DNA of 63,911 nt, filler included, from Stramenopiles sp. TOSAG23-6 (Eukaryota), in the NCBI GenBank assembly GCA_900128565.1. It is 3 parts of 3 records of this genome, joined end to end, with 100 filler letters (N's around TTAATTAATTAA, not from the genome) between each part and the next. Parts side by side here need not be neighbours in the genome. Positions count along the whole stretch, not along the records: positions 1 to 24,425 come from LT636004.1; positions 24,526 to 48,920 come from LT636005.1; positions 49,021 to 63,911 come from LT636132.1. One strand, 5' to 3'. Shown here piece after piece: positions 1 to 63,911 of the stretch. How positions within the stretch are numbered: the stretch's first letter is position 1; each line of letters begins with the position of its first letter. A model generated the notes under the pieces. The model made no database searches, was not told where the DNA came from, and saw only the letters and a list, made by a program, of their open reading frames with translations. Both the position numbers and the translations under genes were made by a program.

Positions 1-57
1 TCATACGAAATTTTGTACCTAACGAATTTTTTTTTGAAATATTTTTCCAAAATACTT
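1..57 (+). other. 3' part of a non-canonical intron (family member), cut by the window start
   Basis: TCATACGAAATTTTGTACCTAAC core, then GAAATATTTTTCCAAAATACTT, matching the family 3' motif. The exact 3' end is inferred from the family consensus. Confidence 0.7.
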
Positions 58-1004
58 GGAGTTAATGCGAATAAAAAATTAATGCTAAAAACAGAAATGG
101 AACGAAAAAAATATGATGGTGCGAAACTGAGACTCATTCAAAAGTCAATTAAAGATTCTTCTAAAATTTCTTCATCTTTACAAAAATATCAAGAAAAGTT
201 TGAAAATATGTATGATGAAATTTCTCAATGCCAAAAACCTGGGATTATCAAATCTCGACATAGGAATTGGTATGGAACAAACCCATTGAAAGTTGGTACT
301 AAAGTAATTGGATATAAAATGGGTCATACTCGACCTCAACGACTTGACTCAAATATTGGTGTAGTTACTAAAGTTGCATCTTCTGGTCGTTTTAAGGGGT
401 TTTATGAAGTTAAATGGTCTGATGGGAAAGTTGTAAAATGGATAAAAAGGGGTGATATTAGAATTTGTCCATCAAATTTGATTAAAGATAAAATAAATGA
501 TGATGAAGATAAAGAAGAAAACACAAAAGTTTCAATAAAAGAAAAAGTGCAAACAAACAAACTAATGTCATCAGAATCATCAGATACAATTAGAAGAAAA
601 CGAACTAAAACTGGTGAAATGAAGATCTCTGAATTTCCCAGGTATAGAGATATGACAAAGTGGTTAGATGATGTTCGTTTTTATCATCAAATCTTGAATT
701 ATTTTTTTTTGTACGAAAATTCCATACTAAACATTTTTTTTTTCGAAACATATTTTTCACAATGAATCCTTGGACGGTTAGAAGTCCATCTAGTTATAGG
801 CAACAAATGAATAGACTATCTACAGGTTTAAAATTGCTTGAGATTGAACTCTCTCAGGCCAAACATCGAAGGAGAACACACAAATATACTCAATTGCAAA
901 ATATGGCTATGAAGCATCAATATTTACCAACACATCAAAAGAATATTTTTACACCTTTTGGTAAACACGGCGAAGGAGAACTCACTCATTCTGGAATTTG
1001 GTAA
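58..1004 (+). CDS. 5'-partial gene of unknown function with an SH3/Tudor-like beta-barrel segment; exons 58-672 and 768-1004
   Basis: ORFs 13..765 and 762..1004 join in frame (KWLDD|PWTVRS) after removing 673-767. LKVGTKV...GVVTKV...YEVKWSDG resembles a Tudor/KOW barrel. Bases 1-57 are the tail of an intron. Confidence 0.6.
673..767 (+). other. non-canonical intron GT...AT (95 nt)
   Basis: GAT|GTTCGTTTT...GTACGAAA...CATATTTTTCACAATGAAT|CCT; removal restores the reading frame. Confidence 0.7.
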
Positions 1005-1112
1005 TCCAATGGATAATAAACTAATTTTATTATACTGTTTTAAAAATTTCATACTCATCAGAAAATAATTTTTTTTTTTTTAGATTTCATAACTTTCAAA
1101 AAAAAACGACAC

Positions 1113-2138
1113 TCAATCTAATTTTAAAGGACAATCGGTTTGCTTCCGTTTGATTCTTGACCATGGCCCAATTTCTGGATCAGTAATGTATTGCCATATC
1201 ACTGCACACCAAGAATCGTGGTATGGCAAGGTATCATAAAATTCAGGTGCCATCGCACGCAACGTTGGCAACCGAGATCCAGGGATGAAAGGAAAGTCAT
1301 GATGCTCGTTATGATAACCAACATTAAATGAAAATACATTGAGAGGTCCATAATATGAGTACGTCTCTTGGCCCTTTATGAAAGTGTAATGCTCGGCAAC
1401 AAAATGCCCAGCCATAGGGTGAATTCCCATGCCTAATAGAGTACCTGCAACTAGATATACAACGCCTTTACTACCAGCTAAATAATAAATACTACAATTA
1501 AATGCAATCTGCATAGTCCAATTAATAGCTTCCCACTTCTGCGGCGCTTTTGGTAGGCATACCAATGGTCTTAATGCATAGAAAGCAGGCTGTAGTAACA
1601 TCCATAAAACTTTCTTCAGAGGTCCAACAAAAAAAGACACTTCCCAGTCTGTTGGAACATCAGCGTCAATGACATCAAGACCTTGATGGCGATGATGGTC
1701 TGCATGATAACGCTTGAAAGATGCTGATGCGGGTATACCAAGAGGCAAATTTGCAACCATCCCAAACAACTTGTTGTACACCATCTTCCGGAAAGCAAGA
1801 CCGTGACTTATCTCGTGCATAGCAAGAGTCATGGCGTGGTTTATAGTTCCACCAATGCAATATGCGCACAAAAACAAAGAAAGCCAAGACATATCCTTCA
1901 CCAACCAACACATGATTACCTGAAGTGCCACCGCAAAAAGAACTTTCCACTTGGTATTAGTATCATGCCCAAACAACTTCTTTACTTGAGGATATTTAGC
2001 CATAATGGCTTTACGGCGAGAGGCATGTGGTTCATCAGTGTAACTCCACTCAAAGTCACGATTTTTCTTAGAAACTTTTCCAGAAACTTTAGGCTCGATA
2101 TCAGGTATACTTATCTGATTGATTGCTTTAGGTGGCAT
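1113..2138 (-). CDS. DEGS1: sphingolipid delta(4)-desaturase (DES1/DEGS family)
   Basis: N-terminal DFEWSYTDEPHASRRKAI; His boxes HEISH, HADHH and HNEHH; QETYSYYGPLN. Confidence 0.97.
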   Translation of the reverse strand: MPPKAINQISIPDIEPKVSGKVSKKNRDFEWSYTDEPHASRRKAIMAKYPQVKKLFGHDTNTKWKVLFAVALQVIMCWLVKDMSWLSLFLCAYCIGGTINHAMTLAMHEISHGLAFRKMVYNKLFGMVANLPLGIPASASFKRYHADHHRHQGLDVIDADVPTDWEVSFFVGPLKKVLWMLLQPAFYALRPLVCLPKAPQKWEAINWTMQIAFNCSIYYLAGSKGVVYLVAGTLLGMGIHPMAGHFVAEHYTFIKGQETYSYYGPLNVFSFNVGYHNEHHDFPFIPGSRLPTLRAMAPEFYDTLPYHDSWCAVIWQYITDPEIGPWSRIKRKQTDCPLKLD

Positions 2139-2319
2139 TCTAACTAGCTATGGAACGATGTGCTTTTAGATGTGTTTCCAGATGTGTTTCGAATTCAACA
2201 CAAAAGAATACACAATTGCTGCTGATGTGGAGTTCAACGCTTTTTGTAAGGAAATAAAACAGACCGACTTGATGACGTCATATTAGTCTAAATGGACAGG
2301 TTTGTGCAAGAAAAAAATA

Positions 2320-2927
2320 ATTTTTTATCTGTATGATATATGTATATTTTTGTTATATGTATTTTTTTGATATAATACATATAGTATTTTTTTACATATA
2401 ATTTAAGTGTTTTTGTTATATGTATTTTTTTTTATATAATACATATAGTATTTTTTTACATATAATTTAAGTGGTTTTTTTTATCTGTATGATATATGTA
2501 TATTTTTGTTATATGTATTTTTTTTGATATAATACATATAGTATTTTTTTACATATAATTTAAGTGTTTTTTTTTATCTGTATGATATATGTATATTTTT
2601 GTTATATGTATTTTTTTTTATATAATACATATAGTATTTTTTTACATATAATTTAAGTGGTTTTTTTTATCTGTATGATATATGTATATTTTTGTTATAT
2701 GTATTTTTTTTGATATAATACATATAGTATTTTTTTACATATAATTTAAGTGTTTTTTTTTATCTGTATGATATATGTATATTTTTGTTATATGTATTTT
2801 TTTTTATATAATACATATAGTATTTTTTTACATATAATTTAAGTGGTTTTTTTTATCTGTATGATATATGTATATTTTTGTTATATGTATTTTTTTTGAT
2901 ATAATACATATAGTATTTTTTTACATA
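2320..2927. repeat. AT-rich tandem repeat, ~92-93 bp unit, ~6.5 copies, alternating variants
   Basis: TATCTGTATGATATATGTATATTTTTGTTATATGTA...ATACATATAGTA...CATATAATTTAAGTG recurs at ~2326, 2483, 2575, 2668, 2761 and 2853, plus one truncated unit near 2410. Confidence 0.95.
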
Positions 2928-3000
2928 ATTTTTGTAAGATTTATTGAGTTTCCGGTCGTTATATGTTTTAGTTCATAATATAATTGTTGAATAATATAAA

Positions 3001-3915
3001 ATGCCAGTATCTTTGTCTGATTTATTTGAACATGTTGGTCCATACGGGAATGACTCAAGTTGTGACATTCTATCGTTTGCTTCAAATCGTTTTTATGTAT
3101 ACCATAAATCAAATGATGGTACAACAATGCAATTTCCGAATGGATATGTACCTTCGTTATTGGCAGAGTTGGCAGTGCGTGGAGTTCTAAGAGAATGTGT
3201 TCGTACCTTTTTCTTTGAAGATACTGTTGATGATGCGGTACGTGTGCAACTTCAAGATGCAGGTTTTAATGTCCTCGATGCAGTTAACAGTGGTTCTTCA
3301 AATTCGGTTTGGACTTGTGGTGTGCCTTACAAAGAGAAGCTTTCAATACCACCATGTTTAACCGCTGTGAGGCGTCGATTACAATCTGAAGGATTGATAC
3401 TATCAATTCCCTTTATTCAGGATCATTTTGAAAATGTGTATATTTTTATTACTTCTCCTGGTATATCATTTAAAGGAACTGAGCTTGAATTGTTAATCAA
3501 CTGTCCCGATGGTGGTACGTTACTACCTCGTATATTTTGTGCGTCTGCGTCTCATAAACGTTTATGGAAAAAGTTACCTATGGCAATGCTAATGAAGAAC
3601 GATGGAGTGTTATTCGGAACTGATGTTTCAGACATTGATACGCGATCGTATGGTATAGCATGGCAGAGAAGTATTATGCGATATCGAGTTAAATCACCCG
3701 ATATAAATGGTGACAAATGGATGTTTTTCATTGAGAAAGGTTATCCGCCTGCTTATGTAAAATGGTTGATTAAAAAGGGATTGACATTTTATACGCGAGA
3801 AATGAGTTCACGTTTATCAGACAAGTATGATAATGAAGTTCGTGGGATAGGTGACGCATCATCTTCCAAGAACTCCACATTGGTGTCACCAGTGACAATC
3901 CCGCGCCGGTGGTAG
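3001..3915 (+). CDS. hypothetical protein, 304 aa
   Basis: ATG-initiated intronless ORF with globular composition; no family recognised. Confidence 0.65.
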   Translation: MPVSLSDLFEHVGPYGNDSSCDILSFASNRFYVYHKSNDGTTMQFPNGYVPSLLAELAVRGVLRECVRTFFFEDTVDDAVRVQLQDAGFNVLDAVNSGSSNSVWTCGVPYKEKLSIPPCLTAVRRRLQSEGLILSIPFIQDHFENVYIFITSPGISFKGTELELLINCPDGGTLLPRIFCASASHKRLWKKLPMAMLMKNDGVLFGTDVSDIDTRSYGIAWQRSIMRYRVKSPDINGDKWMFFIEKGYPPAYVKWLIKKGLTFYTREMSSRLSDKYDNEVRGIGDASSSKNSTLVSPVTIPRRW

Positions 3916-4118
3916 AAACTCATGGAAGCAAGAAAGAATTAGTTATTTCTGGTTTGTTGTTCATCTCCAGAAATATTCACATTGAAATGGTTATTTATAA
4001 TATTTTATTATTTTCAATAAAATAACACTATACCTTGACACTATATCAATCTCATATTGTAATCGTTTTCACACATTGGGTAAGGATTCTGGAATTATAC
4101 TTTATTCAAATGTAAAGA

Positions 4119-4850
4119 CTAATTTATATCTTCATAAACAACAAATCCTCCATTAGGAAAACCAATCCCAGTTGCAACTGGATTATCATTGGGTATACTA
4201 CTTACTTCACTCTTAAATTGACCTACAACATCAATCTCATCATCAATAATTAATGTGAAACTCAAAGACTCCTCATTAAATGTAATGCTGACTGTATGTT
4301 CCTCTCCATCATTGACTTTCTTTGACCCAAATATTTGCTCACCGCCACGAAATCGAAATCCAACCACACCACCATGCTCTACATCTATGAAAAGATCTCG
4401 ACTTTCCTTTTTGGTAAATCTACCAATTACAGTATTTTTGAATAAAAAATTATTCACATCATGTATACCTGAGTCCAATATTTCATACAGAATATGCTGC
4501 TCGCGTGCGTTACTATTCGTGAGAAATTTAACTGGCCCTACATTTTGCCAATCAACTCTGTTTGCTAATATTACATTATCATTTCGTATTTGACGAACTT
4601 CGAGTTCACTTTCGTAATCTATTTCATTAAAAGTCAAGTAGAATGAAAATCCTGCGACGAAAAGGCTAACTATAATAAAACAAACGCCTGTTAAACACAT
4701 AGATGAGGCATAGCTTGACTGTCGTTTCTTTTTTTTATGTTTTTTGGTTTTTTTGGAAGAATTCTTTGGTGTAACTTTTTGAGAAGGAAGACTTGTTTCA
4801 TTCAATTCTGGAGAAGCCAACGATACTGAAGATGTTTCAGGTTTAGCCAT
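4119..4850 (-). CDS. type II membrane protein with a laminin-G/concanavalin-like extracellular domain
   Basis: Basic N-terminus, one TM segment (GVCFIIVSLFVAGFSFYLTF), and LamG-like KKVNDGEEHTVSIT...LIIDD. The first ATG is taken at MAKPET. Confidence 0.6.
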   Translation of the reverse strand: MAKPETSSVSLASPELNETSLPSQKVTPKNSSKKTKKHKKKKRQSSYASSMCLTGVCFIIVSLFVAGFSFYLTFNEIDYESELEVRQIRNDNVILANRVDWQNVGPVKFLTNSNAREQHILYEILDSGIHDVNNFLFKNTVIGRFTKKESRDLFIDVEHGGVVGFRFRGGEQIFGSKKVNDGEEHTVSITFNEESLSFTLIIDDEIDVVGQFKSEVSSIPNDNPVATGIGFPNGGFVVYEDIN

Positions 4851-5040
4851 TATACAGTTGATACGTTTTGAATCCAAGCTGTGGTATTGTATATGGAGGG
4901 CTTTTCACGTATTGTTGAGTCAGAGTTATGTGGGGGACGGTACGTTTTATAAATGAACACAGATATGAATATCGCCGAGATCGCCGAAACGACAATAACT
5001 AGTTACCCGGTACACCATTATTTTGTGATTTCTTCATTTA

Positions 5041-6245
5041 TTAATCTCGAAAATAGAAGTAAGTAATAAGACCACTACACAGAGCAACAAGAAAAGGCTC
5101 AAATGCATTTGATATAATTCTTTTGTACATATTTGATTTTTTTTCACAAATATTTATAACGATTGTTTCTTTTCCATTATCTAAATCATTTAATATTTCA
5201 TTTTCATGTTTTCCATTATCTAAATCATTTAATATTTCATTTGCATGTTTTCCATTATCTACTTGATTCTTTATGTTTGTTTTAGTTGATGTAGACGCAA
5301 ACATTCTCTTTGCACTCATTTTACTTCTACGATTATATAGGGCAATGCATTTTTGTAAGGAAGATTTTTCTTGTATGAGAGTAGAACAATTATTTTTTAT
5401 CTTTAGTGCTTTAGTAATATCATCCGTTGCGCCACTGAAATCAAATAATAAACGTCTCGCTTTGGCTCTTCGATATAAAGCTTTGACATTTGTAGGATCT
5501 TTTTGTAAGACCAAGGAACATGTATGGTAAAAAAATGTGTTACATTAAAAAAAAATATGTTACATTCGAAATTAGTCAAAAAAAATCTTTAGGTACAAAA
5601 TTTCGTATGAAAAAAAAAATGAAATTCATGATATGAAAACGTACACGCAGAACATGCTTCGGAATACTGTTGTGTTCTAATTTTACAACAAGCTAAGTTC
5701 AGCTGAGATTGTTGTAATATTTTTTCTACTTCTTGCTCTTCAGTAAGAGTGTCAGGAAAACAATAATCAAAGTATACCGAAACTCGACGATACTCAGCCG
5801 CCGCACGGTACCACTGGCCTTCTTTATAATAATCATTTCCAAGTTGTTTAAAACTCTTGCACTTTGAAATTTGCTCTTTTGTACTCAAGTCATAAATTGC
5901 ACGTTCTGCAGATTTATCATGATTACAACCAGACAAACCTTCGCGCTTTTTTTGAGTCTTCAATAACTTTTCAGAACGCTCATTTAAAATACGATTTTTT
6001 TCCGCAACGTCCTGCTCTGCACCCCAAATATCCCATCTATCATATTCGTCGCTGATACTCGTATCAATTCTTCCTTCCAATTCTGTGCGTCGTTTTTCAA
6101 GTGCACTTTTACGACGCCTCAAAAGATCTGTATCACGTTTTGTAGATTCCAAATTCTCTGAGACACTTTCCACCTGAAATTGGGCTGCTTTGGTAAATAG
6201 GTTTTCCATTTCAGGATATTTACGTTTCTCGTTAGATCTTGGCAT
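5041..6245 (-). CDS. TPR co-chaperone-like protein (FKBP-type TPR triplet) with a C-terminal membrane anchor; exons 6245-5645 and 5519-5041
   Basis: KQLGNDYYKEGQWYRAAAEY, LNLACCKIRTQQYSEACSA|CSLVLQKDPTNVKALYRRAKA; hydrophobic tail. Confidence 0.85.
5520..5644 (-). other. non-canonical intron GT...AT (125 nt)
   Basis: GCGT|GTACGTTTTCAT...TCATACGAAATTTTGTACCTAA...TTTTACCATACAT|GTTCC; removal restores an intact TPR motif. Confidence 0.85.
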
Positions 6246-6495
6246 TACCTGGATTAATTGGTTTTCGTTTCTCAACGTAGCATGCCCATCTATGAACTAT
6301 TAATGATCTGATCTGAACTGAAGACAGAGTACTGGAAAAATATAGTTTATTGAAAGAAAACATCACGTAATAATAAATATAATAATCTGACCGCTGCATC
6401 GATCAAAGACCGCGCGCGACGTGGCCAAATTTGCGTGATTTGAAAAGTCCGTAAAAGTCGTCTTAAGTATATAAGGGATCACTCATTAATAGAAA

Positions 6496-7299
6496 ATGAA
6501 AGCATTTCCACTAACACATGTGGTATATGAGGAGAATGATATTCTGGGTTTTCTTGCAGCCCTTCTCTCTTTAACTCCCGTTTTTGCAGTCGTAGCTTAC
6601 GTGTCTATTATCCTTGCAAGACGTGAAATTTCGGTTTTTATCTTGTTTTGTGGCCAAGTTTTTTTCAACTTACCTTTGAACATAATACTAAAGAAAATTA
6701 TTGCACAGCCCCGTCCTTTGGGTAGTCCTGGATTACATAGTTCATATGGTATGCCTTCGGATCATACACAGTTTAGCTTTTTTCTCAGCTGTTATGCTAT
6801 ACTCTGGATCAATAACAGCAGTTTCGGAAAATTTCTCATACGTCAAAACAAATATTTTCGAATAATTTTCAGTTGCACACTGTTTCTATGGGCATCCTCT
6901 GTTGGGTGGTCAAGAGTTTATTTGAGTTATCACTCCAACCAGCAAGTTGTTGCTGGTGCAGTTGTTGGCATTATAAGTGGTATATTTTGGCGAATATTTG
7001 TTTTATCTTGGATAGAACCGAATGTCAGTCATATTTTTCTACCATATCTCGAATCGATTACAAATGGAATATTTTGCTTCAGAGATAGTACACATGTTCC
7101 TAGTGTCTGCTATCTTGAAGCAATGATGACATCGGCTTTCCTTCAAGGACGTGACGCAATTTTAAATAGGGGCAAAGAAAAACGAAATTATGTAGGGACG
7201 ACTTCAAGTGAATTTTTGTACTTATTTGAAGAGAATGAATATGAAGTTGAACTCAAAATATCTTTTCAGAAATCGAATTCAAAATACAAGAAAAGTTGA
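6496..7299 (+). CDS. DOLPP1: dolichyl pyrophosphate phosphatase (PAP2 family)
   Basis: LTHVVYE N-terminus; PAP2 motifs KKIIAQPRP, GMPSDH and SRVYLSYHSNQQV. Confidence 0.92.
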   Translation: MKAFPLTHVVYEENDILGFLAALLSLTPVFAVVAYVSIILARREISVFILFCGQVFFNLPLNIILKKIIAQPRPLGSPGLHSSYGMPSDHTQFSFFLSCYAILWINNSSFGKFLIRQNKYFRIIFSCTLFLWASSVGWSRVYLSYHSNQQVVAGAVVGIISGIFWRIFVLSWIEPNVSHIFLPYLESITNGIFCFRDSTHVPSVCYLEAMMTSAFLQGRDAILNRGKEKRNYVGTTSSEFLYLFEENEYEVELKISFQKSNSKYKKS

Positions 7300-7360
7300 T
7301 ACCCAATACGTTGTCCAAAACAAATGCATATAAAATATCAAACTACTTTTATTACTTCGA

Positions 7361-10300
7361 TTAGTGAATTAAACCTAAAAGATTTTCAGACAGTTTTTTT
7401 GTATCCGGCGAACAGTCAGACGTTCTAATATTTCGTAATAATGCAATAATTTGTCCCAAAGCCCCTGAACGTGATTCTTTTAACAGGTTTTGAAGTTCCA
7501 CTGTTGTCAACAATATACCAAGAAGTTTTAATCCTTCCAGACGAATATTTTCAAAAGAATCTTCTATTGCAGAATATGCAATGGAAAATAATTCATTTGA
7601 ATAATGTTTCACTATTTTTTTCGAGTGATAGGCTATAGTAAATAGTAACCGAATAACCGCCTCTCTAATTAAAGGTGATGTCGTCACAGTATTCACTCTA
7701 CCAGGAGAATCGTCCTTAGTCGTAGGTATTTTTGTTTTGTATACTGTATGTATAATAGAATTAATACACAAGACACCAAATAAATGCATTTGGTGTTTCT
7801 TCAACATCTTCATGACAGTTAATAAAGAATTTACTAAGCAAATACGCACTCGTTCGGATACTTCATAACTTTTCAGTGATATTGTATATGTCTTGACACG
7901 TTTACTTATATCACTTGTACCATTTGTAAGGTACGAAACTATATCATTACATTCTTTACTAAATTGAATTATTGGAAGCTTTGTTTCTCCTTTTTCAATT
8001 AGTTCTAAGCAAATTGAAAGTATAGTAGCACCTATATGACCATTTGAAAACCTAGAATCGGGAGAGGGTATCTGCTTCACCTCTGAAATGAGAGGTCGAT
8101 TGTACATGTGTTGTTTCAATACATTTGCACTATCATTGGGTAGGCGAAGTTGAAATTTATGGGGTCTACTTTCCTCTGTATTATCATCATTGACAATATT
8201 TGTAACACCTTCACCAATATCGATAGAAATTCGTAATATGCACGCCATTGTATCAATACACCCCTGCTGCAATTTATATATATCATCTGGTATTTCTAAT
8301 GAAGTACAATGTAAAAATGAACTTTGAAGAATTTGTAAAACAACCTCAAAACCTCCCTTACAAATATCGCCATTACACTTTGTAACAACATCTCTTATAT
8401 TTTCATGCACGGAGGAATAAATCATGATCGATGTGCACAAACAATATAACATTGTTTTTGCAGAAATAACAATGCTGCTACATTTCCTCGGATTTTTCTC
8501 ACTGCGTACGAATTGCTGTAATTCATTAGATATTGTACGAAGTTTGGAAAATAGTATGGGATGTAATACTTTCGGTGGAAAACGTGCAAGAACTTCTGCA
8601 GATTGTCGGCGAACGGATTCAAACTCTTGTGATGCGGTAACACTTTGTATTAGAACTTGAATCAACCGCTGGGGAATACAGTTTTGTTTTTCAACTCGAG
8701 TTCGATCGCATAGATGAACAAATTCAAATACAGGAAATGATTTTAGTATGAGTACTTGGTTCAATCGACGGAATAAAATTTCTTGTGTATGTTCATTGTC
8801 CAAAGAATAATTAGAGGGTAACTCTTTTGAAGTATGCAAAGATTCAGTCATATCTTTAGAAGTGTGTAGTTCCGTTTCCATGGGAATGAGTACTAATGAC
8901 CAAATAGAATCAGTGTAATAATGTTCATCTAATATATCATTGGTGTTATGTTTTTCAAAATAGATCTTTTGTAATCGACATTGGATTCTTTCTCCTAAAA
9001 TTCTCAAAATTCGAATAATGGTGTGATCCCTAGGGAAAATCATTGCTTCATTTATAATGACAGTACCTACACACATCCATTGACTATGATTTATTACAGA
9101 TGCCCAACGAGATAATATTTTTATTAAACGATCACACAAAGAGATTTTTTCTTCGGTATCAACTTTTTTAGTTGTATTTTCTGAATTATTTACTATAACC
9201 CGTAAGTTTTCCTTTTTTACTGCAATATTTTTAACTATTTTTTCCTGCCTCTTTTCATTCATTAAACGAATCTTAAAACGCCCATTTTCCAATAAAGAAC
9301 TAATTATATAACCCCTACGTCCATTTAAATGTAAGGCTGATAAATTTTGAAGAAGAACCATATCACCCAATTTTAATTGTTGACTATCTATTTGAGAAGT
9401 ATTACGTATATACGACATCAAAATACACATAACATCTTTTGGATTTCTGAGATGTTGAAGTACTTGAAGAAGTGAAGAACTCGCTGCAGAACGTATTTTT
9501 GTCTGCTTATTTTCTATTCTTTGACATAGTTGAGGGATAATCCACGATGCATCAAATCTTCCAAGCAATTTTGCAGCTTCTGTTCTAATCTTTGCCTTTT
9601 CATCACCAAGACAAATGAGTAAATGTTCGCCTAAAATGAACAGTAAACAATTTTCATCCAGAATAGTGTTTCTAAGTTGAAGTGATGAAGTTGTAATGAG
9701 TTCATCCACTACAGCTAAAGCATTCCATCTCGTCAGTGATGAACTTTTCATCAAACGAGAAATTAATGCAGGTATAGATTTGAGGGGATCCTGAATTGCA
9801 AAATAACAAACCATTTTTATACCTGCTTCAGACATACTGTGTTTATTCCAAATGTCTTCCTCAATATTATCATTATCATCTAACAAGGTAAATAAAACCT
9901 CTAAAACTTCATCAAATTTTTCTTCTCCGCCGTTTAAAGAAAGCAGCGCAGTGATTGTCTCTTGTAACAAACTAGCAACTAATTTAGGTATAGGGCCACA
10001 AATTCGACTATTCATATGTTCCACAGCAGCTCGAATAATTGAGTGGGACAAATTTTGATCTGATAGGAGAGAAATGCGTTCTTTCAATTTTAATTTACCA
10101 GTATACAGTATAGCCAAACGTAATAAAGTACGAACTTGATCATATGTTATAATTTCTACATTCACCCAGTTATTTATGGAATCTCGAGCAATCGCCGTTT
10201 TACTATAGAGAAACCGCCCATGGCTGGATATAAGAGATGGGGCACAGGTAAGCCATTGTTTACATAACCATAATTCATAATCTAAAATACTTTCATCTTT

Positions 10301-11836
10301 TATATCATTTATCTTTGAAAGGCCATCTCTATCTCTTGTGCGATTTATTGCAGCAGAAATCGATGTTCTTTGAAGTTCGTTCGAACGTTTTTCACTTACG
10401 AAATTAACTACGGATTGTAAATCCTTTACACCTGTCAAGAACAATCCTGTCTTTTTTGTGCTCTCCAAGTTCCATTCACATAGCAATACTAATATTTTTT
10501 TAAGAGTGTCGATTGGCAAACGGAATTGATTTTTATTCTCAAGTTTTTCAATTGAATTTTCTGAATTATTTTCTGAATGAAAATGTATACACAGCGATGA
10601 AAATAATAATGATATACGAATTGCAGTATCCAATGCAAAACGCGTGAGTCGCGTTGGTTTTCTTTTTTCATTGCAACCCTCAAAAACAGCACTATCATTA
10701 CATGCACATGTAATATGAAGAAATATTTCAAAACTTTGAAATTTGTCAGACACAAAAAAATACTTTAAACTTTGCAATTTGTCAGACACAAAAAAATATT
10801 TCAAAACTTTGAAATTTGTCAGACACAAAACCTTTGTAATTCTACGAGTCTGTCGGAAAAAGAATAAAAAAATAAAAGTTGAAAGGAATGATGAAAACGT
10901 ACATGAAATGAGTGCGTTGCATAAATTCATTAGCATATTCTTCAATGTTTTTCTACGTTTTAAATTTTCACTTTCTGTCCCAACAGTCGACTTTGAATTA
11001 TTTATTTCGTGTTCTAACCGAACAGGGTTAGGGTTATTTACCTTTGTTGTTTCTATTCTCGCAGAATGATGTGATTTAATCCCAAGATCTTCAAATGTTA
11101 CCGAGAGTACTTCCCGCTTTGAATTGGCGTCTATGTGTTCGTCCGATTCAATCAGAGATAATAAATCACCAAGCAAAAGTATATAGATTAGTTTTTCACT
11201 CCGATTTGAGCTAGAAAGTACTTGTTGAAAATACAGAGCACTGGGTAACAAATTACATCCAATACTAGTATTTTGATGACGTCCTCGTAAAATAAATAAC
11301 CATTGGAAGATAAATAACAGACGTGAACGTTCGGCGTCACCAATATTATTTGATTTTATACTTGAAGTCCTTTCACATCTGGCTCTACCATTTTGACGCT
11401 TCCACAAAAAAAACCACCGATGAACTAAAGGCTCCATGATTGTCCTAAAAACATGAGTATCTGTAGATTTAGATATACATGATGTAATCATATGAATTGC
11501 ATGACATAGGGTCTTACTTGATTTATAGGGTGTGTTCTTCTCACGATGTAGCGATGACGTCGAACGTAAAAAAGTATTCTCATCCAGATGGGTCAAATTT
11601 GCTCGCGCAGCGACTTCTTTGCCTCCAAGAAGGGCTTTCACGTGGCGAGTGGCTTTTTCAGAATCATCATTACATCCTGAAATCAATAATCTTGAAACAT
11701 TTGCATATTTACTTGATGGAGAAAATTGCCCTGATTCTGAAGAGTAAATAGAACGTAAAATTTCCCCACGAGATTTGGTAGCAGCAGCATCCAAAAGTAG
11801 TGTCAAAGATTGGCCTAAAGAGAGATCTACAGACAT
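7361..11836 (-). CDS. large HEAT/ARM-repeat protein with an inserted SH3/KOW-like module; one in-frame intron at 10708-10902
   Basis: HEAT motifs (LGDEKAKIRTEAAKLLGRF, VRRQSAEVLARF, IEDSFENIRLEGLKLLG). An aberrant F-rich repeated stretch corresponds to the intron. Confidence 0.8.
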   Translation of the reverse strand: MSVDLSLGQSLTLLLDAAATKSRGEILRSIYSSESGQFSPSSKYANVSRLLISGCNDDSEKATRHVKALLGGKEVAARANLTHLDENTFLRSTSSLHREKNTPYKSSKTLCHAIHMITSCISKSTDTHVFRTIMEPLVHRWFFLWKRQNGRARCERTSSIKSNNIGDAERSRLLFIFQWLFILRGRHQNTSIGCNLLPSALYFQQVLSSSNRSEKLIYILLLGDLLSLIESDEHIDANSKREVLSVTFEDLGIKSHHSARIETTKVNNPNPVRLEHEINNSKSTVGTESENLKRRKTLKNMLMNLCNALISCTFSSFLSTFIFLFFFRQTRRITKVLCLTNFKVLKYFFVSDKLQSLKYFFVSDKFQSFEIFLHITCACNDSAVFEGCNEKRKPTRLTRFALDTAIRISLLFSSLCIHFHSENNSENSIEKLENKNQFRLPIDTLKKILVLLCEWNLESTKKTGLFLTGVKDLQSVVNFVSEKRSNELQRTSISAAINRTRDRDGLSKINDIKDESILDYELWLCKQWLTCAPSLISSHGRFLYSKTAIARDSINNWVNVEIITYDQVRTLLRLAILYTGKLKLKERISLLSDQNLSHSIIRAAVEHMNSRICGPIPKLVASLLQETITALLSLNGGEEKFDEVLEVLFTLLDDNDNIEEDIWNKHSMSEAGIKMVCYFAIQDPLKSIPALISRLMKSSSLTRWNALAVVDELITTSSLQLRNTILDENCLLFILGEHLLICLGDEKAKIRTEAAKLLGRFDASWIIPQLCQRIENKQTKIRSAASSSLLQVLQHLRNPKDVMCILMSYIRNTSQIDSQQLKLGDMVLLQNLSALHLNGRRGYIISSLLENGRFKIRLMNEKRQEKIVKNIAVKKENLRVIVNNSENTTKKVDTEEKISLCDRLIKILSRWASVINHSQWMCVGTVIINEAMIFPRDHTIIRILRILGERIQCRLQKIYFEKHNTNDILDEHYYTDSIWSLVLIPMETELHTSKDMTESLHTSKELPSNYSLDNEHTQEILFRRLNQVLILKSFPVFEFVHLCDRTRVEKQNCIPQRLIQVLIQSVTASQEFESVRRQSAEVLARFPPKVLHPILFSKLRTISNELQQFVRSEKNPRKCSSIVISAKTMLYCLCTSIMIYSSVHENIRDVVTKCNGDICKGGFEVVLQILQSSFLHCTSLEIPDDIYKLQQGCIDTMACILRISIDIGEGVTNIVNDDNTEESRPHKFQLRLPNDSANVLKQHMYNRPLISEVKQIPSPDSRFSNGHIGATILSICLELIEKGETKLPIIQFSKECNDIVSYLTNGTSDISKRVKTYTISLKSYEVSERVRICLVNSLLTVMKMLKKHQMHLFGVLCINSIIHTVYKTKIPTTKDDSPGRVNTVTTSPLIREAVIRLLFTIAYHSKKIVKHYSNELFSIAYSAIEDSFENIRLEGLKLLGILLTTVELQNLLKESRSGALGQIIALLRNIRTSDCSPDTKKLSENLLGLIH
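10708..10902 (-). other. non-canonical intron GT...AT (195 nt, stop-free, multiple of 3)
   Basis: TCAT|GTACGTTTTCATC...GAAATATTTCTTCATATTACAT|GTGCA; contains 3 internal ~37-nt repeats carrying CTGAC. Confidence 0.8.
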
Positions 11837-12188
11837 ATTCCCATCAATTCCAAGTGCAACCTTACAATACAAATAGCAATACTATGCGTGGTGCATTTGG
11901 TCACACATATACATGTCGTAATTGATGATTACTATTTGTATTCAAGAGATTATTACTACAGTCGTTATAATAAGACTGAAGTGTATTCACCACTCAAGTT
12001 TATTTTTCTGTCATGACTCAGCTCAGACTTTTTTTTTCGCGCCTTTTCGAACAGGTTTGTCACGCTTTTCCGTTGCCGACCGTTTCAAAAAGTTCATCAT
12101 GGACTATCAGATTTTCATACCCACATCAATTTGATAATCATAAAATGATTTATTAGCCCAAAAACTCAACAATTGATCAACACTTACA

Positions 12189-14162
12189 ATGAGCGAAATG
12201 ATGAAAATATCAACTATATCTCGAGCAGATGGTCTATCTCGAGCACGCATGCGTGCAATGGAACGACGTAAGAAAAGACGGGAAATGAAGAAGAAGAAAG
12301 ATGAAGAGCTCAAGTCAATAGAAAAAACATTAGGTATTGAAGACAATAAAGATACCGTCGATGATAGCGATATTCTTGCAAGAAATATGCAGGCCGAACT
12401 ACAAGCGTTACAGAAGCTTTCGGCTCGAGATTTTACTATGGGTGAGCGTGTCAAGGTCAACAACTGTAAACTAGGAACGTTTGGTGAAGTCTGTGCAAAG
12501 ACTTCAACGAAAGTAAAAATAAAGTTTGAGGATCCCAATCGACCAGGTAGATTCAAGAGTAAATGGATTTCAAAGATTGACATAGTCGACTTTCAAGCAA
12601 TCACATCAAACTTTATGAGCAAATGGAAATCTGGTGCAAAAGACCGAGCCAAAGAAAAGGAGAGGCTAGCCCGGCTTGCTGCACAGAGAGAAGAAGAAAG
12701 ACGGATAGCAGCTCTGCGTAAAGCTGAGTTAGACGCGTTTCTTTTAGCTCAAAAAAAAAAGGACGAAAAAATTCCCTTCTATATCCTTCGGGGGCGGCTG
12801 AAAAAAGCGGCAAGATGTGCAGCATTATCTAGTATGATAAATCGTTATAAAATAAAAGAGAAAACTTCTGAAGACACGTCACTAAAAGACAGAGAAGCGA
12901 GAGAGAGAATTCGACGGCAGCGGCAAATGGCAGCTGCAAAGATCCAAAGCCGCGCTCGGGGTCGCCAAGCAAGAAGTCAAATGCGACAGAGACAGCTTTC
13001 TGCACGAAAGCTTCAAGCGCATTACCGTGGTTATTGGAATAGAAGAATATTTAAGAGTACACTGTTTGTCTCAAAAAAACTACAATCTGTGTGGCGTGGT
13101 CGACGTTGGCGGATTCGCCTCTGGGCACTCATAAATTTTGCCTCCTTGATTCAGAAAAGAATTCGAGGCTATGTTGTACGGCGAAGAGAACGAATGCGCC
13201 AAGAGATGGCACGTCGTGTAATGGTTCATATGATTCAGGAACTAGAAGCTAAACATGGTGTAAACATTCATAATGACCTCGCCGCAATTCGAAGAATAGC
13301 AAACGAGGCCCGACGTTTAGTTGCTGTATTCTACACAAACGATCCGGAAGGATTGCCCGAAGACGATGAGGTCTCTTTTTTTTCTGAGTCATTTAAAGTT
13401 CCGCGAATAAGAGGAACAAAGCCATTTAAAGGCCGCTTGAGCTATAAGCAGTGGCGTCTTCTTTGCTCTGATCTTATCTTGCCATGGAAAAATAAAACAC
13501 CAGAGCAGTATAGCTATATATGGAGAAAGCAATTACGTGATGGAAAAATTGATGAAACAAGTAAAAATAGAAAGGGTTCGCCACGTTTGAAGAAACGAGC
13601 ATCATATAGTCCATTTAAAAATGGTACACCTGGTAATTGGAAGCACAAGTCGCGAGTTGCAGCGTGGCAACTTGAAGATGAGAATTCAATGACACGCCCC
13701 AAAACATCCGCAAGATTTACTATTCGAAGGGTCTCCCCGATGCCAGTAAAATCTGAAGAAGGTTACTTTTATGCACCATTTCGAATAGTTGATCGAAAAG
13801 AGTTTTTTTCAACATATAGGCCACCAACATATCGACCTCGAATACAAAATAGACAGTATCCTAATAGCCGCATGAAACCTCAAACTTCACCAGCATTTAG
13901 TGGAAATAATAGTAAAACAATGTTTTATACGACTCGTCCTGGTACAGCGAAACGACGAAGTTCTACATCACGTAAGTTAAAAAGAGGCACTTCGTTAATG
14001 TTTTTGAAGTTGCCACGGTCACAAAATGCTTCAAATAATCGGATAGTTCCAGAGCTAGAATTAAAGTGTAAGCTCAAAAACAACAGAAATTTCCGCGAAT
14101 CTATCAAAAATAAAAGGAGACAAAAACATAGTGGCAACAATAAAATAGATTTGGAACTTTGA
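12189..14162 (+). CDS. IQ calmodulin-binding motif protein with coiled coils
   Basis: Tandem IQ motifs: AAKIQSRARGRQAR, LQAHYRGYWNR, LQSVWRGRRWR, IQKRIRGYVVR. Confidence 0.85.
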   Translation: MSEMMKISTISRADGLSRARMRAMERRKKRREMKKKKDEELKSIEKTLGIEDNKDTVDDSDILARNMQAELQALQKLSARDFTMGERVKVNNCKLGTFGEVCAKTSTKVKIKFEDPNRPGRFKSKWISKIDIVDFQAITSNFMSKWKSGAKDRAKEKERLARLAAQREEERRIAALRKAELDAFLLAQKKKDEKIPFYILRGRLKKAARCAALSSMINRYKIKEKTSEDTSLKDREARERIRRQRQMAAAKIQSRARGRQARSQMRQRQLSARKLQAHYRGYWNRRIFKSTLFVSKKLQSVWRGRRWRIRLWALINFASLIQKRIRGYVVRRRERMRQEMARRVMVHMIQELEAKHGVNIHNDLAAIRRIANEARRLVAVFYTNDPEGLPEDDEVSFFSESFKVPRIRGTKPFKGRLSYKQWRLLCSDLILPWKNKTPEQYSYIWRKQLRDGKIDETSKNRKGSPRLKKRASYSPFKNGTPGNWKHKSRVAAWQLEDENSMTRPKTSARFTIRRVSPMPVKSEEGYFYAPFRIVDRKEFFSTYRPPTYRPRIQNRQYPNSRMKPQTSPAFSGNNSKTMFYTTRPGTAKRRSSTSRKLKRGTSLMFLKLPRSQNASNNRIVPELELKCKLKNNRNFRESIKNKRRQKHSGNNKIDLEL

Positions 14163-14583
14163 AAAAGGTGCTGTCCTGAATATAAACAAAAAAGAAAAGT
14201 ACAAGGAAAAGAATCTGGTGACCAAAAAAAAATCCTGATTTTGGAGTAAAGCACGACAAAAAAAACTACATGAAATCTCACGAAATACTTGATACTGAAT
14301 ATGAGATTTGTGTTGGATATTACATTTTGATTATACTTCACTTAACGATACTTTAAATTTGAGTTAATAAAAGAATCTGATACATTCTGAAATTTTGTTG
14401 TTACCCGGTAATCTTTGTGTTACCCGGTAACTTTTAGGATTCTCGCGGCAAACGTTGCATCAAAAGAGATCAAAAACGTCGGTTGGAGCGAGTGTGAGAA
14501 CACTTTCTTCTCTAAGTAGTATATAACGTATATTACATTCTTTTCATTTCCCTGATTTTGTCAAAGGTAAATAAATAAACATC

Positions 14584-17298
14584 ATGACAATAATTCACGG
14601 AGTTTCCGTAATCATACTCTTTCTGAGTTGTGTTCCGAATGCATATTCGTATACGCAACACTCAGCAGTACTTGATGTTATGAATGGTTTGGCAGAAAAC
14701 AAATACATCTGCCTAACGGCTGTAGAAGGTTTTGGTGCGGACGTTCCGGTAAAAGACAAGGCAACGGAGACACAACTTGTCGGAAAGACGAGTCAAAGAT
14801 GGGGGCCTAACGGCACTATTGACAGTAAACTTTGTACAAAGGACATCGACTCGGTTGCTGTAGATTCGGATGTGAACGGTAAAATTATGCTTGTCGATCG
14901 AGGTGGTTGTTTTTTTTCAGAGAAGGCACACGTTGCTCAAAAACTTGGCGCAGCAGCCATGATAATCGTAAACAATGTCGCGAATCCACTAAGGATGAAA
15001 TCTGAAGTAGCTCATGATATCAAAATACCTCTATGTTCCATTGGAAGTGAAGATGGAGAAAAAATTCGGCAGAGTTTAACCGACACCACGGGACCTAAAG
15101 CAAAGCTATACCATCAGGGCCAGATTACTCTTGATGATATCACACACCAAAAAGCAGGTGATAAGCTTACAATTAAGTGGAAGACCCAAGGCATTGAAAA
15201 TGAAGGTAACCTGAAAGTAAATATTTTACTTTTACAGGGAAGAATATCATTGGCTGATGATTTTATTGTCAAAAGATCAATTGCGAAGGATATCCCACTA
15301 ACTTCAAAAAATGGCACAAATTGTGGAGAATTCTATTGTGTTGATTATTCTATACCAAAGGATATTACTGCAGACAAAAACTACACCGTTCAAATATATG
15401 TAAGTGATGATCGATCGATAATGCATGGCTCTCCGTACTATTTTGCTATTGATAATGACTCTGATTTCCAAATATTCATCAAAAGTCCAAACGGACCAGT
15501 TAACTGGAAAAATAATGATGAAGTAACCGTGACTTGGGAATTTCAAACGGAACAAGATACAAAAAACGATGACTCAAAATTCAGCATCTTGTTGAGGCGC
15601 GGGAAATGCACAGATCGAAGTGCTTGTAATGCAGAAAAGATGTTTTATTCAGAACATAAAATGATTACTTTAGCATCAGGTCTCTCACCTAACACGGACC
15701 AATCTGAACCCAAAAATGATAAAAAAGTATACAAACAATCGTATAAATTAAGGCTGAGAGATGCGCTAAGTGGTAGTGGAACACAAGAGTTAGAAGCAAG
15801 TAACTGGTACGAATTACAAATTAAAAACAAACATGCTACAGCAACAAGTTGGTTTTTTATTACTGTTGACGGCAGTATTACCTTAATTAGCGACTTTTCA
15901 AACCTGCCACTTGCTTCTCCTGTAAGGGACGGTCATTCTATTATGCTCGAATGGCGCTACACGGGATATATTTCAGCGTTTAATGTGAATTTAATGACAG
16001 AGACTGGCGTGTCAAAACAACTAATTGGTAATGTGTCACACTCGGAATACTGTTCCATCGACCACCTCAAATGTCGAATGAGATGGACAGTTGACTCATT
16101 TGTTGTTTCAGGTACCACTCCATACTTCATTGAAGTTTCTTCTGCTATGGATGCTACTATATATACTAAACTCCAGGAAAACTTTTTTTATGTGCATGAC
16201 AAAGTCGGTAAGTATTGCACAAGTCAGCATGTTGTTGACAAATCTTGTGAAAACTGTCCAGCTGGTAAAGCGCCTGGACTGGCACTAAATGATAAATCAG
16301 GTCCAGATACACCTTGTGTTGATGCAGCTAAAGCTCCTAAACCGGCACCGTTTCCAACAGGTGCAGGGGGTGTACATTTTGCTCTGGAAGCGGCAAATCG
16401 TGAAAAAAATGGCGCTACCTGCAGACCGCCTAACCCAGATTGTGGTTTCCTCCATGCACAAAATTGCCTTGATGCGTTTCTCAATAAAGGCAAGAAAAAA
16501 TGTGACTGGTCGGAAGATCCATCGAAATACTTACACGGTGTTATGTGTGGACAGTATGCAAGCTGCTTCTTTGACGGATGTAATTCGACAGAGGCTCGAA
16601 GAAAATTTACGTTAGATTGGATGGCAGATGATCAATGTTGGACTGACCACTGTACTGATGGTATTTGCTGTAGTGAGTCTACTTGTAACAATCGTGGTAA
16701 GTGTGTAAAGCAGAATATTAATGGAAATAATGTATACAAATGTCTATGTGCTGCTGGAAGTGAAGGCCCAAATTGTGATGGTACAATGGTACCTGTACCA
16801 ACTCAAAAGGCACCTCCTAATGCCGATGACGGTTCGAGCGGAAATTCTGGTAATGTTGGTGGTGTCATTGTTGTTGTTATCCTCTTTCTTATCATTGTTT
16901 CTGTTTCAGTTTGGAAAAAAGATCAAATTTGTCGGGCCTCTACTGCTTTGAAAAATCTCAACAGAACAACAACCGTTGGTGTTGGTCACTATGGAGATGG
17001 CCCAGGTTTTGATGGTGTTGAAATGCAGATGAAACCAGGTGGGGTGGCAATGCCTGGACTTGATGCAAACAATGATTTCCCAGATGGAAGTGAGACGAGA
17101 ACGAACCACTTTCAGGGTCAAGGTAAACAGTATTATGAAGATAATGATATTGTTGATACAGTTGTTAACCTTGATCAAGATTCTGCATACTTGGATTTCG
17201 ATACAAGCAACGGGGCTGCAATATCAGATAGTCCTCGCCGAGGTGCTAATGTAGTCGGTGTATCAAACAACCATCATGACAATCATGTAGCAGTGTAG
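14584..17298 (+). CDS. type I membrane protein: signal peptide, PA domain, Ig-like (Kre9/KNH-like) repeats, EGF domain, TM
   Basis: GKIMLVDRGGCFFSEKAHVAQKLGAAAMIIVNN (PA domain); AGDKLTIKW and EVTVTW repeats; CNNRGKC...CLCAAGSEGPNC (EGF); TM VIVVVILFLIIVSVSVW. Confidence 0.85.
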   Translation: MTIIHGVSVIILFLSCVPNAYSYTQHSAVLDVMNGLAENKYICLTAVEGFGADVPVKDKATETQLVGKTSQRWGPNGTIDSKLCTKDIDSVAVDSDVNGKIMLVDRGGCFFSEKAHVAQKLGAAAMIIVNNVANPLRMKSEVAHDIKIPLCSIGSEDGEKIRQSLTDTTGPKAKLYHQGQITLDDITHQKAGDKLTIKWKTQGIENEGNLKVNILLLQGRISLADDFIVKRSIAKDIPLTSKNGTNCGEFYCVDYSIPKDITADKNYTVQIYVSDDRSIMHGSPYYFAIDNDSDFQIFIKSPNGPVNWKNNDEVTVTWEFQTEQDTKNDDSKFSILLRRGKCTDRSACNAEKMFYSEHKMITLASGLSPNTDQSEPKNDKKVYKQSYKLRLRDALSGSGTQELEASNWYELQIKNKHATATSWFFITVDGSITLISDFSNLPLASPVRDGHSIMLEWRYTGYISAFNVNLMTETGVSKQLIGNVSHSEYCSIDHLKCRMRWTVDSFVVSGTTPYFIEVSSAMDATIYTKLQENFFYVHDKVGKYCTSQHVVDKSCENCPAGKAPGLALNDKSGPDTPCVDAAKAPKPAPFPTGAGGVHFALEAANREKNGATCRPPNPDCGFLHAQNCLDAFLNKGKKKCDWSEDPSKYLHGVMCGQYASCFFDGCNSTEARRKFTLDWMADDQCWTDHCTDGICCSESTCNNRGKCVKQNINGNNVYKCLCAAGSEGPNCDGTMVPVPTQKAPPNADDGSSGNSGNVGGVIVVVILFLIIVSVSVWKKDQICRASTALKNLNRTTTVGVGHYGDGPGFDGVEMQMKPGGVAMPGLDANNDFPDGSETRTNHFQGQGKQYYEDNDIVDTVVNLDQDSAYLDFDTSNGAAISDSPRRGANVVGVSNNHHDNHVAV

Positions 17299-17528
17299 TC
17301 GCACAAATTAACACCGTTGTCATTTCCCGTTTTTCAATTAAAATTAAAAATTAATACTGCAATAAAATCACACTATTCTCAAATATTTATTAAATTTTTC
17401 CTTTAACCCTAACCTACTATAGTCGCTAAATTAGATCGATCCGTGGTCAACATTACCAATGATGTGACATAACATGAAATCGTCTCCTAATTTTTAAGGA
17501 AAAGTCGGAAAAACTGCTGCTCTATGAA

Positions 17529-18602
17529 ATGACTGCACCATCTACTTCGCGATTATCTGTTCGGCCTATACCAGTATCTACGTCAACAATATTTGATGGA
17601 GTTGTTACTCGGCAGTGGAAATTTCAATTAGGTGAAAGCTCGTTATCAGAAACTGCGTGGCATATTGTAGGCATTAGGCATTCAACATTGTCAGGTTTTA
17701 GATATGCTCTTTTAAATGGAAAAGAGATATACGATTCTGATGGTACAGTGAATATGTATACTTTGAGGGGTCTCACATATGGTCGCGATTCGCTTATATT
17801 AAATATTGGTGGATCTGAGGTGATATTGTCAATCTCAAAGCCAAAAAATAGAACTCTTTATGAGTATACTTGTACAATAGATGGCCAGGCAATTCCAGAA
17901 ATGAATTCTAGGGATGAAGATTCCATTATCTGTAGTAAAAGCTATGATATTGTAATCGATCATGCTGAAGTACAGTTAGTTAAGGAGGAACCTGTTGTTT
18001 TCTTCGTTATCCGTGTGAAAGATGGTAGCGATGAGAAAATATTACGACGTCGCTTCAAAGAATTTTACGATCTTAATTTTGACTTATCTTCAGTCTTGAA
18101 AGGAGTGAACACTACAACTCTCCCGTATTTTCCACCTCGGTCTTGGAAACGTGTTCGTGATCATTTTGATCATACTTTTATTGAAAATAGAAGAAAACAA
18201 TTAGAATTGTATGTCCGATATCTTGCCTTGATTCCACGTGTCACTTCGGACCCCTCATTTTTATTATTCTTTGATTTGTATAATGTACCAAATGTGACTT
18301 ATAACATTGTATTTAATGAAAAACATGGTGGTATATTTGGACATCCTGCAAAAAAACCTTGGTATACAAAATTAAGCGAAATGTTTTCTACTGATTCACA
18401 AAATACTACGAAGATAAATAACAAAAACAGTAATAATCAAAATACTTCTGATGGTGTAATCGATACTAATACTATTAGTACAAATATTGATGATACTAAT
18501 ACTACTAGTACAAATACTGATGAATCCCAATCAAATTCAGTAACATCTAAAGAACTGAAAGATTCGAAGTCAATTCATTTTGTCGAGTCGAAAGATTTAT
18601 AA
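17529..18602 (+). CDS. FAIM1-like domain plus PX domain protein
   Basis: WKFQLG...HIVGIRHSTLSGFRYALLNGKEI...YEYTCTIDG (FAIM-like); RRFKEFYDL...LPYFPPR...FIENRRKQLELY (PX). Confidence 0.8.
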   Translation: MTAPSTSRLSVRPIPVSTSTIFDGVVTRQWKFQLGESSLSETAWHIVGIRHSTLSGFRYALLNGKEIYDSDGTVNMYTLRGLTYGRDSLILNIGGSEVILSISKPKNRTLYEYTCTIDGQAIPEMNSRDEDSIICSKSYDIVIDHAEVQLVKEEPVVFFVIRVKDGSDEKILRRRFKEFYDLNFDLSSVLKGVNTTTLPYFPPRSWKRVRDHFDHTFIENRRKQLELYVRYLALIPRVTSDPSFLLFFDLYNVPNVTYNIVFNEKHGGIFGHPAKKPWYTKLSEMFSTDSQNTTKINNKNSNNQNTSDGVIDTNTISTNIDDTNTTSTNTDESQSNSVTSKELKDSKSIHFVESKDL

Positions 18603-18675
18603 ACTTGTTTAATTTTCAAATCTTAATTTATAGGTCATTTATTTTACATTGTGTTTAATTTGCAAATCTTAAAAT

Positions 18676-21600
18676 TTATAGGTCATTTATTTCAGATTGT
18701 AGTGCAACTAACTTCTTCCGTGTAGCACGGGATCTTTGAATTGCAGCAATCCTGGTCACAGCTGAATGATCATCGAAATTTGCTGATCCTAGGATATCAC
18801 CAATATTCGTTGCTGCAAATGTACACTTTATAGTGTTGAAATTGATTACATCTGCAATTTGTTGTTGTACATTTTGACATTCCATATACGTAATATCTAC
18901 TCCATCGATGGCGATCAATTCGTCACCGGGGCGAACACCCCTCTGAGAAAGCAAACAATCCAACCCTCCATCTAAATGTTTAACAACTGTGCCCCCAGTA
19001 CCAGAGTCTTCAAGTGGTGCTAAATCTAATCCTAATGTCACTGGGCCCAACTCAATAGTGCATTCTCGCAAAAACTGCCGACGTCCTTTAAATGTACCAC
19101 CTGGGTACATTAGAGAAATTGTTCGACTACGACCACTTGATGTCTTTCTATCTACAAATTGAATTGCATCTTTATGAATCATACCTCCAATACCAATACC
19201 ATCAATAGCTACTAACCACATACCCACTTCAATTCTATCATCTAGTGAAAGTACAGTTTTGGATCCAAAAGAAAGTAAACAAATACCAGTACGTTTTTCA
19301 ACGCCATATTCATTTTTATGTGGCCCAAGTTTCCAATCCACAGCTCCCGGGGGAAGTCTCACTGAAATAATTTCGATTGGGTTATCTCTTCGCAATGCTC
19401 GTTTCTCAATTTCTCGCTTCTTTTTTGCTTCCGCTATCCTTTTGCTGCGACGCACTTGGTGTAAATCCCACGCTTCTTCAATGACTTGTACCAAAGAATA
19501 TCTTGCGCATGCTAATGAAATATCCACCGTATCAAGCCACACTAATTCAAATATTTTTTCAACCACATAGTTAACTGCAATTTTCCGTGTTAGGATATTT
19601 TCAGCAATACGATGCTTCCTACCCCGCCACCATGCTTGCATACCAATCAATGAATGCATAATATTATTACGTGCTTTTCTAGCTAGATAGCCTCTTCCAA
19701 TTTTATTTATTTTCTCGGCAAGTTCGCTAGCTTGCTTTACTCTCCAATTGCTCCAGGTTCCACTGGGCATTCCTTGAAGCATTGGTAAATTCTCAAATGT
19801 AGTTCCACGAAAAGGCTGAGGATGAGCGCCATATGTATGCTGGTGTTTTCGCTTGGTAAAACCAAAACTTATAGTAGATGCACGCTGGAAGACTTTTCGT
19901 GCAGCTTTAACATTTTTCTTTTGCATATAAATATATTGCTGGCGCAAAAGGACTTCGTGTAACATTGTCTCCCACTCAATCGTATTGGACATATTACTCG
20001 GTAAGCGACCCAATGCGGATTCAAAACTTAGGAAATCTTTCATTGCTTTGTCCCATTGATTACGCTTTGACAATAAGATGCCATGGTAATATAAAATCTT
20101 TGTGCGAATAATCGACATATTTACCTTTTCTTTTTCAAGTATAACCTGTGCATCATGTTTGTTCGTTTCTGATAGCATTGACCAACGTTTTACTCGCTCT
20201 ATCTCTTTCCGGATACCCTCACGAATCATGATACGCTCTCGGTCTTCTTCCATCTGTTGTTTTATTATTTTCTCTATTCTAGCCTGGACTACAAAATAGT
20301 CTTCATCATCAGAAAAGGTATCGTCCTCAGTTTCTTCTTCACTAGTACTTGGCTGAATAATGTCACCAAATGCGTCATATTTTACTGGTGCATTTTTTCG
20401 CCGTTCTTCTCTTTCTTTGAGTCGCTGTTGATTGCGTTCTTCACGACGTTTCTCGTGTCTTGCAGCTCTATCCTTATCATCTATGGCTTTCAACTCAGAC
20501 ATTCTTTCTTCGTAGGTTTTTTCTACGACTTGTGGTTTCGCATCATTTCTGGATAGAATATGATCACATCCTTTTGCGATTTCTAAAAATTTTTTATCTG
20601 TACTATGTACACTATTAAACTCTTTCGTTAATTCTGGTATAGACATTCGGCGCAGTTGCATAAGCATTTCAAGACTGTTCTCTTGATCTGCTGTCCAACC
20701 TGGTGCGGGTTCATCGATACTTTCAAGAGATCGTTTTGTTGTCGGTCGTGAAATTGATACATCTTTACTGTGTGCTGTACTGGGCCTTGAACTAACTTTA
20801 GATGCAGCTGTTGTTGGACGAGAATTGAGCATCAGCAGTTCTTCGCGCGTCAAGCTAGTATCAATTTCCTCTTCTTTATCCTCAACTTTAAGACTTTTCT
20901 CTTGTTGTTCTTCTTTAGGCTCGGTGAGCTCCAGTAATTCTTCAAATTGCTGAAAAGCACGAGAATTTATTCCCATTTCATAAGTGGTTAGAGCCCTCTG
21001 ATATAATATTTCATAGTTAAGAGGATCTTTTTCATTTAGAAAGTTCCAGTCACTTAAGCTATCTCTATATCGACCTATTTGGTGAAATAATCGACCTCGT
21101 AAATAATATGGAGGAAGGTAATCTGGTTTAATCTTGATGATTTCATTGGCATCCACGAGTGCCTCATACGGTTTATTTAATTTCTCTAATAGAAGGCCTT
21201 TGTAATAGAAAACCTGGGGTTCACGATATTCTGCCTCCATTGCAACATTGAAATCTTTCTCGGCTGACGTGAGCCTTTCTTGATCACTCATTTTTTTACT
21301 TTCGTTTTGTTTTAACCCATCCCAAAAGTAGTAGCAGATTCCCCGGAGAAAGTATAACTCCCCCATTGTGGCATTTTCAAATGAAAGATTTCTAAGAGCT
21401 ATTGTAAACATTTCGATTGCCTTTCCAAAACACTTTTGTTTTAAATAAACTCGACCTTGGCTAGACATGACTTCTGATTCAGTCTCTGTAGTTTCCTTTG
21501 CGTCTTGTGAGAATGTATTGTTGCCAGTCATATCACAGAAAGCCCAATTACGAAGTGTTTTGAAAGAAATTGGTGCAGATCGAAGCTGGTTATGTGCGAG

Positions 21601-23609
21601 ATTACACCCTTGTAAAGCTCGAAGTTTCTTCATACTTTGAGGTAATTTATCTATATTATTATGCTGAATTTCCATTGATTTGAGTCGCGTGAGCAACCCT
21701 AATGTATCTGGTAATCGTTTAAGCTGATTGTATGAGAGTTTTAATTTTGTTAGCCCGGTACAACAACCCAAGGAATTTGGAAGACTTTCTAATTTGTTTC
21801 GTGTGAGATTTAAATCAGTTAAATTAATGCAGCCCCCAAATCCTTTACACAGAGAAACTAAATCATTTTCCAAAAGATTCAGTGTCTTTAACCCAATCAA
21901 ACCACCAAATGAATTTGGTAAGTCTACAAGTTTATTTCCTCTAAAATCTAATTCAGTCAAATCTGTCATTTTACCAAAACTTTCCGGAAGATGCTTTAAA
22001 TTGTTATCATGTAAAGTCAATCTTCGTAACGAATGGAATGAACCAAATCCATTTGGTAGATTTGATAGCCGATTTGGACTAAGTAGTAAAGTTTTCAGTG
22101 ACGTTAGATGTCCGAATGAATTTGGTAAAGATAATAATTTGTTTTGCGATAAATTTAAATATTTCATTAGATTACAATTCCCAAAGTTTTCTGGAAGATC
22201 TGAAAGCTGATTTTTTGATAAAGAAAGTTCTGTCAACAAAATACAATTACATAGTTCTATTGGAATTGATTTCATACCATTACTACTAAGATTTAGAGAT
22301 GTAAGTTTTGTCAGCATTCCAATTTCTCCTCCAAGTGTATGCAACTTATTATAGCTCAAATTACAGCTTTCTAATTGTTTCAATTTACCAAATTCTGATG
22401 ACTCTGTCAAGTCATTGTAGACTAACCTCTTTAAACCTAAATTATTTATATGTAATGACTGCAATGCTGTAAGTCTTCCTACACGCCAAGGCAATTCTTT
22501 TAGCTTATTCCCCCCAACTCGGAGGTCAGTTAACATCGTGGCAGCACCAACAGTTTCTGGTAAAAGTTTAATAAAGTTATGTGTTGTGAAAAAATATTTC
22601 AAAAACAAATTAATTTTTTGTTATTTACAAAATTTCGTACGAAAACAAAATTCAAAATTCAAAAAAAAATAAAACATACATACTCTGCATTAAATATTTC
22701 AAGATATTTAAGTTCGACAAAGAATTGACTTGGTATGACTTCAATTTCATTATTACCAAAATCAATCTCTCGGAGATATTTACATTGAACAAACTCTTCG
22801 TACATTTCTTGAATATGATTTCTTCCGAGTCGGATTGTCGTTAAGGATTCTCGTAAGCTCAAGATCTCACGAGGTACTTGTTCAATCATATTATCTGAAA
22901 AATCCAGAATTCGAAGAAATTCACAATTCTCCATTGTCATTGACATGATTCCCCATAAAGAAAGAGTTTCCATTTTTTCTAGAGTATCATTTGGAATTTC
23001 TCTTAGGAGATTTCCACTCAAATTTATGGTCTCTAAAGATGTTATTGCCCAAATGCAGCTGGGACATTCCTGTAGTCTATTATTTGCGAGAGAAAGTTCT
23101 GTAAGATTTTCCCTGTAATCCATTATTTCTTGTGGAAATTTCTTCAAGGAAATGTTTTCTATTTCAATTTTTTTTATATCTGTATAAACACCATTTGTAT
23201 CGGGTTCGGGTTCATTGTACTGTCTGCGGTATGTAGCTAACTTTTGTTGTAAAATATCAAACTTTTTCTTTCTAATTTTAAATTTTGANTCTCGCTTTGC
23301 ATAACGAAGGGCATCAATACTCTCCTCAAGAGTTAGTTCTTTTTCAATATTTGGCGTTTCGAAAGCATCGATTTCCTCGGTTTCTTGCCAAGCAATTTCG
23401 CCAACTTGTTCTTGGAATCCTTCGAAGTTATTTTCATCTTTCCATTCATCACTTTCTTTCCATTCCTTACTATTGTCGAATTCATCATTTTCTTTCCATT
23501 CCTGATTACTTTTATACTCATCGCCATCGTAATAACCACCATAACTTTCGACATATCTTTCTTCAGTGTACTCATGACTAGTTGGGTCTATCCTGGCAGT
23601 ATCTCCCAT
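18676..23609 (-). CDS. LRR + TPR + IQ + 2 PDZ multidomain protein; exons 23609-22680 and 22578-18676
   Basis: Many LxxLxLxxNxLxxLP repeats continuing across the intron (LEIFNAEY|NFIKLLPE); TPRs; GMWLVAIDG and VRPGDELIAIDG (PDZ). Confidence 0.88.
22579..22679 (-). other. non-canonical intron GT...AT (101 nt)
   Basis: TAT|GTATGTTTT...TTTCGTACGAAATTTTGT...GAAATATTTTTTCACAACACAT|AAC; removal restores the LRR register, and the nearest downstream AG is out of frame. Confidence 0.88.
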
Positions 23610-23923
23610 TTTGGTAATTAAAAATGCCCCAAGGAAAAAATAGTCTGTACTACGATTTAGATTCGTAGTACGTGTACCATTTAAAGGTACCAGTACCTAC
23701 ATGCGTTAAAATGCAAAAATCATGAAACTGCCACTTTTTCGATTTTTCAAAATGTATATTTTCGATTTTTGATTTGATTGAACCATTTCGCTTGCCCATA
23801 ATATTATTTAAGATTAACATAATGCATAAAATATAAAATAAAAATCCTATCTAATTGACCCAACAAAGTAAGTCGTCTACTTCGACCCACGCTTAATGGC
23901 CTAAAACCAGACATTTTTATACA

Positions 23924-24363
23924 ATGGGTTTATGTTCATCATCCCCAACAATAAAACAAAATTCCCGGAACGATTCTTCCGCGAATACTTCAGAAAAAGT
24001 CATCGTTCATCACAAAAAAAAATCAGTTGCTTGTGGCTTTGCACCTCATCGGCAGGTAAAAGGTTTCACTTCAAAGTTTGTAGTACATAAGACATTGGGT
24101 CGTGGTATGACTGGTAACGTAAAGTTAGTTTCTCGTGTAGGTGAACCAAGTAAAAAATTTGCCTTAAAGTCAATTTACAAGCGACTGATCAACGAAAGCG
24201 ACTTAAAAGTGTTAAAGAAAGAAATGCACATTTTATCTCGTCTTAGTCACCCAAATATTGTACACTTATATGAAACGTTTGAAGACAGTGATTGCATATA
24301 TTTTCTTCTGGAATACTGTGGCGGTGGTGATATATCACAGCGTATGCTTGAAGCTTCAAAAGA
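23924..24363 (+). CDS. CDPK/CaMK-type Ser/Thr kinase, first exon (3'-partial)
   Basis: MGLCSS acylation motif; LGRGMTGNV, FALKSI, HPNIVHLYETFED, LEYCGGGD. Confidence 0.9.
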
Positions 24364-24425
24364 GTACATTTTCATTATGAATTTCAAATTTATTTTTTTT
24401 TCGTACGAAATTTTGTACCTAACAA
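24364..24425 (+). other. 5' part of a family intron, truncated by the contig end
   Basis: GTACATTTTCATTATGAATTTCAAATTTA(T9)CGTACGAAATTTTGTACCTAAC. Confidence 0.85.
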
Positions 24426-24525
24426 NNNNNNNNNNNNNNNNNNNNNNNNNNNNNNNNNNNNNNNNNNNNTTAATTAATTAANNNNNNNNNNNNNNNNNNN
24501 NNNNNNNNNNNNNNNNNNNNNNNNN
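24426..24525. other. artificial scaffold linker (N44-TTAATTAATTAA-N44)
   Basis: A six-frame stop 12-mer embedded in Ns; identical structure at 48921-49020. Confidence 0.97.
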
Positions 24526-24756
24526 AGCCTTAATGATTCGCGCACCAGCCCGACGTTCCTCCTCTTCCGCAGCCGCCGCATCTGCCTCCCGAGCCTTCGC
24601 ATTACCACCACAAGCCCAACAACCACAACCACCACACTTCTTGCGACGACGACGACGACCAGCCGGGGTAATTCGAAAAGTTCTCGTAGTAGCTGCTTCA
24701 ATATGACATACACATGAAGATGCAAGTAACATTGTACATAGTATAAACTGAATCAT
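24526..24756 (-). CDS. 3'-partial ORF with a signal peptide and an RRRRRKKCGGCGCWAC motif (mirror copy 48690-48920)
   Basis: Hydrophobic N-terminus; the ORF runs into the gap. Confidence 0.45.
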
Positions 24757-24946
24757 TTTAATGTATGCATGGGCTTTGATCGACCTTTGATGTAGGGCCG
24801 AACCCCCGAAGTCATGCAGCCGCCTGGCCTAGTACCGGGTACCTGACGTCTTTTCGGCAGTCAAAGTGGAGCTCAATTTTTTTTTTTTTTAAGTATGTAT
24901 CTTTCGTTCCTCGATATGATAATATAATTGCCGCAAGGCATGCCTA

Positions 24947-26221
24947 ATGATGTCAAAACCTGCAAAGAAAAAGCAAAAAAAGGCCAGGAAAAAGTTTGGC
25001 AATCTAAAGAAGAAGGATAAATCAGAATTTCATGCTGATGTGAATCAATTATGTGGTAATACAAGAAAGAAGTTCAAGGGTAGCAGATGGCCTACACTTG
25101 AAGACTGGATTGCACTCGCTAAGTCGTCCAAGTGGAAGAACAATACAACATTCTGGTTAGATACTACTACAGATGAACAGGCTGGACGTCAAATTGAAAA
25201 ACATGCTCTTAAATATATTATCGGAAAGAAGCTTGTAAAAAAATCCTTTAACCGATATTTTAGGGACCGGAGAGAAAGGTTGTTAAATGGGAATGAAAAT
25301 AAACTTGATATAAAAGATGCTTTGACAATAGTATCTGTGCCTTTTTATTCATTAAAGGAATTAATCAGAAAAAAACGTATGGAGCACATTAATGGTCAGA
25401 AGCAGGGAGGTGAAGAGTTTGGATGGGGACTGATACCGTGTCCAAATTGTAAGGAAAGGTCTATACCTCGCCATCTCAACGCAACAAAATGTAGGACTCT
25501 AGGTTGTGTAGATAAAGTAGCTGCACAAAATCAGAAAAAGAAGACAAATAAAGTAAACTTAGAACTAGCTCTAAATCAAGCTCGTAGAAAGCAATGTGCA
25601 TGTGGGTGTTGGGCAATGCTGAAAACAGGTGAAACAAAGCCAAACCCTACTGATTTTGAATTTGGTTCATATGCACAACGTTGCAAACTCCACGCATCTT
25701 TGGATATCAGTGATCTTGAAATTGGTGTCAAATCTGTTGGATGTGACGGTTGTCAACGAAACTGTGATAAATGTAGGGAATGTGGGTGCTTTGATGGGAT
25801 CGGCGTGACGCGTGTTTGTTTTGCTTGCACAAAAAAAGGTGAAACTGGTCAACCAAGGTTTCCAGAAACCTTTAACACTTATAAAATATGCATTCCATGC
25901 ACTAAAAGGAAGAAAGAACGACGGCGGAAATCATATGTAAATGCAAGAGAGAATCTTCAATCCGAGAATAGAAACTCTGGTGGTTGGGCAGATCCAAGTG
26001 GTACGTTAACATTCAATATGATAGATTATTGGTACCGTGTATTACTTCATGAACACTTTAAGTTTCATTACTTTAAATATTATACTTCAAGCAATACTGT
26101 AAAGCATCAGCACATTGCTATGCTTAAAGCTAGGACCGGTTGGACAAGAACTTCTCATTCGCTTGCTTCAGTCTACAAAAGTTGGCTTAAGTCAAAAATG
26201 TATCTGAAGTGCCGTATCTGA
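24947..26221 (+). CDS. Cys-rich basic protein (multiple CxxC), accessory ORF of the element
   Basis: CPNC, CACGC, CDGC..CDKCRECGC, CFAC, CIPC; Lys-rich NLS-like N-terminus. Confidence 0.75.
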   Translation: MMSKPAKKKQKKARKKFGNLKKKDKSEFHADVNQLCGNTRKKFKGSRWPTLEDWIALAKSSKWKNNTTFWLDTTTDEQAGRQIEKHALKYIIGKKLVKKSFNRYFRDRRERLLNGNENKLDIKDALTIVSVPFYSLKELIRKKRMEHINGQKQGGEEFGWGLIPCPNCKERSIPRHLNATKCRTLGCVDKVAAQNQKKKTNKVNLELALNQARRKQCACGCWAMLKTGETKPNPTDFEFGSYAQRCKLHASLDISDLEIGVKSVGCDGCQRNCDKCRECGCFDGIGVTRVCFACTKKGETGQPRFPETFNTYKICIPCTKRKKERRRKSYVNARENLQSENRNSGGWADPSGTLTFNMIDYWYRVLLHEHFKFHYFKYYTSSNTVKHQHIAMLKARTGWTRTSHSLASVYKSWLKSKMYLKCRI

Positions 26222-26276
26222 AGGAGAAACTGCCGCCCAGTAAGTAATAATACAAAAGATTTCTTTATAGAGCATA

Positions 26277-26341
26277 AGATCCGTTGAACTTAAACGACAG
26301 TTACGAAACTTACGAAACTGTCGTTTAAGTTCAACGGATCT
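26277..26341. repeat. perfect 26-bp inverted repeat (hairpin, 13-nt loop)
   Basis: AGATCCGTTGAACTTAAACGACAGTT (26277-26302) pairs with AACTGTCGTTTAAGTTCAACGGATCT (26316-26341). Confidence 0.95.
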
Positions 26342-26356
26342 CTTGTAAAAGTGAAT

Positions 26357-26455
26357 TACATTGTAAATGTAGCAAACATTGCAAATGCAGCAAATGTAGC
26401 AAACATTGCAAACGTAGCAAATGTAGCAAACATTGCAAATGTAGCAAATGTTACA
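26357..26455. repeat. 9-bp minisatellite (AATGTAGCA / AACATTGCA units)
   Basis: About 11 units visible directly. Confidence 0.9.
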
Positions 26456-26518
26456 TAAAAATTAACAAATTGAGAAATGTAATAAAAAATATNTTTTTTT
26501 CAAATTTTTATATAAATA

Positions 26519-29500
26519 TTACTTGCTATTATACATGCAATGTCTCTTCTGTACCTTTCCAAGTTTAGAGTCCTTCTTCATTTTGGGGCACGGGTTATGC
26601 GGTAGCCCCAGTTCATCTATCCATGAGCCGTTTTCATCCAGCCATGTAAGAAGATTATGCTTCTCATTACATTTTGAACAAACCTTTGAGCAACGTTGAC
26701 ACTCATAAGTATACCATTTACCCGTACCAGTAGCAAGCTTATAGTCCCCGGAATCTTGCAACATTTGCTCCGGCCTTGTCTTTTCCCATGCTTGTATCTC
26801 GCTCAAAATTCTACTTTCTTGATGTTTCTTTGCTTCTTTCATTACATCATGTGTAGGATTTTCTGCCGCCAAGATAATAATGGGGTCAACTATACTTTGA
26901 CATTGAAATGCATTTCGAGCTGCTTCTGACTCAAGACTATCTCTAGTATTCACTTCATTACTGCACTTTGCGGTGTACTCGCCAATTGAACCCATATAGC
27001 ATAAACCATCATGGATTGTCTTTGCATTTTCAGTATTATCCAATACTATCTTTACATGTGCAGCAACGGATAGATTTGACATATTCACCTCATTTGCTTT
27101 CAGTGTTACAAATCTATTCTGATGAGATTCTTTCATTCCAACTGTTAATGCATGTGCAAACTGAAAGATAAGACATGTACTGTCACTATTACCACGACCT
27201 GTTGAATTCACTACTTTGCTACTTACAGCAGATATATACATAAATGGTATGTCATAACGCCATTCACAACCGCCACTATATCTTTTAGCTCTAATTCTGA
27301 TGCATTTGCAAGTCTTTCCATAAATAAGCTTCATTTTCACAGTATCTCCAGAGGTACGTTCGAATCTTGATGGTATTGTGCGGCCATTTATATGTTTCTT
27401 CTCTTCATAATTTCCTCCAATATCAAAACGTTGTATTTCGAATTCTTCAGTGGTAGGTGCACCTTCTTGTTGGGTAACATCTTCACCGTCATCTTCAATA
27501 TCATCATCAGATTTATCTCCATTATCTACAAATGATCCCCAATGATGTGGTGTATCAAAGACTTCACTGGTGCTAGAATCAATTTCATTTTTAATTTCAT
27601 TTTTAACTGTTTTATCATCAAGTGCTTCATCTAGCTTTCCATGGAATGCACCAGTCCTCCTCGCCATCTTTTCAAATGTCTTTAGGTGCAGGAGCTCAAG
27701 CATATTTTCCCGTTGAGTATTGTAATCTCTACTACGGCCACCGCCTCGGCATACTTCTGTTTTAACTATAGAATTACGGAAAGAGTGATGCTGCTCTACA
27801 GGTTTTTCACTAAGCATTAGCGGTGCCAATCCTGCTTCAGAAAAACATGCTTCATCAACAACCTCAACAAGATGAAATATTCCACCTCCACCTTTTGGTG
27901 TGTTCAATTCATTACCAAAAAGGTGTGCTGCAGTTCGCTGAAATGAAAGCATACATGGTCGCACCCATGGCCGGCACTTGATATACTCCTGTGTAGTAGC
28001 ACAATTAAGTATTGTTCTATATTGAGCAAATCTTGAATGCAAATGTTTCAGTCCTTTAGCTTCGTAACTATTTGGATCAAAGAAACAGAACTGGAAATTG
28101 CCATCTTCACCTTTATAAAGAGAGTTGTCATATTTTTTCACAAGCCGTAAACACTCTGGATGATTGCATTGAAATAGTTTTTCATATGGCTGTGCCATTA
28201 AATCTTGAAGTTTTCCCGAGTCAGCTCCTGTTACTTTCATTTTCCCTTTTGTACCATATTCTTGAAGCCCAAACGGCGTTTGAAGATGATAAATTATGTG
28301 GTGCTTCCAAGGATCAAGTATACCTCGTAATTTCATTAAACGGCATTCAACGGCAAGATACTTCTTTGAAAGCGTTGAAAAGTGGTGCCAGATACCACTT
28401 GAAATTCTTTTTGGATCTGTGATATTCATACCAGGTACATATAGTTTGCAGGGAAACGCAATTCCTGTGGATTGTCTCAATTCAGTCACAGCAGCAGCTC
28501 CCTTAGCTATTGCTTCTTTAGCAAGCAAATCATGTACATCACCTGTTCTTCCAATAAATGCACCGAACCGTTGCACCCCATTTGCATTTAGAAAATGGCG
28601 TAATTCTCGTGTCATTGGTCCTGAAAATGAAATATCTTGAGCACTTCCAACACTAGTAAAGCCGAATATGGCTCGAGCACCAGCACCATCAGGACCCCAG
28701 ATAATATGCTCAACAGCAATAGTATGCTTCAAACCTTCAATGTGTAGACCATTCTTCAAAATAGAAATATATTGCGTCCACCATGACTCGCCACCAGGAG
28801 GCCCATCACAAGCAGCTTGTTCAAATTCGATACGATGATCATTTCCAGTGAACAATACCATAGGTAGTAGATTCATTGTTCTGTTTTGTTCTGCTGCATC
28901 GCCAATATGAACTTTGACTGCAATGAGAGTATTGTGCATTGTTTGTCTATAGTTGCCAAGTATTGAATTATCTGAAACAACATTGGCGTCTACAAAAACA
29001 CTTAGATACAACTTGGCACCTTCAACAATATCCATAACATTGCCATCAGCATCACACTGAAATAAATGAGATGCTGTTGTTTTGGAGCGTTGCAACAGAT
29101 AATCTGAAAGCGCTGTGCTAACTTTCACCTGTGATATACTCATCCCATGGGGATACTCATTGGATGCACCAACTGACCATGTCGTCAGCTTTATATTTGG
29201 TAGTGTGTCTTTTAGTATTTGTACCAATTCAGCAGTGGTTTTTGTTATCTTTGAGATAAAGCCAGATAAAATACGTGCCATCTCAAATTTGGGATTTACT
29301 ATTCTTTCAAATTGTCTTGCACTAGATCGTGATTGCAATTGAGCCGTTACTATGGCATTTGAAAACGCAGTAACAGCTCCAGCCATTCCTAAACGACCAA
29401 GTATATTATCAACTAATGGCCCACACCTTTCCTTGAGTGAATGTGTAACTTCAGCTCCACGCTCACCTCGCATGAAGCAATCAATTACAGTCATCAAAAC

Positions 29501-30748
29501 CTGCGGAGGGATCAAGTCTTTGTCTTCTCCAAAAGTTCCAATTATTATTGGAACCATATCTGAAGTTTTAATGATTTCCTCCAATAGTTGTGTATCCTTT
29601 AGTTTATCTGGTGTTGGATAATCTACTTTATCTTTTGCCGCAATAGGTGATGCTGGCTGTATTGGGTCGCCAACTGTGGGTGATATATTCCCTCCTAATG
29701 CAGAAATAGTAGCGGCTATAATACGTGATCTACATTTAATATTGAACAATGGTCTGTCATAAGCAAGCTGGCGAATATTTTGTTGAATTGTCTCATCAAT
29801 ACAATCAAATCTTTGCAACCATTCATCACGTTCTGCATCCTTAACATATAAATTGATTGCCGTTTCAAGTGATGATCGATCATGTAAGACGATATTCAGA
29901 GTCCTTAGTATATCTTTACGACCGAAACCAAAATATCCTTCAATCATTTTTCGGTAAACTTTGAACGCAAAATCAGCACGTGGTCCCTCTAAACGACAAC
30001 CAGACTTCCAATTTGAAACCTCTGCGAGTGTATGATATCTCCTGCAAATATCAAAAGATTCTTTGAGCGCCACATTAATCGCTACCTTGCAAATTTGAGA
30101 CGGACTCCAAAGAACCTCTCTTTGTCCAGTGCTTGATTCCCAATGTTTCCTTTTATTGGAAATCTTTTTCAAACATGTGCCTGAAACCGTGCATTTGTGG
30201 CCATCTGTACACTCTACTTGATACATTCGCTCACTTTGTGGTGTAGTTGATGATATTACTTTCAGTACCCGGCACTCCTCCCAATAAACATCATTGTCTA
30301 TGTTTGTACTCATGGAATTCCGCGTCCGTAGCTCCGACTCAAAGCCACAATACACTTCGTGATCAAACTTGTTTGTCGCCTCTGTTGCAGTGCACAATAC
30401 TTTAGTTTTACACCCTGATATTATATAATTGTCTATGATATCTGTAACGGTCCGTTTCATTGAATCTTTCCGCACTTTTACGTCCTTAAGCTCTGGGGTA
30501 GTCTTGAACCACTTCAATACATCCGCTGTAACCGCATCTATCCAAATATCTCGTCCAAAACGAATACTACTACTTTTAGATTTGAATTCAAACGATCTAA
30601 GTATTCTTGTTGTTAAATTTCGAGCCATTCTTGGTTGCTTCACATTTTGATGGATCCTATTCGACGAAAACGGCCTCTGCCGTTGAAGTCTATCATCGTG
30701 GTGCGACAACGTTAATTCTGACACTTCCGAGTCCTTACTTTCAGACAT
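26519..30748 (-). CDS. putative RAG1/Transib/Chapaev-like DDE transposase, ~1410 aa
   Basis: Ordered motifs LSVFVD(594), LPMVLFTGND, WGPD(694)GAGARAIFG, GIWH(795)H, IFH(966), LSEKPVE(992)QHH; N-terminal Tudor-like segment; C-terminal Cys/His cluster. Residue numbers follow the 1416-aa ORF. Confidence 0.65.
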   Translation of the reverse strand: MSESKDSEVSELTLSHHDDRLQRQRPFSSNRIHQNVKQPRMARNLTTRILRSFEFKSKSSSIRFGRDIWIDAVTADVLKWFKTTPELKDVKVRKDSMKRTVTDIIDNYIISGCKTKVLCTATEATNKFDHEVYCGFESELRTRNSMSTNIDNDVYWEECRVLKVISSTTPQSERMYQVECTDGHKCTVSGTCLKKISNKRKHWESSTGQREVLWSPSQICKVAINVALKESFDICRRYHTLAEVSNWKSGCRLEGPRADFAFKVYRKMIEGYFGFGRKDILRTLNIVLHDRSSLETAINLYVKDAERDEWLQRFDCIDETIQQNIRQLAYDRPLFNIKCRSRIIAATISALGGNISPTVGDPIQPASPIAAKDKVDYPTPDKLKDTQLLEEIIKTSDMVPIIIGTFGEDKDLIPPQVLMTVIDCFMRGERGAEVTHSLKERCGPLVDNILGRLGMAGAVTAFSNAIVTAQLQSRSSARQFERIVNPKFEMARILSGFISKITKTTAELVQILKDTLPNIKLTTWSVGASNEYPHGMSISQVKVSTALSDYLLQRSKTTASHLFQCDADGNVMDIVEGAKLYLSVFVDANVVSDNSILGNYRQTMHNTLIAVKVHIGDAAEQNRTMNLLPMVLFTGNDHRIEFEQAACDGPPGGESWWTQYISILKNGLHIEGLKHTIAVEHIIWGPDGAGARAIFGFTSVGSAQDISFSGPMTRELRHFLNANGVQRFGAFIGRTGDVHDLLAKEAIAKGAAAVTELRQSTGIAFPCKLYVPGMNITDPKRISSGIWHHFSTLSKKYLAVECRLMKLRGILDPWKHHIIYHLQTPFGLQEYGTKGKMKVTGADSGKLQDLMAQPYEKLFQCNHPECLRLVKKYDNSLYKGEDGNFQFCFFDPNSYEAKGLKHLHSRFAQYRTILNCATTQEYIKCRPWVRPCMLSFQRTAAHLFGNELNTPKGGGGIFHLVEVVDEACFSEAGLAPLMLSEKPVEQHHSFRNSIVKTEVCRGGGRSRDYNTQRENMLELLHLKTFEKMARRTGAFHGKLDEALDDKTVKNEIKNEIDSSTSEVFDTPHHWGSFVDNGDKSDDDIEDDGEDVTQQEGAPTTEEFEIQRFDIGGNYEEKKHINGRTIPSRFERTSGDTVKMKLIYGKTCKCIRIRAKRYSGGCEWRYDIPFMYISAVSSKVVNSTGRGNSDSTCLIFQFAHALTVGMKESHQNRFVTLKANEVNMSNLSVAAHVKIVLDNTENAKTIHDGLCYMGSIGEYTAKCSNEVNTRDSLESEAARNAFQCQSIVDPIIILAAENPTHDVMKEAKKHQESRILSEIQAWEKTRPEQMLQDSGDYKLATGTGKWYTYECQRCSKVCSKCNEKHNLLTWLDENGSWIDELGLPHNPCPKMKKDSKLGKVQKRHCMYNSK

Positions 30749-31205
30749 TTTCCGCCAATGTTTACACACTTAACCACTCTCAGATAGTCAATTACTTACT
30801 GAATGATTTTAATTGTTTATTTTTAGTTTATCCCTTTCATCTATTCTTCATGAACAGGCAGAGACAAACCGGTAGGGTGTATGAATATGTTTTCGTAGTA
30901 GTAGGCCAAAAAAACTTTAATTTGCTACTCCACATAGGATGCCGATTTGGCCGTATACGGGCCAGGCGGCTGCATGACTTCTATAGTATACGGTATAATT
31001 TTTTTTTTTTTTACACTTTCACTGACTTGTTTCTACTGTTAAATTAATAAATTTCATGGCGGGCAATAAAATCTTTGTGAAAATTGTGAAGCGTCTGTCA
31101 TTGTCAATTCAGCCGTTCATCAATTTTAAATAAAAATTCATAGTTAAATGGTACAAATGGCACGTACCTGTTGTAAATGAAAAATAACTGGCCAAAATTA
31201 AATGC

Positions 31206-31782
31206 TTAATACTACATTAAAAACTCAAGACACAACAACCTAAAGAAGTAGCATTAAACTACATCATATAACAATACAAATACACACCCTTAGGCTTATA
31301 AACTACATTATACAATGTACTTTATTCTTAAATGAAAAAATTGTTGAAAAATATTTGTTACTTAATTGGTACGGAGTGGCACAAACCTGAAAAAAAAAGC
31401 GATCTTTTGTCCTTACCTATTCCTTTACGGAAAAGACTTTAGTCGTTCCAACCCGTTACCGGGTTCGAATAAACCTGGTGTGTACTCACACAATATATAT
31501 TACCGGCTCATATTTAAAAAGTTAATACTACATTAACAACTCAAAACACAACAACCTAAAGAAGTAGCATTAAACTACATCATATAACAATACAAATACA
31601 CACCCTTAGGCTTATAAACTACATTATACAATGTACTTTATTCTTAAATGAAAAAATTGTTGAAAAATATTTGTTACTTAATTGGTACGGAGTGGCACAA
31701 ACCTGAAAAAAAAAGCGATCTTTTGTCCTTACCTATTCCTTTACGGAAAAGACTTTAGTCGTTCCAACCCGTTACCGGGTTC
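31206..31782. repeat. pair of 261-bp near-identical direct repeats (31206-31466 and 31522-31782) with a 55-bp spacer
   Basis: Both copies run from TTAATACTACATTAA to AACCCGTTACCGGGTTC; two substitutions seen near the 5' end. Confidence 0.92.
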
Positions 31783-31975
31783 CAACCCCACAGAAATATC
31801 TTTTTGTTTAAGATTTTGTACCAAGGTTTTGTACCAAAATTTATAAAATTTCAGGGCCTTCCTTGTCACGACGTCGACGGCGGCACAGACGGTTACTGTA
31901 GCTAATGTTTACAAAGTGGTACAAACAGTAATATCTATATTTTCATATACTTTAGAAGCTTACCAACAGATAAAA

Positions 31976-32665
31976 ATGAAGATTGTGAACGATACATGTA
32001 ACCCTTTTAAATGGTTGATCATTGCGATTGCAGTTATGTTTTTTTTTGTGGGGCTTTTCTTCCTCTTTTTTTTTGTACTAGACACAACCTATTTTGATGA
32101 CGATTGCCTCGATTACGATACAGTTGCTCATTGCCATTTTTTTAAGTATGGTTATCTATACTTTTTCGGAGCTGGGATTATTACGCTTCTTATGTTGGGG
32201 TGTATTAAAGGGAATCATTACTTTGCAGATTTCAACGAACAATCAGTCACATTCGCATATGGTGGTGTCTTTACAAATACAACTATTCGAGAAGTTAATT
32301 TTCTAGATATTGAGCAACTTGGTTGGGCTATGCGGCATACAAGTTCCGGGATCAATATTTTAAATCCTCGTAAATCGATTGTTCTAAAAATACGCGGCGA
32401 AGTCCATACTTTTCAATTTCCGCCCTCCGTGTATTTTGTAAGTCTTGCTTTTCTGAATAAGGTATATAATGCACTGTCAGAAAGGTTAGTACAGGGACAA
32501 GTAGTGCAGGGACATGTTGTTCAGCCACAAAGTGTTTCTGATGTTAAACCTGTTATCGTTAATCCTGTAGCTGTTAGAGCTGTTGTTGCTAAAGCTGTTG
32601 TTGTTAATCCTGTAACAAAAGCACCCAAATCTTCAAAAGTAGATTTGAATCAGCCAAACAATTAA
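31976..32665 (+). CDS. hypothetical protein with two TM segments and a Val-rich tail
   Basis: Two hydrophobic helices; first ATG at MKIVND. Confidence 0.6.
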   Translation: MKIVNDTCNPFKWLIIAIAVMFFFVGLFFLFFFVLDTTYFDDDCLDYDTVAHCHFFKYGYLYFFGAGIITLLMLGCIKGNHYFADFNEQSVTFAYGGVFTNTTIREVNFLDIEQLGWAMRHTSSGINILNPRKSIVLKIRGEVHTFQFPPSVYFVSLAFLNKVYNALSERLVQGQVVQGHVVQPQSVSDVKPVIVNPVAVRAVVAKAVVVNPVTKAPKSSKVDLNQPNN

Positions 32666-32959
32666 CGAGTTACACCATTGTACATTGCTTCACAGAACCA
32701 ACTCGTGTAATCTGCTATGTTTCTTACTAATTAGGAGTTTAAAAAATGCCTGATATAATTTTATAAATTTTATGCTACTAGGACTAGCTAGATAAAAAAT
32801 CTTTATGTAAACATCACCTGTTTTTTTTGAAATTAATTTTAATTAATTTTTTTAAAAAATAGAGAGTCAGTGCGAGTGCGCGGCATCCGCGATCCCTCCG
32901 TCCCTTTGTTTTTATAGTTGTTTAACGCTTTAAAATAGGTACCCTGTTTATTTCACAAA

Positions 32960-34129
32960 ATGGGTTTTTACGGAGTTTTCTTTTTGATTGCATTTGTGCA
33001 ATGCACCACTATAGTTTCCTCTTCTACCGCTAGGAAAAGGACGAAGAGGACAGCTCCCCTGTGGACCGTTCCACTTGACTATAACTATCCACTTGAGTCC
33101 AATCTAGTTACGACTCAACAACTAGCACCACAAGTCATAACTTCTGAAGCGGGAGAAAGCTCTAGGGAAGCTTTACCGATGTATACACCGGGTAAACCAA
33201 GAAAAGGTATATGCTTATTCAGAATCGATGGTGTGCTTCATCAGTTAGATTTAGACAAGACGATGACAGCAAAACAAAAGAAAAATGAAAGAGATAGAAA
33301 CAGAAAAATTGTGGATGAGTGTTTGAAAAAAGACTTTGCAGTAGGAATTGTTACGGCAGGAGGCAGTTATCGTATCAAAGACCTTATAAGAGAGAGTTGG
33401 ATGCCTTCAAACTTACTGCAATACTTGAAACAAACCAACTATGAAACGTTCTCAAACATATCTAACGGTATCTATCCTTCAGATACTATGGCAGGTGACT
33501 CGAAGACGCATTACGATGGTCCAAAAGGTCACGATCTTAAGAGAGATATTTACGTTGAAGATCCAGGTTTTGAAAGATGTTTAAACGAGACCGATATTCC
33601 AAAGAGCTTAGACGAAAAAGGTGGAGGCATTCGATACGGTTGGTTAGAAGCGTATTCGTGTGTTCTAGCCGCAATGAAGCAGAACATTACAGCTCCGGAA
33701 AGAGTCATTTTATTTTTCAATACCGAATCAAAAGATATGCATGAGTATCAACTTTCATATCATCAAGGGGTAGAACATTTTAATAGTTGTTTTTTTGAAA
33801 ACGGCAAAGGTATCAACACATATTTTGGTCATTTTATTCCAAGTGAAGTGAAAGCATATTTAGAAAAAGTTGATATTTCAAAAGATGGTGATGATGAACC
33901 CAAACTACAACGAGGACCAACACGACCAGAAGAACCGGAAGGACCAAGATTGAGGCGTTCCAAACGAAGGAAAAAGGCATCATATAGAGTCTCGCATACA
34001 GCCGTTGTGTCTAAGAAATTGATAAAAAAAACACGTAGTCAAAATTTGCCAACTCAGAAAAGGCGCAGGGAAATCAAAAAAGAAAAGCAAGACGGTTTAA
34101 ATTTATTACTTGCCCTTTCAGAAACATAG
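32960..34129 (+). CDS. secreted protein with a degenerate HAD-like fold
   Basis: Signal peptide; GICLFRIDGVL (cf. hhhDxDGT), FAVGIVTAG, ERVILFFN. Confidence 0.6.
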   Translation: MGFYGVFFLIAFVQCTTIVSSSTARKRTKRTAPLWTVPLDYNYPLESNLVTTQQLAPQVITSEAGESSREALPMYTPGKPRKGICLFRIDGVLHQLDLDKTMTAKQKKNERDRNRKIVDECLKKDFAVGIVTAGGSYRIKDLIRESWMPSNLLQYLKQTNYETFSNISNGIYPSDTMAGDSKTHYDGPKGHDLKRDIYVEDPGFERCLNETDIPKSLDEKGGGIRYGWLEAYSCVLAAMKQNITAPERVILFFNTESKDMHEYQLSYHQGVEHFNSCFFENGKGINTYFGHFIPSEVKAYLEKVDISKDGDDEPKLQRGPTRPEEPEGPRLRRSKRRKKASYRVSHTAVVSKKLIKKTRSQNLPTQKRRREIKKEKQDGLNLLLALSET

Positions 34130-34434
34130 ACACATAAAAGAAACACCATTTGACTGTTGTAGATTGAGTCATCTACTGGTGTATAGTATGATGTAATACA
34201 CTATAATATACTTTATTACAGAGACAAAATAAAACGGTAATTGTAAGGGGTTACTACTGTTGTACATGTTGTGAAGATTCATCTACAATACCAACAATCC
34301 TGGATGACTATGAGGAATAACACTCTGCAAATTCAACATTCGTTGGTACGATTCTTTTAAAACCCAATTACTGACTAACTTAGATTCACTGGCGAATGTA
34401 CCAAGTAGCACAACCTCTGAGTATTGTCTTTATT

Positions 34435-35726
34435 TCACCACCATTTAGTAAAAGCATTATACCAAATTGTTACAGTTCTTTTTAGTGGACATATTATGAT
34501 GTAACAAAAGTTATGTGGGCTTGAGGTAGGAAATAATTTCACAGGTTTGTCCTCACCCGTACCATCACTAGCATTAGGTTTCTGGTACAATCCTTGAATT
34601 GCAAAAGTAAACGATGCTACTTCAATTCCTCCAGTACTAGCACTTCGATGTATTGTGAAAATATATTTTATTTTGAAAATTTTGAAAAAAAGTTATAAAA
34701 ATGTTTTTTTTTTGAAGAATATTCGATTAAAAACGAAATAAATTAAAAAAATTCAAATATGAAAAACATACATGTACAGTTAATAGATCCTTATAAAAAT
34801 GTTTTGTAATTTTTAAAATATTTTCTGTTTTATCTTCCCATTGGCACATTGCCCCACCCACTGCTAAATGTTTGAATATACGAAATAATAATTCGTTTTT
34901 CTCATCTTCAGAAAAAATCCAAAAATGTTCAGAATCTTCATCACAAAGCATCGCACGTAATACATCAGAAATTGTAACACCATCGATACAGTATAGTGAA
35001 AAATATATACATTTTTTTCTTTTTGAATAACACAAATCGGTGGATACGGAATTGAAAAAAAAAATTCAATTTTTGAAAAAAAAAATTCAATTTTTGNAAA
35101 AAAAAAATTCAATTTTTGGAAACGTACACATTTTCCATACATTTGTGTATGTAACCATGAGAACCACCTCGTGTTATCTGCTCGGTTTCGAGACGATCAA
35201 AGAAATTCATACTTGTTTTTGTTGTATAAATTGTTTCAATATTGACTTTACTAAATGTCTGTTTATGTTGTGATGAATTAGGGTTAGGGTTACCTTTTGT
35301 GTCTTTTGTGTCTTTTGGGAATTGAAAAGAATTTTGAAAAGCTGCTGAATTAAAAACACCAAGTAAGAACTTTTCTATATAGTAGTTATCTGTGGTACAA
35401 TTCGTTTTCGAAACTTTTGAAACATCAAATTTCTCCGAAAAGCTATAGCGTTTGAGTTGCCAAAACGTATCTAAATTCCACTTTTTTAACATGAATAAAT
35501 TATCCTTGTTTTCAAACGTTGGTACTGAATCTCCGATAAAAGTTAAATGAAAGTTACTTGGTTCATTTATTGTATTCACGTTGTCTTTTACACTGTCAGA
35601 ACTTGTTTTATCGTGTACAAAGTTAGAACTTGTTTCATCTTTTGCATTTGTTTTTGAGCTTTCAGATTCATCTTTTACTGTTATGGTTTTGTCGTACATA
35701 TTCATTGTTTTTGTATCTGAAGGCAT
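34435..35726 (-). CDS. CFAP300: cilia- and flagella-associated protein 300 (C11orf70 family); introns 34989-35127 and 34648-34771
   Basis: SMNFFDRL, ISDVLRAML, FSEDEKNELLFRIFKHLAVGGAMCQWED, TKHFYKDLLTVH|RS..., HNFCYIIICPLKRTVTIWY. Confidence 0.9.
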
Positions 35727-37719
35727 TGCTTTTGCTTTTTTTTGAAAATCGTTGTCAATGTATAAAATAATTGTTGTTATGTATTATTATTATTATTATT
35801 ATTATTATTAGGAAGAAAAATTGACTACTATGGAAACAACAGAGTTTCAACCCAAATAAATACACGATGTAGACCCTCAAGTAGACAGTGTGTTGTTGTT
35901 TTTTGGAGGAGGAGCTCAACGTCTTTTTCCTTTTTCCGGGAAATATTTGCAGTTTGCAACTCACGTGAGACAGCGACGTTTTCGAGATTTCGTGTTTGGT
36001 CATTTTGTCAATTCGGGACTTTGGNTTTTTCGTATTNGTATACAATTTCCTAGTTAAATAGATATAGAGACNAAATACANAACAATGCATTGAATGAGAT
36101 ACATTATTTTTAAGCCACAAATACCAAACTTTGCAGGTGCGCTTGATCTATATCCAATAGGCGGAATCCCGGCGCATAGCTTCGTAGGTACTCGGGAAAG
36201 CTTATTTTTACGCTAATATGCTTCAAAAATAGAAGGATTTACCGTAGGTAGCAGAAATGGTTCAATTGGAAAATATCATCCACTAAGTGTATATTCGTGG
36301 AACTTGTATACAATACAAGGTTATATTCTCGTATTATATATATACTGGGGACGCTGTGCAACGCTACAGCATTGTATTCGTTTGATAAAGGACATTTCGA
36401 AGGGATTTTCTTATAAAAAGTGGCAAATTGGCAGTGGTATAAATCGATTGAAAATGGTACTATTTTTGCACTTACTGTCAATGATTATGAAAGTTGAGTA
36501 TAATCTAAAATTAGATTCACCATTGATTGGTAGATATAAAATGACATGCAAACGTAGAGCTTCGTAGGTGGTTGGCAAGTTGCGTTTAAGGGATAATATT
36601 GTNNNNNNNNNNNNNNNNNNNNNNNNNNNNNNNNNNNNNNNNNNNNNNNNNNNNNNNNNNNNNNNNNNNNNNNNNNNNNNNNNNNNNNNNNNNNNNNNNN
36701 NNNNNNNNNNNNNNNNNNNNNNNNNNNNNNNNNNNNNNNNNNNNNNNNNNNNNNNNNNNNNNNNNNNNNNNNNNNNNNNNNNNNNNNNNNNNNNNNNNNN
36801 NNNNNNNNNNNNNNNNNNNNNNNNNNNNNNNNNNNNNNNNNNNACAATATTATCCCTTAAACGCAACTTGCCAACCACCTACGAAGCTCTACGTTTGCAT
36901 GTCATTTTATATCTACCAATCAATGGTGAATCTAATTTTAGATTATACTCAACTTTCATAATCATTGACAGTAAGTGCAAAAATAGTACCATTTTCAATC
37001 GATTTATACCACTGCCAATTTGCCACTTTTTATAAGAAAATCCCTTCGAAATGTCCTTTATCAAACGAATACAATGCTGTAGCGTTGCACAGCGTCCCCA
37101 GTATATATATAATACGAGAATATAACCTTGTATTGTATACAAGTTCCACGAATATACACTTAGTGGATGATATTTTCCAATTGAACCATTTCTGCTACCT
37201 ACGGTAAATCCTTCTATTTTTGAAGCATATTAGCGTAAAAATAAGCTTTCCCGAGTACCTACGAAGCTATGCGCCGGGATTCCGCCTATTGGATATAGAT
37301 CAAGCGCACCTGCAAAGTTTGGTATTTGTGGCTTAAAAATAATGTATCTCATTCAATGCATTGTTNTGTATTTNGTCTCTATATCTATTTAACTAGGAAA
37401 TTGTATACNAATACGAAAAANCCAAAGTCCCGAATTGACAAAATGACCAAACACGAAATCTCGAAAACGTCGCTGTCTCACGTGAGTTGCAAACTGCAAA
37501 TATTTCCCGGAAAAAGGAAAAAGACGTTGAGCTCCTCCTCCAAAAAACAACAACACACTGTCTACTTGAGGGTCTACATCGTGTATTTATTTGGGTTGAA
37601 ACTCTGTTGTTTCCATAGTAGTCAATTTTTCTTCCTAATAATAATAATAATAATAATAATAATACATAACAACAATTATTTTATACATTGACAACGATTT
37701 TCAAAAAAAAGCAAAAGCA

Positions 37720-39011
37720 ATGCCTTCAGATACAAAAACAATGAATATGTACGACAAAACCATAACAGTAAAAGATGAATCTGAAAGCTCAAAAACAAAT
37801 GCAAAAGATGAAACAAGTTCTAACTTTGTACACGATAAAACAAGTTCTGACAGTGTAAAAGACAACGTGAATACAATAAATGAACCAAGTAACTTTCATT
37901 TAACTTTTATCGGAGATTCAGTACCAACGTTTGAAAACAAGGATAATTTATTCATGTTAAAAAAGTGGAATTTAGATACGTTTTGGCAACTCAAACGCTA
38001 TAGCTTTTCGGAGAAATTTGATGTTTCAAAAGTTTCGAAAACGAATTGTACCACAGATAACTACTATATAGAAAAGTTCTTACTTGGTGTTTTTAATTCA
38101 GCAGCTTTTCAAAATTCTTTTCAATTCCCAAAAGACACAAAAGACACAAAAGGTAACCCTAACCCTAATTCATCACAACATAAACAGACATTTAGTAAAG
38201 TCAATATTGAAACAATTTATACAACAAAAACAAGTATGAATTTCTTTGATCGTCTCGAAACCGAGCAGATAACACGAGGTGGTTCTCATGGTTACATACA
38301 CAAATGTATGGAAAATGTGTACGTTTCCAAAAATTGAATTTTTTTTTTNCAAAAATTGAATTTTTTTTTTCAAAAATTGAATTTTTTTTTTCAATTCCGT
38401 ATCCACCGATTTGTGTTATTCAAAAAGAAAAAAATGTATATATTTTTCACTATACTGTATCGATGGTGTTACAATTTCTGATGTATTACGTGCGATGCTT
38501 TGTGATGAAGATTCTGAACATTTTTGGATTTTTTCTGAAGATGAGAAAAACGAATTATTATTTCGTATATTCAAACATTTAGCAGTGGGTGGGGCAATGT
38601 GCCAATGGGAAGATAAAACAGAAAATATTTTAAAAATTACAAAACATTTTTATAAGGATCTATTAACTGTACATGTATGTTTTTCATATTTGAATTTTTT
38701 TAATTTATTTCGTTTTTAATCGAATATTCTTCAAAAAAAAAACATTTTTATAACTTTTTTTCAAAATTTTCAAAATAAAATATATTTTCACAATACATCG
38801 AAGTGCTAGTACTGGAGGAATTGAAGTAGCATCGTTTACTTTTGCAATTCAAGGATTGTACCAGAAACCTAATGCTAGTGATGGTACGGGTGAGGACAAA
38901 CCTGTGAAATTATTTCCTACCTCAAGCCCACATAACTTTTGTTACATCATAATATGTCCACTAAAAAGAACTGTAACAATTTGGTATAATGCTTTTACTA
39001 AATGGTGGTGA
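37720..39011 (+). CDS. CFAP300: CFAP300, mirror copy; exons 37720-38318, 38458-38674 and 38799-39011
   Basis: Reverse complement of 34435-35726. Confidence 0.9.
38319..38457 (+). other. non-canonical intron GT...TG (or GT...AC if shifted 2 nt upstream), 139 nt; mirror 34989-35127
   Basis: AATGT|GTACGTTT...TATATTTTTCACTATACTG|TATCGAT gives KCMENVIDGVTISD. Confidence 0.75.
38675..38798 (+). other. non-canonical intron GT...AT, 124 nt; mirror 34648-34771
   Basis: GTACAT|GTATGTTTT...TATATTTTCACAATACAT|CGAAGT; the nearest downstream AGs are out of frame. Confidence 0.88.
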
Positions 39012-39316
39012 AATAAAGACAATACTCAGAGGTTGTGCTACTTGGTACATTCGCCAGTGAATCTAAGTTAGTCAGTAATTGGGTTTTAAAAGAATCGTAC
39101 CAACGAATGTTGAATTTGCAGAGTGTTATTCCTCATAGTCATCCAGGATTGTTGGTATTGTAGATGAATCTTCACAACATGTACAACAGTAGTAACCCCT
39201 TACAATTACCGTTTTATTTTGTCTCTGTAATAAAGTATATTATAGTGTATTACATCATACTATACACCAGTAGATGACTCAATCTACAACAGTCAAATGG
39301 TGTTTCTTTTATGTGT

Positions 39317-40486
39317 CTATGTTTCTGAAAGGGCAAGTAATAAATTTAAACCGTCTTGCTTTTCTTTTTTGATTTCCCTGCGCCTTTTCTGAGTTGGCAA
39401 ATTTTGACTACGTGTTTTTTTTATCAATTTCTTAGACACAACGGCTGTATGCGAGACTCTATATGATGCCTTTTTCCTTCGTTTGGAACGCCTCAATCTT
39501 GGTCCTTCCGGTTCTTCTGGTCGTGTTGGTCCTCGTTGTAGTTTGGGTTCATCATCACCATCTTTTGAAATATCAACTTTTTCTAAATATGCTTTCACTT
39601 CACTTGGAATAAAATGACCAAAATATGTGTTGATACCTTTGCCGTTTTCAAAAAAACAACTATTAAAATGTTCTACCCCTTGATGATATGAAAGTTGATA
39701 CTCATGCATATCTTTTGATTCGGTATTGAAAAATAAAATGACTCTTTCCGGAGCTGTAATGTTCTGCTTCATTGCGGCTAGAACACACGAATACGCTTCT
39801 AACCAACCGTATCGAATGCCTCCACCTTTTTCGTCTAAGCTCTTTGGAATATCGGTCTCGTTTAAACATCTTTCAAAACCTGGATCTTCAACGTAAATAT
39901 CTCTCTTAAGATCGTGACCTTTTGGACCATCGTAATGCGTCTTCGAGTCACCTGCCATAGTATCTGAAGGATAGATACCGTTAGATATGTTTGAGAACGT
40001 TTCATAGTTGGTTTGTTTCAAGTATTGCAGTAAGTTTGAAGGCATCCAACTCTCTCTTATAAGGTCTTTGATACGATAACTGCCTCCTGCCGTAACAATT
40101 CCTACTGCAAAGTCTTTTTTCAAACACTCATCCACAATTTTTCTGTTTCTATCTCTTTCATTTTTCTTTTGTTTTGCTGTCATCGTCTTGTCTAAATCTA
40201 ACTGATGAAGCACACCATCGATTCTGAATAAGCATATACCTTTTCTTGGTTTACCCGGTGTATACATCGGTAAAGCTTCCCTAGAGCTTTCTCCCGCTTC
40301 AGAAGTTATGACTTGTGGTGCTAGTTGTTGAGTCGTAACTAGATTGGACTCAAGTGGATAGTTATAGTCAAGTGGAACGGTCCACAGGGGAGCTGTCCTC
40401 TTCGTCCTTTTCCTAGCGGTAGAAGAGGAAACTATAGTGGTGCATTGCACAAATGCAATCAAAAAGAAAACTCCGTAAAAACCCAT
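39317..40486 (-). CDS. HAD-like secreted protein, mirror copy
   Basis: Reverse complement of 32960-34129. Confidence 0.6.
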   Translation of the reverse strand: MGFYGVFFLIAFVQCTTIVSSSTARKRTKRTAPLWTVPLDYNYPLESNLVTTQQLAPQVITSEAGESSREALPMYTPGKPRKGICLFRIDGVLHQLDLDKTMTAKQKKNERDRNRKIVDECLKKDFAVGIVTAGGSYRIKDLIRESWMPSNLLQYLKQTNYETFSNISNGIYPSDTMAGDSKTHYDGPKGHDLKRDIYVEDPGFERCLNETDIPKSLDEKGGGIRYGWLEAYSCVLAAMKQNITAPERVILFFNTESKDMHEYQLSYHQGVEHFNSCFFENGKGINTYFGHFIPSEVKAYLEKVDISKDGDDEPKLQRGPTRPEEPEGPRLRRSKRRKKASYRVSHTAVVSKKLIKKTRSQNLPTQKRRREIKKEKQDGLNLLLALSET

Positions 40487-40780
40487 TTTGTGAAATAAAC
40501 AGGGTACCTATTTTAAAGCGTTAAACAACTATAAAAACAAAGGGACGGAGGGATCGCGGATGCCGCGCACTCGCACTGACTCTCTATTTTTTAAAAAAAT
40601 TAATTAAAATTAATTTCAAAAAAAACAGGTGATGTTTACATAAAGATTTTTTATCTAGCTAGTCCTAGTAGCATAAAATTTATAAAATTATATCAGGCAT
40701 TTTTTAAACTCCTAATTAGTAAGAAACATAGCAGATTACACGAGTTGGTTCTGTGAAGCAATGTACAATGGTGTAACTCG

Positions 40781-41470
40781 TTAATTGTTTGGCTGATTCA
40801 AATCTACTTTTGAAGATTTGGGTGCTTTTGTTACAGGATTAACAACAACAGCTTTAGCAACAACAGCTCTAACAGCTACAGGATTAACGATAACAGGTTT
40901 AACATCAGAAACACTTTGTGGCTGAACAACATGTCCCTGCACTACTTGTCCCTGTACTAACCTTTCTGACAGTGCATTATATACCTTATTCAGAAAAGCA
41001 AGACTTACAAAATACACGGAGGGCGGAAATTGAAAAGTATGGACTTCGCCGCGTATTTTTAGAACAATCGATTTACGAGGATTTAAAATATTGATCCCGG
41101 AACTTGTATGCCGCATAGCCCAACCAAGTTGCTCAATATCTAGAAAATTAACTTCTCGAATAGTTGTATTTGTAAAGACACCACCATATGCGAATGTGAC
41201 TGATTGTTCGTTGAAATCTGCAAAGTAATGATTCCCTTTAATACACCCCAACATAAGAAGCGTAATAATCCCAGCTCCGAAAAAGTATAGATAACCATAC
41301 TTAAAAAAATGGCAATGAGCAACTGTATCGTAATCGAGGCAATCGTCATCAAAATAGGTTGTGTCTAGTACAAAAAAAAAGAGGAAGAAAAGCCCCACAA
41401 AAAAAAACATAACTGCAATCGCAATGATCAACCATTTAAAAGGGTTACATGTATCGTTCACAATCTTCAT
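40781..41470 (-). CDS. 2-TM hypothetical protein, mirror copy
   Basis: Reverse complement of 31976-32665. Confidence 0.6.
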   Translation of the reverse strand: MKIVNDTCNPFKWLIIAIAVMFFFVGLFFLFFFVLDTTYFDDDCLDYDTVAHCHFFKYGYLYFFGAGIITLLMLGCIKGNHYFADFNEQSVTFAYGGVFTNTTIREVNFLDIEQLGWAMRHTSSGINILNPRKSIVLKIRGEVHTFQFPPSVYFVSLAFLNKVYNALSERLVQGQVVQGHVVQPQSVSDVKPVIVNPVAVRAVVAKAVVVNPVTKAPKSSKVDLNQPNN

Positions 41471-42697
41471 TTTTATCTGTTGGTAAGCTTCTAAAGTATA
41501 TGAAAATATAGATATTACTGTTTGTACCACTTTGTAAACATTAGCTACAGTAACCGTCTGTGCCGCCGTCGACGTCGTGACAAGGAAGGCCCTGAAATTT
41601 TATAAATTTTGGTACAAAACCTTGGTACAAAATCTTAAACAAAAAGATATTTCTGTGGGGTTGGAACCCGGTAACGGGTTGGAACGACTAAAGTCTTTTC
41701 CGTAAAGGAATAGGTAAGGACAAAAGATCGCTTTTTTTTTCAGGTTTGTGCCACTCCGTACCAATTAAGTAACAAATATTTTTCAACAATTTTTTCATTT
41801 AAGAATAAAGTACATTGTATAATGTAGTTTATAAGCCTAAGGGTGTGTATTTGTATTGTTATATGATGTAGTTTAATGCTACTTCTTTAGGTTGTTGTGT
41901 TTTGAGTTGTTAATGTAGTATTAACTTTTTAAATATGAGCCGGTAATATATATTGTGTGAGTACACACCAGGTTTATTCGAACCCGGTAACGGGTTGGAA
42001 CGACTAAAGTCTTTTCCGTAAAGGAATAGGTAAGGACAAAAGATCGCTTTTTTTTTCAGGTTTGTGCCACTCCGTACCAATTAAGTAACAAATATTTTTC
42101 AACAATTTTTTCATTTAAGAATAAAGTACATTGTATAATGTAGTTTATAAGCCTAAGGGTGTGTATTTGTATTGTTATATGATGTAGTTTAATGCTACTT
42201 CTTTAGGTTGTTGTGTCTTGAGTTTTTAATGTAGTATTAAGCATTTAATTTTGGCCAGTTATTTTTCATTTACAACAGGTACGTGCCATTTGTACCATTT
42301 AACTATGAATTTTTATTTAAAATTGATGAACGGCTGAATTGACAATGACAGACGCTTCACAATTTTCACAAAGATTTTATTGCCCGCCATGAAATTTATT
42401 AATTTAACAGTAGAAACAAGTCAGTGAAAGTGTAAAAAAAAAAAAAATTATACCGTATACTATAGAAGTCATGCAGCCGCCTGGCCCGTATACGGCCAAA
42501 TCGGCATCCTATGTGGAGTAGCAAATTAAAGTTTTTTTGGCCTACTACTACGAAAACATATTCATACACCCTACCGGTTTGTCTCTGCCTGTTCATGAAG
42601 AATAGATGAAAGGGATAAACTAAAAATAAACAATTAAAATCATTCAGTAAGTAATTGACTATCTGAGAGTGGTTAAGTGTGTAAACATTGGCGGAAA

Positions 42698-45600
42698 ATG
42701 TCTGAAAGTAAGGACTCGGAAGTGTCAGAATTAACGTTGTCGCACCACGATGATAGACTTCAACGGCAGAGGCCGTTTTCGTCGAATAGGATCCATCAAA
42801 ATGTGAAGCAACCAAGAATGGCTCGAAATTTAACAACAAGAATACTTAGATCGTTTGAATTCAAATCTAAAAGTAGTAGTATTCGTTTTGGACGAGATAT
42901 TTGGATAGATGCGGTTACAGCGGATGTATTGAAGTGGTTCAAGACTACCCCAGAGCTTAAGGACGTAAAAGTGCGGAAAGATTCAATGAAACGGACCGTT
43001 ACAGATATCATAGACAATTATATAATATCAGGGTGTAAAACTAAAGTATTGTGCACTGCAACAGAGGCGACAAACAAGTTTGATCACGAAGTGTATTGTG
43101 GCTTTGAGTCGGAGCTACGGACGCGGAATTCCATGAGTACAAACATAGACAATGATGTTTATTGGGAGGAGTGCCGGGTACTGAAAGTAATATCATCAAC
43201 TACACCACAAAGTGAGCGAATGTATCAAGTAGAGTGTACAGATGGCCACAAATGCACGGTTTCAGGCACATGTTTGAAAAAGATTTCCAATAAAAGGAAA
43301 CATTGGGAATCAAGCACTGGACAAAGAGAGGTTCTTTGGAGTCCGTCTCAAATTTGCAAGGTAGCGATTAATGTGGCGCTCAAAGAATCTTTTGATATTT
43401 GCAGGAGATATCATACACTCGCAGAGGTTTCAAATTGGAAGTCTGGTTGTCGTTTAGAGGGACCACGTGCTGATTTTGCGTTCAAAGTTTACCGAAAAAT
43501 GATTGAAGGATATTTTGGTTTCGGTCGTAAAGATATACTAAGGACTCTGAATATCGTCTTACATGATCGATCATCACTTGAAACGGCAATCAATTTATAT
43601 GTTAAGGATGCAGAACGTGATGAATGGTTGCAAAGATTTGATTGTATTGATGAGACAATTCAACAAAATATTCGCCAGCTTGCTTATGACAGACCATTGT
43701 TCAATATTAAATGTAGATCACGTATTATAGCCGCTACTATTTCTGCATTAGGAGGGAATATATCACCCACAGTTGGCGACCCAATACAGCCAGCATCACC
43801 TATTGCGGCAAAAGATAAAGTAGATTATCCAACACCAGATAAACTAAAGGATACACAACTATTGGAGGAAATCATTAAAACTTCAGATATGGTTCCAATA
43901 ATAATTGGAACTTTTGGAGAAGACAAAGACTTGATCCCTCCGCAGGTTTTGATGACTGTAATTGATTGCTTCATGCGAGGTGAGCGTGGAGCTGAAGTTA
44001 CACATTCACTCAAGGAAAGGTGTGGGCCATTAGTTGATAATATACTTGGTCGTTTAGGAATGGCTGGAGCTGTTACTGCGTTTTCAAATGCCATAGTAAC
44101 GGCTCAATTGCAATCACGATCTAGTGCAAGACAATTTGAAAGAATAGTAAATCCCAAATTTGAGATGGCACGTATTTTATCTGGCTTTATCTCAAAGATA
44201 ACAAAAACCACTGCTGAATTGGTACAAATACTAAAAGACACACTACCAAATATAAAGCTGACGACATGGTCAGTTGGTGCATCCAATGAGTATCCCCATG
44301 GGATGAGTATATCACAGGTGAAAGTTAGCACAGCGCTTTCAGATTATCTGTTGCAACGCTCCAAAACAACAGCATCTCATTTATTTCAGTGTGATGCTGA
44401 TGGCAATGTTATGGATATTGTTGAAGGTGCCAAGTTGTATCTAAGTGTTTTTGTAGACGCCAATGTTGTTTCAGATAATTCAATACTTGGCAACTATAGA
44501 CAAACAATGCACAATACTCTCATTGCAGTCAAAGTTCATATTGGCGATGCAGCAGAACAAAACAGAACAATGAATCTACTACCTATGGTATTGTTCACTG
44601 GAAATGATCATCGTATCGAATTTGAACAAGCTGCTTGTGATGGGCCTCCTGGTGGCGAGTCATGGTGGACGCAATATATTTCTATTTTGAAGAATGGTCT
44701 ACACATTGAAGGTTTGAAGCATACTATTGCTGTTGAGCATATTATCTGGGGTCCTGATGGTGCTGGTGCTCGAGCCATATTCGGCTTTACTAGTGTTGGA
44801 AGTGCTCAAGATATTTCATTTTCAGGACCAATGACACGAGAATTACGCCATTTTCTAAATGCAAATGGGGTGCAACGGTTCGGTGCATTTATTGGAAGAA
44901 CAGGTGATGTACATGATTTGCTTGCTAAAGAAGCAATAGCTAAGGGAGCTGCTGCTGTGACTGAATTGAGACAATCCACAGGAATTGCGTTTCCCTGCAA
45001 ACTATATGTACCTGGTATGAATATCACAGATCCAAAAAGAATTTCAAGTGGTATCTGGCACCACTTTTCAACGCTTTCAAAGAAGTATCTTGCCGTTGAA
45101 TGCCGTTTAATGAAATTACGAGGTATACTTGATCCTTGGAAGCACCACATAATTTATCATCTTCAAACGCCGTTTGGGCTTCAAGAATATGGTACAAAAG
45201 GGAAAATGAAAGTAACAGGAGCTGACTCGGGAAAACTTCAAGATTTAATGGCACAGCCATATGAAAAACTATTTCAATGCAATCATCCAGAGTGTTTACG
45301 GCTTGTGAAAAAATATGACAACTCTCTTTATAAAGGTGAAGATGGCAATTTCCAGTTCTGTTTCTTTGATCCAAATAGTTACGAAGCTAAAGGACTGAAA
45401 CATTTGCATTCAAGATTTGCTCAATATAGAACAATACTTAATTGTGCTACTACACAGGAGTATATCAAGTGCCGGCCATGGGTGCGACCATGTATGCTTT
45501 CATTTCAGCGAACTGCAGCACACCTTTTTGGTAATGAATTGAACACACCAAAAGGTGGAGGTGGAATATTTCATCTTGTTGAGGTTGTTGATGAAGCATG

Positions 45601-46927
45601 TTTTTCTGAAGCAGGATTGGCACCGCTAATGCTTAGTGAAAAACCTGTAGAGCAGCATCACTCTTTCCGTAATTCTATAGTTAAAACAGAAGTATGCCGA
45701 GGCGGTGGCCGTAGTAGAGATTACAATACTCAACGGGAAAATATGCTTGAGCTCCTGCACCTAAAGACATTTGAAAAGATGGCGAGGAGGACTGGTGCAT
45801 TCCATGGAAAGCTAGATGAAGCACTTGATGATAAAACAGTTAAAAATGAAATTAAAAATGAAATTGATTCTAGCACCAGTGAAGTCTTTGATACACCACA
45901 TCATTGGGGATCATTTGTAGATAATGGAGATAAATCTGATGATGATATTGAAGATGACGGTGAAGATGTTACCCAACAAGAAGGTGCACCTACCACTGAA
46001 GAATTCGAAATACAACGTTTTGATATTGGAGGAAATTATGAAGAGAAGAAACATATAAATGGCCGCACAATACCATCAAGATTCGAACGTACCTCTGGAG
46101 ATACTGTGAAAATGAAGCTTATTTATGGAAAGACTTGCAAATGCATCAGAATTAGAGCTAAAAGATATAGTGGCGGTTGTGAATGGCGTTATGACATACC
46201 ATTTATGTATATATCTGCTGTAAGTAGCAAAGTAGTGAATTCAACAGGTCGTGGTAATAGTGACAGTACATGTCTTATCTTTCAGTTTGCACATGCATTA
46301 ACAGTTGGAATGAAAGAATCTCATCAGAATAGATTTGTAACACTGAAAGCAAATGAGGTGAATATGTCAAATCTATCCGTTGCTGCACATGTAAAGATAG
46401 TATTGGATAATACTGAAAATGCAAAGACAATCCATGATGGTTTATGCTATATGGGTTCAATTGGCGAGTACACCGCAAAGTGCAGTAATGAAGTGAATAC
46501 TAGAGATAGTCTTGAGTCAGAAGCAGCTCGAAATGCATTTCAATGTCAAAGTATAGTTGACCCCATTATTATCTTGGCGGCAGAAAATCCTACACATGAT
46601 GTAATGAAAGAAGCAAAGAAACATCAAGAAAGTAGAATTTTGAGCGAGATACAAGCATGGGAAAAGACAAGGCCGGAGCAAATGTTGCAAGATTCCGGGG
46701 ACTATAAGCTTGCTACTGGTACGGGTAAATGGTATACTTATGAGTGTCAACGTTGCTCAAAGGTTTGTTCAAAATGTAATGAGAAGCATAATCTTCTTAC
46801 ATGGCTGGATGAAAACGGCTCATGGATAGATGAACTGGGGCTACCGCATAACCCGTGCCCCAAAATGAAGAAGGACTCTAAACTTGGAAAGGTACAGAAG
46901 AGACATTGCATGTATAATAGCAAGTAA
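42698..46927 (+). CDS. putative DDE transposase, mirror copy
   Basis: Reverse complement of 26519-30748. Confidence 0.65.
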   Translation: MSESKDSEVSELTLSHHDDRLQRQRPFSSNRIHQNVKQPRMARNLTTRILRSFEFKSKSSSIRFGRDIWIDAVTADVLKWFKTTPELKDVKVRKDSMKRTVTDIIDNYIISGCKTKVLCTATEATNKFDHEVYCGFESELRTRNSMSTNIDNDVYWEECRVLKVISSTTPQSERMYQVECTDGHKCTVSGTCLKKISNKRKHWESSTGQREVLWSPSQICKVAINVALKESFDICRRYHTLAEVSNWKSGCRLEGPRADFAFKVYRKMIEGYFGFGRKDILRTLNIVLHDRSSLETAINLYVKDAERDEWLQRFDCIDETIQQNIRQLAYDRPLFNIKCRSRIIAATISALGGNISPTVGDPIQPASPIAAKDKVDYPTPDKLKDTQLLEEIIKTSDMVPIIIGTFGEDKDLIPPQVLMTVIDCFMRGERGAEVTHSLKERCGPLVDNILGRLGMAGAVTAFSNAIVTAQLQSRSSARQFERIVNPKFEMARILSGFISKITKTTAELVQILKDTLPNIKLTTWSVGASNEYPHGMSISQVKVSTALSDYLLQRSKTTASHLFQCDADGNVMDIVEGAKLYLSVFVDANVVSDNSILGNYRQTMHNTLIAVKVHIGDAAEQNRTMNLLPMVLFTGNDHRIEFEQAACDGPPGGESWWTQYISILKNGLHIEGLKHTIAVEHIIWGPDGAGARAIFGFTSVGSAQDISFSGPMTRELRHFLNANGVQRFGAFIGRTGDVHDLLAKEAIAKGAAAVTELRQSTGIAFPCKLYVPGMNITDPKRISSGIWHHFSTLSKKYLAVECRLMKLRGILDPWKHHIIYHLQTPFGLQEYGTKGKMKVTGADSGKLQDLMAQPYEKLFQCNHPECLRLVKKYDNSLYKGEDGNFQFCFFDPNSYEAKGLKHLHSRFAQYRTILNCATTQEYIKCRPWVRPCMLSFQRTAAHLFGNELNTPKGGGGIFHLVEVVDEACFSEAGLAPLMLSEKPVEQHHSFRNSIVKTEVCRGGGRSRDYNTQRENMLELLHLKTFEKMARRTGAFHGKLDEALDDKTVKNEIKNEIDSSTSEVFDTPHHWGSFVDNGDKSDDDIEDDGEDVTQQEGAPTTEEFEIQRFDIGGNYEEKKHINGRTIPSRFERTSGDTVKMKLIYGKTCKCIRIRAKRYSGGCEWRYDIPFMYISAVSSKVVNSTGRGNSDSTCLIFQFAHALTVGMKESHQNRFVTLKANEVNMSNLSVAAHVKIVLDNTENAKTIHDGLCYMGSIGEYTAKCSNEVNTRDSLESEAARNAFQCQSIVDPIIILAAENPTHDVMKEAKKHQESRILSEIQAWEKTRPEQMLQDSGDYKLATGTGKWYTYECQRCSKVCSKCNEKHNLLTWLDENGSWIDELGLPHNPCPKMKKDSKLGKVQKRHCMYNSK

Positions 46928-47224
46928 TATTTATATAAAAATTTGAAAAAAANATATTTTTTATTACATTTCTCAATTTGTTAATTTTTATGTAACATTT
47001 GCTACATTTGCAATGTTTGCTACATTTGCTACGTTTGCAATGTTTGCTACATTTGCTGCATTTGCAATGTTTGCTACATTTACAATGTAATTCACTTTTA
47101 CAAGAGATCCGTTGAACTTAAACGACAGTTTCGTAAGTTTCGTAACTGTCGTTTAAGTTCAACGGATCTTATGCTCTATAAAGAAATCTTTTGTATTATT
47201 ACTTACTGGGCGGCAGTTTCTCCT

Positions 47225-48499
47225 TCAGATACGGCACTTCAGATACATTTTTGACTTAAGCCAACTTTTGTAGACTGAAGCAAGCGAATGAGAAGTTCTT
47301 GTCCAACCGGTCCTAGCTTTAAGCATAGCAATGTGCTGATGCTTTACAGTATTGCTTGAAGTATAATATTTAAAGTAATGAAACTTAAAGTGTTCATGAA
47401 GTAATACACGGTACCAATAATCTATCATATTGAATGTTAACGTACCACTTGGATCTGCCCAACCACCAGAGTTTCTATTCTCGGATTGAAGATTCTCTCT
47501 TGCATTTACATATGATTTCCGCCGTCGTTCTTTCTTCCTTTTAGTGCATGGAATGCATATTTTATAAGTGTTAAAGGTTTCTGGAAACCTTGGTTGACCA
47601 GTTTCACCTTTTTTTGTGCAAGCAAAACAAACACGCGTCACGCCGATCCCATCAAAGCACCCACATTCCCTACATTTATCACAGTTTCGTTGACAACCGT
47701 CACATCCAACAGATTTGACACCAATTTCAAGATCACTGATATCCAAAGATGCGTGGAGTTTGCAACGTTGTGCATATGAACCAAATTCAAAATCAGTAGG
47801 GTTTGGCTTTGTTTCACCTGTTTTCAGCATTGCCCAACACCCACATGCACATTGCTTTCTACGAGCTTGATTTAGAGCTAGTTCTAAGTTTACTTTATTT
47901 GTCTTCTTTTTCTGATTTTGTGCAGCTACTTTATCTACACAACCTAGAGTCCTACATTTTGTTGCGTTGAGATGGCGAGGTATAGACCTTTCCTTACAAT
48001 TTGGACACGGTATCAGTCCCCATCCAAACTCTTCACCTCCCTGCTTCTGACCATTAATGTGCTCCATACGTTTTTTTCTGATTAATTCCTTTAATGAATA
48101 AAAAGGCACAGATACTATTGTCAAAGCATCTTTTATATCAAGTTTATTTTCATTCCCATTTAACAACCTTTCTCTCCGGTCCCTAAAATATCGGTTAAAG
48201 GATTTTTTTACAAGCTTCTTTCCGATAATATATTTAAGAGCATGTTTTTCAATTTGACGTCCAGCCTGTTCATCTGTAGTAGTATCTAACCAGAATGTTG
48301 TATTGTTCTTCCACTTGGACGACTTAGCGAGTGCAATCCAGTCTTCAAGTGTAGGCCATCTGCTACCCTTGAACTTCTTTCTTGTATTACCACATAATTG
48401 ATTCACATCAGCATGAAATTCTGATTTATCCTTCTTCTTTAGATTGCCAAACTTTTTCCTGGCCTTTTTTTGCTTTTTCTTTGCAGGTTTTGACATCAT
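47225..48499 (-). CDS. Cys-rich accessory protein, mirror copy
   Basis: Reverse complement of 24947-26221. Confidence 0.75.
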   Translation of the reverse strand: MMSKPAKKKQKKARKKFGNLKKKDKSEFHADVNQLCGNTRKKFKGSRWPTLEDWIALAKSSKWKNNTTFWLDTTTDEQAGRQIEKHALKYIIGKKLVKKSFNRYFRDRRERLLNGNENKLDIKDALTIVSVPFYSLKELIRKKRMEHINGQKQGGEEFGWGLIPCPNCKERSIPRHLNATKCRTLGCVDKVAAQNQKKKTNKVNLELALNQARRKQCACGCWAMLKTGETKPNPTDFEFGSYAQRCKLHASLDISDLEIGVKSVGCDGCQRNCDKCRECGCFDGIGVTRVCFACTKKGETGQPRFPETFNTYKICIPCTKRKKERRRKSYVNARENLQSENRNSGGWADPSGTLTFNMIDYWYRVLLHEHFKFHYFKYYTSSNTVKHQHIAMLKARTGWTRTSHSLASVYKSWLKSKMYLKCRI

Positions 48500-48920
48500 T
48501 AGGCATGCCTTGCGGCAATTATATTATCATATCGAGGAACGAAAGATACATACTTAAAAAAAAAAAAAATTGAGCTCCACTTTGACTGCCGAAAAGACGT
48601 CAGGTACCCGGTACTAGGCCAGGCGGCTGCATGACTTCGGGGGTTCGGCCCTACATCAAAGGTCGATCAAAGCCCATGCATACATTAAAATGATTCAGTT
48701 TATACTATGTACAATGTTACTTGCATCTTCATGTGTATGTCATATTGAAGCAGCTACTACGAGAACTTTTCGAATTACCCCGGCTGGTCGTCGTCGTCGT
48801 CGCAAGAAGTGTGGTGGTTGTGGTTGTTGGGCTTGTGGTGGTAATGCGAAGGCTCGGGAGGCAGATGCGGCGGCTGCGGAAGAGGAGGAACGTCGGGCTG
48901 GTGCGCGAATCATTAAGGCT

Positions 48921-49020
48921 NNNNNNNNNNNNNNNNNNNNNNNNNNNNNNNNNNNNNNNNNNNNTTAATTAATTAANNNNNNNNNNNNNNNNNNNNNNNN
49001 NNNNNNNNNNNNNNNNNNNN
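48921..49020. other. artificial scaffold linker
   Basis: N44-TTAATTAATTAA-N44. Confidence 0.97.
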
Positions 49021-49073
49021 ACAAAATTTCGTACGAAAAAAAAATAAATTTGAAATTCATAATGAAAACGTAC
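49021..49073 (-). other. 5' part of a family intron, truncated by the contig end
   Basis: GAT|GTACGTTTTCATTATGAATTTCAAATTTA(T9)CGTACGAAATTTTGT. Confidence 0.85.
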
Positions 49074-49757
49074 ATCAGACGTTGGAACTTGAAAAAGACA
49101 ATTGTGGAGGTTAGGGTCAAACGTCTCTCCAACAACTCCAAACGGTGTCACTCCATTTTTCTTCAAAGCTTTGAGTAAATCATTTTCCGTCATACGAACA
49201 CCTTCTAAAAGAGTTGTCAAAGCTTCACTTTGATCGATGTTACTTTTCATATCTGAGGTTTCTTCAGCGGATGAAACGCATCTTTGAAGATTATCTGCGA
49301 CATCAAGAAGTGATTTTGCAAATCCTTTTGCAGCATATTCTTTTGCTTGCAATACATCCCGAGCAGCAATTTTACGTACGTTTTCCATTTCTGCGTGATC
49401 ACGTAATCTTGTGGCTTGTGCTTCCTTTAACTTCTCCTCCAATTGTGAAATTTTAGTGTTTAACTCAACGGTGGCAGTGTCTTCAGCGCTTTCGTTGTCG
49501 TTTTCTTCGGTATCATTTTGATCATTTTTTGGTTGTTTCTCAACAGTTTCTTCATCTTTATTATCTACTGTAGACTCATTTTGCCATATAGGGTTTGATG
49601 TATGAAATGCACGGTGAAATATTCCACGTTGAACATAACTGCGGGTTAAACCAGCGGCATTACCATTTATAAGAGTTGTGTTACTTCTGACACATTGGTT
49701 AACACGAACTAGAGACGAGACTGAGCGGGTAAAAGTACTGAACAGTTTTTGGGACAT
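49074..49757 (-). CDS. grpE: mitochondrial GrpE nucleotide exchange factor, first exon (3'-partial)
   Basis: Transit peptide; AEMENVRK, FAKSLLDVADNL, LLEGVRMT, GETFDPNLH. Confidence 0.95.
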
Positions 49758-50166
49758 TCTTTACTTTAATTAAAATGCAATGGATACTTAAAAAGAAAGA
49801 TATCGAAAGTATTCTTCAATGTTTCTTCTGTTCCAGTATATACAGATAAATGTAGTGTTGTTGTGTGTCGAGTCTTCGAAAAAAGTGAAAGAATTCTGCT
49901 GACTCACCCAATTTGGGACAAACCTGCTGATTTTCGATTTTTTTCTTACCAATTTCTTTTGTGACTCGACACTACGACGTCTCTTTTTTCCGAAAATTTT
50001 TCGGTCTTCTTCTACGAAGTATTACTTACTACTAGCTAGTACTATATTTTTCCAGTACCTAGCTAGCTAGTACTCGTACCACCTGCCAAGTCTTCTTCTA
50101 GCTAGNCACTTTATAATATACTTCAGAAACTACGCCTCTCAATACAGCTGTTATATAAAACACAGA

Positions 50167-50951
50167 ATGTTTGTTAATAAACGGCCCTTTGATATTGGAT
50201 GTATTGCTGGAGCGTTTGCCGTTGGCGTATTTTGTGGATATAGTTTTAATCTTGTCAAAGTCATTTCTTCTGTACGTTCAATTCTAGGACAATCAAAAAA
50301 AGAAAAAGATACTTCAACTAAACGAAGAATACCAAAGGACCGTCTACTAAAAGCTCTAATCGAAGAAGCAAACAACACAGTAACCAATACATATAGAGAA
50401 TTTACGTTAAAAGAGTGGAATAGCCATCAATTTAGAAAAGACAATGGTTTTATTGGCTTTGACTATTGCCATAATAAAGATAATAGAGCTGTTTTTATCC
50501 AGAAATATTGGTATAATGATGACGAAAAAAAAATGGTTGGACTTGTTCATTTTGGTACAAACTGTGAGTCACATAAAGGAATCTGTCATGGAGGTAGTTC
50601 AATGTCTGCATTTGATGATATTTGTGGACATCTTGCCTTTTGTGCTGTAAACGATGCAGTCTCTTGTACGTTTTCATTCAGTAGAATCAAATATACAATA
50701 GTATGTATTTTTTTATACCTAACAAATTTGAAATTTGACATATTTTCACCTACAAATGGTCTGGTGCAACTGTTCAAGTGAATGTGTCCTTAATGAAGCC
50801 AATTACTTTAAATAGCACTCTACAAATAAATGGTGAAGTCACCTCTATTAAGGGAAAGAAAATTTCAATAGTTGGTTCGCTGAATGATCAAAATACGGGT
50901 GAAATTTACGCGACGATGACAGGTTTGTCCCTCTGTCCTATCAAAATATGA
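50167..50951 (+). CDS. hot-dog fold acyl-CoA thioesterase (THEM4/PaaI-like); exons 50167-50665 and 50758-50951
   Basis: CESHKGICHGGSSMSAFDDICG; the second exon reads WSGATVQVNVSLMKPI...GKKISIVG. Confidence 0.85.
50666..50757 (+). other. non-canonical intron GT...AT (92 nt)
   Basis: TCTT|GTACGTTTTCAT...TACCTAAC...CATATTTTCACCTACAAAT|GGTCT; removal restores the frame. Confidence 0.8.
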
Positions 50952-51343
50952 AATTTGTGGCGAATCTTTTGGTGCTTGGTTGTGTGAATGAGAATTCAAT
51001 TGCTTTATTAAACTATATTTTTTGTACCACTATATCAATTAAAAGTATTTTTTTTAGTATATGAAATGCCATTTAATTTTGGATTCGTCATTCTTCCATT
51101 GTTAATAGATTTAAACGGATAATCTCAAACAATTTATGAACTCTCACTGGAATAGGTAATTAATTAATGCGTAATTAATTAATTACACGGCTAATTTCCA
51201 AGCAAAACTTAATTTTATTTCTTTCGGATTTCGTGTAAAAACAACCACGTGTCGTGTCGTGTGTTTGTCATTAATAATTAATTGTTACATTGTACTGAAA
51301 TATTTTCAGTGTTTTAACATTTCTTTATTTGCTTCGAACAACC

Positions 51344-52888
51344 ATGCGACTTTACAATATTCCAAGTATTTTCAGGCACTTAAGTTCGAGGCATAGGTCA
51401 TTCTCAACGATTCTTCCTACTGTTCCTGTCACTGTTTTATCAGGCTTTCTTGGTGCCGGTAAAACGACTCTCATTAGTCATATTTTGAAAGATAAGAATC
51501 ATGGTAAACGTATTGGAGTACTTGTCAACGATATGGCTGAAGTAAATATTGATGCAGATCTAGTATCTAACCACAGCATTGAAACAAATATGGTTCAATT
51601 ACAAAACGGATGTATTTGCTGTACTTTGAGGGATGATCTTGTACTGGAACTTGTAGATCTAGTACAACAAGGTAATTTAGACCATATTGTTGTTGAGAGC
51701 ACTGGAATATCTGAACCTCTTCCTGTGGCACAAACATTTTCAGCACCGATAAATATGTCTAGTCTCGAAGATTTGCTGGATAAAAACAAAAATAAACAAA
51801 CAGAAATAGGGCCACAAATAGATCCACAAACTGAACCAAAAGTTGAACGTTTAAATGAAAAACGAAAAAAAAGTATAGACATTATATCCCGTTTAGGTTC
51901 TTTAAATGATACTGCTCGCCTGCATTCTCTAGTTACTGTGGTTGATTGTTCTACTTTTCTTGATCATCTTGAATCAAAAGAAAATCTGAAAAAGCTTGGC
52001 ATGAGTGCAACAAAAAGTGACGTCAGGCCTCTTGCTTTTCTTCTTGCTGACCAAGTTCAATTTGCTAATCATATTTTATTGAACAAAATAGATTTAGTGA
52101 CAAAAGAACATGTGAAAAAAGTAGAAATTTTATTAAGATATTTGAACCCGACAGCTACAATACAAAAAACAAAACAATCAAGTATAAATGTAACTCAATT
52201 ATTAAATGTACAAAGTTATGATGAAACATTGTTTAAATCACTTCCGGAATGGGCAACTGAATTAGTTAAGAGGGATAATGAAAAAAATAACTCTAAGGTA
52301 CAGTCAGAAAGTGAAGAATATGGAATAAACCATTTTAGTATTCGAATCATTGGACGTCCGTTTCATGCAAAACGATGGCATTCGTTTCTTAATGATAAAT
52401 CTTTTTTTGATGGTATATTTCGTGCTAAAGGATATTTTTGGATTGATATTGAACCACATACACGAATCGATTATTCTTTAGTTGGAAACACTGGAAGTTT
52501 TATAGTGAATTCCGTATGGTCTTCAGCAGGTATGGAAATGTTACAAAAGAAATCTTTTCGTGTTGGTAATTCTACAGATAATGAAGCTATTGCTGCTGCA
52601 GCAACACAAAGATTATATGTAAAAGCAATGAAAGTAAAAGAAGAACAACTGTGGCATCCAATTACTCATGATCGACGCGTTGAATTAGTCTTTATTGGAC
52701 AAGCAGATAAGATGAATGAGTGGAAAATGCGTTCAGCTATTGAAAATTGTTTATTGACAAAAGATGAATTGAGAGAATTCATGAAAAATTTTGAAAATCC
52801 ACAAAATCCAAAAAATCCAAAAAATCAAAACAATGTATCCACTAATAATAACCCATTTGCTACAGTTCCTCGTTGTGTCGTTATTTAA
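51344..52888 (+). CDS. COG0523/CobW-family zinc metallochaperone GTPase, probably mitochondrion-targeted
   Basis: GFLGAGKTT, NDMAEVNID, GCICC, ESTGISEP, NKID; CobW_C motifs RPFH, RAKG and ELVFIG. Confidence 0.93.
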   Translation: MRLYNIPSIFRHLSSRHRSFSTILPTVPVTVLSGFLGAGKTTLISHILKDKNHGKRIGVLVNDMAEVNIDADLVSNHSIETNMVQLQNGCICCTLRDDLVLELVDLVQQGNLDHIVVESTGISEPLPVAQTFSAPINMSSLEDLLDKNKNKQTEIGPQIDPQTEPKVERLNEKRKKSIDIISRLGSLNDTARLHSLVTVVDCSTFLDHLESKENLKKLGMSATKSDVRPLAFLLADQVQFANHILLNKIDLVTKEHVKKVEILLRYLNPTATIQKTKQSSINVTQLLNVQSYDETLFKSLPEWATELVKRDNEKNNSKVQSESEEYGINHFSIRIIGRPFHAKRWHSFLNDKSFFDGIFRAKGYFWIDIEPHTRIDYSLVGNTGSFIVNSVWSSAGMEMLQKKSFRVGNSTDNEAIAAAATQRLYVKAMKVKEEQLWHPITHDRRVELVFIGQADKMNEWKMRSAIENCLLTKDELREFMKNFENPQNPKNPKNQNNVSTNNNPFATVPRCVVI

Positions 52889-53015
52889 GTAAAATAAATA
52901 TTGAATTACAGTTAATATAATTTGAAATGTATTTTGAGATGATCCTATTTCGTAATGCAATATTATTAATGTTTCTATAATTTATCATTATACAGAACGA
53001 CATACAGAATCATAT

Positions 53016-55097
53016 TTATGATACTACTTTGATCAAGTTTTTAGGTTTTATACTCAACTGTTTAGAACCATTACCTTCTTGAAATTCAACAATAAATCGA
53101 TCTCTATCTTTATCAAATTTGATTATAGTAGCAACTTTATCATTATGAATACTAGCTTTTTGTAATCCTGTAATTATTCTCTTCATTCCTGCTTCTAATT
53201 TGTGTTTACTTGCTTTACAAGTGTATTTGTGAACTGACTTCCAATGCCCAGATTGACANGCTTTAGAACAATATTGTGTCAAATTACATCCAGAACAAAT
53301 GGACAATTTAACACCAGTCATATTACAAGTGTGACAGTAACTTCTACCAGTCGTAATATTACCATGTGATAATGGTGCAGTTGGTAATGTATTTCTTACT
53401 TTTCTTAGATGTTCCATAAGTTTTTGTTGTCTTTCAATTTCTTTACTATCTGGCTCAGNATATGAACTTTTTAATATAGATGATGTAGCATTCATTTTCA
53501 TTTCAATACGTTGAACGCCAGTCGTTGCAGTTGAAAAGGAACCCAAATTATCAAGAACCCATTTAAAATCATGTAATGAGCCTTTTAAATTGCCCATAGA
53601 TTCTTTTAAACATGCACTATTATACATCAATTCTTTAATAGTATCAACATCTTGCGCAAACAATGAAGCGGTATTAATACTGACTAATGCATCTTCATGT
53701 CGAGGGATTTCCCATTGACATAATCCCATTTTCCTCCAGGCTTGACAACGAATTTCATTTGAGACTTTATCATTTTTATTACCCATTTTATCAATAATTA
53801 ATCGAAAAGATTCAACTGCCCTTTCTAATTCTGCACTGTATTTTACTTTATCACTAGTTACAGCAGGATTTCTTCGATTTTCAAGTGCCTTAATTCCATG
53901 AGATAACAGTTGACGACATTCAGCGTTTAAAGGTGGGATAATTGCTTTTGAATGTTTTATATATATATTCTCCAACCATTCAAGACTACCTGGAACTTCA
54001 TCCCAACATTTTCTGCAATCATTACAATATTCNGACGCCTCAGATTTATCACCTATTTGCATTGACTGTTGACAATCAATAGTTGTTTCCCAATTCAAAA
54101 GATAACTAGGAAGGTAATGATTTTTTGTAATTGCAAAATGTAAAAGGTTGTTTGATTTAGTACAACTACCCGATTTCATGAATGCATAAAGTGCTCTTGT
54201 GTAATTCCATAGAGCAAATATTTCATCTTTATCAAGATCGAATCCAAATTTTGCCTTTATAAACGGACCAACACTTTTTATACCACATTGTTTTGCTAAT
54301 TTTACTAAAAGTAGTTTATGACGCGCACCAAGAGTGTCATGAATATCATTTGCAAGACATTCTTTCAAGAAAATCTCAGCTTCTTCAAGTTCATCAATGG
54401 AGTACAAAACAGAACCAAGAAAATGTAACGCTCGGATATAATATCGAGTAGGTACAAAACTATACAATTGCCCCTTACAAAATGTATCGGCTTGTACAAG
54501 CTGAGCAAAACGTCTACCTGCTTTTACAGCAAGACGTGCAGTTTCTAGAACTTCATGCGTAAGAGGGTCATTTTTCTTCCATACTCCAAAATAGCCTTCA
54601 TTTTGTTGTCCAACTTCATGACAAAGTATCTCTGTACGACAAAAATAAGCACGAGCAGACAAAGGTGAAACTTTCAATGCCTTTTTAATCAAAATTTTGC
54701 GTTTCGATATTATTTCTTTTTCCTTGGAGCGATAGTCTCGCGCTGAAGACTGAAAATTCTGTCCCTTTTCACAAAGTTTCCATGCTTTCATCACGTTAGC
54801 AATCTTTTCACGATCTTTTGCAGATTCAACACGTCTCTTACAAAATTCAAAGTCACTCACTTCAAATATATCCAATTGTGAATAATGCAAATAAAACTCA
54901 GCTCCTTCGTTTCGTGCAAACGTAAACTGAGTTGTCCCTGACCTTGGGTCATATCGTTTTCGAGTAAAGTTTTGAAAATTAGCCTCATAAAAACCTTTAG
55001 CCTTTGAAAAAGCTGTGACGGAGCATCCAGGAATCTGGGGTACTAAACCGTTTAGTTGCGCCAAAACGTGCGTACAAGACATTTGTGAAAGATTCAT
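53016..55097 (-). CDS. TPR/ST7-like helical domain + MYND zinc finger + C-terminal SH3/KOW-like module
   Basis: CHTC...CSGCNLTQYCSKxCQSGHWKSVHKYTC (MYND); DTLGARHKL, YTRALYAF, NHYLPSYLL. Confidence 0.8.
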   Translation of the reverse strand: MNLSQMSCTHVLAQLNGLVPQIPGCSVTAFSKAKGFYEANFQNFTRKRYDPRSGTTQFTFARNEGAEFYLHYSQLDIFEVSDFEFCKRRVESAKDREKIANVMKAWKLCEKGQNFQSSARDYRSKEKEIISKRKILIKKALKVSPLSARAYFCRTEILCHEVGQQNEGYFGVWKKNDPLTHEVLETARLAVKAGRRFAQLVQADTFCKGQLYSFVPTRYYIRALHFLGSVLYSIDELEEAEIFLKECLANDIHDTLGARHKLLLVKLAKQCGIKSVGPFIKAKFGFDLDKDEIFALWNYTRALYAFMKSGSCTKSNNLLHFAITKNHYLPSYLLNWETTIDCQQSMQIGDKSEAXEYCNDCRKCWDEVPGSLEWLENIYIKHSKAIIPPLNAECRQLLSHGIKALENRRNPAVTSDKVKYSAELERAVESFRLIIDKMGNKNDKVSNEIRCQAWRKMGLCQWEIPRHEDALVSINTASLFAQDVDTIKELMYNSACLKESMGNLKGSLHDFKWVLDNLGSFSTATTGVQRIEMKMNATSSILKSSYXEPDSKEIERQQKLMEHLRKVRNTLPTAPLSHGNITTGRSYCHTCNMTGVKLSICSGCNLTQYCSKXCQSGHWKSVHKYTCKASKHKLEAGMKRIITGLQKASIHNDKVATIIKFDKDRDRFIVEFQEGNGSKQLSIKPKNLIKVVS

Positions 55098-55398
55098 ATT
55101 TTTGGAATTGTTATTATTAAAATAATATTAAATTGTATAACATGAACGTGTGGCCAGCAAGGTGATTCTATTCTATTTTATAAATTATAGTATTACCTGA
55201 CGTCGTCGTGTGTGACACGTCACACTGACTCACGCGATTTTTCAGAATTCGAATCATTTTATTATCGTCTCTCTCTCGTCCTCTCTCGTCGTCTTGATTA
55301 AAGTCAAATTGTAATTATCTGTCATTCTCTGATTAAAAAATCTTAAAAAACAGGTACATGTTGTAGATATAAAATATTTATAGTGTATTTACATTAAA

Positions 55399-58300
55399 AT
55401 GAAGCAATATGGTGCCCGACGAGGTTCAATTCGTGGACAGTTTCGTCGTCAGAGCAGTCGAGACACTGTTAGGCAAAGTTCCGTCCCTTCGAAACAAGTT
55501 TTTCTTAATGGCATTGATCGTGTAGCTGAAAAAGCTGCGAAAGCCGATGCCGCTAGACGAGCATTTAAAGCATCCTTTGCTGCCGCTACTATAGCCAATG
55601 AAAATTTACTTGAAGACGACGCGTCTTTGTTACAAAAAAAGGTTGCTAAAAGTAGTTTCCAGTTGTTAGAATCTGGATCTGCAAAGGCTATTCACGATGA
55701 ACTTTATTATTTAATTGAATCTGTACTCAAATCAAAGCGAATTATTACATTACGAAACTGCAGTATGAAGCTACTTCGGTATTTTACAAAACATTTTAAT
55801 GATATTTCAGAGTTGAAAAAGAAAAAAAAAATTTTGAGTTCAATGTATTCTATATCAGTAAAGTTGTGTTCTACTCAGGACGAGCCTTTAGTCCTCTGTG
55901 GCGCAACATTTTCTTGGTATTTGATGAAACAAAATGATAGTTTATGGTCAGTATCACAAGATGCAATAAAGAGTTTATTACAACTTATTGACACTGACAT
56001 GTGTTTATATAAGAAAAAGAATAGTAAAACATTGAAAGAAAAGAAAAAAATATCCATGGTACAAAGTCCTAACGGGGAAATTCTCCCCTATACAAATCGT
56101 ATTCATAAATTACTTGCCCACATCCAAAAAAAAGATCACAAGAAATTATCAAATTCACAATGTCATACAAAATTTGATATTTTTATTTGTTTTGATTCAC
56201 AATATAAGAAAAAGAAAAAAAATCTTGATATATTTGATAGTAATAGTGATAGTGTATCAGAAAATTCTAGTGCATCAGATGAAGATGACTATAATTCTAG
56301 TGTANCCAATGATGCAGAGTATAACAAAAATAACAAAAATAACAAAAATGAAAGTACAACATTTGAATCAACACCTTTATATTGTAAAGTGGCTTTAAGT
56401 GCATTGATTAGTTTAGTGTCTACATCAAATAAATTTGTTGAGAATTTTGATGACTGTAAAACACAGGTTTCAAACCCTAACCCTAATACTTCCACAACAT
56501 CTATGAAAATGAAATCATCAACATTAAAAATGGAAACTTCAATTAGTAATGTCTATCAATTACAACGAATATTACATGAAAATAAAGCAGCATTTGTCAT
56601 TGCAAAACGTTTAGAAAAAGTTCAAACAAAAGAATTTGATGTGGCACAAACATGTTTGAAACTTTTAGAGCATGTAACATTTCCCACTTTACAGTCAAAA
56701 TTAGAGAAAAAACAAGGAAATAATAATAGTAATAATGAGCAAATCAGATGTTCAAAAACTATTTTTACACCTGTAATGAATGTTTTTCAAAAATCGTGTA
56801 AAGATCTTCAAAGTATTCAATGTATTGGTGATGAAAAATGTATTGGTGATGAAAAAAAAAATGAAAATATTTCTTGGGAATTGTTATTAGCAACTGGAAG
56901 AATTCTAGTAAATATAACACATAGATGTCCAGAAATAGTTAAATTGTTTTCTGTATCAAAAGGTATAGAAATAGTTATGCATTTTCTATTACCTCAATTA
57001 TTATCAACTCTTGGTGATCTAGAATATCATAACAGGTCTGTCCATTTTGATAGTATTGTTATATTATTATGTTTGGTCACTAATTGTGTAGAATATGATT
57101 TGGATAATAGAAAATTTGTAGGTGAAATTTGTCTTTCATTATCCCCAATTCTTTTACAAAATATCAAAGACATGACTACAAACAGTAATGAAATAAAAAC
57201 ATATAAAAAATGTCCTAATTCATCGAATACGGCGTGGATATTGACACGTGTCACTGTGTTATTAGCGAAACGATTAGGTGTATGGTATCCTTTAGGTGTA
57301 CCGGGTAATTCAGATACAGTTCATGAAAATATTGATACAGAAGGATTAATTATTTTAGCACATACCTGTCTTCTTATTGGATGTTTAGTTGATGGATGTG
57401 TACAAAACAAAGAAGCTGTGTTGTGTGCACTTCCAAATAATACACGAAATCATAAAAATGATAAAAATGTAGATTGTCCAACTTTACCCATTCAATGTAT
57501 TTTAGTTGCATTTGTTAGACTTCAAGTATCAGTTGGTGTTTTAACTAAAGAAGCTGTNACTGCTATTGAACATATTTTATTCGTTTTACAATCAATTTCA
57601 CCAAATAAGAAAATGCAAANAAAAACGAAACCGTCCTTACCATCAAATGATGAAATTCTTCAAAAATCACAAAAATTAGCAAATGAAAAACATGAAAATA
57701 GTAATGTACAACAATGCAATTCTAGTATGAATGAATATATGAGTGAAAGTGAGTGTTCAAAATCTCCATGGAAAAAAGCTGCTGCAATTCGTGCTAGTTC
57801 CTTCTCATCGATAAAAAGTATGAAACATTTAAAAATGCCAGAGTCATGGGATGATAATTTATGTCCAAATGACACAAATAATAATGGTGTTAATGTATAT
57901 CCAAATGACACAAATATGTTACTTATGATGGAACATGAAGAGGAGATTAAAAAAAAGAAACCAAATCAAAATTCATTATTTCATAGTATTACATTGGGAA
58001 ATAGTTTNAAAAAAAATGATAAAACACGAAATAGTCCAAACAAAAAACGAAATAGTCCAAACAAAAAACGAAATAGTCCAGGGAAAGCGATTTCTATGGC
58101 TCGTGCGATAATGTCTCGAAATAATCGATCTGAAAATACAATAGAAGAAAACCATCTTAAATTTGTAGACATTCGAAATTCAGATATACAAACTACTGCG
58201 AGTTCAATAAAATGGTCAGGTCAAAATTCATATTTAGAGAAATTAAGAAAATTATCAACACAAAAATCTGTTTCTTCTTTTTCTTTACGTAAAAACACAA

Positions 58301-58752
58301 CGAAATTAATATTACAAAAAAATCGTCAAAACACCAAGAAAAGAAAAAAAAAAAAAAAAGAAAAGAGTGAAAATTTTACATTTCCTCCTCTTTTTATGAA
58401 TGAATCCCCTAACCCTATTGTAAATTACGACACTGCAGAGGTTATATCATCATATAGCGATGAACCTTTTTTGAAAACAAACGTTTCAATGTCTTCTAAT
58501 GAACAACAAAAAAGTACAAAAGTACAAAAAACAAACCAAAAAAAACAGAAAAGAAATCATTCTCAAGAGATTNCGACATTTGATAATACNANACAGAAAA
58601 GAGCGAAACATGAAACTAAAACAAAACAACAAAAAAAACAAAAAAAAAAAAAAACGTATGGTCGGATAAATCGAAAAAAGAATAGTACGAAAGATTCCTC
58701 AAGTGAGGATGATGACGATTTCATTTTTTTTTNAAAGAAAATTTCCAAATAA
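55399..58752 (+). CDS. WAPL: WAPL-like cohesin release factor
   Basis: LLESGSAKAIHDELYYLIE, RILVNITH, LCLVTNCVEYDLDNR and LLIGCLV match the WAPL HEAT domain pattern. Confidence 0.7.
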   Translation: MKQYGARRGSIRGQFRRQSSRDTVRQSSVPSKQVFLNGIDRVAEKAAKADAARRAFKASFAAATIANENLLEDDASLLQKKVAKSSFQLLESGSAKAIHDELYYLIESVLKSKRIITLRNCSMKLLRYFTKHFNDISELKKKKKILSSMYSISVKLCSTQDEPLVLCGATFSWYLMKQNDSLWSVSQDAIKSLLQLIDTDMCLYKKKNSKTLKEKKKISMVQSPNGEILPYTNRIHKLLAHIQKKDHKKLSNSQCHTKFDIFICFDSQYKKKKKNLDIFDSNSDSVSENSSASDEDDYNSSVXNDAEYNKNNKNNKNESTTFESTPLYCKVALSALISLVSTSNKFVENFDDCKTQVSNPNPNTSTTSMKMKSSTLKMETSISNVYQLQRILHENKAAFVIAKRLEKVQTKEFDVAQTCLKLLEHVTFPTLQSKLEKKQGNNNSNNEQIRCSKTIFTPVMNVFQKSCKDLQSIQCIGDEKCIGDEKKNENISWELLLATGRILVNITHRCPEIVKLFSVSKGIEIVMHFLLPQLLSTLGDLEYHNRSVHFDSIVILLCLVTNCVEYDLDNRKFVGEICLSLSPILLQNIKDMTTNSNEIKTYKKCPNSSNTAWILTRVTVLLAKRLGVWYPLGVPGNSDTVHENIDTEGLIILAHTCLLIGCLVDGCVQNKEAVLCALPNNTRNHKNDKNVDCPTLPIQCILVAFVRLQVSVGVLTKEAXTAIEHILFVLQSISPNKKMQXKTKPSLPSNDEILQKSQKLANEKHENSNVQQCNSSMNEYMSESECSKSPWKKAAAIRASSFSSIKSMKHLKMPESWDDNLCPNDTNNNGVNVYPNDTNMLLMMEHEEEIKKKKPNQNSLFHSITLGNSXKKNDKTRNSPNKKRNSPNKKRNSPGKAISMARAIMSRNNRSENTIEENHLKFVDIRNSDIQTTASSIKWSGQNSYLEKLRKLSTQKSVSSFSLRKNTTKLILQKNRQNTKKRKKKKKEKSENFTFPPLFMNESPNPIVNYDTAEVISSYSDEPFLKTNVSMSSNEQQKSTKVQKTNQKKQKRNHSQEIXTFDNXXQKRAKHETKTKQQKKQKKKKTYGRINRKKNSTKDSSSEDDDDFIFFXKKISK

Positions 58753-58783
58753 TTTTTCAAATAATAAGGTTTTTTTTTTATTA

Positions 58784-61231
58784 TTACATCAAATCATTTT
58801 CCTCTTGTAACATATCAAATGCTTGATCTTCTGTAACTGCACCTTCATTGACAAGATTTTCTAAATCTCGAGTTAAACTTTGAGAATTTACCATTTTCAT
58901 AGCTGATGAGACTCTTTTAAACGATTCAGATGATTTTTTTGATTTGTTTGATTTTGAAGATGATTTTTTACCGATTGAGAAATTTCTATATCTCTTCTTG
59001 CTAAATTATCTAAAGCAATAGAATCATTTTTTTTAAAAAGTAAAAATTTCTTTTGAGCACGAAATGCATTGTGAAGCTGTAAAGTCTCGCGCGTTCCACC
59101 TTTTGCATTTGTACTTGAACTAAGTGCATATATACCAGTAACATCAAAGTGTATAAGATTTTGTTCAGCCCAGACACTAACATTTTTATAAGGCACACGA
59201 ATTTTTAATGTAGCCCGGTCACCAAATTCATTTTTAGCAACTAAAACATCAAATTCAGTAAATATTAAAATTCGATTTCTTTCACGACCAACACGATCTT
59301 CCTTTTTTCCTGTATATAATTTCCAATTTTCTGTAATGTTTTCGTTTTTACAAACCTTTTCTAATTTTCGTAAATCAAATGATGTACCCGGTCCCAGATT
59401 TTCGGGTAAAATTGTAAGATATCTTTTTTTTCTAGCTAATCGATCTGCGATTGACTTTACATTAGAAAAATTTGAATTATTATTTTGAGACTTACTTTGA
59501 CGTTTTGATACGTGTAAACGATCTAATAATTCATCATTCTTTGCATTTAAATTTTCATTCTGTTGTATCAAATTAGAATTCTTTTGTTTTGTTTGTAGCA
59601 AAATAGTACGACTTTTATCCAAAGTGTCTTGTAAATTCTTAATTTGGGCATTTAATGAAAGAATATTTTCTTTCATATTAGCATGAACACCACGTGCATG
59701 ATCAAGTTTTTTTTTCATAATTTTGAACAACAGAATTTGGAGATGTACTTGATTCCATTTTTTCCTTATTAAAATTATTTTTTTCTTGATGAAGTTGTTT
59801 TGTTAAGTCAGAAATTTTTTGATTTTGTAACTTCGCATTCTCAGCATTTTTTTTTGCAATTTTTTGAATTCGGGTTTTTTCTCGATCCATTGCTTCTTTT
59901 GCTTTACGCATCTTTTCACGAACAAGATCAATTTGTTTTTCTTTTTTACTAATCATCATTAATTTCACTTTTATTTCACGGGCTTGTTTAGCATCACTTT
60001 CTTCATCATCTTTTAATGTTTCATATTTTTCCATTTTGTTTTTCATTTCTTTTATTTTTTCAATGTTTTGTTTTGAATTTTGTGTTTCTTGCTTTAATTT
60101 TTGTTGCAAATTACGCAAAAATTCTTTTGCTTTTTTGAGATCGTCTTTAGATGTCTTTGTGACGTCATCTAAACGAGTTTTCCATGACTGGATTTCGTGT
60201 TTTTGTTGTTCTTTCATTGTATCGATTAAAGCATTACATTTTTTGACTTGGTCCTTCAATGTTTGAATTTCTTCATCTTTCTGACGAATATCTCGAGTAT
60301 TTTTATTTTGTTTATTTTCTGCTTGTACAGTAAAATTTTGAAATTTTGTCTCAAGTTGCTCAACAGTCATTTTGTGATTTGTTTGTAAATCATAAATTGC
60401 TTTCGCTTTTCCTTCCCCAGCAGAGGATAAAGCTACTGCCATTTCTTTCGAGTGCTGTTTTTTTAAACTTTGAATTTCAATATCATGTTGATTCTTTAGA
60501 TCAAGGATACTTTTATGTAAAGAATCATTGGTAGACTCTAATTCTGAAATACGAGCACGAAGAATATTTAACTCTTTTTCGTTCATTTTGTTGGTTTCAT
60601 TGACTCTTTTGTGTAATTCATCTTCGAAAAACATTCTACTGGCTGCCGCTTCTTCTTCTAAAGCAGCTTTATATGCTTCCATGGAAAATATATCATTTGT
60701 ATCATCATCTTCTGGAAAAGGTGAAAACTCTTCTGTTGCTGTACTAAAAGCACCGACTTTTGCACCAGATCCAACACCTTCGCCGTCAACAGTAATAGCC
60801 CGTTTAATTCGTTCAATAATATTTTCGGCCGATAAATCATCTATACCATGACAACGTACACGTAAACTAAAAGGTCGAATAAGGTCTAATAGTTTACTTT
60901 CAACACCATTCAAACGACCACGTTTCACAGCACCAACAGAATTTCCCACATACCAAATGCCAATCCACTTTGTACGCCGGAAGCGACCAGTTCCGAATCC
61001 CATTCGAAGTAAACCAAACATGACTCTGTCATCAACTACATGTTCACACATTTCATCGACACTTAGACTTCCAGCATTCACAAGACGCATAGCTCCGCCT
61101 TTTGCAGTATCCTGGTTTGCAGTAAAAAGTACCCAATTAAAGGGGCCAATTGTTTCATGAACGTAGCCCAAGGCTTTGCGTGGGTCAAATGATGGATCAA
61201 TGTTACACGCTAATGGGGGAGCGCTTGACAT
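58784..61231 (-). CDS. ADF-H (coactosin-like) + long coiled-coil + PH-like protein, split by two homopolymer frameshifts
   Basis: NWVLF...VMFGLLRM...RTKWIGIWYVG (ADF-H). Frames switch at poly-A runs near 59710 and 58935-58970, and a third frame ends ...QEENDLM*. Confidence 0.7.
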
Positions 61232-61470
61232 CTTTAATGCAGTAATAATAAAAAAGAAAATACACGCTTAAATTGTTATTATTACAATGCAAACAAATAA
61301 TCAATTTCAAACAATCAAATAGATTGAATTCGAATTCCTCTTTTTGTCTCTCTCTCTCTACACAGAAAACCAACTGGCGATCGACGACCAGTATTTAGTA
61401 CACGAAATCAGGCAATTTTTGCTGACTCGATTTTTCAATTATTAAACAAAAAACCGAGGAAAACAAATAT

Positions 61471-62703
61471 TTATCTTCTACAGCAATAACAAGAACCTTT
61501 TTTTTTTGTCTTTGGTTTTACACTTTTGGGATATAATTTATCGGAGTGCTCGAAATCGATCAAATTTACGTTCTTTAAAAGTCCATCAGGTATTAATCCT
61601 GACAAACCTGTTTCATTTACGTGAAGTGTTGTCAGATGTTCCAAATTACTAAAGGAATTTGGAATTTGACCAACAATATCTTGGTTTCCCGTGATGATGA
61701 ACTGTTTTAACTCTACTAAACCCCCAAATTCAGACGGTATTTCACCCTTTAATTGATTCCATGATACTGAAAAATAGCGTAATTCAGTTAATTGGGTAAC
61801 TTTTGTTGGTAATATTCCAGTTAGTTGGTTTCCATGAAAGCAAAGGGCCCTCAACTTTGAAGATAAAACAGGTAAATTACCATATATTTCATTATCATTG
61901 AAAAATAATGATTCAACAGCCTTCAGTAATGTAAAAGTATTGGGTGGTATTGTACCATGTAAATTATTGCTGGGCAGATTAATGGATACAACATGACCAT
62001 TGATACACGAAATACCAAACCAGTCACAAATATTTGATTCCAAACATTTTTTTGTTAAAGGTTTGCTCAAATCAATTTGTCTAGCACAGTTATTCCATCC
62101 TGTATTATCGACCCACTTTTCACCATTTGTAAAATGGAATAGTCCAATAAGAGACCGTTTTTCATTGTATTTACATTGGTTCGTACCAAAACTACCCCAC
62201 GACACTTCACAGTCGCAATTATTTGTGTGTACATTGCAGACTCCGTGTCCATTACAATCTTCATCTTTACATGCCGTAATATCACATGATTTACCCCACC
62301 AGCCACGATAACAATGACATCGCTTCTGTCTAATACCTTGAATAAGTAGGGTATTACTTAAGCGACAAGCTCCTCGCGAATTACACGGTTCTTGGTATTG
62401 TGACGTACTTCGACTTATTCCTGTATCGTAATCTACAGTACATTCATCAGTGATAGTATCAATAGAATCTATACCAGGGAAACAAATTGGCATATTACTA
62501 GTGATACACTGAAGACATTTTTCATCTTGCAAATACTGGGCGCAACAGATTGTTTTTGGGCACGTGCAGCTGCCGATCATTGGGTCGCAGTTAATTTCAG
62601 GTTTTGCATTCTTTTCTTTAATTTCAGCTGATAGCAGTCCTGGAACTACTGATGCACCATCTACTGAATAAACTATAAAAATGAAGCAGAAAAATAGTTG
62701 CAT
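61471..62703 (-). CDS. secreted EGF-repeat + plant-type LRR protein
   Basis: Signal peptide MQLFFCFIFIV; CNGHGVC...CDC; CDWFGISC cap; LPSNNLHGTIP, NQLKGEIPSEFG. Confidence 0.85.
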   Translation of the reverse strand: MQLFFCFIFIVYSVDGASVVPGLLSAEIKEKNAKPEINCDPMIGSCTCPKTICCAQYLQDEKCLQCITSNMPICFPGIDSIDTITDECTVDYDTGISRSTSQYQEPCNSRGACRLSNTLLIQGIRQKRCHCYRGWWGKSCDITACKDEDCNGHGVCNVHTNNCDCEVSWGSFGTNQCKYNEKRSLIGLFHFTNGEKWVDNTGWNNCARQIDLSKPLTKKCLESNICDWFGISCINGHVVSINLPSNNLHGTIPPNTFTLLKAVESLFFNDNEIYGNLPVLSSKLRALCFHGNQLTGILPTKVTQLTELRYFSVSWNQLKGEIPSEFGGLVELKQFIITGNQDIVGQIPNSFSNLEHLTTLHVNETGLSGLIPDGLLKNVNLIDFEHSDKLYPKSVKPKTKKKGSCYCCRR

Positions 62704-63188
62704 GTTAATTTTGATGCTTTTGTGGTACACTGTGTTTCTTTCTTTCAATGTATTATGTAAGAGAATCTCTTTAGTAGGCTAATAATAGCCTAATACCTGT
62801 ACTATGGTAGGGAAAGGTGATAACAAAAAATGTCAAATTGATATAAGGTTACCTGGTAACAGGATAGAGTCGTTTTTTCTGTGACACACACGCTTGTCCT
62901 CTACACATAATTCGATAACACTCAATAAGTGTTGCAAGTTACCAACATATAGCAGTAGTACAATTGGTGAATATCATTTATTGAGTTGTACTTGCGCTGT
63001 GTACTTATTTTTGGCGTATACTATACTTAGTTAAGCGCAGCAGATCATTAAATATAGAGAAGTAGTTATAGCCTTTCAGTTTCATTTTGACTATTCTGAA
63101 CTACAGTAATAATGTTCACAACATCTCGCTACTATATTCGCCCTAGTGTATTAATTAGATCAAAACGCTGGTATTCTTTATCACGTAC

Positions 63189-63911
63189 ATGTCAAACAAA
63201 AAAAAATGGTGATGTGCCTGCAAAATTGACTACACCAAAGTCTACTACACCAAAGTCTACTACAACAAAGTCTACTACAACCAACGCTACTTCGAAATTT
63301 AGTAGAAAAGTTTTGAGTACTTCAGGTCAAAGTAGAATCGCAAAGGAAGCCAAAAAGAAAGTAGACGAGTTTTCTTCACAAATACCAAAGGTATCTAATT
63401 ATGTAGGTCAATATCCTCGCCCAAATCCACCGACTACATTTGGTCAACTTTCGAATCCGTTCCAAAATGAAATACAGTCAAAAAAAGGAAATCCTGGACA
63501 TGGTTCACGTTTTGATATTTTTACTTCTGGTAGAAATCCAACAACAAAAGCAAAAAACAAAAAAAATGTAAATCAAATAAAAAGTGTGAATGATTATAAC
63601 CGAGATATGTCAGAAACTTTGCATACAAATAACTATAACCCAATCTATAGTCGTGTTGGACGAAAAACACGAAATGAACCACCCTATGTCGGTGTATTGG
63701 ACATATGGAGACAAATGGCAGTAGATCAAATTAAACCAAATATTTACACGTATAATTTAATGTTTCGCGCTTGTTCTGTTGCTGAATTAGCAAAGGATAC
63801 TTTTTATTACCATGGAGCTCAAGATGAACTCAAATTTGAAAAAATATATAATAAATTAAAGAATTCAGGTTTACTGCTGAATGTGGACACATACCAACAA
63901 ATGATACGTTG
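63189..63911 (+). CDS. pentatricopeptide repeat protein, 3'-partial, probable frameshift in the A-run near 63200
   Basis: The open frame from ~63205 encodes VLDIWRQMAVDQIKPNIYTYNLMFRACS and KLKNSGLLLNVDTYQQMIR; the ATG at 63189 is one frame off. Confidence 0.7.

Follow-up and report, generated by a model that had tools for sequence, protein, structure and literature searches.

Few eukaryotic signals are better conserved than the terminal AG of introns, a dinucleotide read within the catalytic core when the second step of splicing takes place. U12-type introns can show variable 3′-terminal bases, and their 3′ site is set by its distance from the branch box. The introns of Fritillaria borealis mostly have borders of the AG-AC or AG-AT type. 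Non-conventional introns of euglenids have no conserved borders and depend on the pairing of their ends.

The introners of Micromonas pusilla and Aureococcus anophagefferens are described, in the part of the article available, as carrying canonical splice motifs together with repeats of constant length, both direct and terminal inverted ones (PMC7789003). For Amoebophrya, the same part of that article reports no clear dinucleotide signature, inverted repeats of 8-20 nt forming hairpins, and some missing snRNAs. In Giardia and Trichomonas, the 5′ site reads [G/C]TATGT and the 3′ site CT[A/G]ACACACAG, a fused branch-point/3′ motif which ends in AG; a single GT-AT junction, rarely spliced, is mentioned in the accessible portion of this survey (PMC10711314).

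Here, we present an analysis of the introns in a stretch of 63,911 nt of DNA from Stramenopiles sp. TOSAG23-6, referred to as the window. These segments are probably genuine introns which belong to one repeat-like family, in the compact, AT-rich and intron-poor genome of a marine flagellate, which according to a database label may be a MAST-3-like stramenopile.

Introns of the window and their termini

The sample comprises about nine introns from one window of three joined contigs, with two partial introns (1-57 and 49021-49073) besides seven complete ones. The features, including mirror copies, are the following.

1..57, plus strand: intron truncated at the start of the contig, of which the 3′ part remains, holding module CATACGAAATTTTGTACCTAAC as well as the 3′ motif; rank 7 of 102,066 in leave-one-out scoring
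673..767, plus strand: intron of 95 nt, GTTCG...CAATGAAT; RNA contigs skip exactly 95 nt, frame restored
5520..5644, minus strand: 125-nt intron, GTACG...CCATACAT, within an FKBP-type TPR gene; ten PDB chains colinear, frame restored
10708..10902, minus strand: 195-nt candidate intron, GTACG...ATTACAT, within a HEAT-repeat gene; motifs only, leave-one-out rank 41
22579..22679, minus strand: 101-nt intron, GTATG...CAACACAT, within an LRR gene; frame restored, leave-one-out rank 1
34648..34771, minus strand: second palindrome arm, mirroring 38675-38798 exactly; not an independent locus
34989..35127, minus strand: second palindrome arm, mirroring 38319-38457 exactly; not an independent locus
38319..38457, plus strand: CFAP300 intron 1 of 139 nt, GTACG...CTATACTG; Pfam colinearity, termini GT..TG and unambiguous
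38675..38798, plus strand: CFAP300 intron 2 of 124 nt, GTATG...CAATACAT; Pfam colinearity
49021..49073, minus strand: 5′ part of an intron in a GrpE gene, GTACGTTTTCAT...CGTACGAAATTTTGT; donor at 49073, cut by the artificial spacer 48921-49020
50666..50757, plus strand: 92-nt intron, GTACG...CCTACAAAT, within a hotdog-fold thioesterase gene; frame restored, leave-one-out rank 299

Seven complete introns had been proposed in an earlier note on this DNA, along with the partial intron at 1-57; their coordinates were borne out when the sequence of the whole window was inspected. The donors, described there as GTAYG or GTTCG followed by T-runs, read GTAYGT or GTTCGT followed by T's in nine of nine cases, in keeping with an extended donor compatible with U1 and U6. 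In the seven complete introns, the 5′ end is GTACGTTT or GTATGTTT in six and GTTCGTTT in one; the donor form is GTAYGTTT, with GTTCG in one. Endings in AT for six introns and in TG for one were likewise found as claimed, the final trinucleotides being CAT (four of seven), AAT (two of seven) and CTG (38319-38457). An ending in TT had been suggested for the partial intron at 1-57; it reads ..ATACTT up to position 57, thus CTT, with the boundary set by motif register only. The statement that GT-AG introns are missing is true within the window, where no other interrupted gene was found.

The flanking open frames rejoin once each of the seven segments is removed, the frame being uninformative for 10708-10902 because this segment is 195 nt long, in frame and stop-free. 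Among the boundaries that yield an equal product, GT..AT is possible for six of the seven introns and only GT..TG for the seventh, and a terminal AG occurs for none of the seven. The GC content of the introns is 0.14-0.26 compared with 0.26-0.37 in the flanks. For the candidate at 10708-10902, which has three tandem units inside, it is 0.26 versus 0.33-0.35, and no homolog spanning this junction was found. Both CFAP300 introns lie within one arm of a perfect palindrome of 12,297 nt and therefore have exact mirror copies. This palindrome is an assembly palindrome.

RNA and protein evidence at the junctions

The earlier note had called for a check of the junctions against metatranscriptomes, and such data reveal removal without AG at 673-767, one of the seven introns. 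Here, a gap of exactly 95 nt is seen in contigs of X2 and X3, two metatranscriptome runs on polyA RNA from seawater. The RNA joint leads from 670 to 766 with an ambiguity of 2 nt and is carried by one contig in X2 (side 37) and one in X3 (side 39), from runs of one study and with low contig depths of 2 and 9.2. It permits GT..AT, TG..AA or AT..GA, never AG. Compared with positions 363-670 of the window, the X3 contig shows 0 differences over 308 nt. The RNA comparison covered 20 kb of the window, and contigs spanning exons were present there only at 673-767.

Further junctions were assessed by colinearity with protein profiles and structures. In the Pfam comparison of CFAP300, amino acids 86-218 of exon 1 correspond to profile positions 8-118 and amino acids 2-72 of exon 2 to positions 121-191; exon 2 stops at profile position 191, and amino acid 4 of exon 3 is position 195. 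Since the residues between 118 and 121 and between 191 and 195 are exactly accounted for, both junctions are without gap. At 5520-5644, ten natural PDB chains (FKBP4, FKBP5, AtFKBP42 and Cyp40) are matched by both exons in colinear order with an offset of 0. The Pfam match of GrpE ends exactly where the donor at 49073 lies, at amino acid 229 of the ORF, and 30 profile positions are missing.

Removal of 22579-22679 keeps the LRR register of 24/23; so does the only GY-AG alternative, which would shorten the product by a complete LRR (-24 aa). The exons on both sides of 50666-50757 match the THEM4 chain 4gah_A in order, with weak E-values and five extra loop residues. At these two loci, frame and motif agree on the putative boundaries and homology is not decisive.

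A repeat family with a common 3′ motif

The 3′ ends of the introns carry a common motif, ...ATATTTTTCACAATACAT, and all introns terminate in ...ATATTTTTCAC plus 7 nt, the commonest ending being ...ATACAT. A position weight matrix (PWM) was built on the last 22 nt. Scores above 17 bits were obtained only for these intron ends and the mirror copies, a GTAYGT donor lying 92-195 nt upstream of each, and no strong match was detected elsewhere in the window. In the leave-one-out procedure, the eight 3′ ends ranked 1, 6, 7, 8, 12, 32, 41 and 299 of 102,066 positions, so seven of eight lie within ranks 1-41; at 50666-50757 the motif is displaced by 1 nt. The 18-mer consensus with up to three mismatches gave four matches versus 0.57 expected, including one chance match on the antisense strand at 8948.

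A YTNAY sequence is located at -9 in six of eight ends, and T-runs are present. The branch-like motifs CTAAC/CTGAC, noted previously some 35 nt upstream, do occur at a distance of ~35-45 nt in about five of the eight ends, but not in all. Judged from the sequence, the CTAAC-like box at -35 to -45 would be an equally good branch candidate in these five or so ends.

Beyond their ends, the introns form a repeat family with a common module of ~60 nt, which in many of them is composed of a T-run, CRTACGAAATTTTGTA, a TAAC-like box and another T-run. The module is common to five introns of the window and L001, a further copy which was the only one found by external scans and lies within a chimeric contig. 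Three contig ends fall inside the module. The intron at 22579-22679 carries the central module, as does 5520-5644, which additionally has a duplicated 3′ motif and can be aligned with 49021-49073 along the whole length of the latter. In run X1, 606 records match positions 4-35 and 5578-5620, mostly the module, with unlike flanks on both sides. The module is very abundant in seawater RNA libraries; such libraries can also contain DNA.

All nine copies are in sense orientation within genes, and none is intergenic or antisense. Direct repeats shared by exon end and intron end measure 2, 1, 3, 2, 0, 5 and 1 nt, a total reached by only 4-5 of 20,000 random sets; the repeat of 5 nt is TACAT at 38675-38798. 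The terminal inverted match GTATG/CATAC is 5 nt long, and copies with GTACG have it in imperfect form. As in introner elements, shared ancestry may in part account for the conserved 3′ motif, besides a functional signal, because the introns are one repeat family with module and direct repeat. The canonical splice sites that characterize introner elements were not found in these introns.

Splicing mechanism and known systems

Several explanations were weighed against each other. Ordinary GT-AG introns with mis-set boundaries are extremely improbable: frame-keeping GY-AG pairs do exist near every intron, and one at 22579-22679 deletes exactly one LRR unit, but no such pair leaves the protein length unchanged at any of the seven introns. 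Each alternative shifts the length by at least two residues and loses the conserved GTAYG donor or the 3′ motif; moreover, AG is excluded by the RNA joint at 673-767, and a length change by profile or chain colinearity at three more junctions. The view that these are real introns, none of which can be redrawn to AG, is thus supported by RNA at one and by profile or structure-chain colinearity at three. They might instead be unspliced transposon insertions, the RNA contigs lacking 673-767 being population alleles that were never hit and the genes of the window being broken. Here the boundary direct repeat would make an empty site equal to the spliced form, metatranscriptomes cover whole populations, and DNA may occur in RNA libraries. 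This is nevertheless very unlikely, as nine of nine copies are genic and in sense orientation, those in the conserved genes GrpE and CFAP300 included, a frameshift would be expected from six of the seven complete copies, and the X3 contig matches without a difference over 308 nt in polyA-selected libraries.

Two further readings concern the machinery of removal. Excision could be non-spliceosomal, either structure-guided or by endonuclease and ligase with paired ends, as proposed for euglenids and for the introners of Amoebophrya. The non-AG 3′ ends, the 5-nt GTATG/CATAC complementarity, the direct repeat between exon and intron and the pairing of ends in three of five folds fit this idea. We consider it quite improbable, since the 5′ end is a strongly conserved spliceosomal-type GTAYGT, none of the five folded introns is stabler than shuffles (z from -0.52 to +1.27), ends do not pair in two of the five, and the inverted match has 5 nt as against the 8-20 nt given for Amoebophrya in the available part of PMC7789003. 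Derived minor-type (U12-like) introns, with retuned U11, U6atac and U12 and a 3′ site chosen by distance from a branch box near the end, are an unlikely explanation as well. A cut whose short distance from a conserved T-rich box is constant, with variable terminal bases (CAT, AAT or CTG), would agree with it, as would the match of GTATGTTTT to the consensus GTATCCTTT at seven of nine positions. On the other hand, the TCCTTAAC box is absent, and CC at +5/+6 is found in none of nine donors, all of which have G at +5 and T at +6 like U2-type GTAYGT; the U12-type 5′ motif, already reported as missing, is missing from all donors examined. Six RTATCCTTT sites are present in the window, five of them antisense to their ORF, and none interrupts an ORF. 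An Rfam search of the window yielded no match.

We tentatively favour, at somewhat less than an even chance, a U2-like spliceosome which cuts at a fixed distance after the YTNAY box or the extended motif. Each intron starts with a yeast-like donor, GTAYGT followed by T's, and the 3′ cut would be made 7 nt past the branch-like YTNAY box (TTCAC, TTTAC or TTCAT) or past the whole extended motif. The choice of the 3′ site would then be similar to that by the fused branch/3′ motif of Giardia, with no need for a terminal AG, and the intron family would have spread like introner elements. The repeat AT/GTAYG...CAT/ appears to resemble a short target-site duplication, or else a mirrored consensus that replaces AG/GT...AG/. 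Extended to the whole intron complement, the reading becomes a possible but doubtful one: a single introner-like family, in which the code AG/GTRAGT...YAG/ would have changed to AT/GTAYGTTT...TTTTCAC-N4-CAT/, the terminal AG being unread and the cut made at a fixed distance after an extended branch-like motif. The mirrored AT at exon and intron ends would then be a 2-nt target-site duplication or the trace of co-evolved U1/U5 contacts.

If this is true, a free-living lineage with GT donors and AT or TG endings would provide a natural experiment on the docking of the 3′ site, would join the few lineages with rule-breaking introns as a new case, and would tie introner-type intron gain to an altered splice code. 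Gene finders which assume GT-AG would miss these introns and possibly invent false ones. The public gene models of this organism would then be wrong, since they are built on GT-AG rules. In the public model of one gene of the window, six in-frame GT..AG "introns" are cut from the open frame, and one of these deletes the GKT of a P-loop.

In comparison with known systems, a lineage-wide departure from GT-AG would be shared with Fritillaria and the euglenids, whereas here GT is retained and the replacement, which lies within a long motif, affects the 3′ AG alone. Neither the 5′ RTATCCTT that defines U12-type introns nor their TCCTTAAC branch box is present here. To Amoebophrya, also a marine protist, there is a likeness in widespread RNA-confirmed non-GT-AG introns, some of them repeated elements with direct repeats overlapping the boundaries, as far as described in the available part of PMC7789003. 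In contrast, 5′ GTAYG and the extended 3′ motif are strongly conserved here and no stable hairpin is predicted; instead of the variable borders and stable end pairing of euglenids and Amoebophrya, we found conserved borders and five of five folds no stabler than shuffles. The introners of Micromonas pusilla and Aureococcus anophagefferens are similar in being short, alike introns of a compact marine picoeukaryote genome, in genic sense orientation, with boundary direct repeats and a short terminal inverted match (same part of PMC7789003); the introns of the window differ in the non-AG 3′ end, a direct repeat of 0-5 nt and an inverted match of 5 nt. With Giardia and Trichomonas, as portrayed in the accessible portion of PMC10711314, they have in common that the genome is poor in introns, the donor is of the GTATGT type, and a long, conserved 3′ motif ends at a fixed register. 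The sequence of the motif is unrelated here (TTTTCACAATACAT), and its YTNAY box, ~9 nt from the cut, compares with the short branch-to-3′ distance of those organisms.

Positions and ends of the introns

Seven complete introns and two partial ones are considered here:

673-767, complete intron
5520-5644, complete intron in an FKBP-type TPR gene
10708-10902, candidate intron in a HEAT gene
22579-22679, complete intron in an LRR gene
38319-38457 and 38675-38798, two complete introns in CFAP300
50666-50757, complete intron in a hotdog-fold thioesterase gene
1-57, partial intron
49021-49073, minus strand, partial intron in a GrpE gene

The coordinates proposed in the earlier note proved correct for all seven complete introns and for the partial one at 1-57. 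In the complete introns the donor is GTACGTTT or GTATGTTT in six cases and GTTCGTTT in one. The common 3′ end reads ...(G)AAATATTTTTCAC plus 7 nt, most often in the form ...ATACAT, and its last three bases vary (CAT four times, AAT twice, CTG once); none of the seven ends in AG, as the note had claimed. A position weight matrix (PWM) of the last 22 nt exceeds 17 bits in the window solely at these intron ends and their palindrome copies, each with a GTAYGT donor 92-195 nt upstream. When each of the eight ends was left out in turn, the omitted end ranked 1, 6, 7, 8, 12, 32, 41 or 299 among 102,066 positions. An 18-mer consensus with at most three mismatches has 4 matches in the window versus 0.57 expected; the match at 8948 is antisense and was dismissed as chance. 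A donor scan added the partial intron GTACGTTTTCAT...CGTACGAAATTTTGT, which runs from 49073 on the minus strand into the spacer, and the Pfam GrpE match stops at residue 229, exactly at this donor, with 30 profile positions still due. Repeat expansion reshapes the intron interiors while the ends remain constant. Three tandem copies of CAAAAATTGAATTTTTTTTTT were seen inside 38319-38457; the interior of 10708-10902 has three tandem units, each about 36 nt long and with AAATTTGTCAGACAC in it.

Several features of the window are artificial:

24426-24525 and 48921-49020, spacers built as N44-TTAATTAATTAA-N44
24426-49020, perfect 12,297-nt palindrome in the middle contig (arms 24426-36722 and 36724-49020, 100% complementary)
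34989-35127 and 34648-34771, exact mirror copies of the introns 38319-38457 and 38675-38798, not independent loci

The two spacers mark the window as three joined contigs, so that adjacency across them is meaningless. The palindrome has an N-run at its centre (36603-36843), single N's mirrored between the arms and every gene inside it present twice; it is probably a chimera from amplification or assembly rather than a biological structure. Two 294-nt units (41661-41954 and 41977-42270, mirrored at 31176-31785), 95% alike and 316 nt apart, are located between ORFs or at their edge. In the cofilin/coiled-coil gene, one minus-strand frame gives way to another that overlaps it (58900-59802 and 59705-61267, shared at 59705-59802) at an A9 stretch close to 59710, where a homopolymer error is more likely than an intron.

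Junctions in RNA and protein

Ten seawater metatranscriptome RNA runs contain 7-15% of the words sampled from 1-10000. RNA contigs of four of these runs were aligned to 1-20000, a range which takes in the complete introns at 673, 5520 and 10708 among the seven. No contig crossed 5520-5644 or 10708-10902; exon cover around them was absent or restricted to the repeat module described below, and RNA is uninformative there. At 673-767, one contig each from two runs (X2 and X3) joins 670 to 766 and skips 95 nt. Owing to an ambiguity of 2 nt, the excised piece is 671-765, 672-766 or 673-767 (AT..GA, TG..AA or GT..AT); this joint fits exactly the intron previously drawn without an AG ending and allows no AG terminus. 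The X3 contig shows zero differences from the window over 363-670. X2 and X3 are polyA libraries, each made from its own sample within a single study; their contigs are of low depth, and precise removal from polyA RNA is seen for this one segment among the seven introns. RNA contigs of several runs share base differences from the window, such as the clusters at 15349-15360 and 16885-16923, which points to closely related strains in different seawater samples.

Excision of each complete segment joins the flanking open frames, and protein colinearity demands the same register for three junctions besides the RNA-confirmed one. In CFAP300, residues 86-218 of exon 1 match Pfam profile positions 8-118, residues 2-72 of exon 2 match 121-191 and residues 4-64 of exon 3 match 195-246; at both junctions, split codon included, no residue is lost or added. 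Across 5520-5644, both TPR exons match the same solved chains with continuous numbering (offset 0) in ten of the ten natural chains listed for both exons:

FKBP4: 1qz2_A, 1p5q_A, 8ffv_D
FKBP5: 8ffw_D, 1kt0_A, 7l7i_C, 5njx_A, 1kt1_A
AtFKBP42: 2if4_A
Cyp40: 1ihg_A

Exon 1 of CFAP300 and exon 1 of the TPR gene had no matches in protein word searches. For 50666-50757, THEM4 is matched by both exons in order, with weak E-values and five extra loop residues.

Conventional boundaries were weighed against this register. All frame-keeping pairs of a GT or GC donor with an AG acceptor alter the protein by at least two residues, and in none of the seven introns does such a pair leave it unchanged. At 22579-22679 the proposed junction preserves the LRR register (24, 23), and the single GY-AG alternative (GT or GC donor, AG acceptor), with one whole repeat fewer, preserves it too. 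Among boundaries giving an equal product none ends in AG, in line with the claim of introns starting with GT and lacking AG; GT..AT suits six introns, and 38319-38457 permits only GT..TG. An AT-AC reading, with boundaries shifted by -2, was rejected as a general rule since it is possible in only three of the seven. The frame at 10708-10902 is uninformative because the segment is 195 nt long, in frame and stop-free. When 800 aa surrounding this segment were searched exhaustively with HMMER, 12 weak matches resulted, every one on the downstream side of the junction (query 587-800) and none spanning it; the motifs and low GC of the segment (0.26 vs 0.33-0.35 in the flanks) make it a candidate intron.

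The repeat module and the source genome

An internal segment of about 60 nt is common to five window introns (1-57, 673, 5520, 22579, 49073) and to the metagenome contig L001. Its order is T-run, CRTACGAAATTTTGTA, NNTAA(C), T-run, GAAATATTTTT, and 5520-5644 resembles the 49073 fragment from base one. The module contains the window start and two contig ends, the pattern that assembly breaks at a high-copy repeat would leave. Very many RNA contigs align to positions 4-35 and 5578-5620 and continue into unlike sequence on both sides; in run X1, 606 records aligned, mostly on the module, and the bin depths were 1105 and 1805. Loose contig ends resemble other copies (...TTTCTCACAAAACAT; in reverse complement ...GTT / GTACGTTTT and ...CAT / GTATGTTTT), and another loose copy reads ...AAAATAC, then AT, then GC-richer sequence. 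The intron end is repeated at the exon end over 2, 1, 3, 2, 0, 5 and 1 nt in the seven introns, a total reached by 4 of 20,000 random sets and by 5 of 20,000 sets preceding random GTs. In addition, the GTATG that opens the intron is the reverse complement of a CATAC located 2 nt before the cut. Every copy is genic and in sense orientation, and the PWM gave no strong intergenic or antisense match in the window.

Scanning metagenomes for the module pattern returned six loci, with L001 as the only family member. This contig (1-1076) comprises about 170 nt of exon, the 5′ part of the intron and the module, followed by a bacterial-type SDR gene in reverse orientation. The bacterial 3′ half and a contig end in sequencing adaptor mark it as chimeric. 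Seven loci in viral collections and 76 in prokaryote genomes were all chance matches.

The window is AT-rich (GC about 0.28-0.41) and dense in genes, most of them single long open frames in the standard code spaced by 40-300 nt. Eukaryotic genes named by Pfam comprise sphingolipid desaturase, PAP2, PX, LRR, TPR, CFAP300 and GrpE, a CobW/ZNG1-type GTPase, cofilin, PPR and a protein kinase, a set consistent with a mitochondria-bearing flagellate. Rfam at gathering score and ARAGORN gave no matches over the window. The public eukprot protein P0001, with a label beginning GSMAST32, is identical to the CobW frame 51299-52885 (+) save six in-frame gaps; from this label alone we infer a MAST-3-like stramenopile as the source organism. 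All six gaps (33-84 nt) are bounded by GT..AG, and the first deletes GKTTLISHILK, the P-loop, within a gapless Pfam cobW match. They seem to be spurious introns, probably invented by a predictor trained on GT-AG introns.

Proposed splicing mechanism and known systems

We infer that removal is spliceosomal and U2-like from the GTAYGT donor, whose +5 and +6 bases are G and T, and from the absence of the U12 donor at all nine donors; the six RTATCCTTT sites in the window break no frame. Five introns folded with 10-nt flanks were in no case more stable than shuffles (z -0.52 to +1.27; 38319-38457 not included), which argues against structure-guided excision. The distance from a TTCAC/TTTAC/TTCAT box to the cut is 7 nt in six of eight ends and 8 nt at 50666. 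The spacing to this branch-like YTNAY box, or to the extended motif as a whole, may set the cut, a model favoured by variable terminal bases beside a constant box position. About five of the eight ends also have the CTAAC-like box reported earlier, at -35 to -45, as an alternative putative branch site. In the second step of splicing, according to structural work, the last G of an intron pairs with its first G; speculatively, a G...U pair here would require an altered pocket or looser proofreading.

That no intron of this lineage ends in AG is an extrapolation from about nine introns on three joined contigs with one RNA-confirmed junction. Full-text searches of a literature that excludes most subscription journals turned up no account of introns without a terminal AG in MAST-3, Incisomonas or other stramenopiles. 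The text on gene prediction in a paper on MAST single-cell genomes names est2genome, Genewise and SNAP and leaves unusual splice sites unmentioned (PMC5778133).

Giardia has a fused branch/3′ motif (5′ [G/C]TATGT, 3′ CT[A/G]ACACACAG; PMC10711314). In Amoebophrya, RNA has confirmed non-canonical introns and introners, which lack a dinucleotide signature and carry inverted repeats of 8-20 nt that form hairpins, whereas in Aureococcus the splice motifs of introners are canonical and their repeats constant in length (PMC7789003). The proposed 3′ cut would work like the fused motif of Giardia, except that AG is absent here. Unlike introner elements, the window family has a variable repeat length and a non-canonical 3′ site; its short inverted ends, boundary repeat and sense-only copies resemble theirs. 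We rate the window introns as lineage-specific non-canonical, introner-like spliceosomal introns.

Follow-up and report, generated by a model that had tools for sequence, protein, structure and literature searches.

In an uncultured marine eukaryote, unrelated genes carry introns that are nearly identical: do these descend from one element that multiplied recently, and where are they cut? The window that we analysed, the whole stretch of about 64 kb, is composed of three AT-rich marine eukaryote scaffolds (1-24425, 24526-48920 and 49021-63911) joined by linkers of N44+TTAATTAATTAA+N44, and the named protein closest to those of the window carries a MAST-3-type stramenopile label. We found ten intron loci in the window, all of them inside genes, in sense orientation and in phases 0, 1 and 2. 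The reading that we favour, with a probability of roughly 70%, is that of an introner-type family with very many copies inside the genes of an uncultured MAST-3-type marine stramenopile.

The comparison at the origin of this question concerns two truncated introns. The one in a protein kinase gene (24364..24425, +, phase 2) is cut off by the scaffold end and follows an exon at 23897..24363 (+; Pfam Pkinase, 5.9e-17), while the one in a GrpE gene (49021..49073, -, phase 0) is cut off by the scaffold start and follows an exon at 49074..49760 (-; Pfam GrpE, 3.8e-31). They sit on different scaffolds, since the N linkers separate the three. Recomputing the identity reported in the original prediction confirmed a match at 52 of 53 nt between 24364-24416 (+) and 49073-49021 (-). 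The sole mismatch is intron base 5 (A vs G), and 48 consecutive bases spanning the spacer, the T-run and the palindrome are identical. The upstream flanks are unrelated, differing from position -1 outward (GA vs AT), and both host genes are interrupted mid-domain (Pkinase profile positions 2-89 of 263 and GrpE profile positions 3-133 of 165, by Pfam).

With up to three mismatches, the core TTCRTACGAAATTTTGTACCTAA occurs at 5589-5611 (-), 22621-22643 (-) and 24400-24422 (+), three matches vs 0.01 expected, and none of 100 shuffles gave three. Truncated core copies open the window (1-21) and the third scaffold (49021-49038), and TTTCGTACGAAA is a perfect palindrome. This search bears out the predicted recurrence of a palindromic core in the introns at 1-57, 5520-5644 and 22579-22679. 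The degenerate copy claimed at 673-767 was also recovered, by a leave-out nhmmer profile whose training set was the other five core copies alone (E=0.0053), and the coordinates of the introns at 673-767, 5520-5644 and 22579-22679 were independently rederived. Three scaffold ends do fall inside the element, as had been noticed: the start (base 1) and the end (24425) of scaffold 1 and the start of scaffold 3 (49021). The working definition of introners given in passages of PMC9860276 asks for introns that are nearly identical, lie in unrelated genes and lose their similarity at the intron borders. Here, highly similar introns occupy non-homologous genes (the core is found in kinase, GrpE, TPR, LRR and two other genes), and the similarity stops at the intron borders, as seen in the kinase and GrpE flanks and in loose contig ends at 22579 and 22681.

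The core is present in six of the ten loci. Apart from the kinase and GrpE introns, these are the 3' part of an intron at 1..57 (+), where the scaffold starts within the core (core 1-24, 3' module GAAATATTTTTCCAAAATACTT; nhmmer E=2.7e-11, itself a training copy); the degenerate intron at 673..767 (+, phase 0; GTTCGT...CACAATGAAT); the intron of a TPR gene at 5520..5644 (-, phase 1; GTACGT...ACCATACAT); and that of an LRR gene at 22579..22679 (-, phase 0; GTATGT...CACAACACAT). The 3' end at 57 was set by reading frame and by analogy (YAY plus 7 nt), the upstream exon lying outside the window. The other four loci share their ends alone (5' GTAYGTTTTCAT, 3' ATATTTTTCACAATACAT). One is a 195-nt intron of a HEAT-repeat gene, readable in frame, at 10708..10902 (-; GTACGTTTTCAT...TTCATATTACAT), which holds three copies of a 36-37 nt unit. 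Two belong to the CFAP300 gene (37720..39011, +; exons 37720-38318, 38458-38674 and 38799-39011), namely intron 1 at 38319..38457 (+; GTACGTTTCC...ATATTTTTCACTATACTG; mirror copy 34989-35127, -), with three copies of a unit of ~21 nt, and intron 2 at 38675..38798 (+; GTATGTTTTTCAT...ATATTTTCACAATACAT; mirror copy 34648-34771, -). The last, at 50666..50757 (+, phase 1; GTACGTTTTCAT...TTTTCACCTACAAAT), carries a TACCTAAC motif and no palindrome, and its 3' end is either 50757 or, as an in-frame GT-AG alternative, 50778. With up to one mismatch, the 5' module GTACGTTTTCAT gave six matches vs 0.56 expected, five of the six at intron starts. The four core-less introns have no significant overall similarity to the core family (nhmmer E=2.5, 4.7 or not listed), and their common ends may represent splicing signals and not common descent. 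The claim that a dispersed element generated most introns here is hence backed by the six loci with the core, but not by the four that share only terminal motifs.

Copy number was gauged from short-contig counts and summed depths, which are not counted copies, using 99,615 contigs of run X1 (the probable source run) aligned to a 20-kb stretch, together with X3, an independent seawater metagenome. A total of 2778 X1 contigs fit this stretch, compared with ~8 covering unique sequence: 346 at an identity of at least 99%, 1052 at 95-99% and 1380 at 90-95%. Summed X1 depth reached 175,341 and 37,531 in two family-intron bins, against 21-38 in most other bins. In X3, 2283 contigs fit, with depths of 10,585 and 2,215 in the family-intron bins vs ~8.6. 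Relative to the unique level, summed depth in these bins was higher by factors of 250 to several thousand. There was also a pile-up at the 10708..10902 intron, with 631.6 in bin 10438-11104 vs ~23 in the neighbouring bins. Contigs of both runs piled up by the thousands on the two family introns of the stretch, and the family is therefore high-copy, as predicted; a low copy number, which had been named as one outcome that would speak against the prediction, is contradicted by both sets of contigs. Together with the near-identity of introns in unrelated genes, this supports the introner interpretation. Contigs of X1 and X3 break within the element, and other copies diverge from the 22579-22679 intron at 22579 (6 contigs) and 22681 (29 contigs), at most 2 nt from its borders. 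Among the joints listed for the X1 and X3 contigs on the 20 kb, none skipped an intron, with no sign of presence/absence polymorphism, and none was a splice junction of family introns; the metagenome scan gave one locus.

One could object that such a pile-up comes from a general dispersed repeat (a MITE) lying mostly outside genes, or from an artefact of single-cell amplification or assembly. Artefacts are present in this assembly, the middle scaffold being an exact palindrome, and the scope is 64 kb. Yet none of the ten window copies is intergenic, all ten are in sense orientation, and in contigs of the independent metagenome X3 both ends of the 22579-22679 intron adjoin the same exons, so we find this explanation hardly credible. 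The family might also be immobile: a spliceosome that tolerates only long, unvarying signals would make all introns of this organism alike, with selection or gene conversion preserving the likeness. Two end motifs are indeed common to ten of ten introns, with little else shared in four of them, and intron-poor genomes with rigid signals exist in hemiascomycete yeasts, Giardia and Trichomonas. However, the 48 consecutive bases shared by the kinase and GrpE introns are implausible as signals, thousands of contigs match at an identity of at least 90%, 346 of these reaching at least 99%, assemblies break inside the element, and conversion among so many dispersed 100-nt tracts is improbable. Immobility is accordingly a very unlikely explanation.

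Regarding the intron borders, GTAYGT or GTTCGT is found at 11 of 11 visible starts, and the predicted cut lies 7 nt past the YAY of TTTTCAC in seven of eight visible 3' ends. From CFAP300 homologues, LRR register, TPR spacing and reading frames, we infer a 3' cut after ...ACAT and hence a non-AG intron end. The complete introns would be GT-AT in six of seven cases and GT-TG in one, lacking the terminal AG of canonical U2-type introns, with borders that slide by 1-2 nt where flanks repeat, so that TG-CA or AT-AC readings are possible for some copies. The alternative is that the junctions are ordinary GT-AG ones and the protein-based borders are wrong, with upstream donors or downstream AGs and small indels. 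Three of the seven complete introns do have an in-frame AG solution (5520-5644 at 5499, 38319-38457 at 38427 and 50666-50757 at 50778), and 673-767 could be read from donors at 642 or 660. With the conserved donor, though, the other four of seven would be thrown out of frame by their nearest AGs. For 673-767, every AG up to 58 nt downstream does so with the GTTCGT donor, and a GT-AG reading needs one of the two upstream donors. The first AG downstream of 10708-10902 (10692) shifts a frame that is open for more than 1100 codons, and the first for 22579-22679 (22557) is out of frame as well. There is no AG anywhere inside the introns 22579-22679 and 38675-38798, and splicing to the nearest in-frame AG would cost 25 and 22 residues, respectively, among them a whole LRR motif and the homologue-conserved RSASTGGIEVAS.

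The proteins point to the same borders. In the TPR gene, an exon 2 read from 5517 puts position 1 of the TPR_1 profile at residue 11, so that residues 1-10 (SLVLQKDPTN) would complete the preceding repeat. Splicing to the AG at 5499 would keep the frame but lose seven of these ten. The profile coordinates support the predicted junction at 5520. The LRR junction (...LEIFNAEY/NFIKLLPETVG) preserves the LRR register, with Asn spacings of 23, 24 and 23, which supports the predicted junction at 22579. For CFAP300 intron 1, homologues leave room for a single residue, no more and no fewer, between MEN and IDGVT. The cut yields V, as in 10 of 44 homologues, the two closest among them (neither C nor G appears in any of the 44), while the in-frame AG at 38427 would insert 10 extra residues. 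Across intron 2, the Pfam CFAP300 profile runs through positions 119-190 in exon B and resumes with 195-246 from residue 4 of exon C, homologue P0121 spans the junction as ...FYKDLLTVHRSASTGGIEVAS, and the spacing is matched in 42 of 45 printed homologues. No in-frame AG lies within 65 nt of this intron, and the Pfam coordinates together with the homologues pin its predicted border to a single residue. Ordinary GT-AG junctions hence seem quite improbable to us.

Protein continuity would require that the introns be removed at the RNA level, and the machinery involved may be unusual. A minor-type (U12-like) or similarly altered spliceosome could remove them, with a mobile element behind the mass gain, as has been suggested for Physarum. 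Such machinery would read long 5' and internal motifs and cut the 3' end by distance, so the last bases would not have to be AG. This possibility is about how the introns are spliced and does not conflict with the introner reading. The 5' motif, conserved across 12 nt, the 7 nt between YAY and the predicted cut in seven of eight visible 3' ends, and the predicted GT-AT and GT-TG ends, both of them rare classes among U12-type introns, speak for it. Against it, Rfam found no snRNA within the 64-kb window, and TACCTAAC matches TACTAAC, the yeast-type U2 branch consensus, and TTCCTTAAC equally well. Branch motifs resembling TACCTAAC or TACTAAAC, of U2-type consensus, are located 30-45 nt from the intron end, and a 5' GT with extended donor plus a branch-point motif is what U2-type introns present. 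GTACCTAAC, 30-37 nt upstream of the 3' end, matches the U12 branch motif TTCCTTRAC at six of nine positions, or seven of nine with a gap. At the 5' site, GTAYGTTT stands in place of RTATCCTT, the U12-type consensus in the parts of preprint 10.1101/2020.10.12.336362 on Physarum: GTACGTTT or GTATGTTT has two to three mismatches in eight, including +5 and +6 and often +4. The U12-type GT-AT and GT-TG introns of animals, rare non-canonical classes in passages of PMC1557818, show the same tolerance of GT-AT ends as the introns here, but the same passages describe U12-type introns without a pyrimidine tract, whereas ours are T-rich. The mass-gained U12-type introns of Physarum polycephalum, according to parts of 10.1101/2020.10.12.336362, share with ours a long 5' motif, a further motif inside the intron with fixed spacing to the 3' cut, short inverted ends and a suspected transposon origin. 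In those sources, the 5' motif of U12-type and Physarum introns is RTATCYTT (GTAYGTTT here) and the internal motif is 10-12 nt from the end, compared with ~24 nt for TTTGA here. On balance, U12-like removal appears rather unlikely.

In the introner reading, the element would be short (~90-200 nt), non-coding, AT-rich and itself a complete intron, consisting of a 5' splice site GTAYGT(TTTCAT), a T-run, a core in the younger copies, a second T-run and a 3' module GAAATATTTTTCACAATACAT. This core would be the palindromic TTTCGTACGAAATTTTGTACCTAAC, the last part of which resembles a branch-point sequence. A sense-strand copy in any codon phase would be spliced from the pre-mRNA and leave the gene intact, because the element carries all its own splicing signals; the 3' cut, made without AG 7 nt after the YAY of TTTTCAC, would give mostly GT...AT introns. 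The mobile unit seems to be the intron exactly. Reverse splicing or direct insertion would account for this no less well than a cut-and-paste transposon. A target-site duplication is possible (AT at both sides in four of seven complete copies, 1-5 nt repeats overall, in few copies), the terminal inverted repeat ATGTAT...ATACAT is only 4-6 nt long, and no autonomous element was seen within the window. Mobility or transposition of the element, its removal by the spliceosome and its mode of spread are what we infer from these sequence features. A broader proposal, to which we give slightly less than an even chance, is that most or all nuclear introns of this MAST-3-type lineage come from one self-contained element with GT...AT (sometimes GT...TG) ends, its 3' end cut by distance (TTTTCAC plus 7 nt) by a modified major or an expanded minor-type spliceosome.

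Introners are described in passages of PMC9860276 as present in tens to thousands of copies, AT-richer than exons, commonest in marine unicellular eukaryotes, and carrying or recruiting splice sites. As here, those of marine protists (Micromonas, Aureococcus and others) are short, non-coding, near-identical introns in unrelated genes; however, in the same passages introners have GY-AG borders with only rare GC or GA 5' sites, and many have terminal inverted repeats and 3-9 bp target-site duplications, in contrast to the predicted non-AG 3' end, the short repeat and the ambiguous duplication here. The introner elements of Amoebophrya, in parts of PMC7789003, are likewise repeated intron families of a marine protist at non-GT-AG borders, with short direct repeats that overlap the borders, a feature that our introns may share. 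In that account they have no fixed terminal dinucleotides, whereas ours have a near-invariant 5' GTAYGT and a 3' end predicted to be mostly AT, and their 8-20 nt inverted repeats, with a hairpin joining the exon ends, have no counterpart here. Five of our introns folded no better than shuffles (z = 0.16, 0.13, 0.96, -0.13 and -0.21). Fungal introner-like elements have been reported to fold stably, and such folding was not seen in the five introns here. Passages of PMC9860276 present the fungal elements as free of target-site duplications and inverted repeats, with reverse splicing as their presumed means of spread. They resemble ours in that the apparent mobile unit is the intron with all its signals, with no clear duplication, and in a strong bias to genes and sense orientation, but differ in their canonical borders and host group.

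The family seems to account for every intron in the 64 kb, and its host is an uncultured heterotrophic marine stramenopile known from single cells and metagenomes alone. Bursts of intron gain currently find their best explanation in introners, most of which have been described in cultured algae, fungi and dinoflagellates. If the broader proposal is true, it would add to Amoebophrya and Physarum a second, independent case in which the spread of a mobile element goes with changed 3' splice-site rules, and one that tests whether such an element spreads only after the 3' rule has changed or together with it. Breaking the AG rule at the 3' border beside a textbook 5' site would offer a direct test of AG-less 3' site choice, and gene finders insisting on GT-AG would mis-call the genes that carry such introns. 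Our literature search found no paper linking introners to MAST lineages, with the species lists of PMC9860276 and PMC12130899 possibly naming this or a related assembly, and no report of GT-AT introns in protists. The putative non-AG ends, the most unusual feature of these introns, were already implied by the coordinates of the original prediction and went unremarked there.

The introns of the kinase gene (24364-24416, +) and the GrpE gene (49073-49021, -) are identical at 52 of 53 positions. The exon sequences adjoining this shared stretch are unrelated, with flanks that differ from position -1 outward, and both exons break in the middle of a domain (positions 2-89 of 263 in the Pfam Pkinase profile and 3-133 of 165 in the GrpE profile), so the original prediction of near-identical introns in unrelated genes holds. 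Allowing up to 3 mismatches, the pattern of the palindromic core gave 3 matches in the window against 0.01 expected, and the core is additionally truncated at the first base of the window and where scaffold 3 begins, in agreement with the claim that sequence ends fall inside the repeat. A profile made from five core copies recovered the degenerate copy at 673-767 with E=0.0053, and the proposed recurrence of the core is thereby confirmed. All features of the original prediction were recovered at their stated positions. Degenerate copies showed pairwise identities of 0.71-0.89, which lack a shuffle control and are not counted as evidence.

Using searches for the 5' and 3' motifs, together with inspection of every break between open frames, we identified 10 intron loci, all of them intragenic and in sense orientation, with phases 0, 1 and 2 represented. 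Three are incomplete: 1-57 and 49021-49073 (-, GrpE) are cut by a scaffold start, and 24364-24425 (+, kinase) by a scaffold end. The others are the degenerate copy at 673-767, 5520-5644 (-) in a TPR gene, 10708-10902 (-) in a HEAT gene, 22579-22679 (-) in an LRR gene, 38319-38457 and 38675-38798 (+) in CFAP300, each with a mirror copy on the opposite arm of scaffold 2, and 50666-50757 on scaffold 3. Six of the ten contain the palindromic core. Common to the remaining four are a 5' GTAYGTTTTCAT and a 3' ATATTTTTCACAATACAT motif, but their overall similarity to the core family is not significant (E=2.5 or 4.7, or absent from the hit list). The idea that one element made most introns here therefore stands for the six loci with a core, and for the remaining four extends to the end motifs only. 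Searching for the exact 5' motif with one mismatch allowed, we obtained 6 matches where 0.56 were expected; five are intron starts and one is coding. Introns of other kinds were not found in the 64-kb window by motif searches or at breaks between open frames. Two further candidate starts, 60859 (-) and 45492 (+), proved to be ordinary coding sequence. One coiled-coil-like gene changes frame at 59702-59802 (-); this was also rejected as an intron, since the switch between its two long, overlapping frames sits in an A9 run and looks like an error in homopolymer length or a genuine frameshift.

Regarding internal structure, intron 10708-10902 contains a 36-37 nt unit in three tandem copies and intron 38319-38457 a unit of about 21 nt (CAAAAATTGAATTTTTTTTTT), also in three, and local duplication seems to arise readily in parts of the element. 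At its centre, the palindrome TTTCGTACGAAA (in the core, e.g. 24397-24408) has GTACG, which resembles a donor, on both strands. In reverse complement, a GT...AT unit reads AT...AC; no antisense copy was found in the window.

To estimate abundance, Logan contigs from four runs were placed on 3101-23100 at 90% likeness. From the probable source run (X1), 2778 of 99,615 contigs were placed (346 at >=99% likeness, 1052 at 95-99% and 1380 at 90-95%), with unique sequence covered by at least 8 of the pieces listed. The summed depth, which is not equivalent to copy number, reached 175,341 in the bin with intron 5520-5644 and 37,531 in that with intron 22579-22679, with 21-38 in most other bins. An independent seawater metagenome (X3) gave 2283 placed contigs, with depths of 10,585 and 2,215 in the same two bins versus about 8.6 elsewhere. 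The high copy number that had been proposed is thus borne out by contigs piled on two family introns in both runs, and from these contig counts and summed depths we estimate that copies in the genome number in the hundreds at minimum and probably in the thousands. At least five of the X1 contigs listed start or stop within the element. Among the X3 contigs listed, both ends of intron 22579-22679 are joined to its exons, and hence this intron is not an amplification artefact. Altogether, the interpretation of the family as introners is supported.

The main addition to the original prediction is the 3' border of the family, which, judging from protein continuity and reading frames, appears not to be AG. 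In CFAP300, exon B corresponds to positions 119-190 of the Pfam profile and residue 4 of exon C to position 195; the homologue P0121 is continuous over the intron 2 junction (...FYKDLLTVHRSASTGGIEVAS), and 42 of the 45 homologues printed keep the same spacing. These observations place intron 2 at 38675-38798, GTATGT...CACAATACAT. It contains no AG, and using the first in-frame one would cost 22 residues. The LRR intron 22579-22679 is likewise free of AG, and the first one downstream is out of frame; from the border to that AG, 21 bases specify NFIKLLP, which forms the N-x-L-x-x-L-P motif of the following LRR, and the repeat register is kept over the junction (conserved Asn spacing of 23, 24 and 23). 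In the TPR gene, translating exon 2 from 5517 places position 1 of the TPR_1 profile at residue 11, so that SLVLQKDPTN finishes the preceding TPR; the in-frame AG at 5499 would drop seven of these residues. The HEAT intron has 195 nt, a multiple of three, as demanded by the single long frame on either side, and the next AG shifts the frame. For CFAP300 intron 1, homologues need exactly one residue from MEN to IDGVT. Cutting at GTACGT (38319)...ACTG (38457) gives V, found in 10 of 44 homologues including the two closest; alternative cuts would give C or G, seen in none of the 44. With the in-frame AG at 38427, the protein would instead gain ten residues whose codons come from the 3' motif of the family itself. 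For introns 673-767 and 50666-50757, GT-AG solutions can still be drawn.

According to these inferred borders, the complete introns with the conserved GT donor would end in AT in six cases and in TG in one. Of the 8 visible 3' ends, 7 have their cut 7 nt past the YAY of TTTTCAC, and borders could slide by 1-2 nt wherever the upstream exon and the intron finish on the same bases. Shifted borders were considered as well; T precedes GT at all nine window starts besides the kinase copy (A there) and AT at five of the nine. Moving borders by 2 gives an AT...AC reading that fits three of the seven complete introns, not all, and makes the 5' dinucleotide variable; moving them by 1 gives TG...CA, possible where T precedes GT. 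TA duplications fit in one of three copies checked.

Scanning JGI metagenome contigs for the core returned one locus, and viral contigs and prokaryote genomes gave 0 matches. A shorter core pattern had 4 matches in prokaryote genomes, which we attribute to chance, as their flanks are unrelated bacterial sequence. At the metagenome locus (positions 1-200 of a 1076-nt contig), a family copy (GTATGT..., core exact) lies directly 3' of an exon ending in ...LNRGQQIKVLSMLYRKARTKN, which we take to resemble a family-B DNA polymerase motif, and there is again no AG ahead of the ...GATTACAT end. This contig may be chimeric, given its adaptor-like end and seemingly unrelated downstream part.

At the RNA level, no splice joints of introns 5520-5644 or 22579-22679 were found among the joints listed from contigs of the four runs, nor did any of the RNA contigs listed reach their exon borders. 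In the two element bins, the polyA RNA run (X7) gave summed depths of 5.77 and 0.53; such low values would fit removal from mature mRNA, but are not counted, as contig depths are unfit for this comparison with the X3 DNA values. Besides, none of the five introns tested by folding beat its shuffles, which rules out a hairpin joining the intron ends and sets the family apart from Amoebophrya elements, described as forming hairpins in PMC7789003.

Every copy would be a complete intron, with a yeast-like donor, a branch-like motif, T-runs and a fixed 3' module. The branch-like TACCTAAC, so called by comparison with consensus sequences, lies 30-45 nt from the intron end. As each copy would bring all its signals, it should be removable in sense orientation in any phase, and the gene would survive. 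The kinase and GrpE copies are the two youngest. Because their flanks differ from position -1, and copies other than 22579-22679 lose likeness to it at 22579 and 22681, the putative mobile unit matches the intron within 2 nt. This would suit direct insertion or else reverse splicing, a route argued for the elements of fungi in PMC9860276. Alternatively, the short inverted ends (ATGTAT...ATACAT) and the AT on both sides of four of seven copies leave room for spread as a small DNA transposon that targets AT; the two routes were weighed on eight usable ends. What is new is that the family is apparently spliced without an AG. GT-AT and GT-TG introns are rare classes, mostly U12-type, according to PMC1557818, and U12-type introns gained en masse in Physarum have a suspected transposon source (preprint 10.1101/2020.10.12.336362). 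However, the U12-type donor is RTATCCTT, which the family donor does not match. Group II-like ends (GUGYG...AY) were rejected because the introns have merely 92-195 nt, and ciliate-style excision at the DNA level found no support.

The three scaffolds (1-24425, 24526-48920 and 49021-63911; linkers N44 + TTAATTAATTAA + N44) are AT-rich (G+C of about 29-39%) and densely packed with genes, and long open frames occur on either strand. Pfam detected eukaryotic families, namely protein kinase, GrpE, sphingolipid desaturase, CobW-type GTPase, LRR, TPR, HEAT, PAP2, zf-MYND and CFAP300; an Rfam search of the window gave no match, and a protein search with exon 1 of the TPR gene found nothing among 92 candidates. 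Among named proteins, the desaturase is matched best by a EukProt entry with the label GSMAST32... (93% identity), which we read as a MAST-3-type stramenopile, and parts of the first 10 kb of the window are present in seawater metagenomes and metatranscriptomes. The middle scaffold is an exact palindrome, its arms 24526-36602 and 36844-48920 being reverse complements of each other over all 12077 positions, even at ambiguous bases; 241 N separate the arms, and the outer ends are G+C-rich. It is probably an amplification or assembly artefact, from the same organism since it carries CFAP300 with two family-type introns. Bin 4435-5101, where one gene ends and the spacer preceding the TPR gene lies, and where Rfam found nothing, stood out in summed contig depth: 262.7 versus about 21 in adjacent bins for the source run, and 350.3 versus 1-6 for a polyA RNA run. 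A tandem array (2317-3020) that separates the desaturase gene from its neighbour has a 93-nt period and six overlapping 239-nt copies with 77-100% identity. Finally, the CFAP300 gene (37720-39011, +) is apparently intact, which points to an organism with a motile flagellum that bears dynein arms.

Follow-up and report, generated by a model that had tools for sequence, protein, structure and literature searches.

The question raised by this locus is how an intron that does not end in AG is bounded, and where the AT found on both of its sides comes from. The intron is the second in a CFAP300 gene of an uncultured marine protist and lies in the window, by which we mean the whole stretch of 63,911 nucleotides of DNA that was analysed. 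Four features describe this gene and its duplicate:

38673-38674, plus strand: exonic AT directly 5' of CFAP300 intron 2, the same as the final two bases of the intron
38675-38798, plus strand: CFAP300 intron 2 (the intron in question), 124 nt, GTATGTTTTT...TTTTCACAATACAT, GT-AT, phase 0
38319-38457, plus strand: CFAP300 intron 1, 139 nt, GTACGTTTCC...TTTTTCACTATACTG, GT-TG
34648-35127, minus strand: mirror copies of CFAP300 introns 2 and 1 (34648-34771 and 34989-35127) in an inverted duplicate block

The borders of intron 2 read ...ACTGTACAT/GTATGTTTTT...TTTTCACAATACAT/CGAAGT, that is AT/GTATG...AATACAT/, exactly as given in the first-pass annotation of this DNA, and the other introns listed there also read as they had been written. 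The region is duplicated exactly in inverted orientation, so that intron 2, which lies in one of the arms, recurs at 34648-34771 on the minus strand. Intron 1 has the junctions atgt/GTACG...CTATACTG/ and contains a 21-nt tandem repeat (3.3 units) and one N.

The Pfam CFAP300 coordinates run unbroken over both introns, with exactly the expected residues at 118/121 and at 191/195 (191/192-195). Exactly two residues are needed between profile positions 118 and 121, where intron 1 is situated, and most of the 125 CFAP300 members in the family alignment have exactly two residues at this site. When the protein database was queried with CFAP300 exon 2, one match was found with longer proteins allowed and none with the search restricted to proteins near the query length. 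The single match is a relative with 67% identity (P0001), an unbroken frame of 318 amino acids on a 1546-nt contig of DNA or RNA origin; it is colinear over both intron junctions and reads TVHRS.S.GGI over that of intron 2.

Ten intron copies were found in the window, and all of them are members of a single sequence family. The eight copies outside the CFAP300 gene are the following:

1-57, plus strand: window-start copy, the 3' half of an intron, ...CCAAAATAC followed by TT, the putative 3' end
673-767, plus strand: gene 1 intron, 95 nt, GTTCGTTTTT...CACAATGAAT, GT-AT, phase 0, with the family core
5520-5644, minus strand: TPR gene intron, 125 nt, GTACGTTTTCAT...ACCATACAT, GT upstream, GT-AT
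10708-10902, minus strand: HEAT-repeat gene intron, 195 nt, GTACGTTTTCAT...CATATTACAT
22579-22679, minus strand: LRR gene intron, 101 nt, GTATGTTTTA...TTTTCACAACACAT, GT-AT, phase 0, with the family core
24364-24425, plus strand: 5' half of the intron in a protein-kinase gene, GA upstream, interrupted by the scaffold linker
49021-49073, minus strand: 5' half of the intron in a GrpE gene, AT upstream, interrupted by the scaffold linker
50666-50757, plus strand: intron of a weakly thioesterase-like gene, 92 nt, GTACGTTTTCAT...TTTTCACCTACAAAT, TT upstream, GT-AT, phase 1

Alignment of nine copies showed that the family shares a 12-nt 5' block, a core of about 35 nt and a 3' block of 18-20 nt. A profile built from the aligned copies matched nine places in the window, one of them mirrored, at E <= 4.6e-4. 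The individual values were 1e-9 for the window-start copy, 1.4e-10 for gene 1, 4.8e-11 for TPR, 4e-14 for LRR and 2.1e-9 for the thioesterase copy, while CFAP300 intron 2 belongs to the family in diverged form, with E = 4.6e-4 against the nhmmer profile. Nine genes in the window carry a family intron, and the ten copies are all genic and on the sense strand; in the roughly 51.6 kb of unique sequence the profile search found no copy outside genes or in antisense orientation. The kinase and GrpE copies are identical at 52 of 53 nt and their upstream exons at 3 of 30. With one mismatch at most, the 12-mer GTAYGTTTTCAT has eight matches in the window, a number reached by none of 100 shuffles, and five of the eight are intron starts. 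Its matches at 45492 and 60859 were considered as intron starts and rejected as ordinary coding sequence.

Three contig ends in the scaffold (1, 24425 and 49021) fall within the family core. In four seawater metagenome and metatranscriptome runs, 606-3197 contigs per run matched the stretch of 20 kb compared (1-20000), and the summed depth was 997-9547 in the two bins that hold the core against 0-39 elsewhere, a depth that does not equal copy number and to which other organisms may add. The seawater metagenome contigs that match the core number in the hundreds to thousands, and many metagenome contigs match positions 4-55 of the window-start copy and diverge beyond. A 19-nt core pattern was located in metagenome contigs at two loci, the first of which (L001) is a partial family copy with its 5' GT present on a contig of chimeric appearance, while the second (L002) was discarded as a chance match in bacterial genes.

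The shared blocks, the pair identical at 52 of 53 nt, the contig ends in the core and the metagenome matches therefore indicate an introner-like element family, and the short introns are copies of one repeated family that probably spreads by itself. The first-pass annotation had taken these introns to be element-like, and the alignment, the profile search, the kinase-GrpE pair and the metagenome matches bear this out. In the parts of the literature covered by our search, neither this family nor a GT-AT intron class was described for marine heterotrophic flagellates; the supplements of single-cell genome papers may hold intron tables (PMC5269757, PMC5778133).

Six of the seven complete copies interrupt a reading frame, and excising them restores that frame exactly. 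The junctions of the gene 1 intron (tgat/GTTCG...CACAATGAAT/) are fixed by two reading frames. The TPR intron (gcgt/GTACG...CCATACAT/) holds the family core, its 3' block is duplicated, and the 34-residue spacing of the TPR repeats is preserved over its junction, as judged from weak Pfam matches. Weak matches, to Pfam 4HBT and FlK, were also found in the exons that flank the thioesterase intron (tctt/GTACG...CTACAAAT/). The LRR intron has the junctions gtat/GTATG...CACAACACAT/ and the HEAT intron tcat/GTACG...CATATTACAT/. The latter is in frame, has no stops and contains a 36-nt tandem repeat of three units; it is identified as an intron by its exact 12-nt 5' block and its 3' block, the reading frame being uninformative. 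Taken together, the reading frames, the Pfam coordinates and the homologues require that the introns be removed precisely, and we infer that this happens by splicing.

All nine 5' ends in the window, including those of the seven complete copies, begin with GT and read GT[A/T][C/T][G/A]TTT. At the 3' end, AT is found in six of the seven complete copies and TG in CFAP300 intron 1. Each position of the 3' block from -15 to -1 is conserved in four to seven of the seven copies, with -2 and -1 conserved in six and the AC at -4/-3 in five, although the complete copies are few and related to one another and such counts are not independent. In the metagenome copies, ...ATAC is most often followed by AT (consensus of 6 and of 20 contigs, with an agreement of only 0.44-0.52). 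That the 3' ends are truly non-AG, as the first-pass annotation had stated, is confirmed at the protein level by the protein-family coordinates and homologues of CFAP300; the family alignment agrees, and for the LRR intron a scan of 45 nt to either side gave no GT/GC-AG solution in frame. Both GT-AT and GT-TG are described among rare functional introns in mammals (PMC1557818). Three candidate branch motifs occur in the family, namely CTAAC near -38, TTTGA near -21 and TTCAC at -9; a position-matched TTTGA branch motif was absent in the window introns, and Rfam gave no matches in the window.

The explanation that we favour, with a confidence slightly above even, is that the segment at 38675-38798 is a member of a single high-copy introner-like family that carries its own signals, has a non-AG 3' cut set by distance and shows an AT flank as a preference. 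The family would comprise spliceosomal introns that are AT-rich and short (92-195 nt) and have spread, in a manner that we infer, by copying into coding exons of numerous unrelated genes, in sense orientation every time. Each element would bring its own splicing signals, the first being the 5' block GTAYGTTTTCAT. The internal core (a T-run and CGTACGAAATTTTGTACCTAAC) holds a CTAAC-type branch-site candidate and would be followed, still within the element, by a T-tract and the conserved 3' block ATATTTTT-CAC-AAYAC-NN. The 5' cut would be made at the invariant GT and the 3' cut, which uses no AG, would fall 2 nt beyond the conserved AC, equal to 7 nt beyond CAC, leaving last two bases that are usually AT and can be TG and apparently TT.

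Since the terminal dinucleotide varies in this way, what determines the 3' site is most likely its distance from a motif borne by the intron, not the dinucleotide itself. Such a rule would resemble the behaviour of minor-spliceosome introns and of the Giardia and Trichomonas introns in which branch site and 3' site are fused. Two exceptions in the spacing from CAC to the end were observed, as the thioesterase copy ends 8 nt after CAC and the window-start copy is spaced differently. The AT before the intron would represent a preference, either at the site of insertion or on the 5' exon side of the splice site, and its identity with the terminal AT of the element would be a coincidence of two consensus positions, not a target-site duplication. 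The broader claim is that the spliceosome of this lineage has dropped the AG rule, with the cut measured as CAC-AAYAC plus 2 nt, and that one self-propagating family has supplied most or all of the introns; this we advance tentatively and rate at somewhat below an even chance.

The strongest competitor of this explanation, which we nevertheless consider unlikely, is the one put forward in the first-pass annotation. It holds that a MITE-like DNA element with GTA...TAC ends inserts at AT and duplicates it, and that splicing removes the element with one AT, the 3' splice site being co-opted from the duplication. In its favour, the copies plainly form a repeated family, several of them show an inverted match of 5-6 nt (ATGTA...TACAT), four of the seven complete ones have AT on each side, and AT upstream is enriched, preceding five of the nine window copies where the background is 9.7% (binomial p = 8e-4). 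The single-base mismatches in the TPR and thioesterase copies lie at synonymous third positions, and precedents are described in PMC11282704, where the 3' AG of Micromonas IE1 comes from a duplication and Fritillaria introns are preceded by an exonic TAC.

The flanks themselves argue against a duplication. Identical dinucleotides are found on both sides of four of the seven complete introns, where about 3.4 are expected from the marginal frequencies (permutation p = 0.43), and the pairing is thus not above chance; the sample is small, and a fixed AT target followed by later drift is possible. This comparison applies to the seven complete copies the co-variation check that the first-pass annotation had suggested for the whole genome, and no correlation emerged from it. 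None of the three non-AT upstream flanks matches its 3' end (GT, GT and TT against AT, TG and AT), the kinase copy is preceded by GA despite its near-identity to the GrpE copy, which is preceded by AT, and the seven complete copies show no excess of direct repeats at any offset or register. CFAP300 intron 1 had already been set apart in the first-pass annotation as a misfit (GT upstream, TG at the 3' end), and we agree; a TGT/TGT repeat at this intron would need the removal of 140 nt, whereas the profile and the frame need 139.

The element's ends lead to the same view. The final two intron bases are conserved in six of seven copies, the same as the neighbouring positions of the 3' block and no better, and look like part of the element's own terminus, which speaks against a 3' splice site taken from a duplication. 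The inverted ends claimed earlier were found in part of the family: they reach 6+6 nt solely in CFAP300 intron 2 and 4-5 nt in LRR, HEAT and TPR, whereas gene 1, thioesterase and CFAP300 intron 1 have practically none, and the consensus ends match over about 5 nt only. Inverted ends of at most 6 nt and the lack of any intergenic or antisense copy in the 51.6 kb count against this reading. The AT on both sides thus looks like a shared preference and not like the footprint of a transposon.

A different register was also considered, with both cuts placed 2 nt further upstream (/ATGTAYG...AYAC/), which would make these introns members of the AT-AC class. A terminal A...C pair is an established alternative to G...G. 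The shift by -2/-2 gives exact AT-AC ends for HEAT, LRR and CFAP300 intron 2, in keeping with the AC conserved at -4/-3. For introns with AT on both sides, GT-AT and shifted AT-AC are inseparable from DNA, which the first-pass annotation had pointed out and which we found as well. We regard this reading as improbable, for in the other four complete copies the shift produces GT-AC twice, AT-GA and TT-AA, and AT stands at only five of the nine 5' ends, whereas the unshifted register has GT at every one. The shift further predicts a cysteine at CFAP300 intron 1, where P0001 has valine; in the family column valine occurs in 21 of 125 members and cysteine is outside the eight commonest residues. 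Homology at this intron favours GT...TG over the shifted reading, an argument that draws on a single close relative and on an alignment column that is variable. The U12 5' motif RTATCCTT occurs 12 times in the window and never at a reading-frame break.

Coverage by RNA was examined in a comparison of RNA and DNA contigs from runs X7, X9, X3 and X4 over positions 1-20000, which covers the gene 1, TPR and HEAT introns and includes two metatranscriptome runs (shares 0.10 and 0.07). Among the 15 joints listed for this stretch, all of them cross-matches between repeat copies, neither a spliced joint over the three introns nor an intron-less DNA joint was found. Two observations count against our preferred explanation: a contig from an RNA library (X7 record 17, 733-966) crosses the 3' end of the gene 1 intron unspliced, and the intron core is equally over-represented in the RNA libraries and the DNA runs. 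The excess of the core in RNA libraries fits either DNA carry-over or poor splicing. A DNA metagenome contig (X3 record 1) carries the gene 1 intron intact with 0 differences.

The unspliced contig and the lack of spliced RNA among the joints listed would suit a reading without spliceosomal removal at the RNA level, be it gene-disrupting insertions, somatic DNA elimination or end pairing as in euglenids and diplonemids. The short complementary ends of some copies and the HEAT copy, which is in frame and without stops, would suit it too. We think it very improbable nonetheless, as the ten copies are all in sense orientation and all begin with a yeast-like GTAYGT, the frame is restored by removal in six of the seven complete ones, and the gene 1 intron stands intact in metagenome DNA. 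The genes also use a standard-looking code with long open frames, unlike those of most ciliates. An end-to-end RNA helix was rejected after folding five introns, which were no more stable than their shuffles (z = 0.57, 0.25, -0.92, 0.17 and -0.06), the terminal helix appearing in only two of the five minimum-energy folds.

Ordinary GT-AG introns with misplaced boundaries, or assembly artefacts, are hardly credible: in-frame, stop-free GT/GC-AG solutions do exist within 45 nt on either side for six of the seven introns and the scaffold has obvious artefacts, but the enumerated canonical boundaries were ruled out wherever homology could judge, as the alternatives add 10 or delete about 8 residues at CFAP300 introns 1 and 2 against the profile, the relative and 125 homologues, break the 34-residue spacing in TPR (weak matches) and leave LRR with no solution, and independent metagenome contigs (X3 record 1) bear out the intron sequences.

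To our knowledge, introners are the sole means known by which introns are gained in bursts, and we know of only a few cases in which they coincide with non-canonical splice sites (Fritillaria, Amoebophrya and dinoflagellates), all of them messy. The family described here would belong to a known kind, that of introners with non-canonical ends; what appears to be new is that GT is kept and the 3' rule alone is altered. If true, the broader claim made above would provide an independent instance, cleaner than those of Fritillaria and Amoebophrya, in which an introner invasion goes together with an altered code for the 3' splice site. The genome is compact and poor in introns and the copies are short and can be aligned, which would make the choice of a 3' site without AG testable, and likewise whether the tolerance of the spliceosome arose before or after the invasion. 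A gene finder that accepts only GT-AG will cut short or wrongly fuse a considerable fraction of this organism's genes, and assemblers break contigs inside the family introns.

Non-conventional introns of euglenids and diplonemids, which have no conserved GT-AG and whose ends are joined through stable base pairing, differ from the window family, in which GT is invariant and five of five folds are no better than shuffles. U12-type introns, including the expanded set in Physarum, have in common with the family an extended T-rich 5' motif, a flexible 3' dinucleotide that includes GT-AT and GT-TG, and a conserved motif whose distance from the 3' end is short and fixed (10.1101/2020.10.12.336362; PMC1557818). 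The 5' motif of the family is GTAYGTTTT, however, and not RTATCCTT or RTATCTTT, and the U12 branch motif TCCTTAAC is absent about 10-15 nt from the 3' end, the 3' block being T5-CAC-AAYAC-NN. In addition, all the introns seen in the window are of one type, with no minority class.

Giardia and Trichomonas share with this organism an intron-poor genome, a GTATGT-like 5' site and a conserved A/C-rich 3' motif in which only 7-9 nt separate a branch-like YNAY from the cut (PMC10711314). Their introns are few, do not form a repeated family and carry a fused motif, CT[A/G]ACACACAG, that ends in AG, whereas the fused-looking 3' block in the window ends in AT, TG or TT (PMC10711314). The resemblance in motif spacing is a comparison of our own and carries no claim of homology.

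The introners of Micromonas pusilla and Aureococcus are likewise near-identical short sense introns in unrelated genes of aquatic protists, with at least one self-carried splice site and assembly breaks at the copies (PMC11282704). They have canonical GT/GC-AG ends, duplications of 3 nt or longer, terminal inverted repeats and one splice site taken from the duplication (Huff et al. 2016 via PMC11282704; PMC12130899), whereas the window family has non-AG 3' ends, failed the duplication test and has inverted ends of at most 6 nt. Amoebophrya is also a marine protist with repeated introns and non-canonical borders (PMC7789003). Its introners have inverted repeats of 8-20 nt that form hairpins, direct repeats of 3-5 nt and no consistent terminal dinucleotides (PMC7789003), in contrast to the fixed GT of the window family, in which no significant fold and no direct-repeat signal were observed. 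Finally, the MITE-derived introns of Fritillaria borealis share with the family an element origin, non-AG 3' ends (AC, AT) and a short exonic motif before the intron that resembles the intron end (Henriet et al. 2019 via PMC11282704). The 5' ends in Fritillaria are AG and the ends are highly diverse (PMC11282704), whereas the window family has an invariant 5' GTAYGT and a long conserved 3' block.

A total of seven complete introns (in gene 1, in the TPR, HEAT, LRR and thioesterase genes, and introns 1 and 2 of CFAP300) are not independent; three blocks recur in the family. The 5' block is GTAYGTTTTCAT, the core consists of ATGAATTTC, a T-run and CGTACGAAATTTTGTACCTAAC, and the 3' block is (GAA)ATATTTTT-CAC-AAYAC-AT. 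A family profile search of the window returned the known copies only (E 4e-14 to 4.6e-4), all of them genic and sense-oriented. Between the kinase (24364-24425) and GrpE (49021-49073) genes, the 5' intron halves agree at 52 of 53 positions as against only 3 of 30 in the preceding 30 nt of exon, and the TPR copy shares 83-85% identity with these two. Only the end blocks remain in CFAP300 introns 1 and 2 and in the HEAT intron, and three introns grew by internal tandem duplication:

5529-5566, TPR intron, unit of 20 nt
10721-10830, HEAT intron, unit of 36 nt
38324-38394, CFAP300 intron 1, unit of 21 nt

Copies with end blocks only or with such duplications look like older members. The element nature of the family is well supported, and such repeated introns are termed introners or introner-like elements in the literature (PMC12130899, PMC11282704). 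A partial extra copy with the same core was found on a public metagenome contig (L001), with acat before the boundary and GTATGTTTTA... after it. This contig (1-1076) opens with a frame resembling an exon, together with two thirds of a family intron from its 5' end, then passes into unrelated AT-rich sequence and an adaptor-like end, and is probably chimeric.

At CFAP300 intron 2 the exon ends in ...GTACAT, the intron reads GTATGTTTTT...TTTTCACAATACAT (38675-38798, plus strand, 124 nt) and the next exon begins with CGAAGT. This boundary is as the first-pass annotation had written it, and its remaining six complete introns likewise agree with the sequence. Exon 1 follows the Pfam profile to position 118 (Asn), exon 2 runs from Asp at 121 through His at 191, and the fourth residue of exon 3 falls at 195; Asn and Asp are therefore separated by exactly two residues, and Ser is preceded by exactly three; these spacings fix the removed lengths at 139 nt (intron 1) and 124 nt (intron 2). 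P0001, the nearest relative found in the protein collection (an uninterrupted 318-aa frame, 67% identical to exon 2), is colinear over both junctions (KC.E.V.DG, TVHRS.S.GGI). Exactly two residues were also found at the first junction in most of 125 aligned relatives (sequences of at least 200 aa, from the best 150 representatives of 765 relatives).

As canonical alternatives, all GT/GC-AG solutions that keep the frame and contain no stop were enumerated within ±45 nt. The LRR intron has none within this range. Those for the CFAP300 introns add ten residues or remove about eight and are contradicted by the homologues, while the one for TPR breaks the 34-residue repeat spacing, itself drawn from weak hits (E about 0.01-0.1). 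For the gene 1, HEAT and thioesterase introns canonical alternatives exist, and the chosen boundaries rest on frame and family likeness; the HEAT copy keeps the reading frame and has no stop, so its intron status is marked by family likeness only. The non-AG 3' end of the family is well supported at the protein level.

The AT/AT introns are ambiguous from DNA, as had been argued earlier, since register 0 (boundaries starting at GT), register -1 and register -2 (both cuts 2 nt upstream) all yield one mRNA. With register 0, all nine 5' ends in the window read GT and six of the seven complete 3' ends read AT. With register -2, five of the nine 5' ends read AT, and the complete copies then pair as AT-AC (three), GT-AC (two), AT-GA (one) and TT-AA (one). 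For CFAP300 intron 1, an end in AT three bases downstream was rejected, since it deletes a residue needed by both profile and family. This junction codes for Val in register 0 and for Cys in register -2; P0001 has Val, and the family column (125 sequences) holds Y 30, V 21, D 14, I 12, F 10, M 10, E 5 and T 5, with Cys outside these eight. On this evidence the intron most likely ends in TG, so that the terminal dinucleotide would not be fixed.

A 2-bp AT target duplication had been proposed by the first-pass annotation. The flanks of the seven complete copies, listed copy by copy with both lines in matching order, are:

Two bases upstream: AT, GT, AT, AT, GT, AT, TT
Last two intron bases: AT, AT, AT, AT, TG, AT, AT

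The pairs match in four of seven copies, with about 3.4 expected from the margins (permutation p = 0.43, a small and weak test of seven copies), and no excess of direct repeats was observed at other offsets in these copies. None of the three non-AT upstream flanks matches its 3' end, and the kinase copy is preceded by GA as against AT in its near-identical GrpE twin; the duplication is not supported by these copies. Intron bases -2 and -1 are conserved in 6/7 copies, comparably to their neighbours (4-7/7 each, -15 to -1), and the last two intron bases behave as part of the terminus of the element. Upstream AT is enriched (five of nine copies, p = 8e-4), which points to an insertion-site or exon-side splice preference without evidence of duplication.

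The 5' site GTAYGT is conserved and the 3' end lacks AG. In six of seven copies the CAC of the 3' block is 7 nt away from the cut, the thioesterase copy having 8 nt, and distance from this kind of intron-borne motif may place the 3' cut. Candidate branch sites are the CTAAC of the core at about -38, followed by T-tracts and lost in older copies; TTTGA at about -21; and TTCAC at -9, which fits yUnAy and is the sole candidate kept in all copies. AG dinucleotides are rarer in the introns (12 vs 23.7 expected, P = 0.002, inflated as the copies are related). RNA folding of the introns gave no support for an end-to-end RNA helix. Either DNA transposition or reverse splicing could have spread the family.

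Three breaks fall in the core: the first base of the window (where a 3' half occupies 1-57), the end of a contig at 24425 and the start of another at 49021. They are attributed to assembler behaviour at a high-copy repeat. The kinase and GrpE genes have no downstream exons in the window because the last two breaks fall inside the core. Two DNA and two RNA-library runs were aligned to positions 1-20000 of the window, a stretch that was matched by 606-3197 contigs per run. Summed depth there was 997-9547 in the two core-bearing bins vs 0-39 elsewhere, these being sums over contigs of possibly several organisms and not copy numbers. Contigs part from the window exactly at the core edges, and in the sampled seawater the core is very abundant. 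No spliced RNA contig was found among the joints listed for the four runs over 1-20000, the listed joints being repeat cross-joints, and one RNA-library contig runs unspliced through the 3' end of the gene 1 intron. The core is over-represented equally in RNA libraries and DNA runs, so the RNA libraries may carry DNA.

Public runs matching the DNA are metagenomes (seawater or marine) and an organism-labelled set from 2015. Two seawater metagenomes give long, near-identical contigs on the window, indicating that seawater is the habitat of the source organism or of a close relative. In seawater run X3, a 10,925-nt contig (record 8) covers 11691-20000 for about 8.3 kb with 49 other letters, and record 1 (776 nt) has 0 differences.

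The window is eukaryotic (28-41% G+C, gene-dense, intron-poor, longest open frames 1506 codons), with Pfam matches that include CFAP300, GrpE, PPR, LRR/TPR, HEAT, sphingolipid desaturase and kinase. It is a scaffold of contigs with linkers of 44 N, TTAATTAATTAA and 44 N at 24426-24525 and 48921-49020. These bound an exact 12.3-kb inverted duplicate (24426-49020), in which 24526-36602 and 36844-48920 are reverse complements separated by 241 N (36603-36843); CFAP300 intron 2 is therefore present twice, at 38675-38798 (+) and 34648-34771 (-). This looks like one contig placed twice in the scaffold rather than a natural palindrome. The flanking genes, kinase to the left and GrpE to the right, do not extend into the duplicate.

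Several other features were observed. A G+C-rich low-complexity stretch ends the duplicated contig (48800-48920, mirror 24526-24646), the rest of the window being AT-rich, and an intergenic 316-nt direct repeat (x1.8, 99% matches) lies in the duplicated block (41664-42240, mirror 31206-31782). A 93-nt tandem repeat (x5.6, 97% matches) occupies the AT-rich spacer between the desaturase gene and its divergent neighbour (2410-2927); it has GTATG... and ...TACAT-like strings and does not match the intron profile. On the minus strand at 59700-59720, two frames, one cofilin/filament-like (59702-61267) and the other the next along (58897-59802), overlap in different phases at an A run, probably a homopolymer length error rather than an intron. 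The U12-type 5' motif RTATCCTT occurs at 12 places vs 4.7 expected (12 was reached in 1 of 100 shuffles); across the whole window 0 of the 12 lie at a reading-frame break and the majority run antisense to the gene at that place.

A literature search of main texts returned introners and cases in Amoebophrya, Fritillaria, Physarum, euglenozoans and Giardia; for marine heterotrophic protists it returned no description of this family or of an intron class with GT-AT/TG ends. Both GT-AT and GT-TG have been described as rare intron forms (PMC1557818). The family is similar in behaviour to minor-spliceosome introns, and a further resemblance is to Giardia introns with their fused branch/3' motif (PMC10711314). 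The defining motifs of both classes are absent from the introns of the window.
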